A stretch of 64,000 bases of DNA from Heterodontus francisci (taxonomy: Eukaryota), in assembly GCF_036365525.1 (NCBI RefSeq), contig NC_090385.1:25338119-25402118 (forward strand). Direction: 5' to 3'. The notes beneath the pieces are model-generated. The model searched no databases. It saw only the letters and a program-made list of their open reading frames with translations, and had not been told where the DNA came from. A program made the position numbers and the translations under genes. Shown here piece by piece: positions 1-64,000 of this stretch (positions are counted from its first letter, which is position 1; each line of letters opens with the position of its first letter).

Positions 1-333
1 CATCCGATGGTCATGAAAATGCTATGTAAATGCAAGCCTTCCTTTTCCTTTAAAATCAATTCCAACTAATTTGACGGCATATACAATGAAACTGAATGTT
101 ACAAAAAACTTTGGTGCACATGCTGCGCTTCACACGCTTACATGACTTGCAAACACAGGCTTTTAGGCTAGCCTTCCTCACAAATAAAAGCACTGCATTC
201 ATGTACAAATCAAATCCACTTTTGACAGCACTGAACAGTTTCAGGAATAAAACCCTATTTCTTATTCAATTCTGCCCCCCCCCCCCCCCACCTTTTTTAC
301 ACTAATGCACAAATTACCATCTCATCTATGCAA

Positions 334-478
334 TCTGCTTTTAAGGATCACTGCTATCAAGAAAAAATTGTTTAACTACTTGCATTTATATAGCACCTTT
401 AACATATTAGAGGTGCTATATAAATGTAAGTAGTTGTTAAATAATTTTTTCTTGATATCAGTGATCCTTAAAAGCAGA
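334..478. repeat. Inverted duplication/hairpin (~65-bp arms) in ABCB7 intron 3
   Basis: TCTGCTTTTAAGGATCACTG...GCATTTATATAGCACCT pairs with AGGTGCTATATAAATG...CAGTGATCCTTAAAAGCAGA, with few mismatches and a ~12-nt loop. Confidence 0.9.
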
Positions 479-670
479 GTTAACATAGTTAAACATAGTC
501 AAAGGTGCTTCACAGAAGCACTGAACAATAGCCAACAGGTTTATAAAGATGTAAATTAAACACCAAACGTCCCTTCATGAAGACAATGCCTCTTTCAGGT
601 AAGACTTAGGCATTAGATTTGAAAATATAATTGCATTCAGAGTATACGCTCAACCACAGACAATACTTGC

Positions 671-754
671 ATTTTTGGGGTCAGTATGAAGGCCTCCACC
701 AGCATGCCCATGCCAGCCTGTCCTTTTATCGATCAAGTGCCACCATTTGGGTCC
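671..754 (-). CDS. ABCB7: ABCB7 coding exon 3 (3' boundary uncertain: GC donor after 671 or GT after 667)
   Basis: TTTTGTTTCAG acceptor, then [28 protein letters not shown], matching the ABCB7 motif W[22 protein letters not shown]. Confidence 0.9.
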
Positions 755-2425
755 CTGAAACAAAATCAAAACAATTATACAAGCAAAAATTTTACAACAT
801 ATAAAGGCAAAAGTCACAAAATTAGATCAGAAATGTTTTTAGTGACTGACTTCTGTATTGAACTACTTTAAAATCATTGATGATGCCACACATTGGATAT
901 CAGACTTACAAAACAACTTGCATCTCATTTACATTCAAATCTGCAGCCAAACCATCTAAAGTGTGAGCATGCAAAAGCTCGATTTTCAAACATTGCACAC
1001 TGATGAGCAGCAGCGTTTCACCAATAGAGGGAAAAGAAACACGGCCACAAAAGCAGGAAAAATAAGGTCATCCATCACCACCCTAACTCCCACCTGCTGG
1101 CTCCCCTCCTTGAATGTGATTTCAATAGGAATTAAATTCTAATTGGCTCCTCCTCTTAATAAAACAAATCATAAAAAATGAAAATTAACTTGGGTGTGCT
1201 GCTCATGCATAATTTAACCAAAAAACCTTTCAATCCAGCTTTTTAAAAAAAAAATTACAATGAGTATAGATGTTTAACAGATGGCAAGTTCTGTTAGAAC
1301 CTATTAAAGGGAAGGTGAGTAAGTAGCAGGAGGGCAAGAGAGAGGCAGCACCCAGGTTTTCTCACTGCAATGAATGTGACTGTGGCGCCCTCCAGCATCA
1401 ACATTGGCAGCAGATATGTTTAGAATGGCTGCAACAAAATATTGTGAAGCTCGGAATCACTGCCTCCTCTCTAGTCTCCTTTGCTCATGAAGCATTTGCA
1501 GCCCAGAGGTGGGTGAGCAGCTTAATCTTTGCCAATGCTGCTCCAAACTGCCAGAACTGTATATCAATAACCTGGGGATAAGTTCCTCCTATAACTCTTT
1601 GCCTCCAAGCTAAGTGCAACCCATAGCAGGGGTGATGGAATGGTGGGGGGTTGGGGGCAGGGGCGCGGTCAAGAAAGAGAATGGATACATTTAACCCATG
1701 TTTCTGAGCAATATTGAACCATAACCTACTGCAACATATTGCACCAGCTCAGATGGTTTAAAAATAAAATCCTGGGAGTGTTTTTTTTTTTGGAGATGGA
1801 CAAAGACAAAAATCTAACTATTGTAAAATCACAAACAGAACACAATTTTAAGACACGCTGCACATGTTCGCCCATCAGGTAACATTTAAGCAGAAATATT
1901 CTAAACCTGCATATAGACACTTGATTAAAGACTATAGTAATTTGACAAATATAATTTCCCAGCAAGTCACTTGCACAATTACTTCTGAGCGAGTCGATAA
2001 GATTTAAGAAATAATAAACACCTCCAAGTCTTCCTTATATTTGTGGATTTCAACCTCAGAATTTAATTACCCAAATATCAATTGGGACAATGTTAGAGTA
2101 AAGGGCAAGGAGGGGGAACAACTAGTATGTTGTCGGTCCAACTAGGAAGGAGGCATTGCTGGATCTGGTTCTGGGTAATGAGGTGAGCCAAGTGGATCAA
2201 GTGTCTGTGGGAAACATTTGGATAAGAATGATCATTGTATTCTAAGTTTTAGATTAGTAACAGAGAAGAGCAAGGAACAATCTAAAGTAGAATTTCCAAA
2301 TTGGAAGAGGCCTAACTACAATGGAATGGGAGGGGATCTAGCCAATGTAAAAAGCAACCAAAGATTGACAGGGAAAACTGCAACGGAACAATGGGTGATC
2401 TTTAAGGAGATGTTTCAGGTACAGG

Positions 2426-3090
2426 CTCTTCTTGGGCAGTCCCTTAAGATTGAGGATGACTTGCTTCCACTTTGGTTCGATGGTTCCTGAAATGGCTGAT
2501 AAGTCCATGCGTGATCTGCAGACTCTGCCACGAGGGGCAGGTGGTGCTTGAAGGGTCAGATAAATGAGCATCTTAGATGTGTGCTCCCTTTGACACCGCG
2601 ACCGCTTCCACATATTCCTGACTAAGTTCCTTGAGATGTCGGCCGAAGGCCAAGCTGGCACATTGGAGGCGATGATGAACCTCGTCATCTATACAAACAC
2701 ACGAATTAGGAGTAGGCCACTCGGCCCCTCGAGCCTTCTCAGTCATTCAATAAAATCATGGCTGATCGGATTGTAATCTCGACTCCACATTCCCGCCTAC
2801 CCCGGATAAACTTTCATCCCCTATGTCTGCCTTCACTGACAGGAGGCTCCCAAGACATGGAAAATGGTCCATATTTTCCAGGATCTTGCCATTGATCTAG
2901 CTTGAGAGAGAGAGAGCTGTTTTGCTGTCAGAGCTGGTTGGAAGAGGACCTTCATTTTCTGAATGTTTAGTGAAAAACTAATGTTCTCATACGTTTCAGA
3001 GGAGGAGTCGACAATGATCTGGAGTTCAGTTTCAGAATGAGCGCACATGCGAGCATCATCTGTATTGTGAAGCTCGCGACTGAGGTGGAG
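2426..3090 (-). mobile_element. RTE-clade LINE fragments, plus a short antisense CR1 3' tail at ~2690-2830
   Basis: Minus-strand peptide ELHNTDD...AHSETELQIIVD...SLNIQKMKVLFQPA resembles RTE RT (ADD region). RTE-like 3' end at ~2426-2520. Confidence 0.55.
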
Positions 3091-3837
3091 TAATTTGGTT
3101 TTGGATTGAAGGCAGCTACAGGCTAGGAATGTTCCAAGGGTGAAAGGTAAGGGAACCAAAGCCATGGCTCCTTGGAGATAGAGAATATGATGAAATGATT
3201 AAAAAAAAGGGTGCTTAATGCATGTCAGGTGAATTCTTCAAGCAAGAACCAAGTCAAATACAATAAGTTGAGAGTGGAAGTGAAGAGGAAAGTAAGACTG
3301 GCAAAGGGGGAATGAGAATAGAATTGCAGTTAACATAAAAGGGAACCTAAAAATCTTTTACCAACATGCAAATAGTAACCAGGTAGTAAGAAGTTGGGTG
3401 GGGCCTATTAGGGACACAGAATGTGATATATGCACAGAGCAAGGCTAGAGCATTAAATGAGTACTTTGTATCGGTGTTTACTAAGAGGATGTTGACAAAA
3501 TATTGGTAGGAGTGGAGATGGTAGAGGTAACGGATGAGGTGAAAATTGATAGGAAGGATGTACTGGAAAGGCTGGTTATGCTTAGAGTGACTAAGTTGCC
3601 TGTTCCGTATGGCTTGCATCCCAGGTTGCTAAAGGAAGTGGCAGTGGAGATATCAGAAGTGTTTGCCATAATCTTCCAATCGTCGCTAGATACAGGAGAG
3701 GTGCGAGAAGATCTGCAAATGTGACACCCTTATGCAAGAAAGGGTGTAAGAACATTCCTAGTAACTACAGGCCAGTCAGTTTAAAATCTGTGGTGGTTAA
3801 GGTTTAAGAAACAATAATCAGGGGGAAAAAAAACAAT

Positions 3838-4187
3838 GGGCGGCACAGTGGCGCAGTGGTTAGCACCGCAGCCTCACAGCTCCAGCGACCCGGGTTCAAT
3901 TCTGGGTACTGCCTGTGTGGAGTTTGCAAGTTCTCCCTGTGTCTGCGTGGGTTTCCTCCGGGTGCTCCGGTTTCCTCCCACAAGCCAAAAGACTTGCAGG
4001 TTGGTAGGTAAATTGGCCATTATAAATTGTCCCTAGTATAGGTAGGTGGTAGGGAAATATAGGGACAGGTGGGGACGTGGTGGGAATATGGGATTAGTAT
4101 AGGATTAGTATAAATGGGTGGTTGATGGTCGGCACAGACTCGGTGGGCCGAAGGGCCTGTTTCAGTGCTGCATCTCTAAAAAAAAAA
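3838..4187 (+). mobile_element. HE1-type V-SINE (tRNA-derived)
   Basis: A/B-box head GGCACAGTGGCGCAGTGGTTAGCA...GGTTCAATTC, V-domain GTGTGGAGTTTGCA...CCGGTTTCCTCCCACA, and CR1-like tail. Confidence 0.9.
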
Positions 4188-7100
4188 TCAACAGGCACTT
4201 GGAGAGGTTTGACTTAATTGAGAGCCAGCACGGATTTGCAAAAAGCAGATCATGCTTGACTAATCTAATTGAATTTTTTTGATGAAGCAACAGAGACGGT
4301 TGATGAAGGGAATGCAATGGATGTTGTCTATATGGATTTAAAGAAAGCTTTTGACAAAGTATCACATAAAAGGCTGGTTAACAAAATTGAGACTCATGGA
4401 ATAGGAAGGTCAGTGTCAGCTTGGATAAAGAAATTGGTTTAAGGACAGAGAACAGCAAGTCGTGGTAATTGGTTGTTTTTCAGAGTGGAGGATAGTAGAC
4501 AGTGCTGCTTCCCAAGGTTCAATGCTAGGACTAGTATATATTACTTGGATGTTGGAATACAGAATAGACTAGCAGAATGGGCAGACAAGTGGCAGATGGA
4601 ACTTAATTCAAAGAAGTGTAGAAGGGATAGGGAGAGGCAAATAGACTAAATGGCATAGTTCTAAAGGAGTATACAGGGACAGAGGAGCTGCGGGTTCACG
4701 TGCTACAACTTTGACGGTGGCAGGACATGTTGATAAAGTCGTTCGCAAAGCACACATGCTTCATAAGCAAGATATTGCGTACAAAAGCAGGAAAGTTGTG
4801 CTGAACCCATATGAAGGTCCGGTTAGACAGCAACTAGACTACTGTGTCCAGTTCTGGTCATCACACTTTCGGAAGGATATGGGGGGTCTTGAGAGGGTGC
4901 AGAGAATGGTTCCAGGGATGAGGGATTTTAGCTACAAGGTTAGGTTGGAGAAGCTGGGGTTGTTCTACTTGGAGCAAAGGAGATTTGATACAGGTGTACA
5001 AGATTATGACAGATTTAGATAATGTAGACAAAGAAAAGCTATTCCCATTAGCTGATGGTAAAAGGGGACAAGGAGACACAGGTTTGAGGTTTTTGGGCAA
5101 GAGATGCAAAGCAATGTGAGGAAGAAATTTTTTTTTTTTTTAAACACAGCGAGTGATAATGACCTGGAACACTGCCTACGAGGGTGGTGGAAGCGGAGAC
5201 AATGAATGATTTCAAAAGGAAATTGGAAGGGCACTTGCGGGAAATAAATTTGCAGGACTACGTGGATAGAGCAGGGGAATGCAACTGACTGGATGCTCTT
5301 CAGAGACCCGGCATGGACCCATTGGGCCGAATGGTCTCCTATGCCGTAATGACTAAGACTCTACTATCCTCCAACCGCACAGTGAGACACATTATCCCTC
5401 ACCACATAATGGGAAATGTATAAGCTGCCCACTGAATGAATTCTAGTAATTTTAAAGATCTATTAGTCAAAACTGCAAATCGATTTCCTCTTTCCTGAAA
5501 ATGTTTCATGCGATATACTGCAACAATGATTGCTATAAATTATTTCTACCAAATATATCGGATTAAATATTGGTGGCTTCCATGTGGTGGATTGCATGAC
5601 ACACTGGCAGTTGGGCAAAATAATATAGGCTGTGTCATGCTCATGCAAGGAGAAATTACAAACTATAAAATGAACTGATGAATTGAACTCAAACAAACAC
5701 CTTTTGTTGCAAAACAAAATGGAGTAATACATCATGTGACCGCTCCTGTATTGCAAATACACATGGTAACGGCTGGAACCCTAAACCAATTGTCAGGTCT
5801 GGTCAAGTGTTGAAAAAAGCATTAGAAATATAAACGGCCCATTCAATGTTAATGGCTATCCTTTTTCAACAAGTTGGGTGAACAATGACTTTGCAGATAT
5901 GGAGACTCCAGACTCAAACACCAGATAATGGGTGTGAAAAACACCACTTTATCAAGACAGCATATAGATGAGCAACACTGTCTAACAATGGCCACACCAT
6001 CAAACACCATTTATGAAAACACAATAGGAGAGAAACTTGGGTCACCTGACAGAAACCAAGTCTCTGATAAGGTGTTTTTAATAAGAGACATTTTCTGTGC
6101 AGAAAGCCAGAAGCCAGAGGAAGAGAGACATATCCCAGCAAGAATAACCCTGCCAGAATACCATCTTTAAACTAGCTAGATGCAGAGATGAAAGGTGACC
6201 TTGAAACTCCCTACCTTAGCAATTGTAAGACGAGTTTTGCCATTGAACTGTGACTGAGATTTAACCAAAGAAGTCTGCGGCAAAGTATCCGTCCACCTGA
6301 AGCTTTCCAAAGTTTGATGTCAGTGAACCAGGAAAAAGAAACAAGTCTGCAACTGGTTTTAAAATCTTCCTCCCGGGAAACAAACAAGGTTTCACAACAA
6401 ACTCTTTGTTAACACCATCAAACCTAACTGCATGCTATCTTTTAATCTCTACCTTATCTTGTGTGTGTGTGTGACAGAAAAAGAGAGAATCACACAGAGA
6501 GATTGGGTGAAGTTGCAAATTTTTGGGTATGGTTTCATAAACATTTATCGTTCTTTAAGCCTGAGAAAACCTGTCATTTGTCTGTTGATTGACCATTAAA
6601 ATGCTCAACTGTTAAAACATAATTCTAATAAAAACACACCATCTTCAGTCAGTATAATTGCCCAGATATTTAAACTACCCACCCTCAACAAAAATAATGT
6701 TTTTTTTTTAATTTATAGATTTGAAATTCGCAATATTTTCTGCACATCACCCACCAGGCCTCTGCACTGAGCTCACTAAGTGCACAACAGAACAGCAACA
6801 CTGCATCAAGAATATCTAATAGTCTGTATTATGCAAGGTTCAACAGAATAATGACAAGATATGAAGTCTTTCCTTCATATTTTCTTCCCTTCTCTTGATG
6901 AGACTGAATCACATTTAGGTGCAATGTCTGCAAATGCTGGCAGTTACCCAAGCCATTCATCACATACATGCCTAAAAAGAGTTAACTACTGAAGCCAATT
7001 GTAGCACAAGCACCACTGTCTCACTTAAAACAAACCAACTCCATTGAGACTGAGGCCTTCCTGCTCTGTGCAGTTTAATACAATATTACATGGACCACTT

Positions 7101-7931
7101 ATCCATTGAGCTGTTAAGAAATATTGTAAAAGGTGTATTCATAGCAGTCATGCAAGACTGGGTCCTGAGGTTTATCCCCTCCATTAAGACCAATTTTGCT
7201 CATGAACTGCCCACAATACTGCCTTCCCAAATCTCAGCAACACAGAAGAGGTACTGATGGATAGCAGACCTTTGTGGAGAAGTAAAACCTGGATGAAGCA
7301 CTAAAATGATTTGGCAAAGGTTTAGAGGCGACATAAGGAAATTTTTTTCCACGCAAGTGGTTAGGATTTGGAATTCATTGCCTAATAGGGTGGTGAATAC
7401 AGATTCAATAGTAGCCTTCAAAAAGAAAATTGGATAACTACTTGCAGGAGACATAAAACTGAAGGATTATAGGAAGAGTGGGAGAAATGGGACTAACTGG
7501 ATTGCTCTTTGAAAGAGCAGGCGCAGACTCAATTGCTGTAGTATTCTAAGATTACCCTAGATTTCTCCCACATTCTTCCTTGTGGCCAATTTCAGTAAAA
7601 CTTGGTGGAGTTCTGCAAGCAAGTCATTCAAGTTACTGTCTTCATTGGACGGCATATGGAATAAGTAATGGGAAAAGGGAGTCTCACCATTCAAGTATAA
7701 AAATTTTGAACATTGCACCAGACAGCAATTCAATTATGAGCAAGAAAGTGCCAAAATCTGATAATAGGTAACTAAATGAGGTAAAGTTATTTCCAAAATA
7801 TACTTGAACTTCTCAATTCTCTAAAAGGCTACACGTCACTGCTGGTCAAACACATCTGTTTGAAATAATCACTCATGCAATATTCTTCCTAGGAGTAAGT
7901 TGAGATACAAGACAGAACATCAAAATCCAAC

Positions 7932-8012
7932 CTTTGCAGCTTCCAATATGTGCCTCCTAGCTTCTCCTCCCAAATTCTGCAAGGTCCCATATCTTAAACA
8001 TGTTGGAGAAGC
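7932..8012 (-). CDS. ABCB7: ABCB7 coding exon 2
   Basis: 81-nt exon after a pyrimidine tract and TAG acceptor, with AAG|GTTGGA donor. Encodes ASPTCLRYGTLQNLGGEARRHILEAAK, aligning to mammalian [27 protein letters not shown] as recalled. Confidence 0.8.
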
Positions 8013-10203
8013 CTAAAGAGCAACACAAAAAGAATCAACATTTTTCACATCCAGAAACAATTAAACCAAATCTTACTGCTGTCCTAAAAAGTTCCCAAAG
8101 ATAATTAGTACATAGAGGTTCAGTTTTGTATTTACTAGTCAGAAAATTAACCAGATAAATATCACTCAAATGAAGCCACGGTAGTAATACTTGTCACAAT
8201 AACCATTTGAAAAATCATTTGATCAAATGGAGATACTACTGCAGCATCTAGCAGGCTAATAAGGGTGAACAAACATTGTAGCACAGGTGAATAGCTGAGA
8301 TCTTAAGGAAATACACCACACTACAAAAGCTGCATTTTGCAATTTATAGTGCCTATATTTTTTTTACAACAATTGCATTTTCTGTCTTCTACAGTAAATG
8401 ATGGACTTAGCAATAGGCCAATTGATGTCTCAGGACAACTATAAAAAGCAGGCATTACATAACTTATAAACAGCATGGACTGAACGAATATATAGAGTAC
8501 AGAAAAAAGGTCAATAAAGAATGATGTGTTACAATGCAGAATAGAATAGAACATAGGTACAATAAAGAACACAGCTTTAAAACCGTCATAAGCTTTATCC
8601 ACTTAATTTCCTCTCTTTGATCGTGAGCAATGCTGCAGTACATCTGAGATTATGTAGATTATATAGTGTTCAGTCATTCAGATCACATGCTATTTTAAAA
8701 AGGATGTAATGCACAATGTATTGTACGGGGCCAGACTGGGTTGGCCCATCTAGTCCTAAAGTGTAAGGAAGCTAGCAGACTGAGGGAACACAGAAGGGAC
8801 AGCAGCTAGTCAAGTTGTTTGAGGTAGGCAGCAGGGTAAACTCCTGCTATGGCCTGCTTCTTCCACGCCCACTGGATAATCTTCATGGGCAGAATTTAGG
8901 TTTCAGAGCCACAGGCAGTAGCCTAGATTCTCAAAAGTAAAGCAGTTAAAACTGTTAGATTTTTCAATGGACTGGGAGACAGCAGACTACACTGCGAGCC
9001 TGAAGCAAGGACCTGGCATTGAAGAGCAAAGTTTGGCTCAAGCTATTAAGATTAATGCAGCAGGACTGGAAGTCTGTGGATCCAGCAATGGGAGGTTGTA
9101 AAACATAGAGGGAGCCAGCAGGCACACGCACCCTGTGGAAGCACACATGAAGTTGGTTCCCGCAGACATAAACCAGGAATAAGGCAGATGGCTGCATTTA
9201 AAATTTAATATGCAAATTTAAATTAATAACATTTTGAGGAATTACAAGGAGGACAGAACAGTACTATTTTGTCCCGGAATGACTGAAAGGCAAGTAATTT
9301 GGTAAGTATTAGGGAGGTTATAAGTATGTGTTATCCAGGCATCAGTTTATGAGTGAAAGAGATGTTGGAAGGTGAGAGGTGTGAGAAGTGCAGAAACCTG
9401 ATAAAAATGATGCCATAGGAAGTGCCCACATTGCAAGACCTGTGATATGTTAGCATTGATACTAGTCGATCTCCACTGGCATCACTCATGGCAAGTTGGA
9501 TGGTATGATGGTTTATAGGGAGAAATATTATACCATATAATACATAATCATAGAACAGTTACAGCACAGAAGCAGGCCATTCAGCCAGTCATGTCCATGC
9601 CAACTCTCTTCAAGAACTACTCAGCTAGTCCCATTCCCCCACCTTTTCCCCATAGCCCTACAAAATTTTTAAAAACTTGTTAATTAGTCAATTCCCCTTC
9701 GAAAACCACAAATGTATCTGTCGCCACCACACTCTCAGGCAGTGCATTCCAGATCCTAACCACTTGCTATGTAAAAGTTTCCCTCATGCCGCCTTTGGTT
9801 CTTTTGCCAATCACCTTAAAGCGATGTCCTCTGGGAATAGTTTCTCCCCATCTACTCTGACCAGATCCCTCATGATTTTGAATACCTCTATCAAATGTCC
9901 TCTCAACCTTCTCTTCAAAATAATGCATTATCCTGCTATGGCAAAGCTGCATCACTTAAGACTACAATGTCTGATTGATAAGTAAATACTAAGTTCAAAG
10001 GTTAATGGATATTCAGGCCTGAAGTGGAAACCCCAACTTTATGGAGTTCAATCAAGAGGCTTCAGACGCCAATTGCAATATTTCCTGGTTCTTGAGGAAT
10101 TTTTATCTACAATTTCCAACTGCCTTTAAGTGTGATACAGAAATCTGCATTAGACTTCAATGCTTATGGTATTGATCATTTTAGTGTATGGAGTTTATGT
10201 TTA

Positions 10204-10425
10204 GTCGAAGAGACTTAGTAGTTGGCAGGAAAAAAGACAGAGGCGCAAGGGGAGAGCCAACTGTGCAACAGCCCCGACAAACAAATTTCTCTGCAGCACC
10301 TGTGGAAGAGCCTGTCACTCTAAAATTGGCCTTTATAGCCACTCCAGGCGCTGCTTCACAAACCACTGACCACCTCCAGGCGCGTATCCATTGTCTCTCG
10401 AGATAAGGAGGCCCAAAAGAAAAAA
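10204..10425 (+). mobile_element. RTE-clade LINE 3' fragment
   Basis: Near-identical to the reverse complements at 23455-23802 and 47160-47490; C-terminal C-x2-CGR-x-C-x3-GL-x-SH motif. Confidence 0.8.
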
Positions 10426-10619
10426 AAGTGTATGGACATTTATATTTACAAGAGACTGTAAAAGTATTTGAGACATCTCCAACATTTACTGTAGGTAGTA
10501 TATTTTAATAGCATACTATAAGGAAATTATACTTACAAAATTATATTGTTTAAAAGTACAAAGACAGGGTTCATGTTTCTATTTATTTAGTAAAGTTCTG
10601 AATTCTTCCTTCATCCATT

Positions 10620-11055
10620 AATCAGTGGGTAAAACTCTCGCCTGAGTCAGTAGGTTGTGGATTCAAGTTCCACTCCAGGACTCGAGCACAAAAAGCAAAG
10701 CTGACACTCCAGTGCAGTACTGAGAAAGTGCTGCACTGTTGGAGGTGCCATCTTTCAATTGAGACGTTAAACCGAGGCTCCGTCTGGCCTCTCACATGGA
10801 TGTAAAAGATCCCATGGCACTATTTCAAAGTTATCCCTGGGGTTCTGGCCACTATTTATCCCTGAAACCAACATAGAAACAGATTAAACGGTCATCATCA
10901 CATTGCTGTCTGTGGGAGCTTGCTGTGTGCAAACTGGATGCTGCATTTCCTACATTACAACAGTGACTACACTTCAAAAGTACTTCATTGGCTGTAAATC
11001 GCTACGAAACGTCCAGTGGTCGTGAAGAGCGCTATATAAATGCACTTCTTTCTTT
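10620..11055 (+). mobile_element. DeuSINE (SacSINE1-like) SINE
   Basis: tRNA-like head, Deu-domain-like GGAGGTGCCATCTTTC...GATGTAAAAGATCCCATGGCACTATT, and L2-like tail GCGCTATATAAATGCA. Confidence 0.7.
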
Positions 11056-11489
11056 AAGAGAAAGAATTCGTAGTCAAGAACCTACACCGAAGCCAGGCAA
11101 TATAGAATCTATCTGAAATTTATTCATGTGGAATTTCCAGAACCTTCATTGAAACACAGCCCGAGTTTAAAGTTCAGACCTGGCGTGTCAAAGTTGGATT
11201 AGTAATTATTACAAAATTGGCTTACTAAAAATAAGAGTTTATCAGCTTGTAGAGTTCTGTACCAGAGTTTACCCTCTGCGCTTATATCGTAAATGTCACT
11301 GTGCACCAGCAGTGTGCCAAACAGCAACAGCCATAAGCCAATATCAAGGATTACAGGATCAGTTATTAGAGATCACATAGTGGAATGACAAACTATCATT
11401 TGAACTTTTAAAATAGCGGGGGAGAACAAATCTGCCAATACCAGAAACTTAAGCTTCATAATCTACTGATGAGAATTCAGTGATGGCAG

Positions 11490-13985
11490 CAGTGCAGACT
11501 TCAATGCAAAACTGGGCATCCATGAGGCACTGTGGGCTATCAGCAGCAGCAGAATTGTACTCAACCACAATCTGTAATCTTATGGCCTGGTATATCCCCA
11601 ACTCTACCATTACCATCAAGCCAGGAGACCAACCCTGGTTCAATGAAGAGTGCCGGAGGGTATGCCAGGAGCAGTACCAGGCATACCTCAAAATGAGGTG
11701 TCAACATGGTGAAGCTACAACACAGAACTGTGTGCCAAACTGCGTAAGCAGCATGCGATAGACAGAGCTAAGCGATCCCATAACCAACGGATCAGATCTA
11801 AGCTCTGCAGTCTTGCCACATCCAGCCGTGAATGGTGGTGGACAATTAAACAACTAACTGGAGGAGGTGGCTCCACAAATATCCCCATCCTCAATGATGG
11901 GGGAGCCCGGCACATCAGTGCGAAACATAAGGCTGAAGCATTTGCAACAGTCTTCAGCCAGAAGTGCCGAGTTGATGATCCATCGCAGCCTCCTCCTGAA
12001 GTCCCCAACATCACAGATGCCAGACTTCAGCCAATTCGATTCACTCTGTGGGATATTAAGAAACGTCTGAAGGCACTGGATACTCCGAAAGCTATGGGCC
12101 CTGACAATATTCCGGCAATAGTACTGCTGACCTGTGCTCCAGAACTTGCCACGCCCCTAGCCAAGCTGTTCCAGTACAGCTACAACACTGGCATCTACCC
12201 TGCAATGTGGAAAATTGCCCAAATATGTCCTGGACACCAAAAGCAGGACAGGGGGCAGCACAGTGGCGCAGTGGTTAGCACCCCAGCCTCACAGCTCCAG
12301 CGACCCGGGTTCAATTCTGGGTACTGCCTGTGTGGAGTTTGCAAGTTCTCCCTGTGTCTGCGTGGGTTTCCTCTGGGTGCTCCGGTTTCCTCCCACATGC
12401 CAAAGACTTGCAGGTTGATAGGTTAATTGGCCATTATAAATTGCCCCTAGTATAGGTAGGTGGTAGGGAAATATAGGGACAGGTGGGGATGTGGTAGGAA
12501 TATGGGATTAGTGTAGGATTAGTATAAATGGGTGGTTGATGGTCGGCACAGACTCGGTGGGCCGAAGGGCCTGTTTCAGTGCTGTATCTCTAAAAAAAAA
12601 AGTCCAACCCGGCCAATTACTGCCCCATCAGCCTACTCTCAATCATCAGTAAAGTGATGGAAGATGTCATCAACAGTGCCATCAAGCGGCACTTGCTTAG
12701 CAATAACCTGCTCAGTGACGCTCAGTTTGGGTTCCGCCAGGGCCACTCAGCTCCTGACCTCATTACAGCCTTGGTTTAAACATGGGCAAAAGAGCTGAAC
12801 TCAAGGGGTGAGGTGAGAGTGACTGCCCTTAATATCAAGGCAGCATTTGACAGAGTATGGCATCAAGGAGCCCCAGCAAAACTGAGGTCAATGGGAATCA
12901 GGGGGAAAACCCTCTGCTGGCTGGAGTCATACTTAGCACAAAGGAAGATGGTTGTGGTTGTTGGAGGTCAATCACCTGAGCTTCAGGACATTACTGTAAG
13001 AGTTCCTCAGGGTAGTGTCCTAGGCCAAACCATCTTCAGCTGCTTCATCAATGATCTTCCTTCAATCATTAGGTCAGAAGTGGGGATGTTCGCTGATGAT
13101 TGCACAATGTTCAGCACCATTCGTGACTCCTCAGATACTGAAGCAGTCAGTGTAGAAATGCAGCAAGGCTTGGACAATATTCAGGTTCGGGCTGATAAGT
13201 GGCAAGTAACATTCACGCCACACAAGTACCAGGCAACGACCATCTCCAACAAGAGAGAATCTAACCATCTGCCCTTGATATTCAATGGCATTACCATTGC
13301 TGTATCTTCCACTATCAACATCCTAGGGGCCACCATTGACCAGAAACTGAACTGGAGTAGCCATATAAATACTGTGGCTACAATAGCAGGTCAGAGGCTA
13401 GGAATCCTGCGGAGAATAACTCACTTCCTGACTCCCCAAAGCCTGTCCACCATCTACAAGGCACAAGTCAGGAATGTGATGGAATACTCTCCTCTTGCCT
13501 GGATGGGTGCAGCTCCAACACTCAAGAAGCTCGACACCACCCAGGACAAAGCAGCCCACTTGATTGGCACCCCATCTACAAACATTCACTCTCTCCACCA
13601 CCGATGCACAGTGGCTACAGTGTGTGTCATATACAAGATGCATTGCAACAACTCAGCCAGGCTCCTTTGACAGCATCTTCCAAATCCGCAACCTCTACCA
13701 CCTACAAGGACAAGGGCAGCAGATGCATGGGAACACCACCACCTGCAAGTTCCCCTCCAAGTCACACACCATCCTGACTTAGAACTAGATCACCATTCTT
13801 TCGCTGTCGCTGCATCAAAATCCTGGAATTCCCTCCTTAACAGCACTGTGGGTGCACCTCCACCCCAAGAACTGTAACAGTTCAAGAAGGTAGCTCAACA
13901 CCACCATCTCAAGGGCAATTAGGGATGGGCAATAAATGCTGGTCTAGCCAGTGACACCCACATCCCCCGAATGAATAAAAATAAT
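11490..13985 (+). mobile_element. 5'-truncated CR1/L2-superclade LINE (Crack/Daphne-like) with RT relic
   Basis: ORF 12813-13670 has AAFDRVWH, VPQGSVLG, MFADDCT and MEYSPLAW. Upstream pieces include PWFNEEC and GPDNIP...CAPELA. 3' tail ...GGGCAATAAATGCTGG...GAATGAATAAAA. Confidence 0.85.
12252..12601 (+). mobile_element. HE1-type V-SINE inserted into a LINE
   Basis: Same SINE; splits the host LINE at KQD|KSNPANY. Confidence 0.9.
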
Positions 13986-14062
13986 TTAGGCAGAGATATC
14001 CAAATACAGAAGTTGGATCTTGCTAGGAATGCCAGATCATTACAACTGATCATCCCTGTGTT

Positions 14063-14151
14063 CCAATAAAAAGTCATTGACCTGAAATGTTAACTGTTTT
14101 GCTTTCCACAGATGCTGCCTGACCTGATTATTTGCAGCATTTTCTGTTATT
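14063..14151 (+). mobile_element. Short Penelope-like terminal fragment with degenerate hammerhead-like motif
   Basis: AAAGTCATTGACCTGAAATGTTAAC...CAGATGCTGCC..., flanked by ATCCC(T/A)GTGTT at 14052-14062 and 14152-14162. Confidence 0.6.
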
Positions 14152-14909
14152 ATCCCAGTGTTTATTTGATTATAGCCAGTTATCGTTCTGAAATTACTAG
14201 TCCTCCAAACACATCCCTAGACACTTACCACAGGGGTGTTCATAAAGCTCACAATTGCATTAAAATTTCACACCGCTGCCATGAAAAGATCAGACACATT
14301 GCCATCTGATTAAATTAAAATCTCCCACATGCCATTTATTTGCACAAGAAACACTAGTTTGCCAACTGATAAATATGGGAATAAATAAAAAAATGCTACT
14401 GGAAAATAAAGTTGAAAGCATGGCAAAGAAATAAAGATCAAAACGCAGTTTCAAAAAGTGCACTTTCATAAAGGCACATATCCCACATAAAATTTTGGGA
14501 ACTCGATATTCTACTCACCCAAAATACAGGAACAAAAATTTTCATTTCAAAGCATAAACATTAACCCATTTACACATTAAAAAACTTGCAACTGCACACT
14601 ACAGTCAACTTTACCATCAACAACTTAAACATCACTGACATTAAATTCAGTAATTTGATGCTTTGAAAACAAACCTCTCATGCATCCTGTCACATGCCTA
14701 CGGTGTAACCATGATATGGCAGTATCGGCAAAGCATAGATTTTGCCAGGCTAGGAGGTTTACAAACCTCCGAATGCACACAGTTGTCAACTGTACAGTTT
14801 TTTTTTAATGCATCACCTATATGCTCTTGTCAATTAAAACTGCCAGTCTATCTTTATCTATTCCTAGGAAGCATTATTATTGATGGTTATTTCCCCACAT
14901 TTACATACC

Positions 14910-15590
14910 CAGAGAGACTGGGGGTATATGTATATAAATCATTGAAGGTGGCAGGGCAGGTTGAGAAAGTGGTTAAAAAGACATACAAGATCCTGAGCTT
15001 TATAAATAGAGGCTGAGTGTAGAAAAGCAAGGAAATTATGAACTCAACTGGAGTAGTGTCTCCAATTCTGGGCACCACACTTTAGGAAGGATGTGAAGAC
15101 TTCAGAGAGGGTGCAGTAAAAATTCACAAGAATGGTTCCAAGGATGACGGACTTCAATTACATGGATAGATTGGATAAGCTGGGGTTATTCTCCTTCAAG
15201 ATGGTTGAGAAGATTTAATAGAGGTGTTCAAAATCATGAGGGGTCTGAACAGAGTAGAGAAGGAGAAACTGTTCCCATTGGCAGAAGGGTCAAGAACCAG
15301 AAGAAACCAATTTAAGGCGACTGGCAGAAGAACCAATGCAACACAAGGAAAAAACTTTTCTACCCAGCAAGGGGTTAGGATCCGGAATGCACTGCCTGAG
15401 AGTGTGATGGAGGAAGCTTCAATCATGGCTTTCAAAAGGGAAACGGTTAAGTATCTTGAGAAAATATTTGCAGGGCAACAGCGAGAGGGCGGGGGAAATG
15501 GTACTAGCTGCGTTGTACTTGCAGAGAGCAGGCACGGACAATGGGCTGAATGGCCTCCTTTTGTGCTGTAACTGTTTTATGATTCTACAT
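14910..15590 (+). mobile_element. CR1 LINE 3' fragment
   Basis: SLKVAGQVEKVVKK...SFINRG and VFKIMRGL.RVEKEKLFPL, then CR1 tail. Similar short CR1 3' pieces at ~7300-7555 (+), ~9545-9920 (-), ~21150-21435 (+) and ~28028-28740 (-). Confidence 0.8.
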
Positions 15591-15753
15591 CTTTCTACTC
15601 CTCCAGGATCATTCAAATCTTTTTCCACGATGACTAACCAGCCCTCAAACCTTATTCCCCCACTATTCCACCCTCTTTTCCAATACCAAGCATAAGGATC
15701 TGATGGACTATGTGTCTCCAAAACTGACACCATTGGTACCATTGGCACCATTG

Positions 15754-15896
15754 AGTCAGTTCCAAAGAAGGGTCACTGACCCGAAACGTTAACTCTGCTT
15801 CTCTTTCCACAGATGCTGCCAGACCTGCTGAGTGATTCCAGCATTTCTTGTTTTTGTTTCAGATTTCCAGCATCCGCAATATTTTGCTTTTATTAT
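15754..15896 (+). mobile_element. Short Penelope-like terminal fragment with hammerhead-like motif
   Basis: CAGTT-CCAAAGA-A-GGGTCACTGACCC-GAAACGTT-AACT, flanked by ACCATTGGTAC at 15729-15739 and 15897-15907. Confidence 0.7.
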
Positions 15897-16231
15897 ACCA
15901 TTGGTACAGCTGTTGGCCAATGTGTTTCTCTCCTCTCCCCCTATAACTCATTAGCCACGGCCTCAAGCCACTATACAATCAGCTAAATTCCATTCTCTCC
16001 CTCAACACTCCACAAGCTCATGCTTTCCACAAAATTGATCTTCTGCTTTCTCAATCCTATCCCCACCCAACTCCAGACAACTCAGGTACTTTTCCCAGTC
16101 ACTCCCTATGCCGGTATTGTTTACAGTCTCCTTTTGCTCAGGCACTTTGCCTCTCCTTTTCAAAGCTGCCATTATTAACCCCCTCTTCAAAATGACTGCC
16201 TTTAACTTCTCTCCAAACACTGGCTAATCTC

Positions 16232-16352
16232 TAAAATAAAAGTAAAATACTGCGGATGCTGGATGAAAGGTCACTGACCTGAAATGTTAACTCTGTTTCT
16301 CTCTCCACAGATGCTGCCAGACCTGCTGCCTATTTCCAGCACTATTTTTATT
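16232..16352 (+). mobile_element. Short Penelope-like fragment with inverted 5' piece
   Basis: Antisense tail piece joined to GATGA-A-AGGTCACTGACCT-GAAATGTT-AACT. 13-bp TSD ACTGGCTAATCTC at 16219-16231 and 16353-16365. Confidence 0.7.
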
Positions 16353-16934
16353 ACTGGCTAATCTCGAACCTCCATCCCTTAAATGTGCTATCAACCTCTC
16401 AGCCCTGTGCCTACCTCTCAATGCTCTATTTAAATTCCTTGTCCTGCTCAAAATCATCAACAATACCTTCTATGACTGTGACCAAGTGCATTATCTCCTT
16501 TTGTTCTCAACCTTTCTACAGTGTTCACAGTTCACCATGCCACCCTCCTCCTCTGCCTCTCATCCATGGTCCAGCTCTATCAGTCTGCCATTACATAGTT
16601 CCACTCCTACCTGCCCAATTCAACTAGCATATTTCCAGCAACAGCTTCTCCTCTTGCCACCCAAGTCGCCTTCTCCAAAGATCAATCTATGGCAGAAATC
16701 AATGGCCAAGTTGATCTATGCAGTTGATGAGCTACTAACTTCCAAGTCATGGGTTTAACGAAATTTACATTTTATCAAAAAAACACTGCACATTTTCATA
16801 GCACGATATACATGGAATGCTATTCCCCTGCATCATGGTGTACAAAAGCCAAGAAATTTTCCTTCATACAGTTCCAATATATAATATTACACCATACAAG
16901 AAAACACAAACAGCAGGTTAGATTTAAATGTTTT

Positions 16935-17360
16935 AAAAAAAGACTTGCATTTATACAGCATCTTTCAAAAGAAGTGCTTTCAAGCCAATTAATTACTTTT
17001 GAAGTACAGGCACGGTTGTAATGTAGGAAACACAACAGCCAATTTGCCCACCATGCAGTAGTGATAACAACCAGATAATATGTTTTGGCAATATTGATTG
17101 AGGGATAAATATTGGCCAGGACAATGGGAATCTTCCCTACTTTTGTTCAAAATAATGCCATGGGATCTTTTACGACCATCTCAGAGAGAAGACAGGGCCC
17201 TCGATTTAATGTTTTATCTGAAAGATGGCACCTCCAACAGTGCAACACTCCCTCAGTATTACACTGGATTGTCAGTCTTGCTTTTTGTGCTCAAGTGAGA
17301 CTTGAACCCACAACCTTCTGACTCAAAGGCAAGCGTGCTACCAACTGAGCTGCGGCTAAC
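16935..17360 (-). mobile_element. DeuSINE-like SINE
   Basis: Reverse complement of the 10620-11055 family. Partial copies also at ~38420-38625 and ~46545-46670. Confidence 0.65.
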
Positions 17361-17794
17361 CTATACATTTTTACCTAAACTTAGCAAAATTGTCCAGGCT
17401 TTATGAATGACCGCTGGCACCTGAATTTCTCAATTACAGTATTACAGCTCACCCAAAGGTACTCATTAGTCAAGATATATTCCATCTTCACACAGTTAAG
17501 TGTTGTTCAAACCAAAATACCCATATTACATCTCTAATATGTAGGTGGAAATTTATGACAAATAGAAATTATTTCTTTGCACACTTGAAACAAATTCATT
17601 AACCTTCTGAGAACAGGACACTGCACTGCTTTTAGCTGGCAGCTTACCTCACAAATCTAAATTCCAAAACATGAACCCAGCCATAAATTCCACACAGTGA
17701 CAATGAATAGCGTCCCAGTCAGCACCCTCATGGCTCAGTAATTTAATGTGAACAACTAAGCCGTGTGTGGAGCCGGAGGACATAGGTTAGGCTT

Positions 17795-18262
17795 TAAATG
17801 ATTACTTTTCATCTGTGTTCACTATGGAGAAGGACGAAGTAGGTGTGGAGATCAGGGAGGGGGATTGTGATATACTCGAACATATTAGCATTGAAAGGGA
17901 GGAAGTATTAGCTGTTTCAGCAGGCTTAAAAGTAGATAAATCCCCAGACCCAGATGAGATGTATCCCAGGCTGTTATGTGAGGCAAGGGAGGAGATAGCA
18001 GGCACTCTGACACAAATTTTCAAATCCTCTCTGGCCACAGGAGAGGTACCAGAGAACTGGAGGACAGGGGACAGCAAATGTGGTGCCATTATTCAAGAAT
18101 GGAATTTAATCCTGAGAAGTGTGAGGTAATGCACTTTGGGGAGGACTAACAGGGCAAGGGAATATACAATGGTTGGTAGGACCCTATGGAAGTACAGAGG
18201 GACCTTGGTGTACTTGTCCATAGATCAATTAAGGCGGCAGCACAGGTAGATAAGGTGGCTAA
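17795..18262 (+). mobile_element. CR1 LINE internal fragment
   Basis: LKVDKSPDPDEMYPRLL.EAREEIAG.L..IFKSSLATGEVPENWRT. Confidence 0.8.
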
Positions 18263-18296
18263 AGATGTATTTATTTTAATTCAATTTACTTCTAAA

Positions 18297-20621
18297 AACT
18301 CTGGACAAGCTGACAAAGGCCGTCGAGTCCTTCGAGACGAGTAAAGATCCCGGAAACGACGGCTTACCGGTCGAGTTGCACTCGGCCCTGTGGGACTGGG
18401 TCGGTCCGGACCTGCTGGAAGTAAACAAGAGTATGCCCCTGGCCGGCAGCATGTCAGAATCCATGAGGAAAGGCATCATCACCCTCATCTACAAGCGGAA
18501 GGGGGAAGAGGGCAGAAATCAGAAATTGGCGGCCCATCTCACTGCTTAATGTTGACTACAAGATTCTGTCCAAAGTCATAGCCAGTCAAGTCAAGTCTGC
18601 TCTGGAGTCGGTGATCCACCTTGATCAGACCTGTACTGTACCCGGCAGGAAGATCTCCGATAGTCTCGCGCTACTCAGGGATACAATCACCTATGTGCGG
18701 GACAGGAGGGTGGACACTTGCCTCATCAGCCTGGACCAGGAGAAGGCTTTTGACAGGATATCGCACACCTACATGATGGACGTGCTTTCCAAAATGGGGT
18801 TTGGGGAGGGAATCTGCAACTGGATCAAACTGCTCCACACAAACATCAGTAGCGCAGTCTCAATCAATGGGTGGGAATCAGAAAGTTTCCCGATCCAATC
18901 TGGAGTCAGACAGGGCTGTCCTCTCTCCCCAGCCTTGTTTGTTTGCTGTATTGAACCCTTTGCTGAGTCTATTAAGAAGGATGCGAGCATAAGAGGGGTG
19001 ACACTCAGGTCAAAACCTCCCTGTACATGGACGACGTCGCCGTCTTCTGCTTGGATCCGCTGTCCGTGCACAGACTGATGAGCATCTGCGACCAGTTCGA
19101 ACTGGCCTCGGGAGCCAAAGTTAACCACGGCAAGAGTGAGGCTATGTTCTTTGGGAACTGGGCTGACCGATCCTTTGTCCCCTTCACCATCAGGTCAGAC
19201 TACCTGAAGGTGCTGGGGATATGGTTCGGAAGGGCCGGGGCGTGCACCAAAACCTGGGAGGAGCGAGTAGCCAAGGTACAGCACAACTGAGAATGTGGGG
19301 GCAGCGATCTCTCTCCATTGTGGGTAAGAACCTGGTCATCAGGTGCGAGGCGCTCACGTTGTTGCTGTACCTGGCGCAGGTCTGGCCCGTACCCCACTCC
19401 TGCGCTGTGGCAGTCACCCAAACCATTTTTCACTTCATCTGGGGATCCAAAATGGACCGGGTCTGGAGGGACACGATGTTCAAACCTCTGGATAAGGGCA
19501 GGAAAAATGTACCCAACGTGGCCCTCATCCTGATGACCACCTTCGTGTGCGGCTGCATCAAGCTGTGTGTAGACCTCCAGTACGCAAACTCCAAGTATCA
19601 CTATGTGCTGAGGTTCTATCTGTCCCCGGTGTTGCGAAGGATGGGCCTGGCCAGATTGCCGCAGAACGCTCCATGCAGTTGGACCGTGCCGTACCATCTA
19701 GCCTTCGTGGAGCAGTTTCTGCAGGAAAGCACCTCTGACCACCGATCCATCAGGCAGTGGTCTGCACGGAATGTCCTCAAGGCCCTACGGGGAAAGGAGA
19801 CGGTGGATCCTGTCGGATGGTTCCCCGAGCAGACCGCCAAAGTCATTTGGCGGAATGCCTCATCACCAGAACTTTCAAACAGGCACCAAGATGCAGCTTG
19901 GCTGGTGGTGAGAAGAGCCCTCCCCATCAGATCCTTCCTGCACGCCCGAAGTCTCGCCCCCTCCGCACAATGCCCCCGTGGTGGCTGTGATGGGGAAGAG
20001 ACGGTTGCCCACCTCCTCCTGGAATGTGTCTTTGCAAAGCAGGTGTGGAAAGAGATGCAGTGATTTTTGTCGAGGTTCATCCCAAGCAACTCTGTAACAC
20101 AGGAGTCTGTGCTCTACGGGCTGTTTCCAGGGACGCACACCGAGATAAACATCAACTGCTGCTGGAGGACTATCAATTCGGTGAAAGACGCCCTTTGGTC
20201 TGCCCGAAACTTACTGGTCTTCCAGCGCAAAGAGATGTCCACGACTGAATGTTGCAGACTGGCACATTCCAAGGTCCAGGACTACGTGCTGAGGGACGCA
20301 CTAAAGCTTGAGGCAGCCGCAGCAAAGGCTCAATGGGGAAAGACCACTGTGTAAGGTCCCCCCACCAAGCTGAACTGAGGGGCTGGATCCATGGGAAACC
20401 CCTCGAACTGTATTGGGAAATTTTTCATTTGCTGTAAAATGTAAAAATGCATCTGGCACGACAATGAAATGGAAGGGTTGTGAGGCAACTCATGATTGTA
20501 TAGAAGGAAACTGACTGCCTTTGCACTGTTTGTATTTTTTGACTTGGTGCTGTTTTAAACGGTTTGGTAATGTGTTTTTACAGATTTTTTTGAATAAAGT
20601 ATATTTTGGAAATTTAAAAAA
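18297..20621 (+). mobile_element. 5'-truncated Tx1/L1-clade non-LTR retrotransposon (ORF2 frameshifted)
   Basis: RT motifs LDQEKAFDR, GVRQGCPLSP and YMDDV; C-terminal CPRGGCDGEETVAHLLLEC knuckle. AATAAA at 20593 and A-rich tail. 9-bp TSD ACTTCTAAA at 18288-18296 and 20622-20630. Confidence 0.88.
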
Positions 20622-20637
20622 ACTTCTAAATATTTAA

Positions 20638-20973
20638 AAGTAAAATACTGCGGATGCTGGAAATCTGAAATAAAAACAAGAAATGCTGGAACCACTCAGC
20701 AGGTCTGGCAGCATCTGTGGAAAGAGAAGCAGAGTTAACGTTTCGGGTCAGTGACCCTTCTTTGGAATTGACAAATATTAGAAATGTCACAGGTTATAAG
20801 CAGGTGAGGTGGGGGTGGGGCAAGAGCCCACCCCCACCTCACCTGCTTATAATCTGTGACATTTCTAATATGTCAGTTCCGAACAAGGGTCACTGACCCG
20901 AAACGTTAACTCTGCTTCTCTTTCCACAGATGCTGCCAGATCTGCTGAGTGGTTCCAGCATTTCTTGTTTTTA
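20638..20973. mobile_element. Palindromic Penelope-like insertion with two hammerhead-like motifs
   Basis: ~150-bp inverted arms (20669-~20819 and ~20827-20975). 14-bp direct repeat TTCTAAATATTTAA at 20624-20637 and 20974-20987. Confidence 0.75.
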
Positions 20974-21790
20974 TTCTAAATATTTAAGTTAACCGGGAGA
21001 CCTTTAAAAATGGCTTCACAGCCTGCACACAGGCAGCTGTGCCATTGCCTGAGACAGACAGCCCACCTCCTCCACATGATCAGTGGGCAGCCCACCCTGC
21101 AGATGCAAATGAGTTGCCACACACAAGATTCGGGGAGAGACCAAGACTAGGGGATAGTTTAAAAATAAGGAGTCTCCTATTTAAGATAGAGATTAGGAGA
21201 ACTTTTTTCTCTTAGAGGGTCGCAAGTCTGTGGAACTCTCTTCCCTGGAGAGCAGTGAAGGCAGGGTCATTAAAGGTTTAAGGCAGAGGGAGACAGATTC
21301 TTGACAAAGAAGTCTAAGGATATCAAAGGTAGGGAGGAAAGTGGAGTTGAGTCCAAAATCAAATCAGCCATGATCTTACAGAATCATAGAGCAGGCTCGA
21401 GGGGCCAAATAGCCTACCCCGCTTCTAGTTCGTAAATTATCTTGATGCTTTGATAAATATGAACACGCTGTAAATTTCCACCTCCTTTGCCTTTCAATGG
21501 AAATTCCCAACCTCATCAAGGGAGGAGTCTGCTGGACAGAAACATGACTGAGAGCACATAGACAAGTCTGAAAGTAACTTTCACACGGCAGTCAGTGTCT
21601 CCGGATAATGAAGGCACAGGTATTAAGCTGGAGCTGCCCGTGCCCAGAGGGAAGTGGGGGGCCGGTGCTGGACACTGGGAGGGAGAGAGAGAGAGATTGC
21701 TGCTAAGCGGGGCCCGGGCCGACTCGCCACTCACTCAAAGACTGACCTTCCCTCACTCTCGCCCAACGTCCCCATTTCAAGGTCACTCAC

Positions 21791-21922
21791 CTTACGGTGT
21801 TTGTCAGCGCGATGCCTGGAGTTCATCAGGATATGGGCCGAACTAGCAGGCTGCAGGAAGAAGGCAAGCCGGCGCCTCTGCAGATGAAGCCGACAACTCA
21901 CAGAAAGCAAGAGCGCCGCCAT
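21791..21922 (-). CDS. ABCB7: ABCB7 coding exon 1 (mitochondrial ABC transporter, presequence region)
   Basis: AAG-ATG-GCG start. Encodes MAALLLSVSCRLHLQRRRLAFFLQPASSAHILMNSRHRADKHRK, Arg-rich and acid-poor like a mitochondrial presequence. Ends at a phase-0 AAG|GTGAGT donor in a CpG-richer patch. Head-to-head with UPRT as in other vertebrates. Confidence 0.8.
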
Positions 21923-22020
21923 CTTCACCCCGCCCCACGGTATTGTGGGAGCTCCAGAATCACGTAACCGGATCACAATGACGTCAGCCCTTCCACCCAA
22001 ATACTGTCCCAGGAGTGCAG
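21915..22020 (-). promoter_or_regulatory. ABCB7 proximal promoter/5' region: YY1-type motif, GC box, CRE
   Basis: GCCGCCATCTT (YY1 consensus) at 21915-21925 overlapping the ATG, CCCCGCCCC at 21928-21936, and a perfect TGACGTCA CRE/ATF palindrome at 21979-21986. Confidence 0.6.
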
Positions 22021-22985
22021 CAAATATACTAATAACACTCAGTGTTATTACTGCCTGCAATAATATTCAACATTATTACTGCCTACAATAATAGCATTAT
22101 CACCGCCTGCAGTAATGTTCAGTATAATTACTGCATGCAATAGTAGCATTATCACTGCTTGCAATAACACTCAGCATTATTACTACCTGAGCAATACTCA
22201 GCAGGATTAATGCCTTCAACAACAGTCAAAGCTATTACTCTCTGCAACAATACTCAGCATTATCACAGCTTGCAACAATACTCAGCATTATTACTTCCAG
22301 TCATGCTCATCATTATTACTGCCCGCAACGATACTCAGCATTACCACCGTCTGCAATAATAGTCAGCATTATTACTTGCTGCAACAATACACAGCATTAT
22401 TACTGCGTGCAATAATTCTTGCCATTATTACTCTATGTAATAATACATGGCATCATTACTTCCTGCAATAATATTTGCCATCATTACTGCCTGCAATAAT
22501 AGCTGGCATCATTACTCTCTGCAATAATACTCAGCATTTTCACACTCCAAAACAATGCTTGGCATCATAACTGCCTACATAAATACTCAGCATTATTATT
22601 CTCTGAAATAATACTCAGTATTATTACTGCTTGCAACATGCTCAGCATTATTACTCTCTCCAATAAGACTCAGACCATTATTAGAGTCTGCAACAATACT
22701 TGGAGAATTGTTATTGTATGCAATAATACCCTGAGCAATATTACTGTCTGCAACAATATGCAGAGCAATATCACTGTCTGCAATAATATTCAGAGCCATA
22801 TTACTGTCTGCAATAATACACTGAGTAAAATTACTGTCTGCAATAATATTGGGAGCATTATTACTCTCTTCAATAATACTCGGAGTATTATTACTGTGTG
22901 CAATAGTACTCGAAGCAATATACTGTCCACAATAATACTTGGAGCAATATTACTGCATTCAATAATATTCGGAGCAATACCACTG

Positions 22986-23420
22986 ACTGGAATTTAACGT
23001 TGAGGCAATAGCCCCGCCCACTGACTGAAAAGTCAGAGGCGAGCCTGCCTCTGCTAGGCCTGGAAGCCACGCTGTTATTTTGGCCAGGATTTTATGTGGC
23101 CCCCTGAGGTGGGGATGGAGGCGGGGGGCATAGAATATTGTGATGGGTGGTGGGGATCATGGGTGGAGGGCCCGTCACCTCTCCATCACCAAGCGATCTT
23201 CCCGGGGAATGGATAGGCCGCCGATGGCCTTCCCACCCAAAGGCCAATTGAGGCCCTTAAATGGCCTATTAACAGCCAATTAAGGGCCTCTTCCTGTTGC
23301 ATGGGGCCTTACCAGTGATGGGGGTGGGAGGACACCTTGTAATATGAGGCGTTATCCCTTTGGGCTTGTGGGGCGGGGTGCGGTACCCCTCCTCTATGGG
23401 CAATCTGTGGCTTCTGAGGG
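22986..23420. mobile_element. Harbinger-type non-autonomous element fragment
   Basis: Starts (G)ACTGGAATTT and shares GGCCAATTGAGGCCCTTAA...AAGGGCCTC with 26614-28026 and 61439-61710. Confidence 0.55.
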
Positions 23421-23454
23421 TATTATTATCTGCAATAATACTCAATGCAATATT

Positions 23455-23802
23455 CCTTCTTTGGCCTCCTTATCTCGAGAGACAATGGATACGCGCCTGG
23501 AGGTGGTCAGTGGTTTGTGAAGCAGCGCCTGGAGTGGCTATAAAGGCCAATTCTAGAGTGACAGGCTCTTCCACAGGTGCTGCAGAGAAATTTGTTTGTC
23601 GGGGCTGTTACACAGTTGGCTCTCCCCTTGCGCCTCTGTCTTTTTTCCTGCCAACTACTAAGTCTCTTCGACTCGCCACACTTTAGCCCCGTCTTTATGG
23701 CTGCCCGACAGCTCTGGCGAACGCTGGCAACTGACTCCCACGACTTGTGATCAATGTCACAGGATTTCATGTCCCGTTTGCAGACGTCTTTAAAGCGGAG
23801 AC
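23455..23802 (-). mobile_element. RTE-clade LINE 3' fragment inserted into the minisatellite
   Basis: ORF end ...CSTCGRACHSRIGLYSHSRRCFTNH and GAA-type tail. Confidence 0.85.
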
Positions 23803-25077
23803 ATGGACGGCAATATTACTGTCTGCAATAATATGCAGAGCAACATTACTATCCACAATAATATGAAGAGCAATATTACTGTCCACAATAATACTCAGAG
23901 CACTTTGTCTATAATAATATGTAAATCAACATTACTGTCCACAATAATGCTCAGTACATTATTACTTTCTGCAATAATCCTTGGAGTAATATCAACGTCT
24001 GCAATAATATTTGGGGCATTATTATGTCTACAATAATACACAGATCATTATTACTGTCTGCAATAATATGCAGAGCAACATTACTGTCTGCAATAATACT
24101 CAGAGGATCATTAGTCTCTGCAATAATACTCAGAGAAATATTACAGTCTGTAATAAGACTCAGCAATATTACTGTCTGCAATAATACTCAGAGCAATATT
24201 ACTGTCTTTAATAATACCCAGAGCATTATTAGTCTGCAATCCTACTCAGGGCAAATAATATTGTCTGCAATAATACTCAGAGCACTAATACTGTCTGCAA
24301 TAATAATCAGAACAATATAACTGTCTTCAATAATACTCAGTGCAATATTACAGTCTGCAATAATACTCAGAGAAATAATATTATCTGCAATAATATTTGG
24401 CACAATATTACTGTCTGCAATAATATGCAGTGCAATATTACTGTCTGCAATAATATGCAGTGCAATATTACTGTCGGCAATAATACTCACAACAATATTA
24501 CAATCTGTATTAATACTCAGAGCATTATTACATTCTGAAATATTACTCAAAGCATTAGTACAGTCTGAAATAATACTCAGAGCAATAATACTGTCTGTAA
24601 TAATACTCAGTACAATAGTACTGTCTGCAATAATACTCAAGAGAATTATTGTTTTCTTCATTAATACTCAGAGCAATATTACAATCTAAAATAATACTCA
24701 GAGCAATAATACAGTCTGCAATAATACTCAGAACAATATCACTGTCTTCAATAATACTCAGTGCAATATTATAGTATGCAATAATATTCAGAGCATTATG
24801 ACAGTCTGCAATAATACTCAGAGCAATAATACTGTCTGCAATAATACTTGGCACAATATTATTGTCTGCAATAATACGCAGTGTAATCTTACTGTTTACA
24901 ATAATATGCACTGCATATTATTGACTGCAACAATACTCAGAGTATTATTACTGTCTTCAATATTACTCAGAGAAATATTACTGTCTGGAATAATACTCAG
25001 TGCAATATTACTGCTTGCAATAATTTGTAGTGCAATATTACTGTCTGCAATGATACTCAAAGCATTATTACTGTCTT

Positions 25078-25467
25078 TTTTATTCTTTCATGGGATGTGG
25101 GCATTGCTGGCAAGGCCAGCATTTGTTGCCCATCCCTAATAGTCCTTGACAACTGAATGGCTTCTTAGGCCATATCAGAGGATAGTTAAGCACATTGCTG
25201 TGGGTCTGCAGTCACACGTAGGCTAGACCACGTAAGGATGCAGATTGACTTCCCTAAAGGACACCAGTGAACCAGATGGGTTTTTATGACAATCAATGAT
25301 AGTTATTACTCAGACTAGCTTTCATCCCAGATTTTAATTAATTAATTAATTGAATTTAAATTCAACCAGCTTCCACGCTGGGATTTGAACCTGTGTCCCC
25401 AGGGCATTAACCTGCATCTCTGGATTACTAGTTCAGTGACATTACCATTACACCACCGTCTCCCACA
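25078..25467 (-). mobile_element. tRNA-derived SINE sharing the Crack/Daphne-like LINE 3' tail, inserted in the minisatellite
   Basis: Reverse complement of the family at 62425-62835. Confidence 0.75.
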
Positions 25468-26613
25468 TTTGCAATAATACTCAGTGCAATATTAGTGTCT
25501 GCAATAATACTCAGAACAATATTAAGTGTATTCAGAGCAATACTACTGTCTGCGATAATACTCGGAGCATTATTACTGATAGTAGAGCTATGCAGAACAT
25601 TTTAACTAGGAGCAACAATTTACAAAACTTTATTATTGCTAGTAATGATACTCAGAACATTATTGATAGCAACACTGTACTAAAATAACAGATTCATATT
25701 AGCAATACTCACAGCATTATTTCTAATAACAATAAAATGCACATATTACTTATAGTAATACATCTACTTTACATAACAGATACCCAAAAATGCGACTAAC
25801 GGAACCTACATTAGGAACTAATAATGATTAGAATACATAGATTAATAGCAAGAGCATTTCAGAGCATTGTTCCGAATCAGGATAATAAGAGGCACCCATT
25901 ATTAGTAATAACATACAGTGCATTATTATTAATGGGAATATTAGAATACACAATTATTCATATATGAAAACACTATGAAAGAGGTGAGACCACCACCACC
26001 CCATTGCTTCTTCCTAGTCCTTCAAGATGTCATCTTTTCTTTTCAGAATTCAAGAAACCTGAGATTTAGATAAGACACGTTTCTGTGTGACCAGCTTTTG
26101 TATCTTCAATTCCTTCACTGTTCAAACCATTCAATTGCTATTTTTGAGCCATCTTGTAATTCAATTTCCATTCCTTCTTCACCCGCATAACACTAATAAA
26201 CATCAGAGTTAGTGCCAAACCAGGTTGATGGGTGACCAATTAACCCAATTAGATTGTAACGTGAAATCCTGAGGTTCCAAGGTGAAAAATCTTGTCAAAT
26301 CAAGATTTCTATGCACCACATTTGCAGTTAAGTGGGAATTACAATAAATGTAATTGCAATAAAATGAACTTTTCACAATTGGAAGCATAAAAGAAAGAAG
26401 GGGAATACAGAAATGGTTGTGTTAAAACAGGAATTGCATTTAAGTGATTTGCAAATAAACAGGTTATGACTAAGCCAGATTTTAAAAACTCAATTTTATT
26501 ACAAATAGCATTAATGAATATTAATAATAGTAATAAGCATGCAATATATTCAGAGTATGAGAGCCCCTTGCTCTCCTTTGAATTGTGCTATAGGTTATCT
26601 TCATAGAATCATG

Positions 26614-28026
26614 GGGCTGGATTTTGTGCAGGAGGCGGGGCTCCTGGCGCTGGGCCGAAAAGGCGGGGGATCCCAGCCTCTGCATTTTTCGGCTCCCCCA
26701 GAGGGATCCTCTGGTCTTTTGGGGTCAAAGTTGAAGGAAGTGGAATCCCTGTCCCTTTAAACACAACAGGAATGGGGATCCCACCCCCAAGAGCAGCCGG
26801 CCAATCACAGGGCCGGCAGCTCAACAGTATCGGCAGCTTCACTGGGAGCGGTGGCCACTGCCGTACTGCAGGAGGTCTGTAGTGGCGATAATGAAGGAGA
26901 CCACCTGGGATGCAGGTAAGGGGGTAGGGTCCACAAGGCCCCAGTGAGAAGGGATGGGTGGGGTAGGCGTTCGGTCCAGGAGGAGGGGAGTCCGGGGTGG
27001 TGGTGGGGGGTGGGGGGGTCGGCGCAGTGGTTCACGGGGGAGGAATCCTCTGTGGGCCACGAATTGCCCATGATGGAGGGACTTGCCCGCAAGCCCGCAG
27101 GGAGGACACCTCATTTTCCAAGGTGCCATCCCCACGTGGCAGAGGCCCTCCCTGCCGCTGGTAAGATCCCTGAGGTGGCAGGAAGTTGCCCTTAATTGGC
27201 AGTTAATAGCCCACTTACAGGCCTCAACTGGTATTTGGGCAGGAAGGCCGACGGCAGCCTATACCACCTCCGAGAGAATCGGGTCTGGCAATCCTGGCAT
27301 CGGGTTCCGTGACAATTGCTGCCGCTCCTATTCTCCGACCACCCCCCCCCCCCCCCCCCCCACCCGCCCGCCCCATCACGGAACCCGACATTGGGCTGGG
27401 AACAAAATCCAGCCCTTAATAGGGACTGGGATCCTGCCTCCAGGAGCTACTGGCCAATCAGAGGGCTGACTGCTCAGCAGTATCGGCAGCGCCACCAGGA
27501 GCGCTGGCCACTGCTGGTACTACAGAGGCCTCAGACCCAGGCCCAGCCCTGGAATCCTGGAGAAGAGTAGGTGAGGCAGGGTTGCCGGGGTCAGTCTGGA
27601 AGGCCCTGGCGAGGGGGGATGAGGGGTTGGGCATTCGGTCAACGGGGGAGGGGGGTTCCGGGGGTGAATTGGTTCCCGGTGGGGGCTCTCCATGAGCCAC
27701 AAATTGCCCATGAAGGAGGGATCCCCCCCACCAAGCCAGCAGGGAGGGTGCCTCGTTTTCCAAGGCGTCGTCCCAGCACGGCAGAGGCACCCCTGCCACT
27801 GGTAAGATACCAACCGCGGCGGAAAGAGGCCCTCAAGTGGCTGTAAATAGGCCACTTAAGGGCCTCAATTCGCCTCTGGGCAGGAAGGTCGTCGTCGGCC
27901 TATCCCACCCCCGGAAGAATTGGAACCGGGAATTCCAGCATTAGGTTCATTGGCGGGTGAATTTGCCTAATTCTTCAGCCCTGCTGCCATGAAACCCGCC
28001 ATTGGGATGAGAACAAGATCTGACCC
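26614..28026. mobile_element. Harbinger-type MITE with 14-bp TIRs (26614-27415) followed by a second partial copy
   Basis: GGGCTGGATTTTGT...ACAAAATCCAGCCC. 27420-28026 repeats the internal sequence and ends CAAGATCTGACCC. Confidence 0.7.
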
Positions 28027-28242
28027 ATAGAATGGTTACCGCACAGCAGGAGGTTATTCAACCTACTGAGTCCTCTCCGGCTCTCTGCAAGAACAATTCA
28101 GCTAATCCCACTCCACTGGCCTTTCCCCACAGCCCTGCAACTTGTTTTTATTCTTCAAGTGCTTATCCAATTCCCTTTACAAAGCCACAATTGAATCTGC
28201 CTCCATCACACTCTCAGGCAGTGCATTCCAGGACCTGTTTCA

Positions 28243-28575
28243 GGGTGGAACAGTGGCGCAGTGGTCCACACCGCAGCCTTACAGCTCCAGTGACCCGGGT
28301 TCGATTCTGGGTACTGCCTGTGCAGAGTTTGCAAGTTCTCCCTGTAACCGTGTGGGTTTTTGCCGGGTGCTCCGGTTTCCTCCCACAGCCAAAGACTTGC
28401 AGGTTGATAGGTAAATTGGCCATTATAAATTGCCCCTAGTGTAGGTAGGTGGTAGGAGAATGGTGGGGATGTGGTAGGGAATATGGGACTAATGTAGGAT
28501 TAGTATAAATGGGTGGTTGTTGGTCAGCACAGACTCGGTGGGCTGAAGGGCCTGTTTCAGTGCTGTATCACTCTA
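28243..28575 (+). mobile_element. HE1-type V-SINE inside an antisense CR1 3' end
   Basis: Same head, V-domain and tail. Confidence 0.88.
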
Positions 28576-28949
28576 GTCTATTCCAGACCGTAACCATTTG
28601 CTATGCAAAAAAATGTTTTCTCCTGTTGCCTGTTTCCTTTGCTAATCACCTTAAATCTATGTCCTCTGGTTCTTTACTCCTCTGCCAAACGGAACAGTTT
28701 CTCTTTATCTACTCTATTTAGACACTTCATGATTTTAAACACATAATCTTACATCTTACATCTAACTCAACATGTAAACTTTGCTTTTAATAATTCGTCT
28801 GAAAGACAACCCCTTCAATAATGGTGCACTGAAGTGTTAACCGAGATTATGCATGCCAGAAAATAAGGGAAGCCTTCACACACAACTTTTTACTGGGCAG
28901 TCATAGAAGTAGCATTGGTTGTAGGCCCGGGCTTCCTCTTTATTAGAGA

Positions 28950-31632
28950 ATGCATAGAGTCACAGAGTCATTTACGGCACAGAAGGAGGCAATCGGCCCA
29001 TCGAGTTCATGCCGGCTCTCAATGGATCAACCCGTTCAGTCCCACTCCCTCGCTCAATCCCCATAGCCCTGCAAGTCTATTTCTTTCAGGTGGCCATCTA
29101 ACTTCCTCTTGAAGTCATTGATCGTCTCCGCTTCCAGCACACTTGTGGGCAGCGAGTTTCAGGTCATTACCACCTGCTGTGTAAAAAGTGCTTCCTCATA
29201 TTCCCCCTGCATCTTTTGCCCAAAACTTTCAATCTGTGTCTCTTAGTCCTTGTGCCATTAGTTAATGGGAAGAGCTTTTCCTTGTCTAACTTATCTAAAC
29301 CTGTCATAATCTTGTATACGTCTTTAAATCTCCCCTCAATCTCCTTTGTTCAAAGGAGAACAAACCCAACTTTTCCAACCTCACCTTGTAACTAAAATCC
29401 TCATCCCTGGAACCATTCTGATAAATCTCCTCTGCACTCTCTCAAGGATCCCTACATCTTTGCTGAAGTGTGGTGACCAGAATTGGACACAAGACTCCAG
29501 TTGGGGCCTAACCAGAGCTTTATAAAAGTTCAGCATAATTTCCCTGCTTTTTGGACAAATGCGATTTAATTAAGGAAAGCCAGCATGGATTTCTTAAGGG
29601 AAAATCATGTTTAATTAAGTTGCTGGATTTTTTGAGGAGGTAACAGAGAGGGTTGATGAGGGCAATGCTGTTGATGTGATGTACATGGACTTTCAAAAGG
29701 CGTTTGATACAGTGGCACACAACAGACTTGTGAGCAAACTTATAGCTCATGGAATAAAAGGGACAGTAGCAACATGGATATGAAATTGGCTGAGTGACAG
29801 GAAACAAAGTGTATTGGTTAATGGATGTTTTTTGGGTTGGAGGAAGGTTTGTAGTGGAGTGCCCCAGGGATCACTGTTGGGACCCTTGCTTTTCCTGATA
29901 TATATTAATGATCTAGACCTTGGTGCACAGGGCACAATTTCAAATTTTACAGATGATACGAAACTCAGAAGCATCGTGAACTGTGAGGAGGATAGTGTAG
30001 AACTTCAAAAGGACATAGACAAGTTGGTGGAATGGGCAGACAGGTGGCAGATGAAGTTCAATGCAGAGAAATGTAAAGTGATTCATTTTGGTAGGAAGAA
30101 CATTGAGAGACAATATAGAATGATGGGTACAATTCTAAAGGGGGTGCAGGAGCAGAGGGACCTGGGTGTATATGTGCATAAGTCATTGAAGGTGGCAGGA
30201 CAGGTTGAGAGAGTGGTTAATAAAGCATACAGTATCCTGAGCTTTATTAATAGGGGCATAGAGTACAAGAGCAAGGAAGTTGTATTGAACTTGTATAAGA
30301 CACTAGTTCAGCCTCAGCTGGAGTATTGCGTCCTATTCTGGGCACCGCACTTTAGGAAAGATGTGAGGGCATTGGAGAGAGTACAGAAAATATTCACGAG
30401 AATGGTTCCAGGGATGAGGAATTTCAGTTATGAAGATGGATTGGAGAAGTTAGGACTGTTTTCCTTGGAGAAGAGAAGGCTGAGAGGTGATTTGATAGAG
30501 GTATTCAAAATCTTGAGGGGTCTGGACAGAGTAGGTAGAGAGAAACTGTTCCCACTTGTGAAAGGATCGAGAATGAGAGGGCACAGATTTAAAGTATTTG
30601 GTAAAAGAAGCAAAAGTGACACGAGGAAAAAATTTTCACGCAGGGAGTGGTTAAGGTCTGGAATGCACGACCCGAGAATGTGGTGGAGGCAGGTTCAATT
30701 GAAGTATTCAAAAGGGAATTAGACAGTTATATGAAAAGGAAGAATGTGCAGGGTTACAGGGAGAAGGCAGGGAATGGAACTGAGGGAGTTGCTCTTTCAG
30801 AGAGACGGTGCGGACACCATAGGCCGAAAGGTCTCCTTCTGCCCTGAACGATTCTGTGATTCTGTGTACTCAATGCCTTTATTTATGAAGCCCAAGATCC
30901 CATATGCCTTACTAACCACTCTCTCAATATGTCCTTCCACCTTCAAAGATCTATGCACATGCACCTTCAGGTCCTTCTGTTCCTGCATACTCTTTAGAAC
31001 CGTGCCATTATCTATATAATGTCTCTTCCTATTCCTTCTGCCAAAATACATCACCTCATACTTGTCAGTATTAAATGCCATCTGCCACCTGTCTGCCCAT
31101 TCTGCTAGCCTATCTATGTTCTGTTGCAGGAGATTCATATCCTCCTCACTGTTTGCCACACCTCCAAGTTTGGTGTAATCAGCAAATTTTGAAAATCTAC
31201 TCTGTATTACAAGATCCAAGTCATTTATATATAACAAAAAAAGCAGTGGTCCCAGCACTGAACCTTGGGGCATCCACTGTCTATCATCCTCCAGTCTGAA
31301 AAAAACAACCATTTATTATGACTCACTGTTTTCTGTCCTTAAGCCAATTTTTAAAAATCCAATTGGACACTGACCCTCCTATTCCATGAGCCTCAATTTT
31401 GTTAACCAGCCTTTTATGTAGTACCTTATCAAATGCTTTCTTAAAATCCATATAAACAGCATCCACTGCATTCCCTTCATTAACCTTCTGTGTTACTTCA
31501 TCAAAAAATTCAACTAGATTGGTCAAGCATGATCTGCCTTTTACAAATCTGAGCTGGCTCTCCTTAATTAACTCAATCTCTCTAAGTGTCTATTGATAAT
31601 TTCCCTGATTATTGTTTCTAAAACCTTACCCT
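28950..31632 (-). mobile_element. Antisense CR1 LINE split by a sense CR1 insertion
   Basis: Halves 28950-29548 and 30865-31632 rejoin as CCCTGCTTTT|GTACTCAATGCC. Minus ORFs contain PQGSVLGPLLFLLYINDL and FADYTKLGG. Confidence 0.85.
29549..30864 (+). mobile_element. CR1 LINE, 5'-truncated, relatively intact RT/C-terminal region
   Basis: 302-aa ORF with GVPQGSLLGPLLFLIYINDL, FTDDTKL, LEYCVLFWAPH and RGDLIEVFKI; (ATTCTGTG) tail. Confidence 0.9.
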
Positions 31633-31639
31633 ATTCTCA

Positions 31640-32950
31640 TATTAGAAACATAGAAAATAGGAGCAGGAGTAGGCCATTTGGCCCTTCGGCCCTTTGGGCC
31701 TGCTCTGCCATTCAAAAATGATCATGGTTGATCATCTAATTCAGTACCCTGTTCCTGCTTTCTCCCCATATCTCTTGATCCCTTTGGCATCAAGAAATAT
31801 ATCTATCTCCTTCTTGAATATATTTAATGACTGGGCCTCCACTGCCTTCTGCAGTAGAGAATGCCACATGTTCACCACCATCTGAGTGAAGAAATTTCTC
31901 CTCATCTCTGTTCTAGATGGCAAATTCCATATCCTGAGACTGTGACCCCTGGTTCTGGACTCCCGCAGCCATCGGGAACATCCTCCCTGCATCTAGCCTG
32001 TTAGAATTTTATAGATATCTATGTGATCCCCTCTCATTCTTCTAAACTCTAGTGAATAGGCCTAGTCGACCCAATCTGTCCTCATATGTCAATCCTGCCA
32101 TCATAGTGATCAGCCTAGTAAAGCTTCTTTGCACTCCCTCCATGGCAAGAACATCCTTCCTCAGGTAAGGAGACTAAAACTGCACACAATACTCCAGATG
32201 TGGTCTCACCAAGGCCCTGTATGGCTGCAGTAAGAGATCCTTGCTCCTGTACTCAAATCCTCTTGCAATGAATGCCAACATACCATTCGCCTTCCTAACT
32301 GCTTGCTGCACCTGGAAGCTTGCTTTCAGCGACTGGTCATAGTCATAGAGAGATACAGCACTGAAACAGGCCCTTCGGCCCACCAAGTCTGTGCTGATTA
32401 TCAACCACCCATTTATATTAATCCTACATTAATCCCATATTCCCTACCACATCCCCACCTTCCCTCAATTCTCCTACCACCTACCTACACAAGGGGCAAT
32501 TTACAATGGCCAATTTACCTATCAACCTGCAAGTCTTTGGCTGTGGGAGGAAACTGGAGCACCCAGCAGAAATCCATGGGGTCACAGGGAGAACTTACAA
32601 ACTCTGCACAGGCAGTACCCAGAACCAAACCTGTGTCACTGGAGCTGTGAGGCTGCAGTGCTAACCACTACGCCACTGTACCGCCACCGTGCTGCCCTGG
32701 TGTACAAAGTCTCGTTCCACTTTCACCTTTCCCAATCTATCACCATTCAGATAATAATCCGCCTTTCTGTTTTTACAACTAAAGTGGATAACCTCACATT
32801 TATCCATGCTATACTGCATCTGCCATGCATTTGCCCACTCACCCAACTTGTCCAAATCACATTGGAGCCTCTTTGCATCTTCCTCACAGCTCACATTCTA
32901 CCCCCCACCGCCCCCCCCCCCAGCTTTGTGTCGTCTGCAAACTTGGAAAT
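31640..32950 (-). mobile_element. CR1 LINE 3' fragment containing an HE1 SINE
   Basis: RLQCDLDKLGEWANAWQMQY and ALVRPHLEYCVQF. Confidence 0.85.
32340..32697 (-). mobile_element. HE1-type V-SINE inside a CR1
   Basis: Reverse complement of the same SINE. Confidence 0.88.
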
Positions 32951-33479
32951 GTTCTCTTTTTACCAGTCTTATTTTCCTCTTAACCTCCCCTTTCAACGAA
33001 TTGTATATGGCCTGGTTCTCATTTGAAGAATTCACCTGATACACCCTCTTTTTTTTGTTTCATCATAACCGTCATGCAATTTAAAAAAAAGTTTATTGAT
33101 ATGATTGGAAATAGAGATAAATTTAATGACATGTTTGAGAAAGCAGAAAATTATAAAATTAAAAGTCCTTAAAGCTCATAGCATACTTCCTGATTTTGTG
33201 AAGATTTCAGTACAGTAGCGACATTCAGGGCTACTATTGGCTGAAGCAATCATAAAGTACTTGTCACTATTTACATGTTTTTTTTATTTTGGAAAAAAAG
33301 CACACATTCCTGTTCATCATATTTTACTTGGTTAACCCATACTCAGAAAAAAATTATGGCATCAAGGATAATCAATAGATTGTTTGCACTTGCCCATCAA
33401 CTCCAGATAAAAGCAGGAAATGTACTTTGTTCATTTGGGGTGGTGCTATCGTGAATTAGACACGCGTAACATGATTGTA

Positions 33480-33655
33480 TCACCAGTAAAGGGGCCAGCC
33501 AGCAGGCGGAGCCAGGAAACGAGAGGCAGGGACACAGAGGGAGAAACGTGGATTAATTTCCCCTTTTCTCTAGTCTCGTTCTTCTGTTCAATCTTATTGA
33601 CCTTGCAGACCCAGAGTGTCTAGGGGAGGGTGAGCAGGAGGATTTGTAACTGTCT
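33480..33655 (+). promoter_or_regulatory. Probable UPRT promoter/5'UTR region
   Basis: GC/purine-rich patch with GGCGGA directly upstream of exon 1; no TSS evidence available. Confidence 0.35.
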
Positions 33656-33855
33656 ATGGAAGCTGATTTTCCCATTGCCAGCATCATGCCTTGCCAAAAC
33701 GCCCAGCAGCAACTCAGCAACTCCGAGCAAAGCCACTCGCTGCCGAAGCAAGTGAGGTTCGCAGACAGCGCGGAGCCCGAGCCCATCGGACCCCAGCTCA
33801 AGCTGCTGCCCATGAACGATCAGATCCGGGAGCTGCAGACCATCATCAGGGACAA
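33656..33855 (+). CDS. UPRT: UPRT exon 1 (uracil phosphoribosyltransferase homolog)
   Basis: MEADFPIASIMPCQNAQQQ...KQVRF...GPQLKLLPMNDQIRELQTIIRD(K), with phase-2 donor AA|GTAAGT. CpG-rich. Alternative in-frame ATG at 33686. Confidence 0.92.
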
Positions 33856-34699
33856 GTAAGTGGCGGGGGTGGGGGGTTGGAGTGGGGGGAGCAAAGTGTG
33901 ACTGCAGACTGAAAAAATGCTGTTGAGATTGGCCTTTCTGCTCGTGCCTGGAGCTTTAGGCCTTCTCTCAACGGGGATAGTGACATAAGGAGGAAAATGA
34001 GTCATTTTTGCCGCTGGTTTTCATGCATCGCTGCTGGAGGTGAAGTGAGAAAGCCGCACACAGCCCTTGACAAATGCATAATCCAGCCAGTCTCTTCCGG
34101 CGTGGAATGCCTAATCATCTCATTGTTGCAAGAGAATGAAATAGCCGCATGGATGTTATCTAAACACGTTTATCCTAGATATAGAAACACAATTCTCTCC
34201 TTTCCAATGCTGGCCTGCATTGTATTTCCAGTACTTCTCGCTTTTTATTGCGGCATTTGCAGTTTTTAATGTTATCTTGTTCCGATTGACCGGTTAGCCA
34301 AACTGGCTGGAGCTCCTGGCAGTCAGGTTGCGCTGTTCATGGGTTTCTCTGTTGGATTTAGTGCAACATTGGAATTTATTCACTTACCTGGGTAGAGAGA
34401 GGTATTTCCCAAAGACTTTCGCTCAATGATGTTCTGCTGTATTAGACGTTGGTGCAAATCACTAGTTTTAAAACAAAATATAAATTCAAGTTCCTTAGGG
34501 GTTTAATTCAGTTTTTGCTTATCTAAAGCTTGGGCATATTTTGATCTAAAAATTGATCTATTATTAGCGCAGTGTTTCATCTGAACGGAGTAGTAATTAA
34601 AACAATTCTCAAATGAGTCATTTTGTTGAGAATGTCATTACATTTGTGCATCCCTCTATTTTTCTCTCCCAATTTTCTGCCATCTGTTTCTGTTCTGCT

Positions 34700-35000
34700 G
34701 AAGGTGGTTGCGCAGGCATTGGGAATCCTTCAGTACCTCACCCACATGGGCATCCTTCATGTGTGAGCCTAGGCGTTGAGCCTTTGCAGGCTATTCGAGC
34801 ATGGAGGGCAGCCCGACCCTGTTCTCACTCAAATTCCACACAGCAGAGGTCATTGGATAGCAATCAAGAGCAGGAACAATGTAGCACCCCTACTGCCACC
34901 TGGGCTGAGATAGCTAGCAGCCCAGATCAGGAATCTAACCTGGGACCTGGTCAGCATGATTCAGTTACATACTGGCTTTACACTTGAGTTATCGGGAGAG
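34700..35000 (-). mobile_element. Old degenerate tRNA-derived SINE (related pieces at ~6940-7110, ~43260-43700 and ~58840-59120)
   Basis: Shared motifs (GGATAGCAATCA.GAGCAG; GGAATC.AAC.TGGGACC); family not identified. Confidence 0.4.
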
Positions 35001-36179
35001 CTAGTTCTTACACTGAATTCACAGTGAAAGTTTTTTGTAAGTGCAAAGTGGTTCTAGCTTTCCACTGACACTAAACTAGTGAAGCATAATTCAGACGTCA
35101 GCCTGAACCGACATCAAAGCCAAACAGACTCTGGATTCAGGCGGCATCTACAATATAATTGCAGCATTAGTGCAAAGTGAATCCACTTTTTACTGACGTC
35201 ATAGTTCCATTTCCATTCCACTTCTGTGGAACGTTTTGGGATGTTTTAGCTACATTAAAGGTGCCACATAAATGCAAGTTGTTGTTGTTGCTTCTGTTAT
35301 GCCTGCCCGAAACCTGCTCCCAGCCCTATCACCTCCTAGCCCCTTGCCCATGGTTGGAATTCTATTGGAATGATTTTGTTATGCTGAAACTATACATGTT
35401 GGGTTTGAAAGTATTTGATTTTTATAATGGTAAATGTTCCTTTTTATAAATGGATAGTTCAGATTGAAGAAAATGACATCTTGTTAATTGAATCATGATA
35501 TTTTAGAATGCCATCAAGGCTGTCTAGAGAATTAACATTTGTTGGCGTAAAAAATATTTGGATTATTTCCCTTCTAATTTGTTTTCTTTTTGATGTAAAC
35601 CACAATCAGCAATCATTTTGATTGTAATGTGATTATCAACATGGGTTTTACACATTAGAAATCACAATTCTACACACTACCTGGTGAGTGTGAAAAGTAA
35701 GTGATGACCTGTTTTGCCAAGCATTGTGTATGTGCCAGCTTTCTCACTGTGGATGAAATTGAGGAGGGGGAGAAGACAGAAACAGGTGGTGACATTTCCA
35801 GTTCAGAAAGAATGTGACAGCAAGAAGTAACCATTGGTACATGAGGGAGATACAAGGCAGATGCTTATCACAGGGAAACATTTAACCTTAATAGTGGCAG
35901 AAGAGTGAAAATAAAAATGGTACAGTGGTGGTTCCCAGTAGCAAGATGTGCAGTCTCTGTATTTCTGTTATCAACAATCGAGAGGTCCCAAGGTGCAAAT
36001 TATCATATACTGTTCTTATGTTTTCCTATATTACAAGTAACTGCACATCAAAAGTAATCTATTGACATGAAGTGGTCTGAGTTCTTCTGAAGATGTGATA
36101 TAGCACCATATGAATACTGGTTCTTTCATCCAATTTTCAATCCTAATTTGCACAATTAAGTTATTTTAAATAGTTGAAA

Positions 36180-37020
36180 ATAATAATTTGCATTTATATA
36201 GCACCTTTAATGTACTAAAAATGTCCCAAGGCACTTTAGGAGTATAATCAAGCAAAAGTTGATGCCGAGCCACATAAAGAGATATTAGGAGAGGTTTCCA
36301 AAAGCTTGGTCAAAGATATAGGTTTTACAGAGCAACTTAAAAGGAGGAGAGAGCAATAGAGAGGCAGAGAACTTGAGGGAGGGGATTCCAGAGCTTAGGG
36401 CTTAGGCAGCTGAAAGCACAGCTGCCAGGGGTGGAGTGTTGAAAATCAAGGATGCACATAGGCCAGAACTGGAGAATTAAAGAGAGCTCAGAGTTGTAGG
36501 TTGAAGGAAGTTACAGAGATAGGGAGGGGCGAGGCCATAGAGAGATTTAAACACAATGGTGAGAATTATAAAATTGGCGCTTTGCTGGACCAGGAGGACA
36601 GGGGTGATGGTTGAACAGGACTTGGTATGAGTTGGGATATGGCCAGCAGTTTTGGATGAGCTCAACTTTATGGAAGGTGGAAGATGGAAGGCCGGGCAGG
36701 AAAGTGTTGGAATAGTCGATCCTGGAGGTAACAAAGGCATGGATGAGGGTTTCAGCAGCGCATGAGCTGAGGCAGGTGCAGAGATGGACGATGTTACTGA
36801 GGTGGATGTAGGCAGTCTTAGTGATGGCGAGGATATGGCGTCAGAAGCTCAGCTCCGGTTCAAATCGGGTGGCAAGCTTGCAAACAGTCCAATTCAACCT
36901 TGGATAGTGGCTGGGGCGGGGGTCGGTGGAGGAATGGAGTCAGTGGCTCGGGAATGGGGTTTGTGTTGGAGACTGAAAATAATGGCTTCAGTCTTCCCAA
37001 TGTTTAACTGGAAATTAAAA
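36180..37020 (-). mobile_element. L2 LINE 3' fragment
   Basis: L2 tail TTGCATTTATATAGCACC and peptide ITPVL...ILTIVFKSLYGLAPPYL. Confidence 0.75.
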
Positions 37021-38752
37021 TCATAACATTGCAGCAATTGTGGTAATGGGCTGATCAGAAACATCACAAGCTAACATTTTCTGGAATTGGCAAGCATGTG
37101 GATGGTGAATTCATAGAAAATCTGTAACAATCTGTGACTGGGATATTCTAATATGTAGGGCAGCCAGCATCATAAAGAGAAAAGACAGGTACCTGAGGTT
37201 TCAGCTGTGTATCCTTGGGCAGAAAATGAGTTCTGAGGAATGACACACATAGAAAAAAACAATAGTCAGTATTTCTCTTCACAGATACTGCCTGATTCTC
37301 TATGTATTTCCAGCATTTACTATTTTTATATAGAATCTCAGCATTTGCAATTTTTTTCCTTTTTAACATTTCAATATGTTTGTTTTGGTGTGCAAGTGCT
37401 CTCAGAGCCAAGGTATAGTAAACTCCACCAGTTTCAATGATACTTTCTGCCTCAACACCACCCCCCCCCCCCCTATTATTACATGAGAATTAATACCGTA
37501 TAGGGCCACTAAAGACCATTATAAATGCAACATTTATACATGACGACCAGGCCTACATATATAAGTAATTGCATCTTGGAAACCATTACTTAACGTATTT
37601 TAATGTTAATAGGATTTCAGTAAAGTGGTTGTGTAAAATATACGTTTAACACTAACCTGAACTGTGTAAAACACGCAGTGGTGTAATAAATATAGGTTTT
37701 TCCCTTCCAAGTTTGGGTTGTGTCTGGAAAGGAAAGAGAACTTTTGTTCTATATAACACTGGATTAGAGTGCTGGTGGTTACAAGTCTGTCATTGGTGCC
37801 AGTAGTGGTAGGACAAAGTTGAATGATAAATTAGATGTTTTACACAAGGAGCATTTTGACACAAAATTACAGTACATTAAAGTCGTTTTTTTTTTCCACA
37901 GTGACTGGGTAAAAATATACTAAATAAGCCTAGTGACACTCTTGTATTTTTTTTAAAAAACCTTTAACAATTTTATCTAGCAATAACTGAAAAGTCTAAC
38001 TGAAATGTAAAACTATTAAATCAAATAGTTAGACCAGATAGAGCTGTCTGAATATTTGTTTTGAATCGGGAGGAATGGTCTTTAGATCAAGGCATACAGG
38101 CTAAAAAAGTTTAACATTTTTCTCACAGTTGTGAGTTCTACAGAAGATCTCAGTAAGGTACAAAACTCCACTTGCGCACCAAATATTTGACCTGAGTTAC
38201 CCCAGAATGTAAGTAAATTACCTAATGCAGGTTTTACAGGTTTTACCATAGTAACAATCTTTAGTTCCAAAATTCTTACCTTGGTTTTGAGAGAACCTTT
38301 ACTATGGTAATCAGTTGAGTTTTTTAGTCACCACAATACATTTTCAGTTTTAGCTATGCCATCTGTGCAATCAGCTTGGTAGTGCAGTGTTGCGGCTAAG
38401 TACTTCATTCCAAGGTGTCAGCCTTGTATCAGTGGCAGCACCTTAGCCTCTGAGCCAGTAGGTCATGAATTCAATGCCTACTCCAGAGACTCAAGCACAT
38501 AATCTAGGCTGGCACATCTGTACAGTACCGAGGGCACTATCAGAAATGCCATCTTTCATATGAAATGTCAAATCCAGGCCCTGTCTTTCATCTTGGATCC
38601 CAAGGCAATAGAAGAGCAGGGGATTTTAACAAGCATCTTAAAGGATGAGACAGAGGCGGAGAGTTTTAGGGAGGGAATTCCACAGTTATGGGCAGTGTTG
38701 CAACATTGGTAGGTATCTCTGATCAGGTTACTTGCGCACTACCTCAACAAGG

Positions 38753-39097
38753 AATGGCACAGTGGCGCAGTGGTTAGCACCGCAGCCTCACAGCTCCAGC
38801 GATCCAGGTTCAATTCTGGGTACTGCCTGTGTGGAGTTTGCAAGTTCTCCCTGTGTCTGCGTGGGTTTCCTCCGGGTGCTCCGGTTTCCTCCCACATGCC
38901 AAAGACTTGCAGGTTGATAGGTTAATTGGCCATTATAAATTGCCCCTAGTATAGGTAGGTGGTAGGGAAATATAGGGACAGGTGGGTAGTGGTAGGAATA
39001 TGGAATTAGTGTAGGATTGGTATAAATGGGTGGTTGATGGTCGGCACAGACTCGGTGGGCCGAAGGGCCTGTTTCAGTGCTGTATCTCTAAACTAAA
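38753..39097 (+). mobile_element. HE1-type V-SINE (UPRT intron 1)
   Basis: Same SINE, with (CTAAA)n tail. Confidence 0.9.
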
Positions 39098-39191
39098 CGA
39101 TCCAGAAGATTTAAAGAGGAGCAAAGATTAACTTAATGAAAGGCATCACGAGGGCTCAAATCCAGCCCAGACTAATAAGTTAAATGTCTCT

Positions 39192-40127
39192 GGGCTGGAC
39201 TTTCATTGTAGAGGTGGGAAACAGGAACCGGGTCTGGTTTTGGGTCAGAAGCCTGCCTCCTGTGGGAAGCTGATTCACATTGCAATTTTCAAATGGGTAA
39301 GCCCATAATTGGTGTGGAAACAGGTTTCCTGTCCTCTTAGAGCCAGTGGGATTGAAAATGGCAGTGGGTCAGATCACAGGGGGAATTTTATGCTCTTCCC
39401 AATGGTGACTTTGGAGACAGGGGGGAGCTTATAATTGGGCGGGATGGTGTGGGGGGGGGGGGGTGCGGGGATCCCTCATTGTGCTGCTGCGGGAATTAGA
39501 CCAGTGGCGGGCAGGCCTGTTGGAGCATGGGGAGCATGCCAAGCAAACCCGTGCAGGTTGCTTACTGGCTGGGGGGGGTGGTCACTCATTAAAAGGCATT
39601 CAGTGCCAGATTGAGGGACCTGGCATTGAGAAAGGGGGGCCCGCTGAGCACCACCCACCTGCCCTTGCTGCTGACCCCTCTACAACCCTCTCTCCTATTA
39701 TGAAACCCACCCTGTGAAACCCTTCCCGCTGTGACTTACAGGTGGCCTTGAGTGAGTCCAGTACCAGCAGCAGCCATCGTCTCCGCAGTGGCACTGTTCA
39801 GTTAAAGAGCTGCCGGCCTCCGTATTGAAGGAAACTAATTTCTTTTGCACTTTCTGGAATATCAATATGGAACTGTTTTGAACTGTTTTGTAATGTACTT
39901 TTACAGATTTTTATGAATAAAGTATATTTTTGGAAAAGAAATCCAGCCTCTGATTGGCCAGCAGCTCCTAGCAGGCGGGACTTCTGTTGATGGGGTCCTT
40001 GATCCCGGGGACGGCCCTAAGTGCCTAATTGGCACTTGATTCTGAGGGCCTCCCCCCAGAGGAAGTGGCACGGGCTCTCACTGTTGATTAGGCGATGGTC
40101 AACACCCCCATCACCAAATCCCAACCC
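39192..40127. mobile_element. Harbinger-type MITE containing a Tx1-like 3' tail (~39822-39941)
   Basis: Starts GGGCTGGACTTT and ends AAATCCCAACCC. The internal block matches 20503-20612. Confidence 0.6.
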
Positions 40128-40149
40128 AAGTATGGGGCTCAAGTAGACT

Positions 40150-41275
40150 TCCATGGCAGCCATCACTGAGGCTGCTGGTTGTCATGAGGGTGAGATTTGT
40201 CTTTCACTGCACCAGAGGGAAGCAAGATATCACAGGAGAGCTGGAGGCCTGGCACTGGCGCAGGGCAGACCCTTTCTTCATCGATGCCGACCTGGATCTA
40301 ATGCTGGAGGCTGTGAGGGAGAGGAGGGAGGGTGGCAGGAGGAGGTCAGGGCACCTCTCTGTTCAATGTTACTCCCTCTGCCCTGTCTTCCTCCTCCTCG
40401 CTTAGCTCCTGCACCTCCCCTGATGAACTGTCTTCTTCCAAGGCCTCACTGTCCTCTAAGGTCCATACCTCTCTGGGTAAAGGGGGCCCCCCTTTCTCAA
40501 TGCCAGGTCCTTCATTCAGGCACTGAATGCCTTTTAATGAGAGACCCCCCCCCCCCCCCACCCCACCAGCCGCCGCCTCCACCCCCAGAGCAACAGTGCA
40601 GCAGACTACCACAATGACCGAGACCATTGCCAGAGGGTATTGGAGGGTGCCACTCGACCGATCCAGGCACGGGAATGAAACTCAAAAGCCTGTTCGATGG
40701 TTGGTCTGCTGGGCTGGTAGCATTGGTTGCATTGCCTCTGTGTCCCTGTCTGAGGCTTCCATAAAGGTGTCAGTAGCTATCTCCTCAAGGGATTTCCCTT
40801 GTCCCCTTGGATCCATCCATGCATTTTGGGGGATGGAGTGAAGCACTGAGGCAGCCTGGATTGGCAGAGGATGAAGGAGTCATGGCAGCTGTCAGGAAAG
40901 CAAGCGCACGCATAGCAGTTGGATGTTGAGGGAACGGAAACCCTTCCTGTTGATGGATCTCACTGGCTGGTCACTGGGTACCTTGATGGCCACAAGGATG
41001 CAAGCGATGATGTCCTGCACCTGGGGGAATCCAGCGATGCAGGCTGAACCCAATGCCCTTTGTCCCTGCGCAGGCCCACCTGTGCCAAAGTGGGTGTAGT
41101 TCCTTCTGAAAATGGCATCCGTGAACTGCCAACTGCAAGATGCCACCTAGGTCCACAGCTGATCGCTGAAACGACCCAGTTGCATAGAAGCTCAAGGCGA
41201 CGGAGACCTTGATGGCTGCAGGTAGGAGATTGCCATGGGGACCGTCAGGCCTCAGGTCATCGTCGATTAGATTCT
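40150..41275. mobile_element. PIF/Harbinger relic: Myb/SANT-like fragment (+) and transposase fragment (-, ~40880-41275)
   Basis: Minus strand: LPAAIKVSVALSFYATGSFQ and IAGFPQVQDIIACILVAIKVP...INRKGFRSLNIQLLC (HARBI1-like). Plus strand: PFFIDADLDLMLEAVRERRE. Confidence 0.8.
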
Positions 41276-41611
41276 AAGGTCGGAGCCAAGGCATATTGTT
41301 GGACCAGAGTGGAAGGTGCTTTACTCCCCAGTAAAGAATGGTCAACTACAGATACTTGATTGTGACACTGGCTGCCCAAAAATGTGAGTGTTCCATTTCC
41401 TTACACTAATAGCCCTCATGTTGATGAGCTCAATATCCTATAAAATGGTGCATTTTTTTTTGAATGGAGCTTAAAATATCTTAAGACTTTTACTTTCTGA
41501 GATAGTTATTTTACGTTTGTGAAGGGTTAAATGGTTGGACCAAAATACCTGACCATTTTGAAGGTTTTTGTCCATTACTAAATAGGCTGTTTTTTTCCCT
41601 TTCATCTCCAG

Positions 41612-41654
41612 AACAACGAGCAGAGGGGACTTCGTATTTTGTGCTGATCGTTTG
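41612..41654 (+). CDS. UPRT: UPRT exon 2
   Basis: CAG acceptor and GTGAGT donor; 43 nt; (K)TTSRGDFVFCADRL. Confidence 0.95.
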
Positions 41655-42009
41655 GTGAGTAGCAACATAAACATATCATTAGTTCTGTGCTTTTAATTTG
41701 TTGAACCATCAAAACTCTTCCTTGATCGGAGTTCTTACGAGAAAGGAAAGGTGAGTGGGAAGGGAGAGGAAGGTAGAGTGCGGTGGGGCTTATGGGAATG
41801 ATTTTAGAGTGTTTCAAATGGTTACCACCCTTTTAAAAAATAATTAAGAACTGTACTTACATTTGACACATTTCTCTTTTGGAAAAGAAATGGACATTGT
41901 TGCTTAAATTATTTTTATTGCCCAGTGAAAGGATAATATTTTCTAAATTTGGGATACATATGTGCAGGACAAAGTCAAAATTCCTTCACCTGTGAATATT
42001 GTATTACAG

Positions 42010-42079
42010 ATCAGACTGGTGGTTGAAGAAGGACTGAACCAGCTGCCATACACAGAATGTACAGTCACAACCCCTACAG
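42010..42079 (+). CDS. UPRT: UPRT exon 3
   Basis: CAG acceptor and GTTAGA donor; 70 nt; IRLVVEEGLNQLPYTECTVTTPT(G). Confidence 0.95.
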
Positions 42080-44390
42080 GTTAGATATAAGCAAAATGCA
42101 CGGAATTGAGACGTGACCATAATTAGGCTGCTTCACTACTATATCTGTGATATTAGAGAATCCTAAATGTTTTGTTATGTAGATGCCATTTTGAAAGTTG
42201 CTGATTAAAAGGGATATGGCACTTAACAAAGTTCTTCTTTGTGTTTACTAATAATTTAACGTTTTTAAAGTAAGATGGGTGAGGTAACTGTCAGCAATTA
42301 GGCAGCCCTCCATTTGTAAATGAGTTTCACCGCTTTGCCAAACACTTTAAGCTGATGACCAAACTTGACCAAATACCTTGAAGAGAATCAGAATCATTAT
42401 ATTCTTAGAAATCGAAGGGGTAATTTTGATGATGATAGTGTATATCGGGCAATATTAGATCAGCCGCCTAGTATTTATATATAATCCCGATTTTCTTTTC
42501 ATCGAGGTCGGGAGAGATGTAAACAACCATCTGATCTGAAAATGCCTATTTTACACTTTTTCTCAGTCAAAATGACACCCAAATTGTTCAAAGGGATCAC
42601 AGCAGACAGATGTAGGGCCTCACGGTCTCAAGGGTAACAAATGAAAAATGGCTAGGCTTCCCACTCTTGATTGTTCCCCTTAGACTAAACTATACACAGC
42701 CAGACACCAGGCTTCAAAACTAGAGAGAACACGGGCTAAATTTCCTGAGTTCCAGCTGGCAGTGAGGTACCTCACCCATTATTAGCACATAAGGAAAAAT
42801 CTCTGGTGCATCGCTTGTGATTTTCCATCCCTTGTTGTTGAATTTTCTGGTATACGATGGTGACATGCGAGGTACCTTGCCGAGGCGCGGATTTGGACAA
42901 TTTAGAGGTGAGCACTTTTCAGGAGTTGCTGGGCCATTGTTTTTTTTTTTTGGGAGCCATGTTAGCTGTTGTGAAAGTTTATGGAAACCACTCAATGATG
43001 TCAGTGTCATGAACAGTATAGTTTCTGTTACGTTTGTATCGAGACTGGAAAAATATCTCCCAAACACTTCAATTACATTTTCTCTTTTATTTTCAGTCCA
43101 TTTCTGCTGATGATTGAAACTACTTTTGTTTAAACTAAGAATTAATATCACAGTCTTGGCTTAGGGGAATTAGTGAGCCTAATAGTGAAATCAACATCAG
43201 CAGATTAAAGGTGAGGATACTTCAGTGATTTCATCACTTAGCAGTGTCCCAGTAAGCTCCTTTGTTTACTCAGTGACTTTATCGAGTGAGTTGCTGAGGC
43301 TCACATACCAGTTTTAATCCACAGTCTGTTCTGAGCTAACTGATGTCAGCTATGGTAGGAACTGGGCCTCAGTACTTGCCACTGAGTGAGGGTAAGATAA
43401 AGCAAAGTTGCTGCTCCTGATCACTCTCCACTTCTGGAACTGTATGTGTTCTGTGGGTAATGTTGTTAGGTGAGAGCAGGATTGGGCTGAGCTGTGAGGC
43501 CCCCACCTGTATTGGAGCAGCCTACCCACACTCAGTCTCAAGGCCTCTTGGCTGAGGTACCAAAAACTGCCTGTGGCCCCCTTCTTAATTACCTCCAGGA
43601 AAGGAGAAGAGTGCCTGATCGATGTCCTCAGCTACTGCCTTGGCTATTTGTTGAACTAGGGAAGAGGGGTGTGTAAAAGCCAGGGTCGCCACTTTCTGAT
43701 CATTAGCCATCCACCTTGCCAGAGGTGACAGAATTAGTTAAAATGGCCCTTGAAATGCCTGCCACTGCTCACTGTTTGGATTGATTGATCATTTTGGCAA
43801 TGAACAGGAGGGCTGCAAACTCGAGCATGAGTTGCCACATTCAAAGAGATGGGGAGAGAACTGGAAGCAAAACAGAACACTGACAACCCTCCCTGACAAA
43901 GCAATGAATGTTACTTAATCATAGCTCCTTTTGAGTTCTTCCTTTAGGAGGCTAGATGGTTAATCTTACTGATGCACTTTTATTTTTAAGTGAGATTGCC
44001 AGTAAACCAAGAGAAATGTAGTCTATTTACAGACCCGTCAGTCATCAGTACTGGTGGACATTGTAGAAATGTTTGAATGTTGGTCTGGTTCTATTCAAGT
44101 CCAGATTGTTGATGCTGCTGTGCCAACAGAACAGACCCTGCAAGGCACTTTTGTTCTTTTGTTTAGTATTTCAGCATGGGAACCAAAGTATGGCCTGGCT
44201 GCACAATGTAAACACAGTAAGTCAGGGTTCACTGAACTCCACATTATCACTGTGCAATGAACTGAGCAAACAATTACCCTGATCAGTAGAGTTTTTATTG
44301 TAGTTTAAAGGGTGGGTAGCTTAGTGGGACAGTACTCAAAATGCAAAATATTCATTCCCTTAGGAGACCCAGAATTTATTTATTTTTAAT

Positions 44391-44727
44391 GGGCGGCACA
44401 GTGGCGCAGTGGTTAGCACCGCAGCCTCACAGCTCCAGCGGCGCGGGTTCAATTCTGGGTACTGCCTGTGTGGAGTTTGCAAGTTCTCCTTGTGTCTGCG
44501 TGGGTTTCCTCCGGGTGCTCCGGTTTCCTCCCACATGCCAAAGACTTGCAGGTTGATAGGTAAATTGGCCATTATAAATTGCCCCTAGTATAGGTAGGTG
44601 GTGGGGAAAGATGTGGTAGGAATATGGAATTAGTGTAGGATTAGTATAAATGGGTGGTTGATGGTCGGCACAGACTCGGTGGGCTGAAGGGCCTGTTTCA
44701 GTGCTGTATCTCTAAACTAAACTAAAC
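44391..44727 (+). mobile_element. HE1-type V-SINE (UPRT intron 3)
   Basis: Same SINE, with (CTAAA)n tail. Confidence 0.9.
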
Positions 44728-44965
44728 TTAAGTCATTCTCCTTTCTTTGAGGAATCGTTTTGAGTTGAAGGGGATTCATCCATTCAGATTGAGACATTTT
44801 TTTATCAAAGTATGCTGAAAGTATGTCTGAGTCAGGGACTGCTTTAAAAAGATACGTCTTGAATCGATTCACTCTCCCTGTGTGTTCCCTTTGCAGAGAG
44901 TGGGTGAGTGACCTGCTGCCAGGCAGATAACAGTTTTCTGCATGAGTCAGCTTTTAGAGGAAGCA

Positions 44966-45061
44966 AAAAATAAAAACAAAGTGCTGGAAATACTCAGCAG
45001 GTCAGGCAGCATCTGTGGAGAGAGAAGAAAAGTTAACCTGTCAGGTCTATGACCTTTCCTC
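44966..45061 (-). mobile_element. Short Penelope-like terminal fragment (UPRT intron 3)
   Basis: Reverse complement reads CTGAGGA-A-AGGTCATAGACCT-GACAGGTT-AACT. 10-bp TSD AGAGGAAGCA at 44956-44965 and 45062-45071. Confidence 0.7.
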
Positions 45062-45288
45062 AGAGGAAGCATTTTAATTTAGAGGTTGAGAATTAAGTGT
45101 TTGTGATTTTTTTGGGGGCTTAGCTTCCTTCCTGTGCCCCACTGAAAATAAGCAGAGGTCAAGCAATGTGGTGTCTACCTGCATGTTCTGAGAATGAGGT
45201 GTGGCATTACGGGTGGGGTGGTGAGGATTGGAAAGAATTTAGACCACTAATGCTATGTTAACCCCGATTAATATTTAATTTTATACAG

Positions 45289-45351
45289 GCCATAAGTATG
45301 ATGGAGTGAAGTTTGAGAAGGGAAACTGTGGTGTTAGTATTATGAGAAGTG
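45289..45351 (+). CDS. UPRT: UPRT exon 4
   Basis: CAG acceptor and GTAAGT donor; 63 nt; (G)HKYDGVKFEKGNCGVSIMRS(G). Confidence 0.95.
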
Positions 45352-46232
45352 GTAAGTTACCATTGTTGAGTATTAAAGCTATTTGCCATCCATGATCTTT
45401 ACTTGCTTTCAGTCGGACAGCCTGATGGGGATGTCATTGAGTATTTCAGTATTTCATCTCATAAATGTGGAGAAGATGGCAGCCCGATCAGGAGGCCAAT
45501 CATGAATGCCTACCACTTCATCCTGCTTCTCTCCATTTGCCTTTTGTAATTCCCACTATGAGACCCATTAATATAGGCAGACTCAGTCATCACTGTTCTT
45601 CTAAGCACACTAAGTTATATCCTCACCCTGTGCCACCTGCCAGTGCATTTTGCTTGCGTTCACATTCCCTGGAAAATAGTCCAGAGGAGGAAGACTATGT
45701 AGATGGTTCTGTCAGGACATATTACAAAGAATTTTGACTCCCTTCTAGGAGTAGAGTGTGTAGAAATGTGGATGGGGACAGAGCCAGGACCTTCCATGAG
45801 CACATTCAAACCTCCCAGGATGGCTGGTAGTTCCCTGAATCACTTCATTATTTATACAACCTGCCAAATACCTCCTGTCAGAGGTGGTGGTCACTCATTT
45901 TGGTTTAAAATTGTGACATATTGTTTGTATTCTAATTGTGAATAAACTCCAAGTAATTCGTTTTAAACTATTCCTGAGACTGTCATTTTTTTAACAAAAA
46001 TGAAATACTCAATAATATCAGTTGTAAGACTGGAGTATATTTACAGATTGATGGGATGTTTACAAATACTTAAACTTTTAGTTTGGGAGATTGTTACTGA
46101 TGATGAGGCATCAACAATTACAATTAACAAAACCTGGGCTATTGTATAATCGTATTTCAAAATTAATGGCTCCACTTTGCTCCAATGGGAGCGAACAATT
46201 GCCGACATTGATCATTTTTCATTTTCTTATAG

Positions 46233-46394
46233 GTGAAGCAATGGAACAAGGTTTGCGAGATTGTTGTCGATCAATACGTATTGGAAAAATCCTAATACAA
46301 AGTGATGAAGAGACCCAAAGAGCAAAGGTGTACTATGCAAAATTCCCACCTGACATCTACCGCAGGAAAGTGCTTCTAATGTACCCGATATTGA
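46233..46394 (+). CDS. UPRT: UPRT exon 5
   Basis: TAG acceptor and GTAGGT donor; 162 nt; (G)EAMEQGLRDCCRSIRIGKILIQSDEETQRAKVYYAKFPPDIYRRKVLLMYPIL(S). Confidence 0.95.
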
Positions 46395-47134
46395 GTAGGT
46401 ATCACATGGTCTCATTGTGCCATTTGGCAGAAACCTGGGAATGGAAAGATCTAGAACAGGTTTCTTATAGAACTTTACACTGATTTAGAATGTAGTTGTG
46501 TTTTGGCATTGTTGGTCATTTTACTTACAATTCATTCACACGTTTGCACTCCCTCAGTACTGCACTCAAGTTCCATTATCGATCCTGTGTTCAAGTATCT
46601 GGAGTTGTGCTTGAATTCAGAACCTTCTGACTGAGGTGAGAGTGCTACCACTAAGTCAAGGCTGACACCTTGCTGTGACTTACTGCCAATGATGAGGGAG
46701 GAGAAAAATCGGTTTTGGAAAAAACATTTAAATTTGGATCAGAAATTCTGATTTTCCTAAAAACTGGCCAAATTCAGATCTAATCCTTCACTTGGAATTT
46801 CCCAGTTATTTAGTATGGTAAAAACGAATTCAGTTTTTTTTGAAAAACAGTCAGGGAGGAGGGTGTGAAGTTGACCTACAACCGCAGGTGACATTTGCAT
46901 GGGCTGTTTACAATTTCTTTGCCAGGATGATGGATAGCAGTGTAACCTGGAGGACAGGCCACCACCACCTATCCTAAAGAGGACCAGTCATACTCTACAA
47001 AGCCACAACTCATGTCAATCAATGACAAGAGTGGTATGGATGGCAATCAAGGGTAGAGTGACCACTTCTTTGGTTCTCAAACTGACAACCTGGTTTTGAG
47101 GCAAGCTGCATGGTAATGAGGTCATTTTAAAACC

Positions 47135-47890
47135 AGGCATGGTAGTGTAGTGGTTAATTTCTTCTTCTTTGGCCTCCTTGTCTCGGGAGACAATGGGTAA
47201 GCGCCTGGAGGTGGTCAGTGGTTTGTGGAGCAGCGCCTGGAGTGGCTATAAAGGCCAATACTAGAGTGACAGACTCTTCCACAGGCGCTGCAGAAAAAAT
47301 TGGTTGTCGGGGCTGTTACAAAGTTGGCTGTCCCCTCGCGCTTCTGTCTTTTTTCCTGCCAACTGCTAAGTCTCTTCGACTCGCCACACTTTAGCCCCGC
47401 CTTTATGGCTTCCCGCCAGCTCTGGCGATCGCTGGCAACTGACTCCCACGACTTGTGATCAATGTCACAGGACTTCATGTCGCGTTTGCTAGACTAGTAA
47501 TATAGAGAATGTGGGTTTACTTCTTACCCCCCGGCAGTTTATGACATTAAATTCAGTTTATCATTTTTTTTTAAACCAAGAAATAAAAAGCTGGTATCAG
47601 TAAAAGTGACCATGAAGCTGTCAGATTGTTGTAAAAGCCCAGCTGATTTTCAAGTTGTCCTTTAAGGAAGGAAATCTTCCCTCTTTACCCTGTCAGGCCT
47701 ATATGTCACTCCAGTCCCATGCCAAAGTGGTTGACTCTTAGCTGCCCTCTGAAGAGACCTGGCGAGCCACTCATTTGTATCAAAAAAAATTATGCGGTTC
47801 AAGAAGGCAGTTCCCCCACCAGCTTCTCAGGGAAACCAGGAATGGTCAGTAAATATCGGCCTTGTCAGCGTTGCCCACATGTGAAGAATA
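47135..47890 (+). mobile_element. Same SINE family, split by an RTE fragment
   Basis: Head GGCATGGTAGTGTAGTGGTTA, then the RTE insert, then ...GGAAGGAAATCT...GACTCTTAGCTGCCCTCTG... and tail. Confidence 0.7.
47160..47490 (-). mobile_element. RTE-clade LINE 3' fragment nested in a SINE head
   Basis: ORF end ...CSACGRVCHSSIGLYSHSRRCSTNH and (GAA)n tail. Confidence 0.85.
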
Positions 47891-48425
47891 TATATATTTT
47901 TTTAAAGATACAGGAACAGTTCAGATTTAGAGAATGTGCAGAGGGAAAGTGATGAAGCTACTTTCTCTCCAAATGCTCTTTCTCCCTGCTCTTGTCTTTT
48001 AGAAATGGGAATGTTTTACTATTTTGTACTCAGTTTTGCAAATAGCTAAAACACCACTATTTTAATGTTGTGCAACCTGTTCTTTGTGCGACTGGTAGGA
48101 ACTCAACACAAGCTTAACATTTTATCAGATTGGACAAACGACTACAGTACCATAGTAGCAGTAGTTTTCTTGAAATGTGAAACTGTAGAGCTTCTTGTTG
48201 ACCCAGTTGGTAAATGCATGGAGCACATGGCATTAAAGTCGCAAGTTAAATGCATTGTCAGCTGACCTCAGGAGAGGTAGCTGTAAGCCACTATAGTTGC
48301 TGTCTCCTGACCGCAATCTATTGACCCTCTCTTGGAAGTTCCCCTTATAAACACAATGCTTTGGACTGATCTGAGAAGAGAAATTTCTACTCCGGATAAT
48401 TGCAGGTCATCTGTCTACTCTGCAG

Positions 48426-48524
48426 GTACAGGCAACACAGTTATTGAAGCTGTGAAGGTCCTGATTGAGCACGGAGTGCAGCCAAACTGTATAATCCTAC
48501 TCAGTCTTTTTTCAACTCCACATG
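48426..48524 (+). CDS. UPRT: UPRT exon 6
   Basis: CAG acceptor and GTAAGT donor; 99 nt; (S)TGNTVIEAVKVLIEHGVQPNCIILLSLFSTPH(G). Confidence 0.95.
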
Positions 48525-49189
48525 GTAAGTGAGACATGTGAATACTTATTTTGATGTGAGACTTTAAAGCTGAGATGCACATTAGAGTGTTATTTTAGAT
48601 CAAGAAAATTTTCTTCAGTGCAAGAACTGAAAGCGTATGTTAATTTCATTCTTTAAGCACTGCTTGGTAAAGTGCAGGCCACACCAACTGCAACTGTAGA
48701 CGTTCTGTCACAGATTTTAAAGAACATAGACATTGGCCTCAGTTTTATCCTTCATTTATCTTCAATTGAATGGGATGACAGCAGGCAACTGCACTCCCTC
48801 TGATGTCTTCTGGATTCTGAAAGTAGGTGCAAATATGGCTCAAAGTAAAATTTTAATTTCATGGTGCGAGTTAAATAATGCAACTGGCTGCATTTGCTGA
48901 CAATACAACTGCTAGGTGGCGCAGTACTAGCACATACACAAATGCAGCCTCTTCCACTGAAATGTCACTGTCTGCGATGTTCAGGCAGCTGCTAGGGTTA
49001 AAGATGGCGCTGCTCAATTTATCACAGAAAACAACTTCAACCACTGAAAGATTGCCGTTGCTGCCTCCATCCCACCCCCAACAGTCCCCCGCCACTCCTG
49101 CCATTGCTTCATTTGTATAATTTCTTGGATGTCTCCTGTTCAACTGTTTTGATTTTTCCTTTGACAAAGAAAGAACTCTGGTGTGATAC

Positions 49190-50050
49190 TGCTCCTCGCT
49201 AATCCCCCCCCCCCCGCCAACACCCTGCTCTCCGGCTCCTCGCTCCCCACCCACCCACCCCAACTCTATGGCCACTTGCTCCCTGCTCCACGCTTTTCGC
49301 TTTTCTTTCCCCCCCGCTCCCCACACCCCGCTCTCTGGCCGCTCTCTCCCCACTCCTCACTTCCCCTACCTCCCCCACCCCCAATCCTGCTCTCTAGCCA
49401 CTTGCTCCCAGCTTCCCCACCCACCCCCGCTCTCCGGCCGCTCATTCTCCACTTCAACCCCGCCCTCCCTCTAGCTGCTAGCTCCAGGCCACGCCACTTC
49501 CCTCTTCTCGGCCACTTGCTCCCACATTCGATTGTTCTCCACCACGCCACCCGAAGAAGCAAGGTGGGCTGTGAGGGGTGACGGGGCGACGTGGTGGAGA
49601 GCAGGGAAGCACCGCAGCCTAGAGCTATTGGCTGGAGAGCGGGTTGGGGAGTGGGGAGCGAGTGGCCGGAGAACGGGGTGGGGGAGTGTGGAGCAAGCGG
49701 CTGGAGAGCTGGGTGGCGGAGGTGGGGGGAAGTGAGGAGTGGGGATGCAGGGTGGGGGAAAGCAAGGATCAGAGAGCAAGCGGCCGGAGAGCGGGATGGC
49801 AGGGGGGAGGAGCGGGCAGCGAGCAGCTGGAGAGCCGGGGTGGGGGGGGGAAGGAGCGGGGAGCGAGCGGCCAGAGAGCCAGGGGGAGGAGTGGGGAGCG
49901 AGTGGGTGGATAGCGGGCTGGCCAGTGGGGAGGTGGCGGCAAGGGGGAGCAGGGAACTATCGGCCGGGAGGAGGGGGAGAAAGCGTCAAGGGCCTGGAGT
50001 GAGTGGTCGAGGGGGAGAGTGGCCAGTGGGGTGGGAGAGAGTAGCTGAAT
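49190..50050. repeat. GC-rich minisatellite in two inverted halves (C-rich, then G-rich)
   Basis: CCCCGCTCTCCGGCCGCTC-like units up to ~49560, then their complement GAGCGAGCGGCCGGAGAGCGGGG. Confidence 0.8.
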
Positions 50051-50619
50051 GGGAGGAAGCAAGTACCTGTTGCCATTTTCCTGTGCATGCGCCAATTAGT
50101 CCTGGCGCGTAGGAAGCTGCGCATGCACAGCATCTCATTGAATGCAGGAGACCATTTGTGCATGTGCAGTGCTTGGAATGCTCTGATGACAGCAGCGGCT
50201 GCTGCATTGTCAGGAGTCACATTGAATGCAACCTCACATTTTCTCGAGGTTTGGAGCAAAGGCAGGAGTGAAGCAGCACTCGGCAGTGCTGAGTCTCCAC
50301 CCCAGAGATATTATTTGGTTGTTCCTGTATTAGGCTAAGGACCTGAGGTATTCCATGGAAATGTTAAATGGGCTGATGTTTAAAAGAAGGCAGGGATGCT
50401 GTCATTTGCTGTATTATCCAGCACTCATCCATCTTGATGTCAGGAAAATAGTGGCATCCAGGTCTACAGATTGGCAGATGTGGAGCCCATGATGTTTTCA
50501 GGCCTGGAAGACTCCAGAATTGCTTTGGCTAAATTTTTAAATTATTATAAACTGGGCCAATTGAGTGAAGGCCTTTACTTTTTAAGCCAATCACCTTGGG
50601 TTTTCTTTCCCACTGGCTC

Positions 50620-51600
50620 TCTGTAGACTTTGACATGGTCAACTACACCATCCTATAAAGCTTCTTCTCTGTATCCACTTTGGTGAAATTACCCTGGTTT
50701 GTTTCCAGTTTTAACCTATCCACTTGTTGACACAGCATTTCTAGGCTTCTTTTCCCACTGTCATCTCAGCAGTACCATAAGGATTCATTCTTGGTTCCAT
50801 TTCTCATTCACATGATGCTTCTTGGTGAAATTATCTTATACTATGTTCACTCATCCAGCTCCACCCCTCCACTGCTCTGTACCATTTGGCTGCTTGTCTG
50901 ACATCCAGTTTTGGATGAGTGTAATTTCCCTCAGCTGAACACTGCTAAGACTAAAGGCATCATATTCAGTCCCTGCCACAAATTCCATACTCTTCAAGTC
51001 CATCCCCCGCCTTAGTCACCATCTCAGGCTCAATCAGACAGTTTGCAACCTCTGCATCCTAATTTGACCTTGAGTTGCTTTTTTGATCTCATATCCTCTT
51101 TTATAAAGACGTCCAACCTCCACAGGATCGCATGCCATCATCCCTAGCTCAGCCTATCTACTGTAAAAAGCATGACATTTGTGCCTTTCTCCCCTCTAGA
51201 CTTGATTGCCCAAATGCTTTTGCAGCTGGTCTCCCATCTTCTGCACTCTCTCTTGCTAAACTTCAGCATATCTAAAACTCTACTCTTTGCATCCTATCGC
51301 ACATCACATCACGGTCGTCCATCTCCTCTGACCTCGCTCACCTAGGTTGGGCACTGGTCTCCCAGTGCCTCAAATTTTAAATTTTGTTCTTTGTGTTTAA
51401 ATCCCTCCTTTGCCTTTCCACTCCTCATCTGAGCAAACTTTTCACGATTCTCTGTTCCTCCGAACTCAAACTCTTGTATTTCTCTCCCAAACTCTTGTAT
51501 TTCTCCCCCACTCTTCACCTCAGTACTGGCAACCATTGCTTGAACCAGCTTGTTCCCAGACTCTGGAATTTTCTCCTTTTAACCATTCCAACTCCAAGCA
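50620..51600 (+). mobile_element. Degenerate L2 LINE fragment (similar relics at ~15950-16700 and ~60880-61268)
   Basis: FVFKSL.CLS.P.LS and RLWN.L peptides; pyrimidine-rich L2-like composition. Confidence 0.6.
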
Positions 51601-51923
51601 AGTTTTTGGAAGACAATTTAGGTGCTTACCTGGGCAGCAGGTGCATCTTTTTAACAGCTGAGTGTATTTTGTGTATATTGTTGGTGAAGTGTATACTTTA
51701 TTGTTGAGATGACTTTTGTTGACCATCCTTCCAGAATTGCAATACTGCACTAGTTCTTTAGTGTGAATCACTGCAGACATTACAATTCAGGCACAGCATT
51801 GATATACAGAGGTTAGCTGCAGAAAGATATTTAGTGTTCTTTATAACAAATAGGACAGAGCAGATTTCTATCTTGCTTCCATGAAATTTAGTAAATCATC
51901 AGCTTTTTCTCCCCCCGCAAAAG

Positions 51924-52030
51924 GTGCAAAATCTATTATAGAAGAATTCCCCGAGATCACAATTTTAGCAACAGAGGTCCACCAAGTGGCGCCCACGCAC
52001 TTTGGACAGAAGTATTTCGGCACGGACTGA
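51924..52030 (+). CDS. UPRT: UPRT exon 7 (last coding exon)
   Basis: Pyrimidine tract and AAG acceptor; (G)AKSIIEEFPEITILATEVHQVAPTHFGQKYFGTD-TGA. The seven exons sum to 744 nt (247 aa plus stop). Confidence 0.95.
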
Positions 52031-52689
52031 AGCCAAGATAGATACCAAATGAAATCTTTGAATGCATTGTTGCTTTGATAGATAAAGTCATAGTTTTATC
52101 TCAGTAGGTGTGTTGCCCACTGTCCCCACCCACCCAATCCTTTCTGGGACATGTCAAAATGTTAACTATCTTAATGTAGACATCTGGGAGCACTTGATCT
52201 AAACTTTTTGCCTTAAGTTCTTTTCTCCAAGTTATTTTGATAAAAGGAAGTCAGTTCTGAAAAGCACATTCCAGTTCCATCAAAATTGCTTGTGCTGTGC
52301 TTTCATGCATCCTTGGCACTTAAGTCATTTTTAGCATATTTATTGTTTGTAATTAGAGGCAGTGCCTAATTGTAACTTAAAACTACATTAAATTTGTTTA
52401 AAAAAATCTTGGGATTAAAATCTCTTTATTTAAAAAGATTTCTTTTTCCAGATTTCCTTTCTTTAGATGACACTAGGCTACTGTTCCACGAGCATGGCAG
52501 CTTTCAGTTACCTCACTAAAGTGGCTTTTCTTCATGCACGAGTGTAGATACAAATGTCAGCTGGTTGTTTGATTTCTGTGTTGCGCGGATCACAGCTGAG
52601 CCTTTTCATGTCCTTACACGAAACCCACACATAATCAAAATTGACAGGATAGCAATCAGGAGCAGCAGTTGAGGTTGGGACTCCTGCGG

Positions 52690-53645
52690 CGAGTAACACA
52701 CTTCCTGACTCCCCATAGCCTGTGCACCATCTACAAGGCACAAGTCATTTCCACCACTGACGCACAGTGACAGCAGTGTGTACCATTTGGTCTCCTTATC
52801 TGAGGAAGGATGTTCTTCCTATAGAGGGAGTGCAGCGAAGGTTTACCAGACTGATTCCTGGGATGGTGGGACTGACGTATGAGGAGAGATTGAGTCGGTT
52901 AGGATCATATTCACTGGAGTTCAGAAGATTGAGGGGGGATCTCATAGAAACCTATAAAATTCTAACAGGACTTGACAGGGTAGATGCAGGAAGGACGTTC
53001 CTGATGGTGGGGGAGTCCAGAACTAGGGATCATAGTCTAAGGATAGGGGGTAAACCTTTCAGGACTCAGATGAGGAGAAATCACTTCACCCAGAGAGTGG
53101 TGAGCCTGTGGAATTCACTACCACAGAAAGCAGCTGAGGCCAAAACATTGTATGTTTTCAAGAAGGAGTTAGATATAGCTCTTGGGGCGAAAGGGATCAG
53201 AAGATATGGGGGGGGAAAGCAGGAACAGGTTACTGAGTTGGATGATCAGCCATGATCATATTGAATGGTGGAGCAGGCTCAAAGGGCGAAATAGCCTACT
53301 CCTCCTATTTTCTTTGTTTCTATGTAAGATGTACTGCAGCACCTTCCAAACCTGCAACCTCTACCACCTAAAAGGACAAGGGCAGCAGCTGCATGGGAAC
53401 ACCACCACCTGCAAGTTCTCCTCCAAGCCACACACCATCCTGACTTGGAACTATATCGCCGTTCCTTCAGTGTCATTGGGTCAAAATCTTGGAAATCCCT
53501 AACAGCACTGTGGGTATACCTACCCCACATGGATTACAGCAGTTGAAGAAGGCTGCTCACCACCACCTTCCCAAGAGCAAGTAGGGTTGGGCAATAAATG
53601 CTGGCCTAGCCGGCGATGCCCACATCCCATGAACACATTTTTAAA
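52690..53645 (+). mobile_element. 3' fragment of the same Crack/Daphne-like LINE, interrupted by a CR1 3' piece (~52785-53325)
   Basis: Matches 13415-13985. The inserted CR1 encodes WSPYLRKD...QRRFTRLIPGM...RGDLIETYKI. Confidence 0.8.
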
Positions 53646-54344
53646 AAAGTTTCTTGTTCCTACCTCTGCAGTATGAAGACCAGAGATCGAACCTGGGACC
53701 TTCCTGATCTGTGTGATTCAGTAACATACCAGAGATATCCCCAATACATTATCATTCAAATTAGTCAACATCTTTACTGCTGCATTTTATGAAGAGTTGT
53801 CTGGAGTTAGTAACATCTTATTTCAACATTACTGGATATCAATTGGGAGAGAAAGCAAATGGGCACTCGTAACTCCACACTTCAGTGTGTGGAATATACA
53901 GCATATGGCATATATGTATATATGGCATATAATCACATGGGCATTTCTTTCATAAGACTGGGGAGGCAGACAAAATTCCCACCCTCCAAGAATTGTGAAG
54001 ATAAAGACTTTGATTGAAGGGCTTGTTTTTAAAAAAAAATAGAAGTTTTAAATTATAAACTAGAAAGGTGGGGGAGGGGAGAGAGAATTTCCTCCATGAA
54101 TACTCAAGGATGGAGCATGCCTGAGGAATAAAGGCCCCCTTGACGTGAAAAACAAAATGGGGTTTAAAAAAAAAAGGATGGAGCATAACTTTCTGCAGTG
54201 TCTTTATAGCTTCTGCTACTGCCCACTAGGTGGAGTGGAGGGGGTGGATTTCCTCATTGTTTTCAGTGTATTTGCGATATAGAAGCTGCAGTATTTTGTT
54301 TTAAGTGAGGAAGTATGTGCAGAAGCTGTTTCTGCCACTATGCT

Positions 54345-56478
54345 TTTCTAGATGCCTGAGATATGGGAACAGTTCTGGGGGAGATGTGACCTGTACAGGC
54401 CTGATGGGTTGCACCTGAACGGAACCGGGACCAATGTCCTTGTGGGTGATTTGCTAGTGGTGTTGGGGAGGGTTTAAACTAACTTAGCAGGGGTGTGGGA
54501 ATCAGGAGATAATATGAGAGGGGGAAAACAAGGTGCATGAAATACTGGAAAATGCAGATAGTACTAGATAAGGAAATAGTAAGGTATTAGGTGGGGTCAG
54601 AATAAGAGGGAATGTAATAAGGTCTAAATTAGGTTTACTGTGCATGTAAGCAAATGCGCAGAGGGTAGTAAATAAAGCTGTGAGCTGCAGGTGCAGATAG
54701 CCATGTGGAAATATGATGTCATGGCGTTTACAGAGAACTGGCTCAAAAAGGGCAGGACTAAGTATTAAATATTCCTGGATACCAAGGTATTCAAGAAAGA
54801 TAGGGAAGGAAAGAAAGGAGGAGGGTTAGCAATATTGATCAAGGAGCACGTTATGGTGCTGGAGAGAGAGGATGTCCTAGAAGGGTCAAGGACAGAATGT
54901 ATTTGGTTAGAGCTAAGACACAATAGAGGTACATTGATGGGTGTATTGTATAGGCCACCAACTAGTGGGAAAGATATATAGGAAATAAGTTGCAAGGAAA
55001 TTAGAGAGGTGCAACAATTATAGAGTAGTTGTACTGAGGGTCTTTAATTATCCTAATATATACTGAGATAGTAATAGTGTAAAAGGCAGAGAGGGGCAAG
55101 AGTTTCTAAAGTGTGTTCAAGAGAATTATCTGCATCGATATGTTTCCAGTCCCATGAGGAAGGAGGCATTGCTGGATCTGGGGATTGAGGTGGGTCAAGT
55201 GAATCAAGTATCAGTAGGGAATATTTAGGGGACAGTGATCATAGTATCATAAGGTTCAGGTTGGCTATGGAAAAGGACAAGGAGCAATCCAGAGTAAAAA
55301 TAATTATTTGGGGGAGGGCCTACTTCATTGGGGTGAAAATGGATCTGGCCCAGGTAAACTGGAATCAAAAATTAGCAAACTTTAATGGAACAATGGGTTG
55401 CCTTTAAAGAGGAGGTGTTTTGGGTGCAGTCAAGATATATTCCCACGAGGGGGAAAGGTAGGTGAAACAAATCCAGAGCTCTCTGGATCGCAAAAGAAAT
55501 AGAGAGTAAGATGCAGCTCAAAAAGGATGGATATGACAGATGTCAGGGGATAATGCAATTGAGAACCAGACTGAAAATAGAAGATTCAGAGGGGAAGTGA
55601 AAAAACAAATGAGAGAAGCAAAGTGAGAGTATGAGAAGAGACTGGCAGCTAACATGAAATGGAATCAAAAAGTCTTCTACAGACATATAAATAGTAAAAG
55701 GGTGGTAAGAGGAGTGGGGACAATTAGGAACCCGAAAGGGGATTTACACATGGAGGCAGGGAATATGGCTGAGGTACTAAATAAGTACTTCGTCTTTGTC
55801 TTTACTAAGGAAGAAGATGCTGCCCAAGTCATAATAAAAGAGGAGGTAGCTGAGACACTGGATGGGCTAAACATTGATGAAGAGGAGGTATTAGATAGAC
55901 TGGCTGTACTTAAAGTCACCAGGACCAGATGAGAGGGAAGTAAGGGTGAAAATTGTGGAAGCACTGGCCATAATCTCCCAATCCTCTGTCAATGCAGGGG
56001 TGGTGCCAGAGGACTGGGGAACTGCAAATGTTACGCCCTTGTTCAAAAAAGGGTATAAGGATAAGCCCAGCAACTAGTTTAACCTCCATAGTGGGAAAGC
56101 TTTTAGAAACAATAATTCTGGGCAAAATTAACAGTAACTTCGATAAATGTGAATTAATTAAGGAAATCCAGCATAGATTTGCTGAGGGCAAATTCTGTTC
56201 GACTAATTAGCTTAAGTTTTTTTATATGAGGTAACAGAGGGTTGCTGAGGGTAATGTTGATGTGGTGTACATGGATTTCCAAATGGCATTTGATAAAGTG
56301 CCACATGACAGGCTTGTCACCAAAGTTAGAGCCCATGGAATAAAAGGGACAGTAGCAGCCTGGAGACAGAGTTGGCTGGCTGAGTGACAGAAAACAGACA
56401 GTAGTTGTGAACGGTTGTTTTTCAGATTGGAACAAGGTATATAGTGGGGTTCCCCAGCACCCCTGCTTTTCTTTTATT

Positions 56479-56509
<31 letters not shown>

Positions 56510-57450
56510 GTATATATGTATATATATAATGTATATGTAAATAAAATAATGACGTAGACTTCGGTGTACAGGGCACAATTTCAAAATTTAGAGATTGCAC
56601 AAAACTTGGAAATATTGTGAACTGTGAGGAGGATAGTGATAAACTTCAAAAAGGACATAGACAGGCTGATGGAATGGGCGTACACGTGGCAGATGAAATT
56701 TAATGCAAAGGAGTGTGAACTAATTCATTCTGGTAGGAAGAATGAGGAGAGGCAATATAAACTAAAGGGTACAATTCTAAAGAGGGTGCAGGAGCAGAGG
56801 AACCTGTAAGTTATGTGCACAAATCATTGAAGGTGGCAGGGCAGGTTGAGAGCGTGGCTAATAAAGCATATGGGATCCTGGATTTTATAAATAGGGGCAT
56901 GGAGCACAAAAGCAAGGAAGTTATGATAAACCTGTATAAAACTCTGGTCCAGCCTAAACTGGAGTATTGTGTTCAGTTCTGGGCATCACACTTTAGAAAG
57001 ACTGTGTAGGCATTAGTGTGCGTGCAGAAAAGATTCACAAGAATGGTTCCAGGGATGAGGAACTTCAGTTATGTGGATAGATTGGAGAAGTTGGTGCTGT
57101 TCTCTTTGAAGATTTAGAGGAAACTTGATAGAGGTGTGCAAAATGATAAGGGGTCTGGACAGAGTGAGAAGCATCCAGAACCAGAGGTCACCGATTTAAG
57201 GTGATTGGCAAAAGAAGCAATGGCGACATGAGGAAATTTTTTTAATGCAGCAAGTGGTAAAGGTCTGGAACGCACTGCCCGAGTGTGTGAAAGAGGCAGA
57301 TTCAATTGTGGCTTTCAAAGGGGAATTGGATAATTATCTAGAAAGATTTTCAGGGCTACCGGGAAAAGGCAGGGGAATGGGACTAGATGTGTTGCTTTTG
57401 TACAGTCTCTGCACAGCCTCCTTCTGTGCTGTAAACATTCTATGATTCTA
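54345..57450 (+). mobile_element. Long degenerate CR1 LINE (end of ORF1, endonuclease, RT, tail)
   Basis: DGLHLN..GT-type ORF1 end, GGGLAILIK and G.LYRPP endonuclease pieces, and RT relics (LEYCVQFWASH) with many disruptions. Confidence 0.85.
56478..56538. repeat. (TA)n/(TATG) microsatellite inside the CR1
   Basis: TATATATA...TGTATATATG run. Confidence 0.95.
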
Positions 57451-57635
57451 GTTTCACCTTACTTTTTGAGCCTTTCAGCAGTCTGCCCCTGAATCCCCAG
57501 GGGCCTCATTTGAATGTCAGAGAGAGACAGAGTTTGTATTATAGTTTCCTGGGTTTGCATTGCTATTGCACTTTGGGTAACAGAGCTAAATGAGGTGCAG
57601 CAGCTGTTAGAATCACCAGATCAAACTGGAAGTGA

Positions 57636-58162
57636 AGAGATGGCCTATTTCCTCTTTGGTAAAGTGCAGATCTCCTCAGAGATGTCCTGATGTGCAGCCT
57701 GTATATTTTTTGGTGAAGGGAACAGGTAATGGGGAGTGGAGGGGAGTTGAATCCGCTTCAAGTAGTGTCTGAATTAGAGTCTGGCAACTTTATACTGCCT
57801 GTAATTCCCTGTAGCTTGGAAATTTTTTGAACCAGTTTTCTTTATTGCACATTTTTCTGCCAAGACCTGCACTTGATTCGGCTCACCTCTCTCAGGATCA
57901 GTCCAATGCAAGATTTTCAGACCACCACCTTCTACCAATCAGTGCTTCTCAGATATAGGTATAGCTTTCCCAATATCACTGTTTGCTTTTATGAGTAGCA
58001 GCACAAGCTGGAATGTAAAGGAGATTCAGACACTACTTGAAGCGGATTCAACTCCCCTCCACTCCCCATTACCTGTTCCCTTCACCAAAAAATATACAGG
58101 CTGCACATCAGGACATCTCTGAGGAGATCTGCACTTTACCAAAGAGGAAATAGGCCATCTCT
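57636..58162. repeat. Perfect 139-bp inverted repeat with 249-bp spacer
   Basis: 57636-57774 is the reverse complement of 58024-58162; no mismatch found by eye. Confidence 0.95.
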
Positions 58163-59577
58163 GACTTGCTTGGCACTGTGTTAGTACCACACCCCCTCCA
58201 GGCAGAATAAGTGACATTTTTGGATGACTAGATAGCACTCATGCCTAGTAATCTGGCCTCCTGCCTTCAATTTCCTCAAGGAGGGCTTGCATGTCTGAAA
58301 ATGTGCAATCTTCTGTCTTGGTGCCAAGCCCTACTGCTCTCTGGGTCCAGATAGTGGCTGCATAGTCATAATTTTACCCAAGTATAATGGCAATATTGCT
58401 GAGGCCCACAGTGAAGTTATTGAGAGAGTGAAGTGAAAAAGCCAAGCATTGCTATCTCTTACCTCTTTGGCCCCCAGTCTGCTGCTGGATGGCATAGGCT
58501 GAACTCTTTCTGAAGGCTGCACAGAAGTCTCCAGGTACTTCACCTCTTTTACACCATTGGGAATGCACTCTAGAGGTCGCTGGTAGATGACATTTGTTTT
58601 ATTGAAGGGAGCAACCGCGTTGCAACTCATTGAGGAAATTGTAGACCAGAGCAATTAACTTATTGAATACACCGGTTTATAACTGGCTCTCAGTCCCACT
58701 ATTTATCTCACTTTATGCACCTCACCATCGCCACCACCAGCCCCCCCAACCAACTTTCTCCATTCCTCCTCTCTCAAAAGCATTGTCTCTTTGGTGGAGT
58801 ATAGTAGAATAGGGATCCTCCTAGACCTTTCCCAAATGGCCATTATTCAGCAAGAGCCTAAACAGAGTGTGCTGATTGTCTATTTGAATGGGGTAGGGGA
58901 GAAAGCATTCGCTGACCCTGATCCTGCTGTTATCCTATGCATACACACATCCTTCCAGAAGGGATCACTGGATAGTAATCAGGAGCAGAAACTCTCGCTA
59001 TTTTTTCTCAATCTAAAGCATCCCCATTCCATGAAACCAGCTAAACAAAGACTAGGAATCAAACGTGGAACTCTCCCACTCTGTATGGCTCACTGAATAA
59101 ACTTGCTGAGCCACGAGGGAACCTCTATCAGTTTTCATTTCTTCCAGGAAAAAGCACATAACCAAAAGACAATGACGAAAATTCCCGGATTATCTCTGCA
59201 ATTAATAGAACAGAGCACCTACGGGCAAAGAACTGTAATATTTATATCACGTTCCACAATCGTTCAGCTGAAAGATTAAGTAGGAACACAAGGCTATGAT
59301 CTAATCTCTTTTTGACAGATCTGAATCTAGGTCTCCCCCAGAAACCCAAATGCTTCTTGTATCCATTTTTAATACTATGTGCTGTAATAGTCTTCCCTGA
59401 TAACTTAGAAGCACATTTCACAAGTCCATTGCCTTTTATGTACAAAAAAGTTCCACTTTACTTTTACTCCTAATTTTTTAACTTGTATTCCATGGTATTT
59501 GGACTAGAATATCAGCATTGACATCCCTGGTACTTGAATAAGGGTTTGGCAATGCTTTTGGCCTTCATCGTCACTTG

Positions 59578-59896
59578 GGGCGGCACAGTGGCGCAGTGGT
59601 TAGCATCGCAGCCTCCCAGCTCCAGGGACCTGGGTTCAATTCTGCGTACTACCTGTGCGGAGTTTGCAAGTTCTCCCTGTGACCACGTGGGTTTTCGCCG
59701 GGTGCTCCGGTTTTCTCCCACAGCCAAAGACTTGCAGGTGATAGGTAAATTGGCCATTGTAAATTGCCCCTAGTGTAGGTAGGTGGCAGGGAAATATGGG
59801 ATTACTGTAGGGTTAGTATAAATGGGTGGTTCTTGGTCGGCACAGACTCGGTGGGCCGAAGGGCCTGTTTCAGTGCTGTATCTCTAAATAAATAAA
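59578..59896 (+). mobile_element. HE1-type V-SINE
   Basis: Same SINE, with (TAAA)n tail. Confidence 0.9.
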
Positions 59897-61272
59897 CTCT
59901 CAGGTTTTCTCGACTCGCTCCTCAGGATGATACAGTCTGCTCCACCTCTTTTTCCCAAGGACACTTCACTGGCACTCCAGGGGTCAGGTCCAGGTCTCTC
60001 TTTTGTGCCTTGCACCTTGACCTAGTTTGCAGCCCCTGCTTACATGGACACTCTGCTGCTTCTGCCACTGACCAGCACAGCAGGTCCTGACCACTAGCGG
60101 AGCCGAGGTCAGGTATGGGCAGATCCAGCATCAGCAACTCTTAAGGAAACTGTGGAATAAGTGCCAGCAGTTCTTCACCACTATCCTGGACACTCAAACT
60201 GCCAAGTAAACACCCAATTATTGCTACTGCTTGACTATAACAAAAATATTATACTGTAAATATAGATTATAAATGTGTAAAGCTACTAACAGTTTCCTAT
60301 AAAATACCAATTATAAACAATGCAGGCTATGCAAAACAATATATTGCATTACAGATAACAATTTTACATCCATACATACTATTGACCCTTGTCTACCTCT
60401 GAATATTTTTTAATTCGTTAAATCCAAGCAGTTTACCTTTATTGATAAATTTGATCAAAATTCTCAAGTCTCGTTCATAGTGATCATGAAACTACTGGAT
60501 TGTCATTAAAAACTCATCCTCTCACTAATATTCTTCAGGGGAGGAAATCTGCCATACTTACCTGGTCTGGCCTGCGTGTGACTCCAGACCCACAGCAATG
60601 TGGTTGACTCTTAACTCCCCTCTGAAATGGCCTAGCAAGTCACTCAGTTGTAGGTGGCTCACCACCACCTGCTATTCAAATGGTGGTCCGGTTGCCCAGC
60701 GGCCCTGCCGGCGTCCAGGTCCATCTTCAGGCCTCCCCGCCATGGATCCCAACGTCACGGTCTCCTTAAAGTCCAGCCCATTAAGTCAGCTTCCATATGT
60801 ATACTGATATCAAGCTCCATCTACCATCTAACATCAACACAGCGGAATCTCAATGCTGTCCAACTGGGAAGACCAAAGCCATTATTTTCAACACCATTTT
60901 CATTGGTGATCCTTTGCTATTGACTTTGTTGCCCTCCATGATCTTGCCCATCTTATATCTGCGAAGTCTTCCCACCTTAATTCCCTTCCATACCTTTTGG
61001 ACTTCCATTTTTTGTGCATACCCGCTCTCTTTTCTCACCATTGCTGGCAGTTGAAGATTCTGCCTTGGCCCTAATCATCAACTCTTCTCACTAAATCTCT
61101 CTGCCTTTCCTCATCCTTCTCGGCCTTCTCAAAACCAATTCTTTTCAGCCAACCCTTTGGTCACCCCTTCCAATCTTTGCCTCCTTGGGTTTTCTATTTC
61201 TTCCGTCTCCCATGAAGAGCCTTGGCAAATTTTCTGTGTTCAAAGCACTACATAAATGCAAGTTGTTTAATG

Positions 61273-61861
61273 TGTTACGATCCTGTAGTTTTTTTTTCTG
61301 GGAAGAATGCAGTGTGCCTTTAAGGCTGGAAAAGGAGCCGTACTGCTTTAAGGCAACACACTCCAGAGACTAAGTCAAAGAGTGCATTCTCATTGCCATA
61401 GGATACAGCCACTCAGAACCAAAGACACGAGATATATTGGGCTGAATTTTACGCCGCCCCAGCGGGTCGGATGATGGCATGGGGGCGGTGCAAAATTGAG
61501 CGGGAGGCTCCGGGAGGCCTACCCACCCCGCTTCCACCTCCCGCCAAGTTTACGGCGCAGGCGGGGGGGTGGGAAACGGCCCGCCTGCCGAGGCCAGTCA
61601 AGGCCCTTAAGTGGCCACTGAACAGCCACTTAAGGGTCCTCGCCCACCTCCACGGGTATTTTACCAGTGGCAAGTGGGCGTGCTGAGGACGTGAAAGGCC
61701 GCCCAGCGATAGCTGTTGGGAAAATTAATTTGGAAAGTTTAAAATTATATGTTAAGTGATCTGGGGAGGGAGGGGGGGACTTAATTAACTGTGTTTCTCC
61801 CACCACAATCAGAATCGTATATTTTGATTGGGGGCTTTGACTGGAGCAGTCGGTCGTAACA
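61273..61861. mobile_element. Solo LTR (Gypsy-like) containing a Harbinger MITE fragment (61439-~61710)
   Basis: Inverted termini TGTTACGA...TCGTAACA. 4-bp TSD AATG at 61269-61272 and 61862-61865. Confidence 0.75.
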
Positions 61862-62424
61862 AATGTAAAGTTATATTTAAAAAAATAATTAAGAATAAAA
61901 TGCAAGACTGAGTGCACTAACAAATGCAAGAGGCTGACAAGCTACTCAAGTTATCAGCTTAGTTCTTAAGTGTGTTCCTGCTCTGTAACATGCTTCAACC
62001 TTAGTTTCATTACACCTACGACTAATAAATGTGACTGCGGCTCAATAAGTGGTTAAAAGTCCAGTACTTATTAAAACAAATTATTTATTCTTGTAAACAC
62101 ATTTTCTTACAATAAAGATTTAACGGACACATTACTGAATGCATTACAAAGTGCAGTAAAAACCATTAACCCTTTCAATTGGCATTGGCATACAGGTTTA
62201 ATAAAATACAATCATTTTGTGGATTAGCAACATCCTTGCATTGTATAGGGACGTGAAGACAGGGGAAAATTGAAATATATAAATGGACTATTGTCAGAGA
62301 AACTGCATTCTGATGATATACTTAACAACTCATTAAATAGTACAATTTGGTGCCATCAGGGGCACTAAACAGGGCAACCTAAAGGAAAAAAAAAGTGCTA
62401 GATTCCTTGGCACCAGGAAAACAG

Positions 62425-62835
62425 GAGGCCAGTAGCATAGTGGTAATGTTACTGGCCCAGACTGCTCTGGAGACATCCAGAGACAAGAGTTCAAATTGCA
62501 CCATGGCAGCTCGTGGAATTTAAATTCAATTTATAAATCTGGAATTACAAAAAACTATAGTCTCATTAATAATGATCATGAAATTACTGGATTGTCATAA
62601 AAACCCATCTGCCATTCTTCAGGGGAGGAAATCTGCCGTCCTTACCGGGTCTGGCCTGCATGTGACTCCAGACTCATAGCAATGTGATTTGACTCTTAAC
62701 TGCCCTTTGAAATGGTTTAGCAAGCCACTCGGTTGTAGGTGGCTCACCACTACCTGCTCAAGGGCAATTAGGAATAGGCAATAAATGCTGGCCTTACTAG
62801 CAATGCTCACATCCCAAGAATGAAATTTTTTAAAA
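62425..62835 (+). mobile_element. Same SINE family (partial copy also at ~60480-60670)
   Basis: Head GCATAGTGGTAATG...GTTCAAATT, body GGAAATCTGCCGTCCTTACC...GACTCCAGAC, tail AGGGCAATTAGG...AATAAATGCTGGCC. Confidence 0.75.
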
Positions 62836-64000
62836 ATGGCAGATGCAAGACCTTGTACATAAGTTTAAAAAAAAACTGTACCTTTTTTGCACTGTGACAG
62901 GACAGAATGGCAATCAAATGGGACGAAAGGATATTTGTACATATCACCTTTGCTAATACATTGTTCTATGGATAGGACATGAGGGATGCTACACTAGAAA
63001 TACAAATTCAGGCCATTTGGCATCAGTTTGGTCCTGACCGGGCTTTTCATCATCTCAAATGCTGACAGTGCCAAATCACATGACCCAGATCAGCAACTTT
63101 TTGGATGTTGCAGCCAAATAAAGAGGATCTCTCCTACCATTGTTTTAAATCAAGATGATCATCTCAACAAGGGCAACTGCAAATAACTGTAGCATGCCAG
63201 TTAAAGGTTTAAAAGAATTTTCAGAGCTTCTTTACAGAAGTCATTAGTGAAAATACTGCTAACCTTTTCATGCTCATACTGACCAGTTATTTTAAAAGCA
63301 CAGGCATCATTAAAGTGGTTTTCTTCAATTACAGTCTTTTTCAGTTTAATACAATATAAAAAGTACAGGATGACAGTGGAACAGAACAGAGTGGGAATTC
63401 AATCTCAAGCACAATGTTGGTAAAGCAATAGAAAATTTATTGGTGCTACTCGAACATGGAAATGATAAAGGAAGGAGTTTAAACTTTCTGTGGAGCTAGG
63501 AAAGAAAATTACACGTCAGGGCTGAGGGAATTTTCTGATGGAGTCAACTTTAGATAATGGTGCTGTTTGGAAATCAGTTACGTGAAATAAACTCCAAATG
63601 ATACTTAATATAATCATAAATTAAGTATGGAAAATAGGCATGAAGGTGCCAATTTCATACAACTCAACTAATACTTGAAAAAGACAAATTGCTTTGATAT
63701 ATTAAATAACATGCCAAACTGAAATTTAGCTGTGGTTTTCAAAGTTGGCTAGCACCCTGCATTGGTTGCTTATTGAAATCAAATTTCTTAATTTAGTAAA
63801 TACCTTGGTAAAGTAGGATAATATAAGGTGGGTGAATACCCAATACACAAGTTAATACTGGGATCAGCTGTTTCATTCGTAAGCCTTGGTCCTGTCCCCT
63901 ACGTTAGTTGAACATGCAGAATGGACGACTTAACAGCACAGCAGGTGATATGTTGCAGACGCACAAGTTTGGGAGCTATGGATAATTATTGTACATGTTT

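Follow-up and report, generated by a model that had tools for sequence, protein, structure and literature searches.

The short insertions with a hammerhead-like motif in this shark DNA are dead end-pieces (stubs) of an abundant Penelope-type element and not a separate ribozyme mini-element; as a claim for a new mini-element, the finding is ordinary. The source of the stubs is an autonomous, endonuclease-bearing Penelope-like element (PLE), and we consider it probable, with real room for doubt, that they are run-off cDNAs made on its uncut RNA and covering the initial ~100 or ~135 bases. Judged from sequence, the start of the hammerhead-like motif likely marks the beginning of the element's RNA.

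A first-pass annotation of the 64-kb window (the whole stretch of DNA analysed here) had proposed five insertions, here A to E, and each is indeed bounded by a target-site duplication (TSD), four of them exact (10-14 bp) and one imperfect (10/11 match). Positions within the element are numbered with the predicted hammerhead cut as +1. The features are as follows.

14052..14062, no strand: left-hand TSD copy of insertion A, 10/11 match to its partner at 14152-14162
14063..14151, plus strand: insertion A, 89 bp; old stub, from the 5' edge of the motif (-32, with microhomology) to the short end
15729..15739, no strand: left-hand TSD copy of insertion B, 11 bp, identical to its partner at 15897-15907
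15740..15754, no strand: filler at the 5' junction of insertion B, 15 nt, resembling the target site (copied from target)
15755..15896, plus strand: element part of insertion B, from -36 to the long (tail) end; whole insertion 15740-15896
15758..15794, plus strand: minimal hammerhead-like motif in insertion B, recognized by sequence
16219..16231, no strand: left-hand TSD copy of insertion C, 13 bp, identical to its partner at 16353-16365
16232..16263, minus strand: inverted arm of insertion C, ~32 nt, long-tail end only; 97% identity over 33 nt
16262..16352, plus strand: forward arm of insertion C, from -27 to the short end; whole insertion 16232-16352
20624..20637, no strand: left-hand TSD copy of insertion D, 14 bp, identical to its partner at 20974-20987
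20638..20826, minus strand: inverted arm of insertion D, from the long end back to about -90; core with G5A
20827..20973, plus strand: forward arm of insertion D, from about -83 to the short end; core with G8C
34162..34268, plus strand: possible very decayed copy, absent from the first-pass annotation; E=0.003, 9-bp candidate TSD
37229..37362, plus strand: extra decayed copy, absent from the first-pass annotation; profile match
44956..44965, no strand: left-hand TSD copy of insertion E, 10 bp, identical to its partner at 45062-45071
44966..45061, minus strand: insertion E, an older stub that runs from -30, with microhomology, as far as the short end; its GAAA is broken

The window search found no exact TSD for insertion A; the final bases of its imperfect TSD coincide with helix I (microhomology), and its core is broken by G5A and G8A. 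Insertion B is a stub of the young subfamily, 96.5% identical to the tandem unit of the parent element. Its motif opens with the 5' strand of helix I (15758-15761), followed by the core, helix II, GAAA and the CG palindrome; the core carries U4C and G5A, and the cut is predicted after 15790. Four of the five insertions had been said to start at or near the core, which holds for A, B and E and fails for C and D. Insertion C opens with an inverted long-tail arm, and its forward arm is devoid of C3-U4 and of the helix I 5' strand. Insertion D (20638-20973) consists of two head-to-head arms reaching ~83-90 nt upstream of the predicted cut, and its inverted arm contains TATA-like and initiator-like sites. 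At the decayed copy 37229..37362, for which no TSD was found, the apparent start reads G then AGTT. The family stands apart from chance: 152 profile matches were obtained in a 1.624-Mb genome sample and none in reversed sequence, a density that extrapolates to about half a million ends genome-wide. Each genome-wide pattern count given below was paired with a control, which returned zero matches every time.

All six motif copies reported for the window are present, and their mapping onto a minimal type I hammerhead is supported. The consensus from the genome sample has an intact core, 17,983 exact genomic copies with U4 display the complete CUGANGA and GAAA..UH core, and 21 sampled genome copies pass a strict descriptor that is passed by none in the reversed control. 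The six window copies were suspected of being inactive, and probably are, judging by their letters: all carry core changes and none satisfies the strict descriptor. The youngest subfamily itself carries U4C (32,611 exact matches genome-wide). An Rfam scan of the window gave 21 matches at E<=10, none to a hammerhead family, and listed no tRNA, 5S or SRP match there. Across 70 copies, which are related and decay neutrally, 89.9% of helix cells are paired; repeated two-sided change occurs in them solely at pair 10.1-11.1 (A-U in 25, G-U in 23, G-C in 18) and not once in helix I. Both helices form in the predicted fold of one natural copy, and the motif is conserved across subfamilies.

The suggested link to Penelope is borne out, as the stub sequence corresponds to the pseudo-LTR (pLTR) end plus the "tail" of a PLE. 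The parent is young and abundant, with a 3.3-kb tandem unit that encodes, in a single ORF, a reverse transcriptase (RT) with a YIDD motif and, C-terminally, a GIY-YIG endonuclease (EN). At one locus (L161), a 3,300-bp tandem gives an RVT_1 match at E 3e-6 and a GIY-YIG match at E 1e-3, each short of its Pfam gathering score; this copy and that at L031 have one frameshift each. The motif sits in the pLTR, 140 nt 5' of the ATG of the tandem unit. Motif and tail come before the ORF start; junctions of pLTR to ORF were seen, and at several loci the upstream sequence continues into EN and RT. Tandem and partial-tandem units form the pLTRs, as expected of an EN+ PLE, and the tail, the inverted arm and the TSDs are likewise in place, the latter measuring 10-15 bp (n=41, under a filter that favours at least 10 bp). 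A Neptune-type linker, C-x4-C-xx-C, precedes the EN. The CX2-5CxxC linker is common to Neptune and Nematis (PMC8557442), and we infer assignment to Neptune rather than Nematis from the vertebrate survey, in the parts drawn on here (10.64898/2026.07.22.740005).

Because the stub sequence is the terminal repeat of an autonomous element, the separate non-autonomous, retrozyme- or SINE-like family put forward in the first-pass annotation is unsupported. We regard as quite improbable a family of ~100-140 nt that is transcribed, and moved by the Penelope enzyme, as a unit in itself. The stubs are very numerous, with fixed ends and TSDs, and they retain the region just 3' of the putative initiator, so that one can conceive of an internal promoter such as Penelope has in D. 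virilis (PMC2377424); retrozymes have, moreover, been proposed to descend from pLTRs (10.64898/2026.07.22.740005, in the parts drawn on here). Against this, short and long copies have subfamily sequences in common and are mixed on a tree of 74 arms, where 21 label changes compare with a shuffled mean of 20.5 and 352 of 500 shuffles are as low as observed; the tree rests on 93 columns, imperfect labels and low resolution, and gives the stubs no lineage of their own. The 5' junctions also vary from copy to copy. In the window the copies occur singly and dispersed or in head-to-head pairs, not in the short head-to-tail arrays of retrozymes, and the tandem unit that was found is the 3.3-kb coding element.

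A preferred 5' end had been suspected, and it is confirmed: 45 of the 90 sampled arms at risk stop within -27..-36. The stop rate there is 5.0% per nt, versus 0.2-1.3% in seven other bins from +70 to -110. The peak at -33/-32 falls on the first bases of helix I and not on the predicted cut. Stops were scored as junctions against 28 long copies (an extended profile blurs the boundaries by ~10 nt), and older subfamilies with no long copy in that panel could give false stops. TSD-bounded copies and exact counts in the young family guard against this: simple TSD-bounded stubs also end at -33/-32, and exact junction matches genome-wide number 5,164 at -33, 4,904 at -32, 477 at -25 and 742 at +1. 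Exact 35-mers spanning -29..+6 number 32,611 and those spanning -42..-8 number 16,305; about half of the young arms extend upstream past the pile-up site. A by-eye tally of 100 rows, conditional in that copies reaching -90 were excluded (the unconditioned anchor count is 29,245), placed 64 at -27..-35, 25 downstream and 11 upstream.

These numbers leave it very improbable that hammerhead self-cleavage or ordinary random truncation makes the 5' ends of the stubs. The conservation of the motif and the 742 junction-like matches at +1 speak for a contribution of this kind, but cleavage predicts starts at +1 and each of -33 and -32 is ~7 times more frequent, while uniform truncation is rejected even against the next-highest bin rate (p about 1e-17). 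Since the preferred end lies ~33 nt before the predicted cut, ribozyme cleavage does not account for it; both explanations are refuted for the bulk of the copies, and a minority may still begin at +1. Long copies that cross the site a second time stop there in only 2 of 16 cases, versus 45 of 90 (p=0.006), so that a single template class does not account for all copies, a point against the run-off origin.

The -33/-32 site resembles an initiator: it reads TCAGTT, with TATAA 29 nt upstream, and the TATA-like word differs between subfamilies (TATAA, TAAAA, TCTAA). In D. virilis, Penelope transcription starts inside the pLTR (PMC8557442, PMC2377424), and an untemplated G has been ascribed to the cap in L1 and SVA (PMC3287187). 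A G precedes the junction in 2,585 of 5,164 matches at -33 and, by eye, in 58 of the first 100 rows at -32. The background G frequency is 0.30-0.39, and at the control position -25 a G precedes in 39 of 100 rows (by eye; p=0.30). The excess is modest (50-58% versus up to 39%), and the opposite arm or microhomology is the source of some of these G's. Where simple TSD-bounded copies have extra bases at a -33/-32 junction, 7 of 11 rows end in G, a count that includes one duplicate locus and one row whose base at -34 is A against the family's C; a further four rows have no extra base. At locus L060, an ORF piece is joined to a stub that starts at -33, with a G between them that belongs to neither part, and a single TSD encloses all.

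The same element could yield such ends if RT paused at -33, or if that position were the boundary of an RNP, a 3' splice site or a processing site that leaves the RNA uncapped, which we judge unlikely but worth keeping in view. The sequence preceding helix I is 3'-splice-site-like (CAG/TTC after a branch-point-like word), helix I is where the intron ends in D. virilis (PMC4209133), long copies frequently continue beyond the site, and the G excess is, as stated, modest. Yet no common upstream exon precedes the junctions listed, and no GT..AG joint occurs among the 15 of 25 RNA-contig joints displayed; a spliced upstream exon was rejected as the cause of the pile-up on the former ground. A structural block, for its part, would be expected where RT first encounters the ribozyme, at its 3' edge, and a pause does not predict an extra G. 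Separately, in RNA contigs (4 of 22 listed runs), depth rises ~7- to 16-fold at the 5' edge of the stub; contigs cannot show starts and transcribed genomic stubs look identical, so this step is not counted as evidence.

The pile-up at an initiator-like, G-enriched site argues that the stubs are likely run-off cDNAs of the capped leader of uncut RNA. Their 3' ends lie at about +68 (short) or about +104 (long), and head-to-head insertions combine one long and one short end in 27 of 30 cases (p=4e-6 versus 50%). Work on PAc, a Poseidon element from Anolis, shows that the tail is set by internal RT starts, that RT extends both strands and that it acts mainly on uncut RNA (PMC11167929). The same start sites serve both strands when the anole enzyme is used in vitro (PMC11167929), which leaves the long/short asymmetry unexplained.

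The run-off origin can be pictured as follows. A promoter in the pLTR would start a capped RNA at -33/-32, and the two 3' ends would be two internal RT start sites, like those seen in vitro for the anole element. RT starting at the 5'-proximal copy of the start region would come to the end of the RNA after 100-135 nt and drop off there, at times adding a G copied from the cap. Both nicked strands would probably prime synthesis, one per start site, giving the 10-15-bp TSDs and the head-to-head arms. The 5' end of the stub is not set by ribozyme cleavage, itself only predicted, and the stubs would be by-products; nothing observed points to spread on their own. A more ambitious joint reading, which we hold to be rather unlikely and offer tentatively, has the capped RNA start on the first base of helix I and makes the ribozyme a self-decapping switch that sheds a 33-nt capped leader. 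All insertions would be twin-primed from the two internal starts, and strong-stop-like stubs would arise in their tens of thousands from uncut capped leaders. Copies longer than one unit rarely stop at the site, and their templates would lack a 5' end there; such templates may be unit circles produced when the ribozyme cuts and ligates.

In vitro reconstitution has so far been achieved for one PLE (PMC11167929). The roughly half a million ends in this genome, itself an extrapolated figure, are a large record of PLE insertion intermediates, which bears on the mode of insertion and on the role of the hammerhead. Read from sequence, this record suggests that uncut RNA is the source of most integrated copies, that synthesis may halt at a fixed site resembling a transcription start, and that the two start sites may be used one per strand.

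Strong-stop DNA of LTR retroelements arises when RT starts near the 5' end of the RNA and produces a short cDNA of fixed length. The likeness to the stubs is an analogy in working and not one of membership, as the stub cDNA would be target-primed and directly integrated. The extra G as a mark of the cap is a feature of full-length L1 and SVA insertions, to which the stubs are here likened (PMC3287187). Like metazoan non-LTR retrozymes, the stubs are non-coding, carry a type I hammerhead and are related to pLTRs, but retrozymes are short head-to-tail tandems that yield circular RNA, whereas the shark stubs are dispersed and TSD-bounded and form no lineage of their own (PMC7229834, 10.64898/2026.07.22.740005).

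Minimal hammerheads (min-HHRs) in the pLTRs of metazoan PLEs have already been published (Cervera and De la Pena 2014, PMC4209133). The shark motif has in common with them the type I layout, a 4-bp helix I, no real helix III, the extra base between 9 and 10.1, the palindromic 15.2-16.2, the pLTR location and the occurrence mostly as dispersed single motifs, there ascribed to truncated PLEs (PMC4209133). It differs in the U4C of the youngest subfamily and at pair 10.1-11.1, which is A-U, G-U or G-C in the shark family and nearly always G-C in published min-HHRs; the parts of that description drawn on here make no mention of sharks or of a 5' pile-up at helix I (PMC4209133). In PAc (Frangieh et al. 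2024, PMC11167929), two internal RT starts bound the tail, the hammerhead lies upstream of them and uncut RNA is the main template, with no reads at the cut site; the shark element would be like it in this. The start sites of PAc, however, lie within the ORF and its ATG overlaps the ribozyme, whereas here both ends precede the ATG, and the linker motif places PAc in another clade than the shark element (PMC11167929). No earlier account of a 5' pile-up, or of twin priming by PLEs, turned up in the literature passages covered; Fig. S2 of PMC11167929, on genomic coverage, could already show such a step.

A close likeness in architecture exists to the Neptune/Nematis-type EN+ PLEs, with their inverted pLTR, one-sided 30-40-bp tail and TSD (PMC8557442, PMC3846280). 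The shark element is like them in the order RT then GIY-YIG, the CX2-5CxxC linker, the partial tandems, the inverted truncated arm, the tail at one end, the TSDs and the TATA- and Inr-like words in the pLTR. In the parts of those descriptions drawn on here, 5' truncation has no fixed stop (PMC8557442, PMC3846280), whereas in the shark a 10-nt stretch holds the stops of half the arms, and 27 of 30 head-to-head insertions combine one long and one short end.

The window contains all five short insertions named in the first-pass annotation (A-E, near 14063, 15740, 16232, 20638 and 44966), with target-site duplications (TSDs) that are exact in B-E (11, 13, 14 and 10 bp) and match at 10 of 11 positions in A. 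All six claimed copies of the minimal type I hammerhead-like motif are present and, as had been stated, each has a core change; none passes the strict descriptor. Positions below are relative to the predicted hammerhead cut, the first base past it being +1. That insertions start at the motif holds for A, B and E only: in C an inverted long-tail arm (an oriented copy of the element end) comes first, and D is a head-to-head pair with arms extending to -90 and -83. Two additional decayed copies lie at 37229 and ~34162. No hammerhead family is among the 21 Rfam matches for the window at E ≤ 10. Other features of the window are:

371-441: possible small inverted-repeat element, an AT-rich hairpin of 70 bp whose microRNA-model matches are weak and far under gathering score
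11713-13670, 18467-20063 and 29784-31312: decayed LINE-type reverse transcriptase (RT) reading frames, translations judged by eye

A genome search with copy B retrieves near-identical copies, several of which continue upstream, past a 3' untranslated segment, into sequence coding for GIY-YIG and RT. The ORF is almost complete, with one frameshift, at locus L031; tail sequence runs into the ORF start in 30 loci that contain it; and at L161 units of 3,300 bp, with the ATG at +140, are naturally arranged in tandem. Pfam matches (RVT_1, E 3e-6; GIY-YIG, E 1e-3) are both under gathering scores. The upstream coding sequence, the ORF-start loci and the tandem together identify the motif as the pseudo-LTR (pLTR) end of a Penelope-like element (PLE) of the autonomous kind, the link to RT and GIY-YIG that the annotation had sought. 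The insertions are thus very probably PLE end-pieces. A C-x4-C-xx-C linker, described as marking the Neptune/Nematis type (PMC8557442), points to that type for the parent. Beside the nearly full-length copy in L031 lies a C2H2 zinc-finger array (1000-4050). PLE pieces also occur inside larger tandem repeats (L006-L008, L016 on C33 at ~9.9 Mb, and L186), with spacings of about 1.4-2.9 kb and 3.5 kb.

The suggestion of a separate non-autonomous, retrozyme- or SINE-like family is not borne out, as a tree of 74 arms shows no stub-only lineage. Placing the short and long labels on this tree takes 21 changes against a shuffled mean of 20.5, at low resolution and with some labels imperfect; one short arm and one long arm are identical across 93 columns. 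Retrozymes, as defined in PMC7229834 and 10.64898/2026.07.22.740005, require short tandem arrays; none was seen in the window.

Profile search of 1.624 Mb (the window and 156 ten-kb stretches, 10 flanking it and the others picked blind) gave 152 arms, against zero in the reversed sequence; this extrapolates to ~560,000 arms in the 6.0-Gb genome. The canonical U4 core has 17,983 exact copies genome-wide, and the youngest subfamily (U4C) 32,611. U4C is reported to reduce in vitro activity yet allow viroid infectivity (PMC3088659). This substitution, in the catalytic core of the most recently amplified subfamily, creates a CpG, at which G5 is changed to A in two window copies (B and the inverted arm of D). 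Helix cells are paired in 89.9% of cases across 70 aligned copies; only pair 10.1-11.1 repeatedly changes on both sides, so covariation support is thin.

The preferred 5' end that had been claimed is upheld. Among 150 scored arms, 90 extend to -27 and 45 of these end by -36, with a peak at -32/-33; the exact 35-mer from -42 to -8 occurs in 16,305 copies, against 32,611 for that from -29 to +6. Junction-type matches, among them some longer copies with point mutations, number 5,164 at -33, 4,904 at -32, 477 at -25 and 742 at +1. The excess at -33/-32 over +1 places the stop on the opening bases of helix I rather than at the predicted cut. The stop site reads TCAGTT, which we take to resemble an initiator; in the young subfamily TATAA stands 29 nt upstream, and older subfamilies have weaker words.

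G is the preceding base at 50% of -33 junctions and at 58 of the 100 listed at -32, against a background of 30-39% and 39/100 at a control position (both counts per 100 by eye, among junctions listed). The excess is modest, and opposite arms and microhomology account for part of it. In L1 and SVA, untemplated G is ascribed to cap copying (PMC3287187). Two composites, L060 (oriented 1363-2905) and L064 (1265-2962), open with a segment that runs from -32/-33 into the ORF and continue with a stub from -33/-34 to ~+103, an arrangement that suggests template jumping at the 5' end of the RNA; in L060 both parts are joined within one TSD, with a single extra G before -33. At the 5' junctions of L234, L231, L223 and L222 the element's opening 8-13 bases recur upstream, one or two times, in repeated or mirrored form, as if RT had slipped at the template end.

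The 3' ends group near +68 and +104, each downstream of a similar U-rich word, and the region between them is the PLE tail; in an anole element the tail is bounded by two internal RT start sites (PMC11167929). Long and short ends are combined in 27 of the 30 head-to-head pairs (p=4e-6) retained from 45 candidates as ≤100 nt apart or bounded by their own TSD, from which we infer twin priming. One-sided tails are known from PLEs (PMC8557442, PMC3846280).

Most likely, a putative pLTR promoter would start a putatively capped RNA at -33/-32. The protein would nick both strands 10-15 bp apart, and RT would start at +104 and +68 by putative twin priming. On the 5'-proximal copy of the start region it would run off the RNA end, leaving stubs of ~100 or 135 nt; on the downstream copy it would produce long insertions. 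Given the end positions, counts and parent element observed, run-off cDNA is a reasonable, somewhat favored explanation of the stubs. Against it counts the second crossing of the stop site by long copies, where only 2 of 16 stop (cases picked by best score, duplicates included). The RNA data, assembled contigs only, are uninformative about RNA starts. Several 3'-splice-site-like words lie between motif and ATG in the L161 unit (-32 to +137), the last immediately 5' of the ATG; an intron there, if present, could delete both RT start sites. Among the joints listed from RNA contigs, none is spliced.

No printed account of a fixed 5' stop was found in the main-text literature searched. Published PLE work (PMC4209133, PMC11167929, PMC3846280, PMC8557442, PMC2377424, PMC6155905) describes pLTR hammerheads of the minimal type, single motifs in dispersed positions, tails, inverted arms and RT starts at internal sites. 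The insertions are real and offer a useful mechanistic clue.
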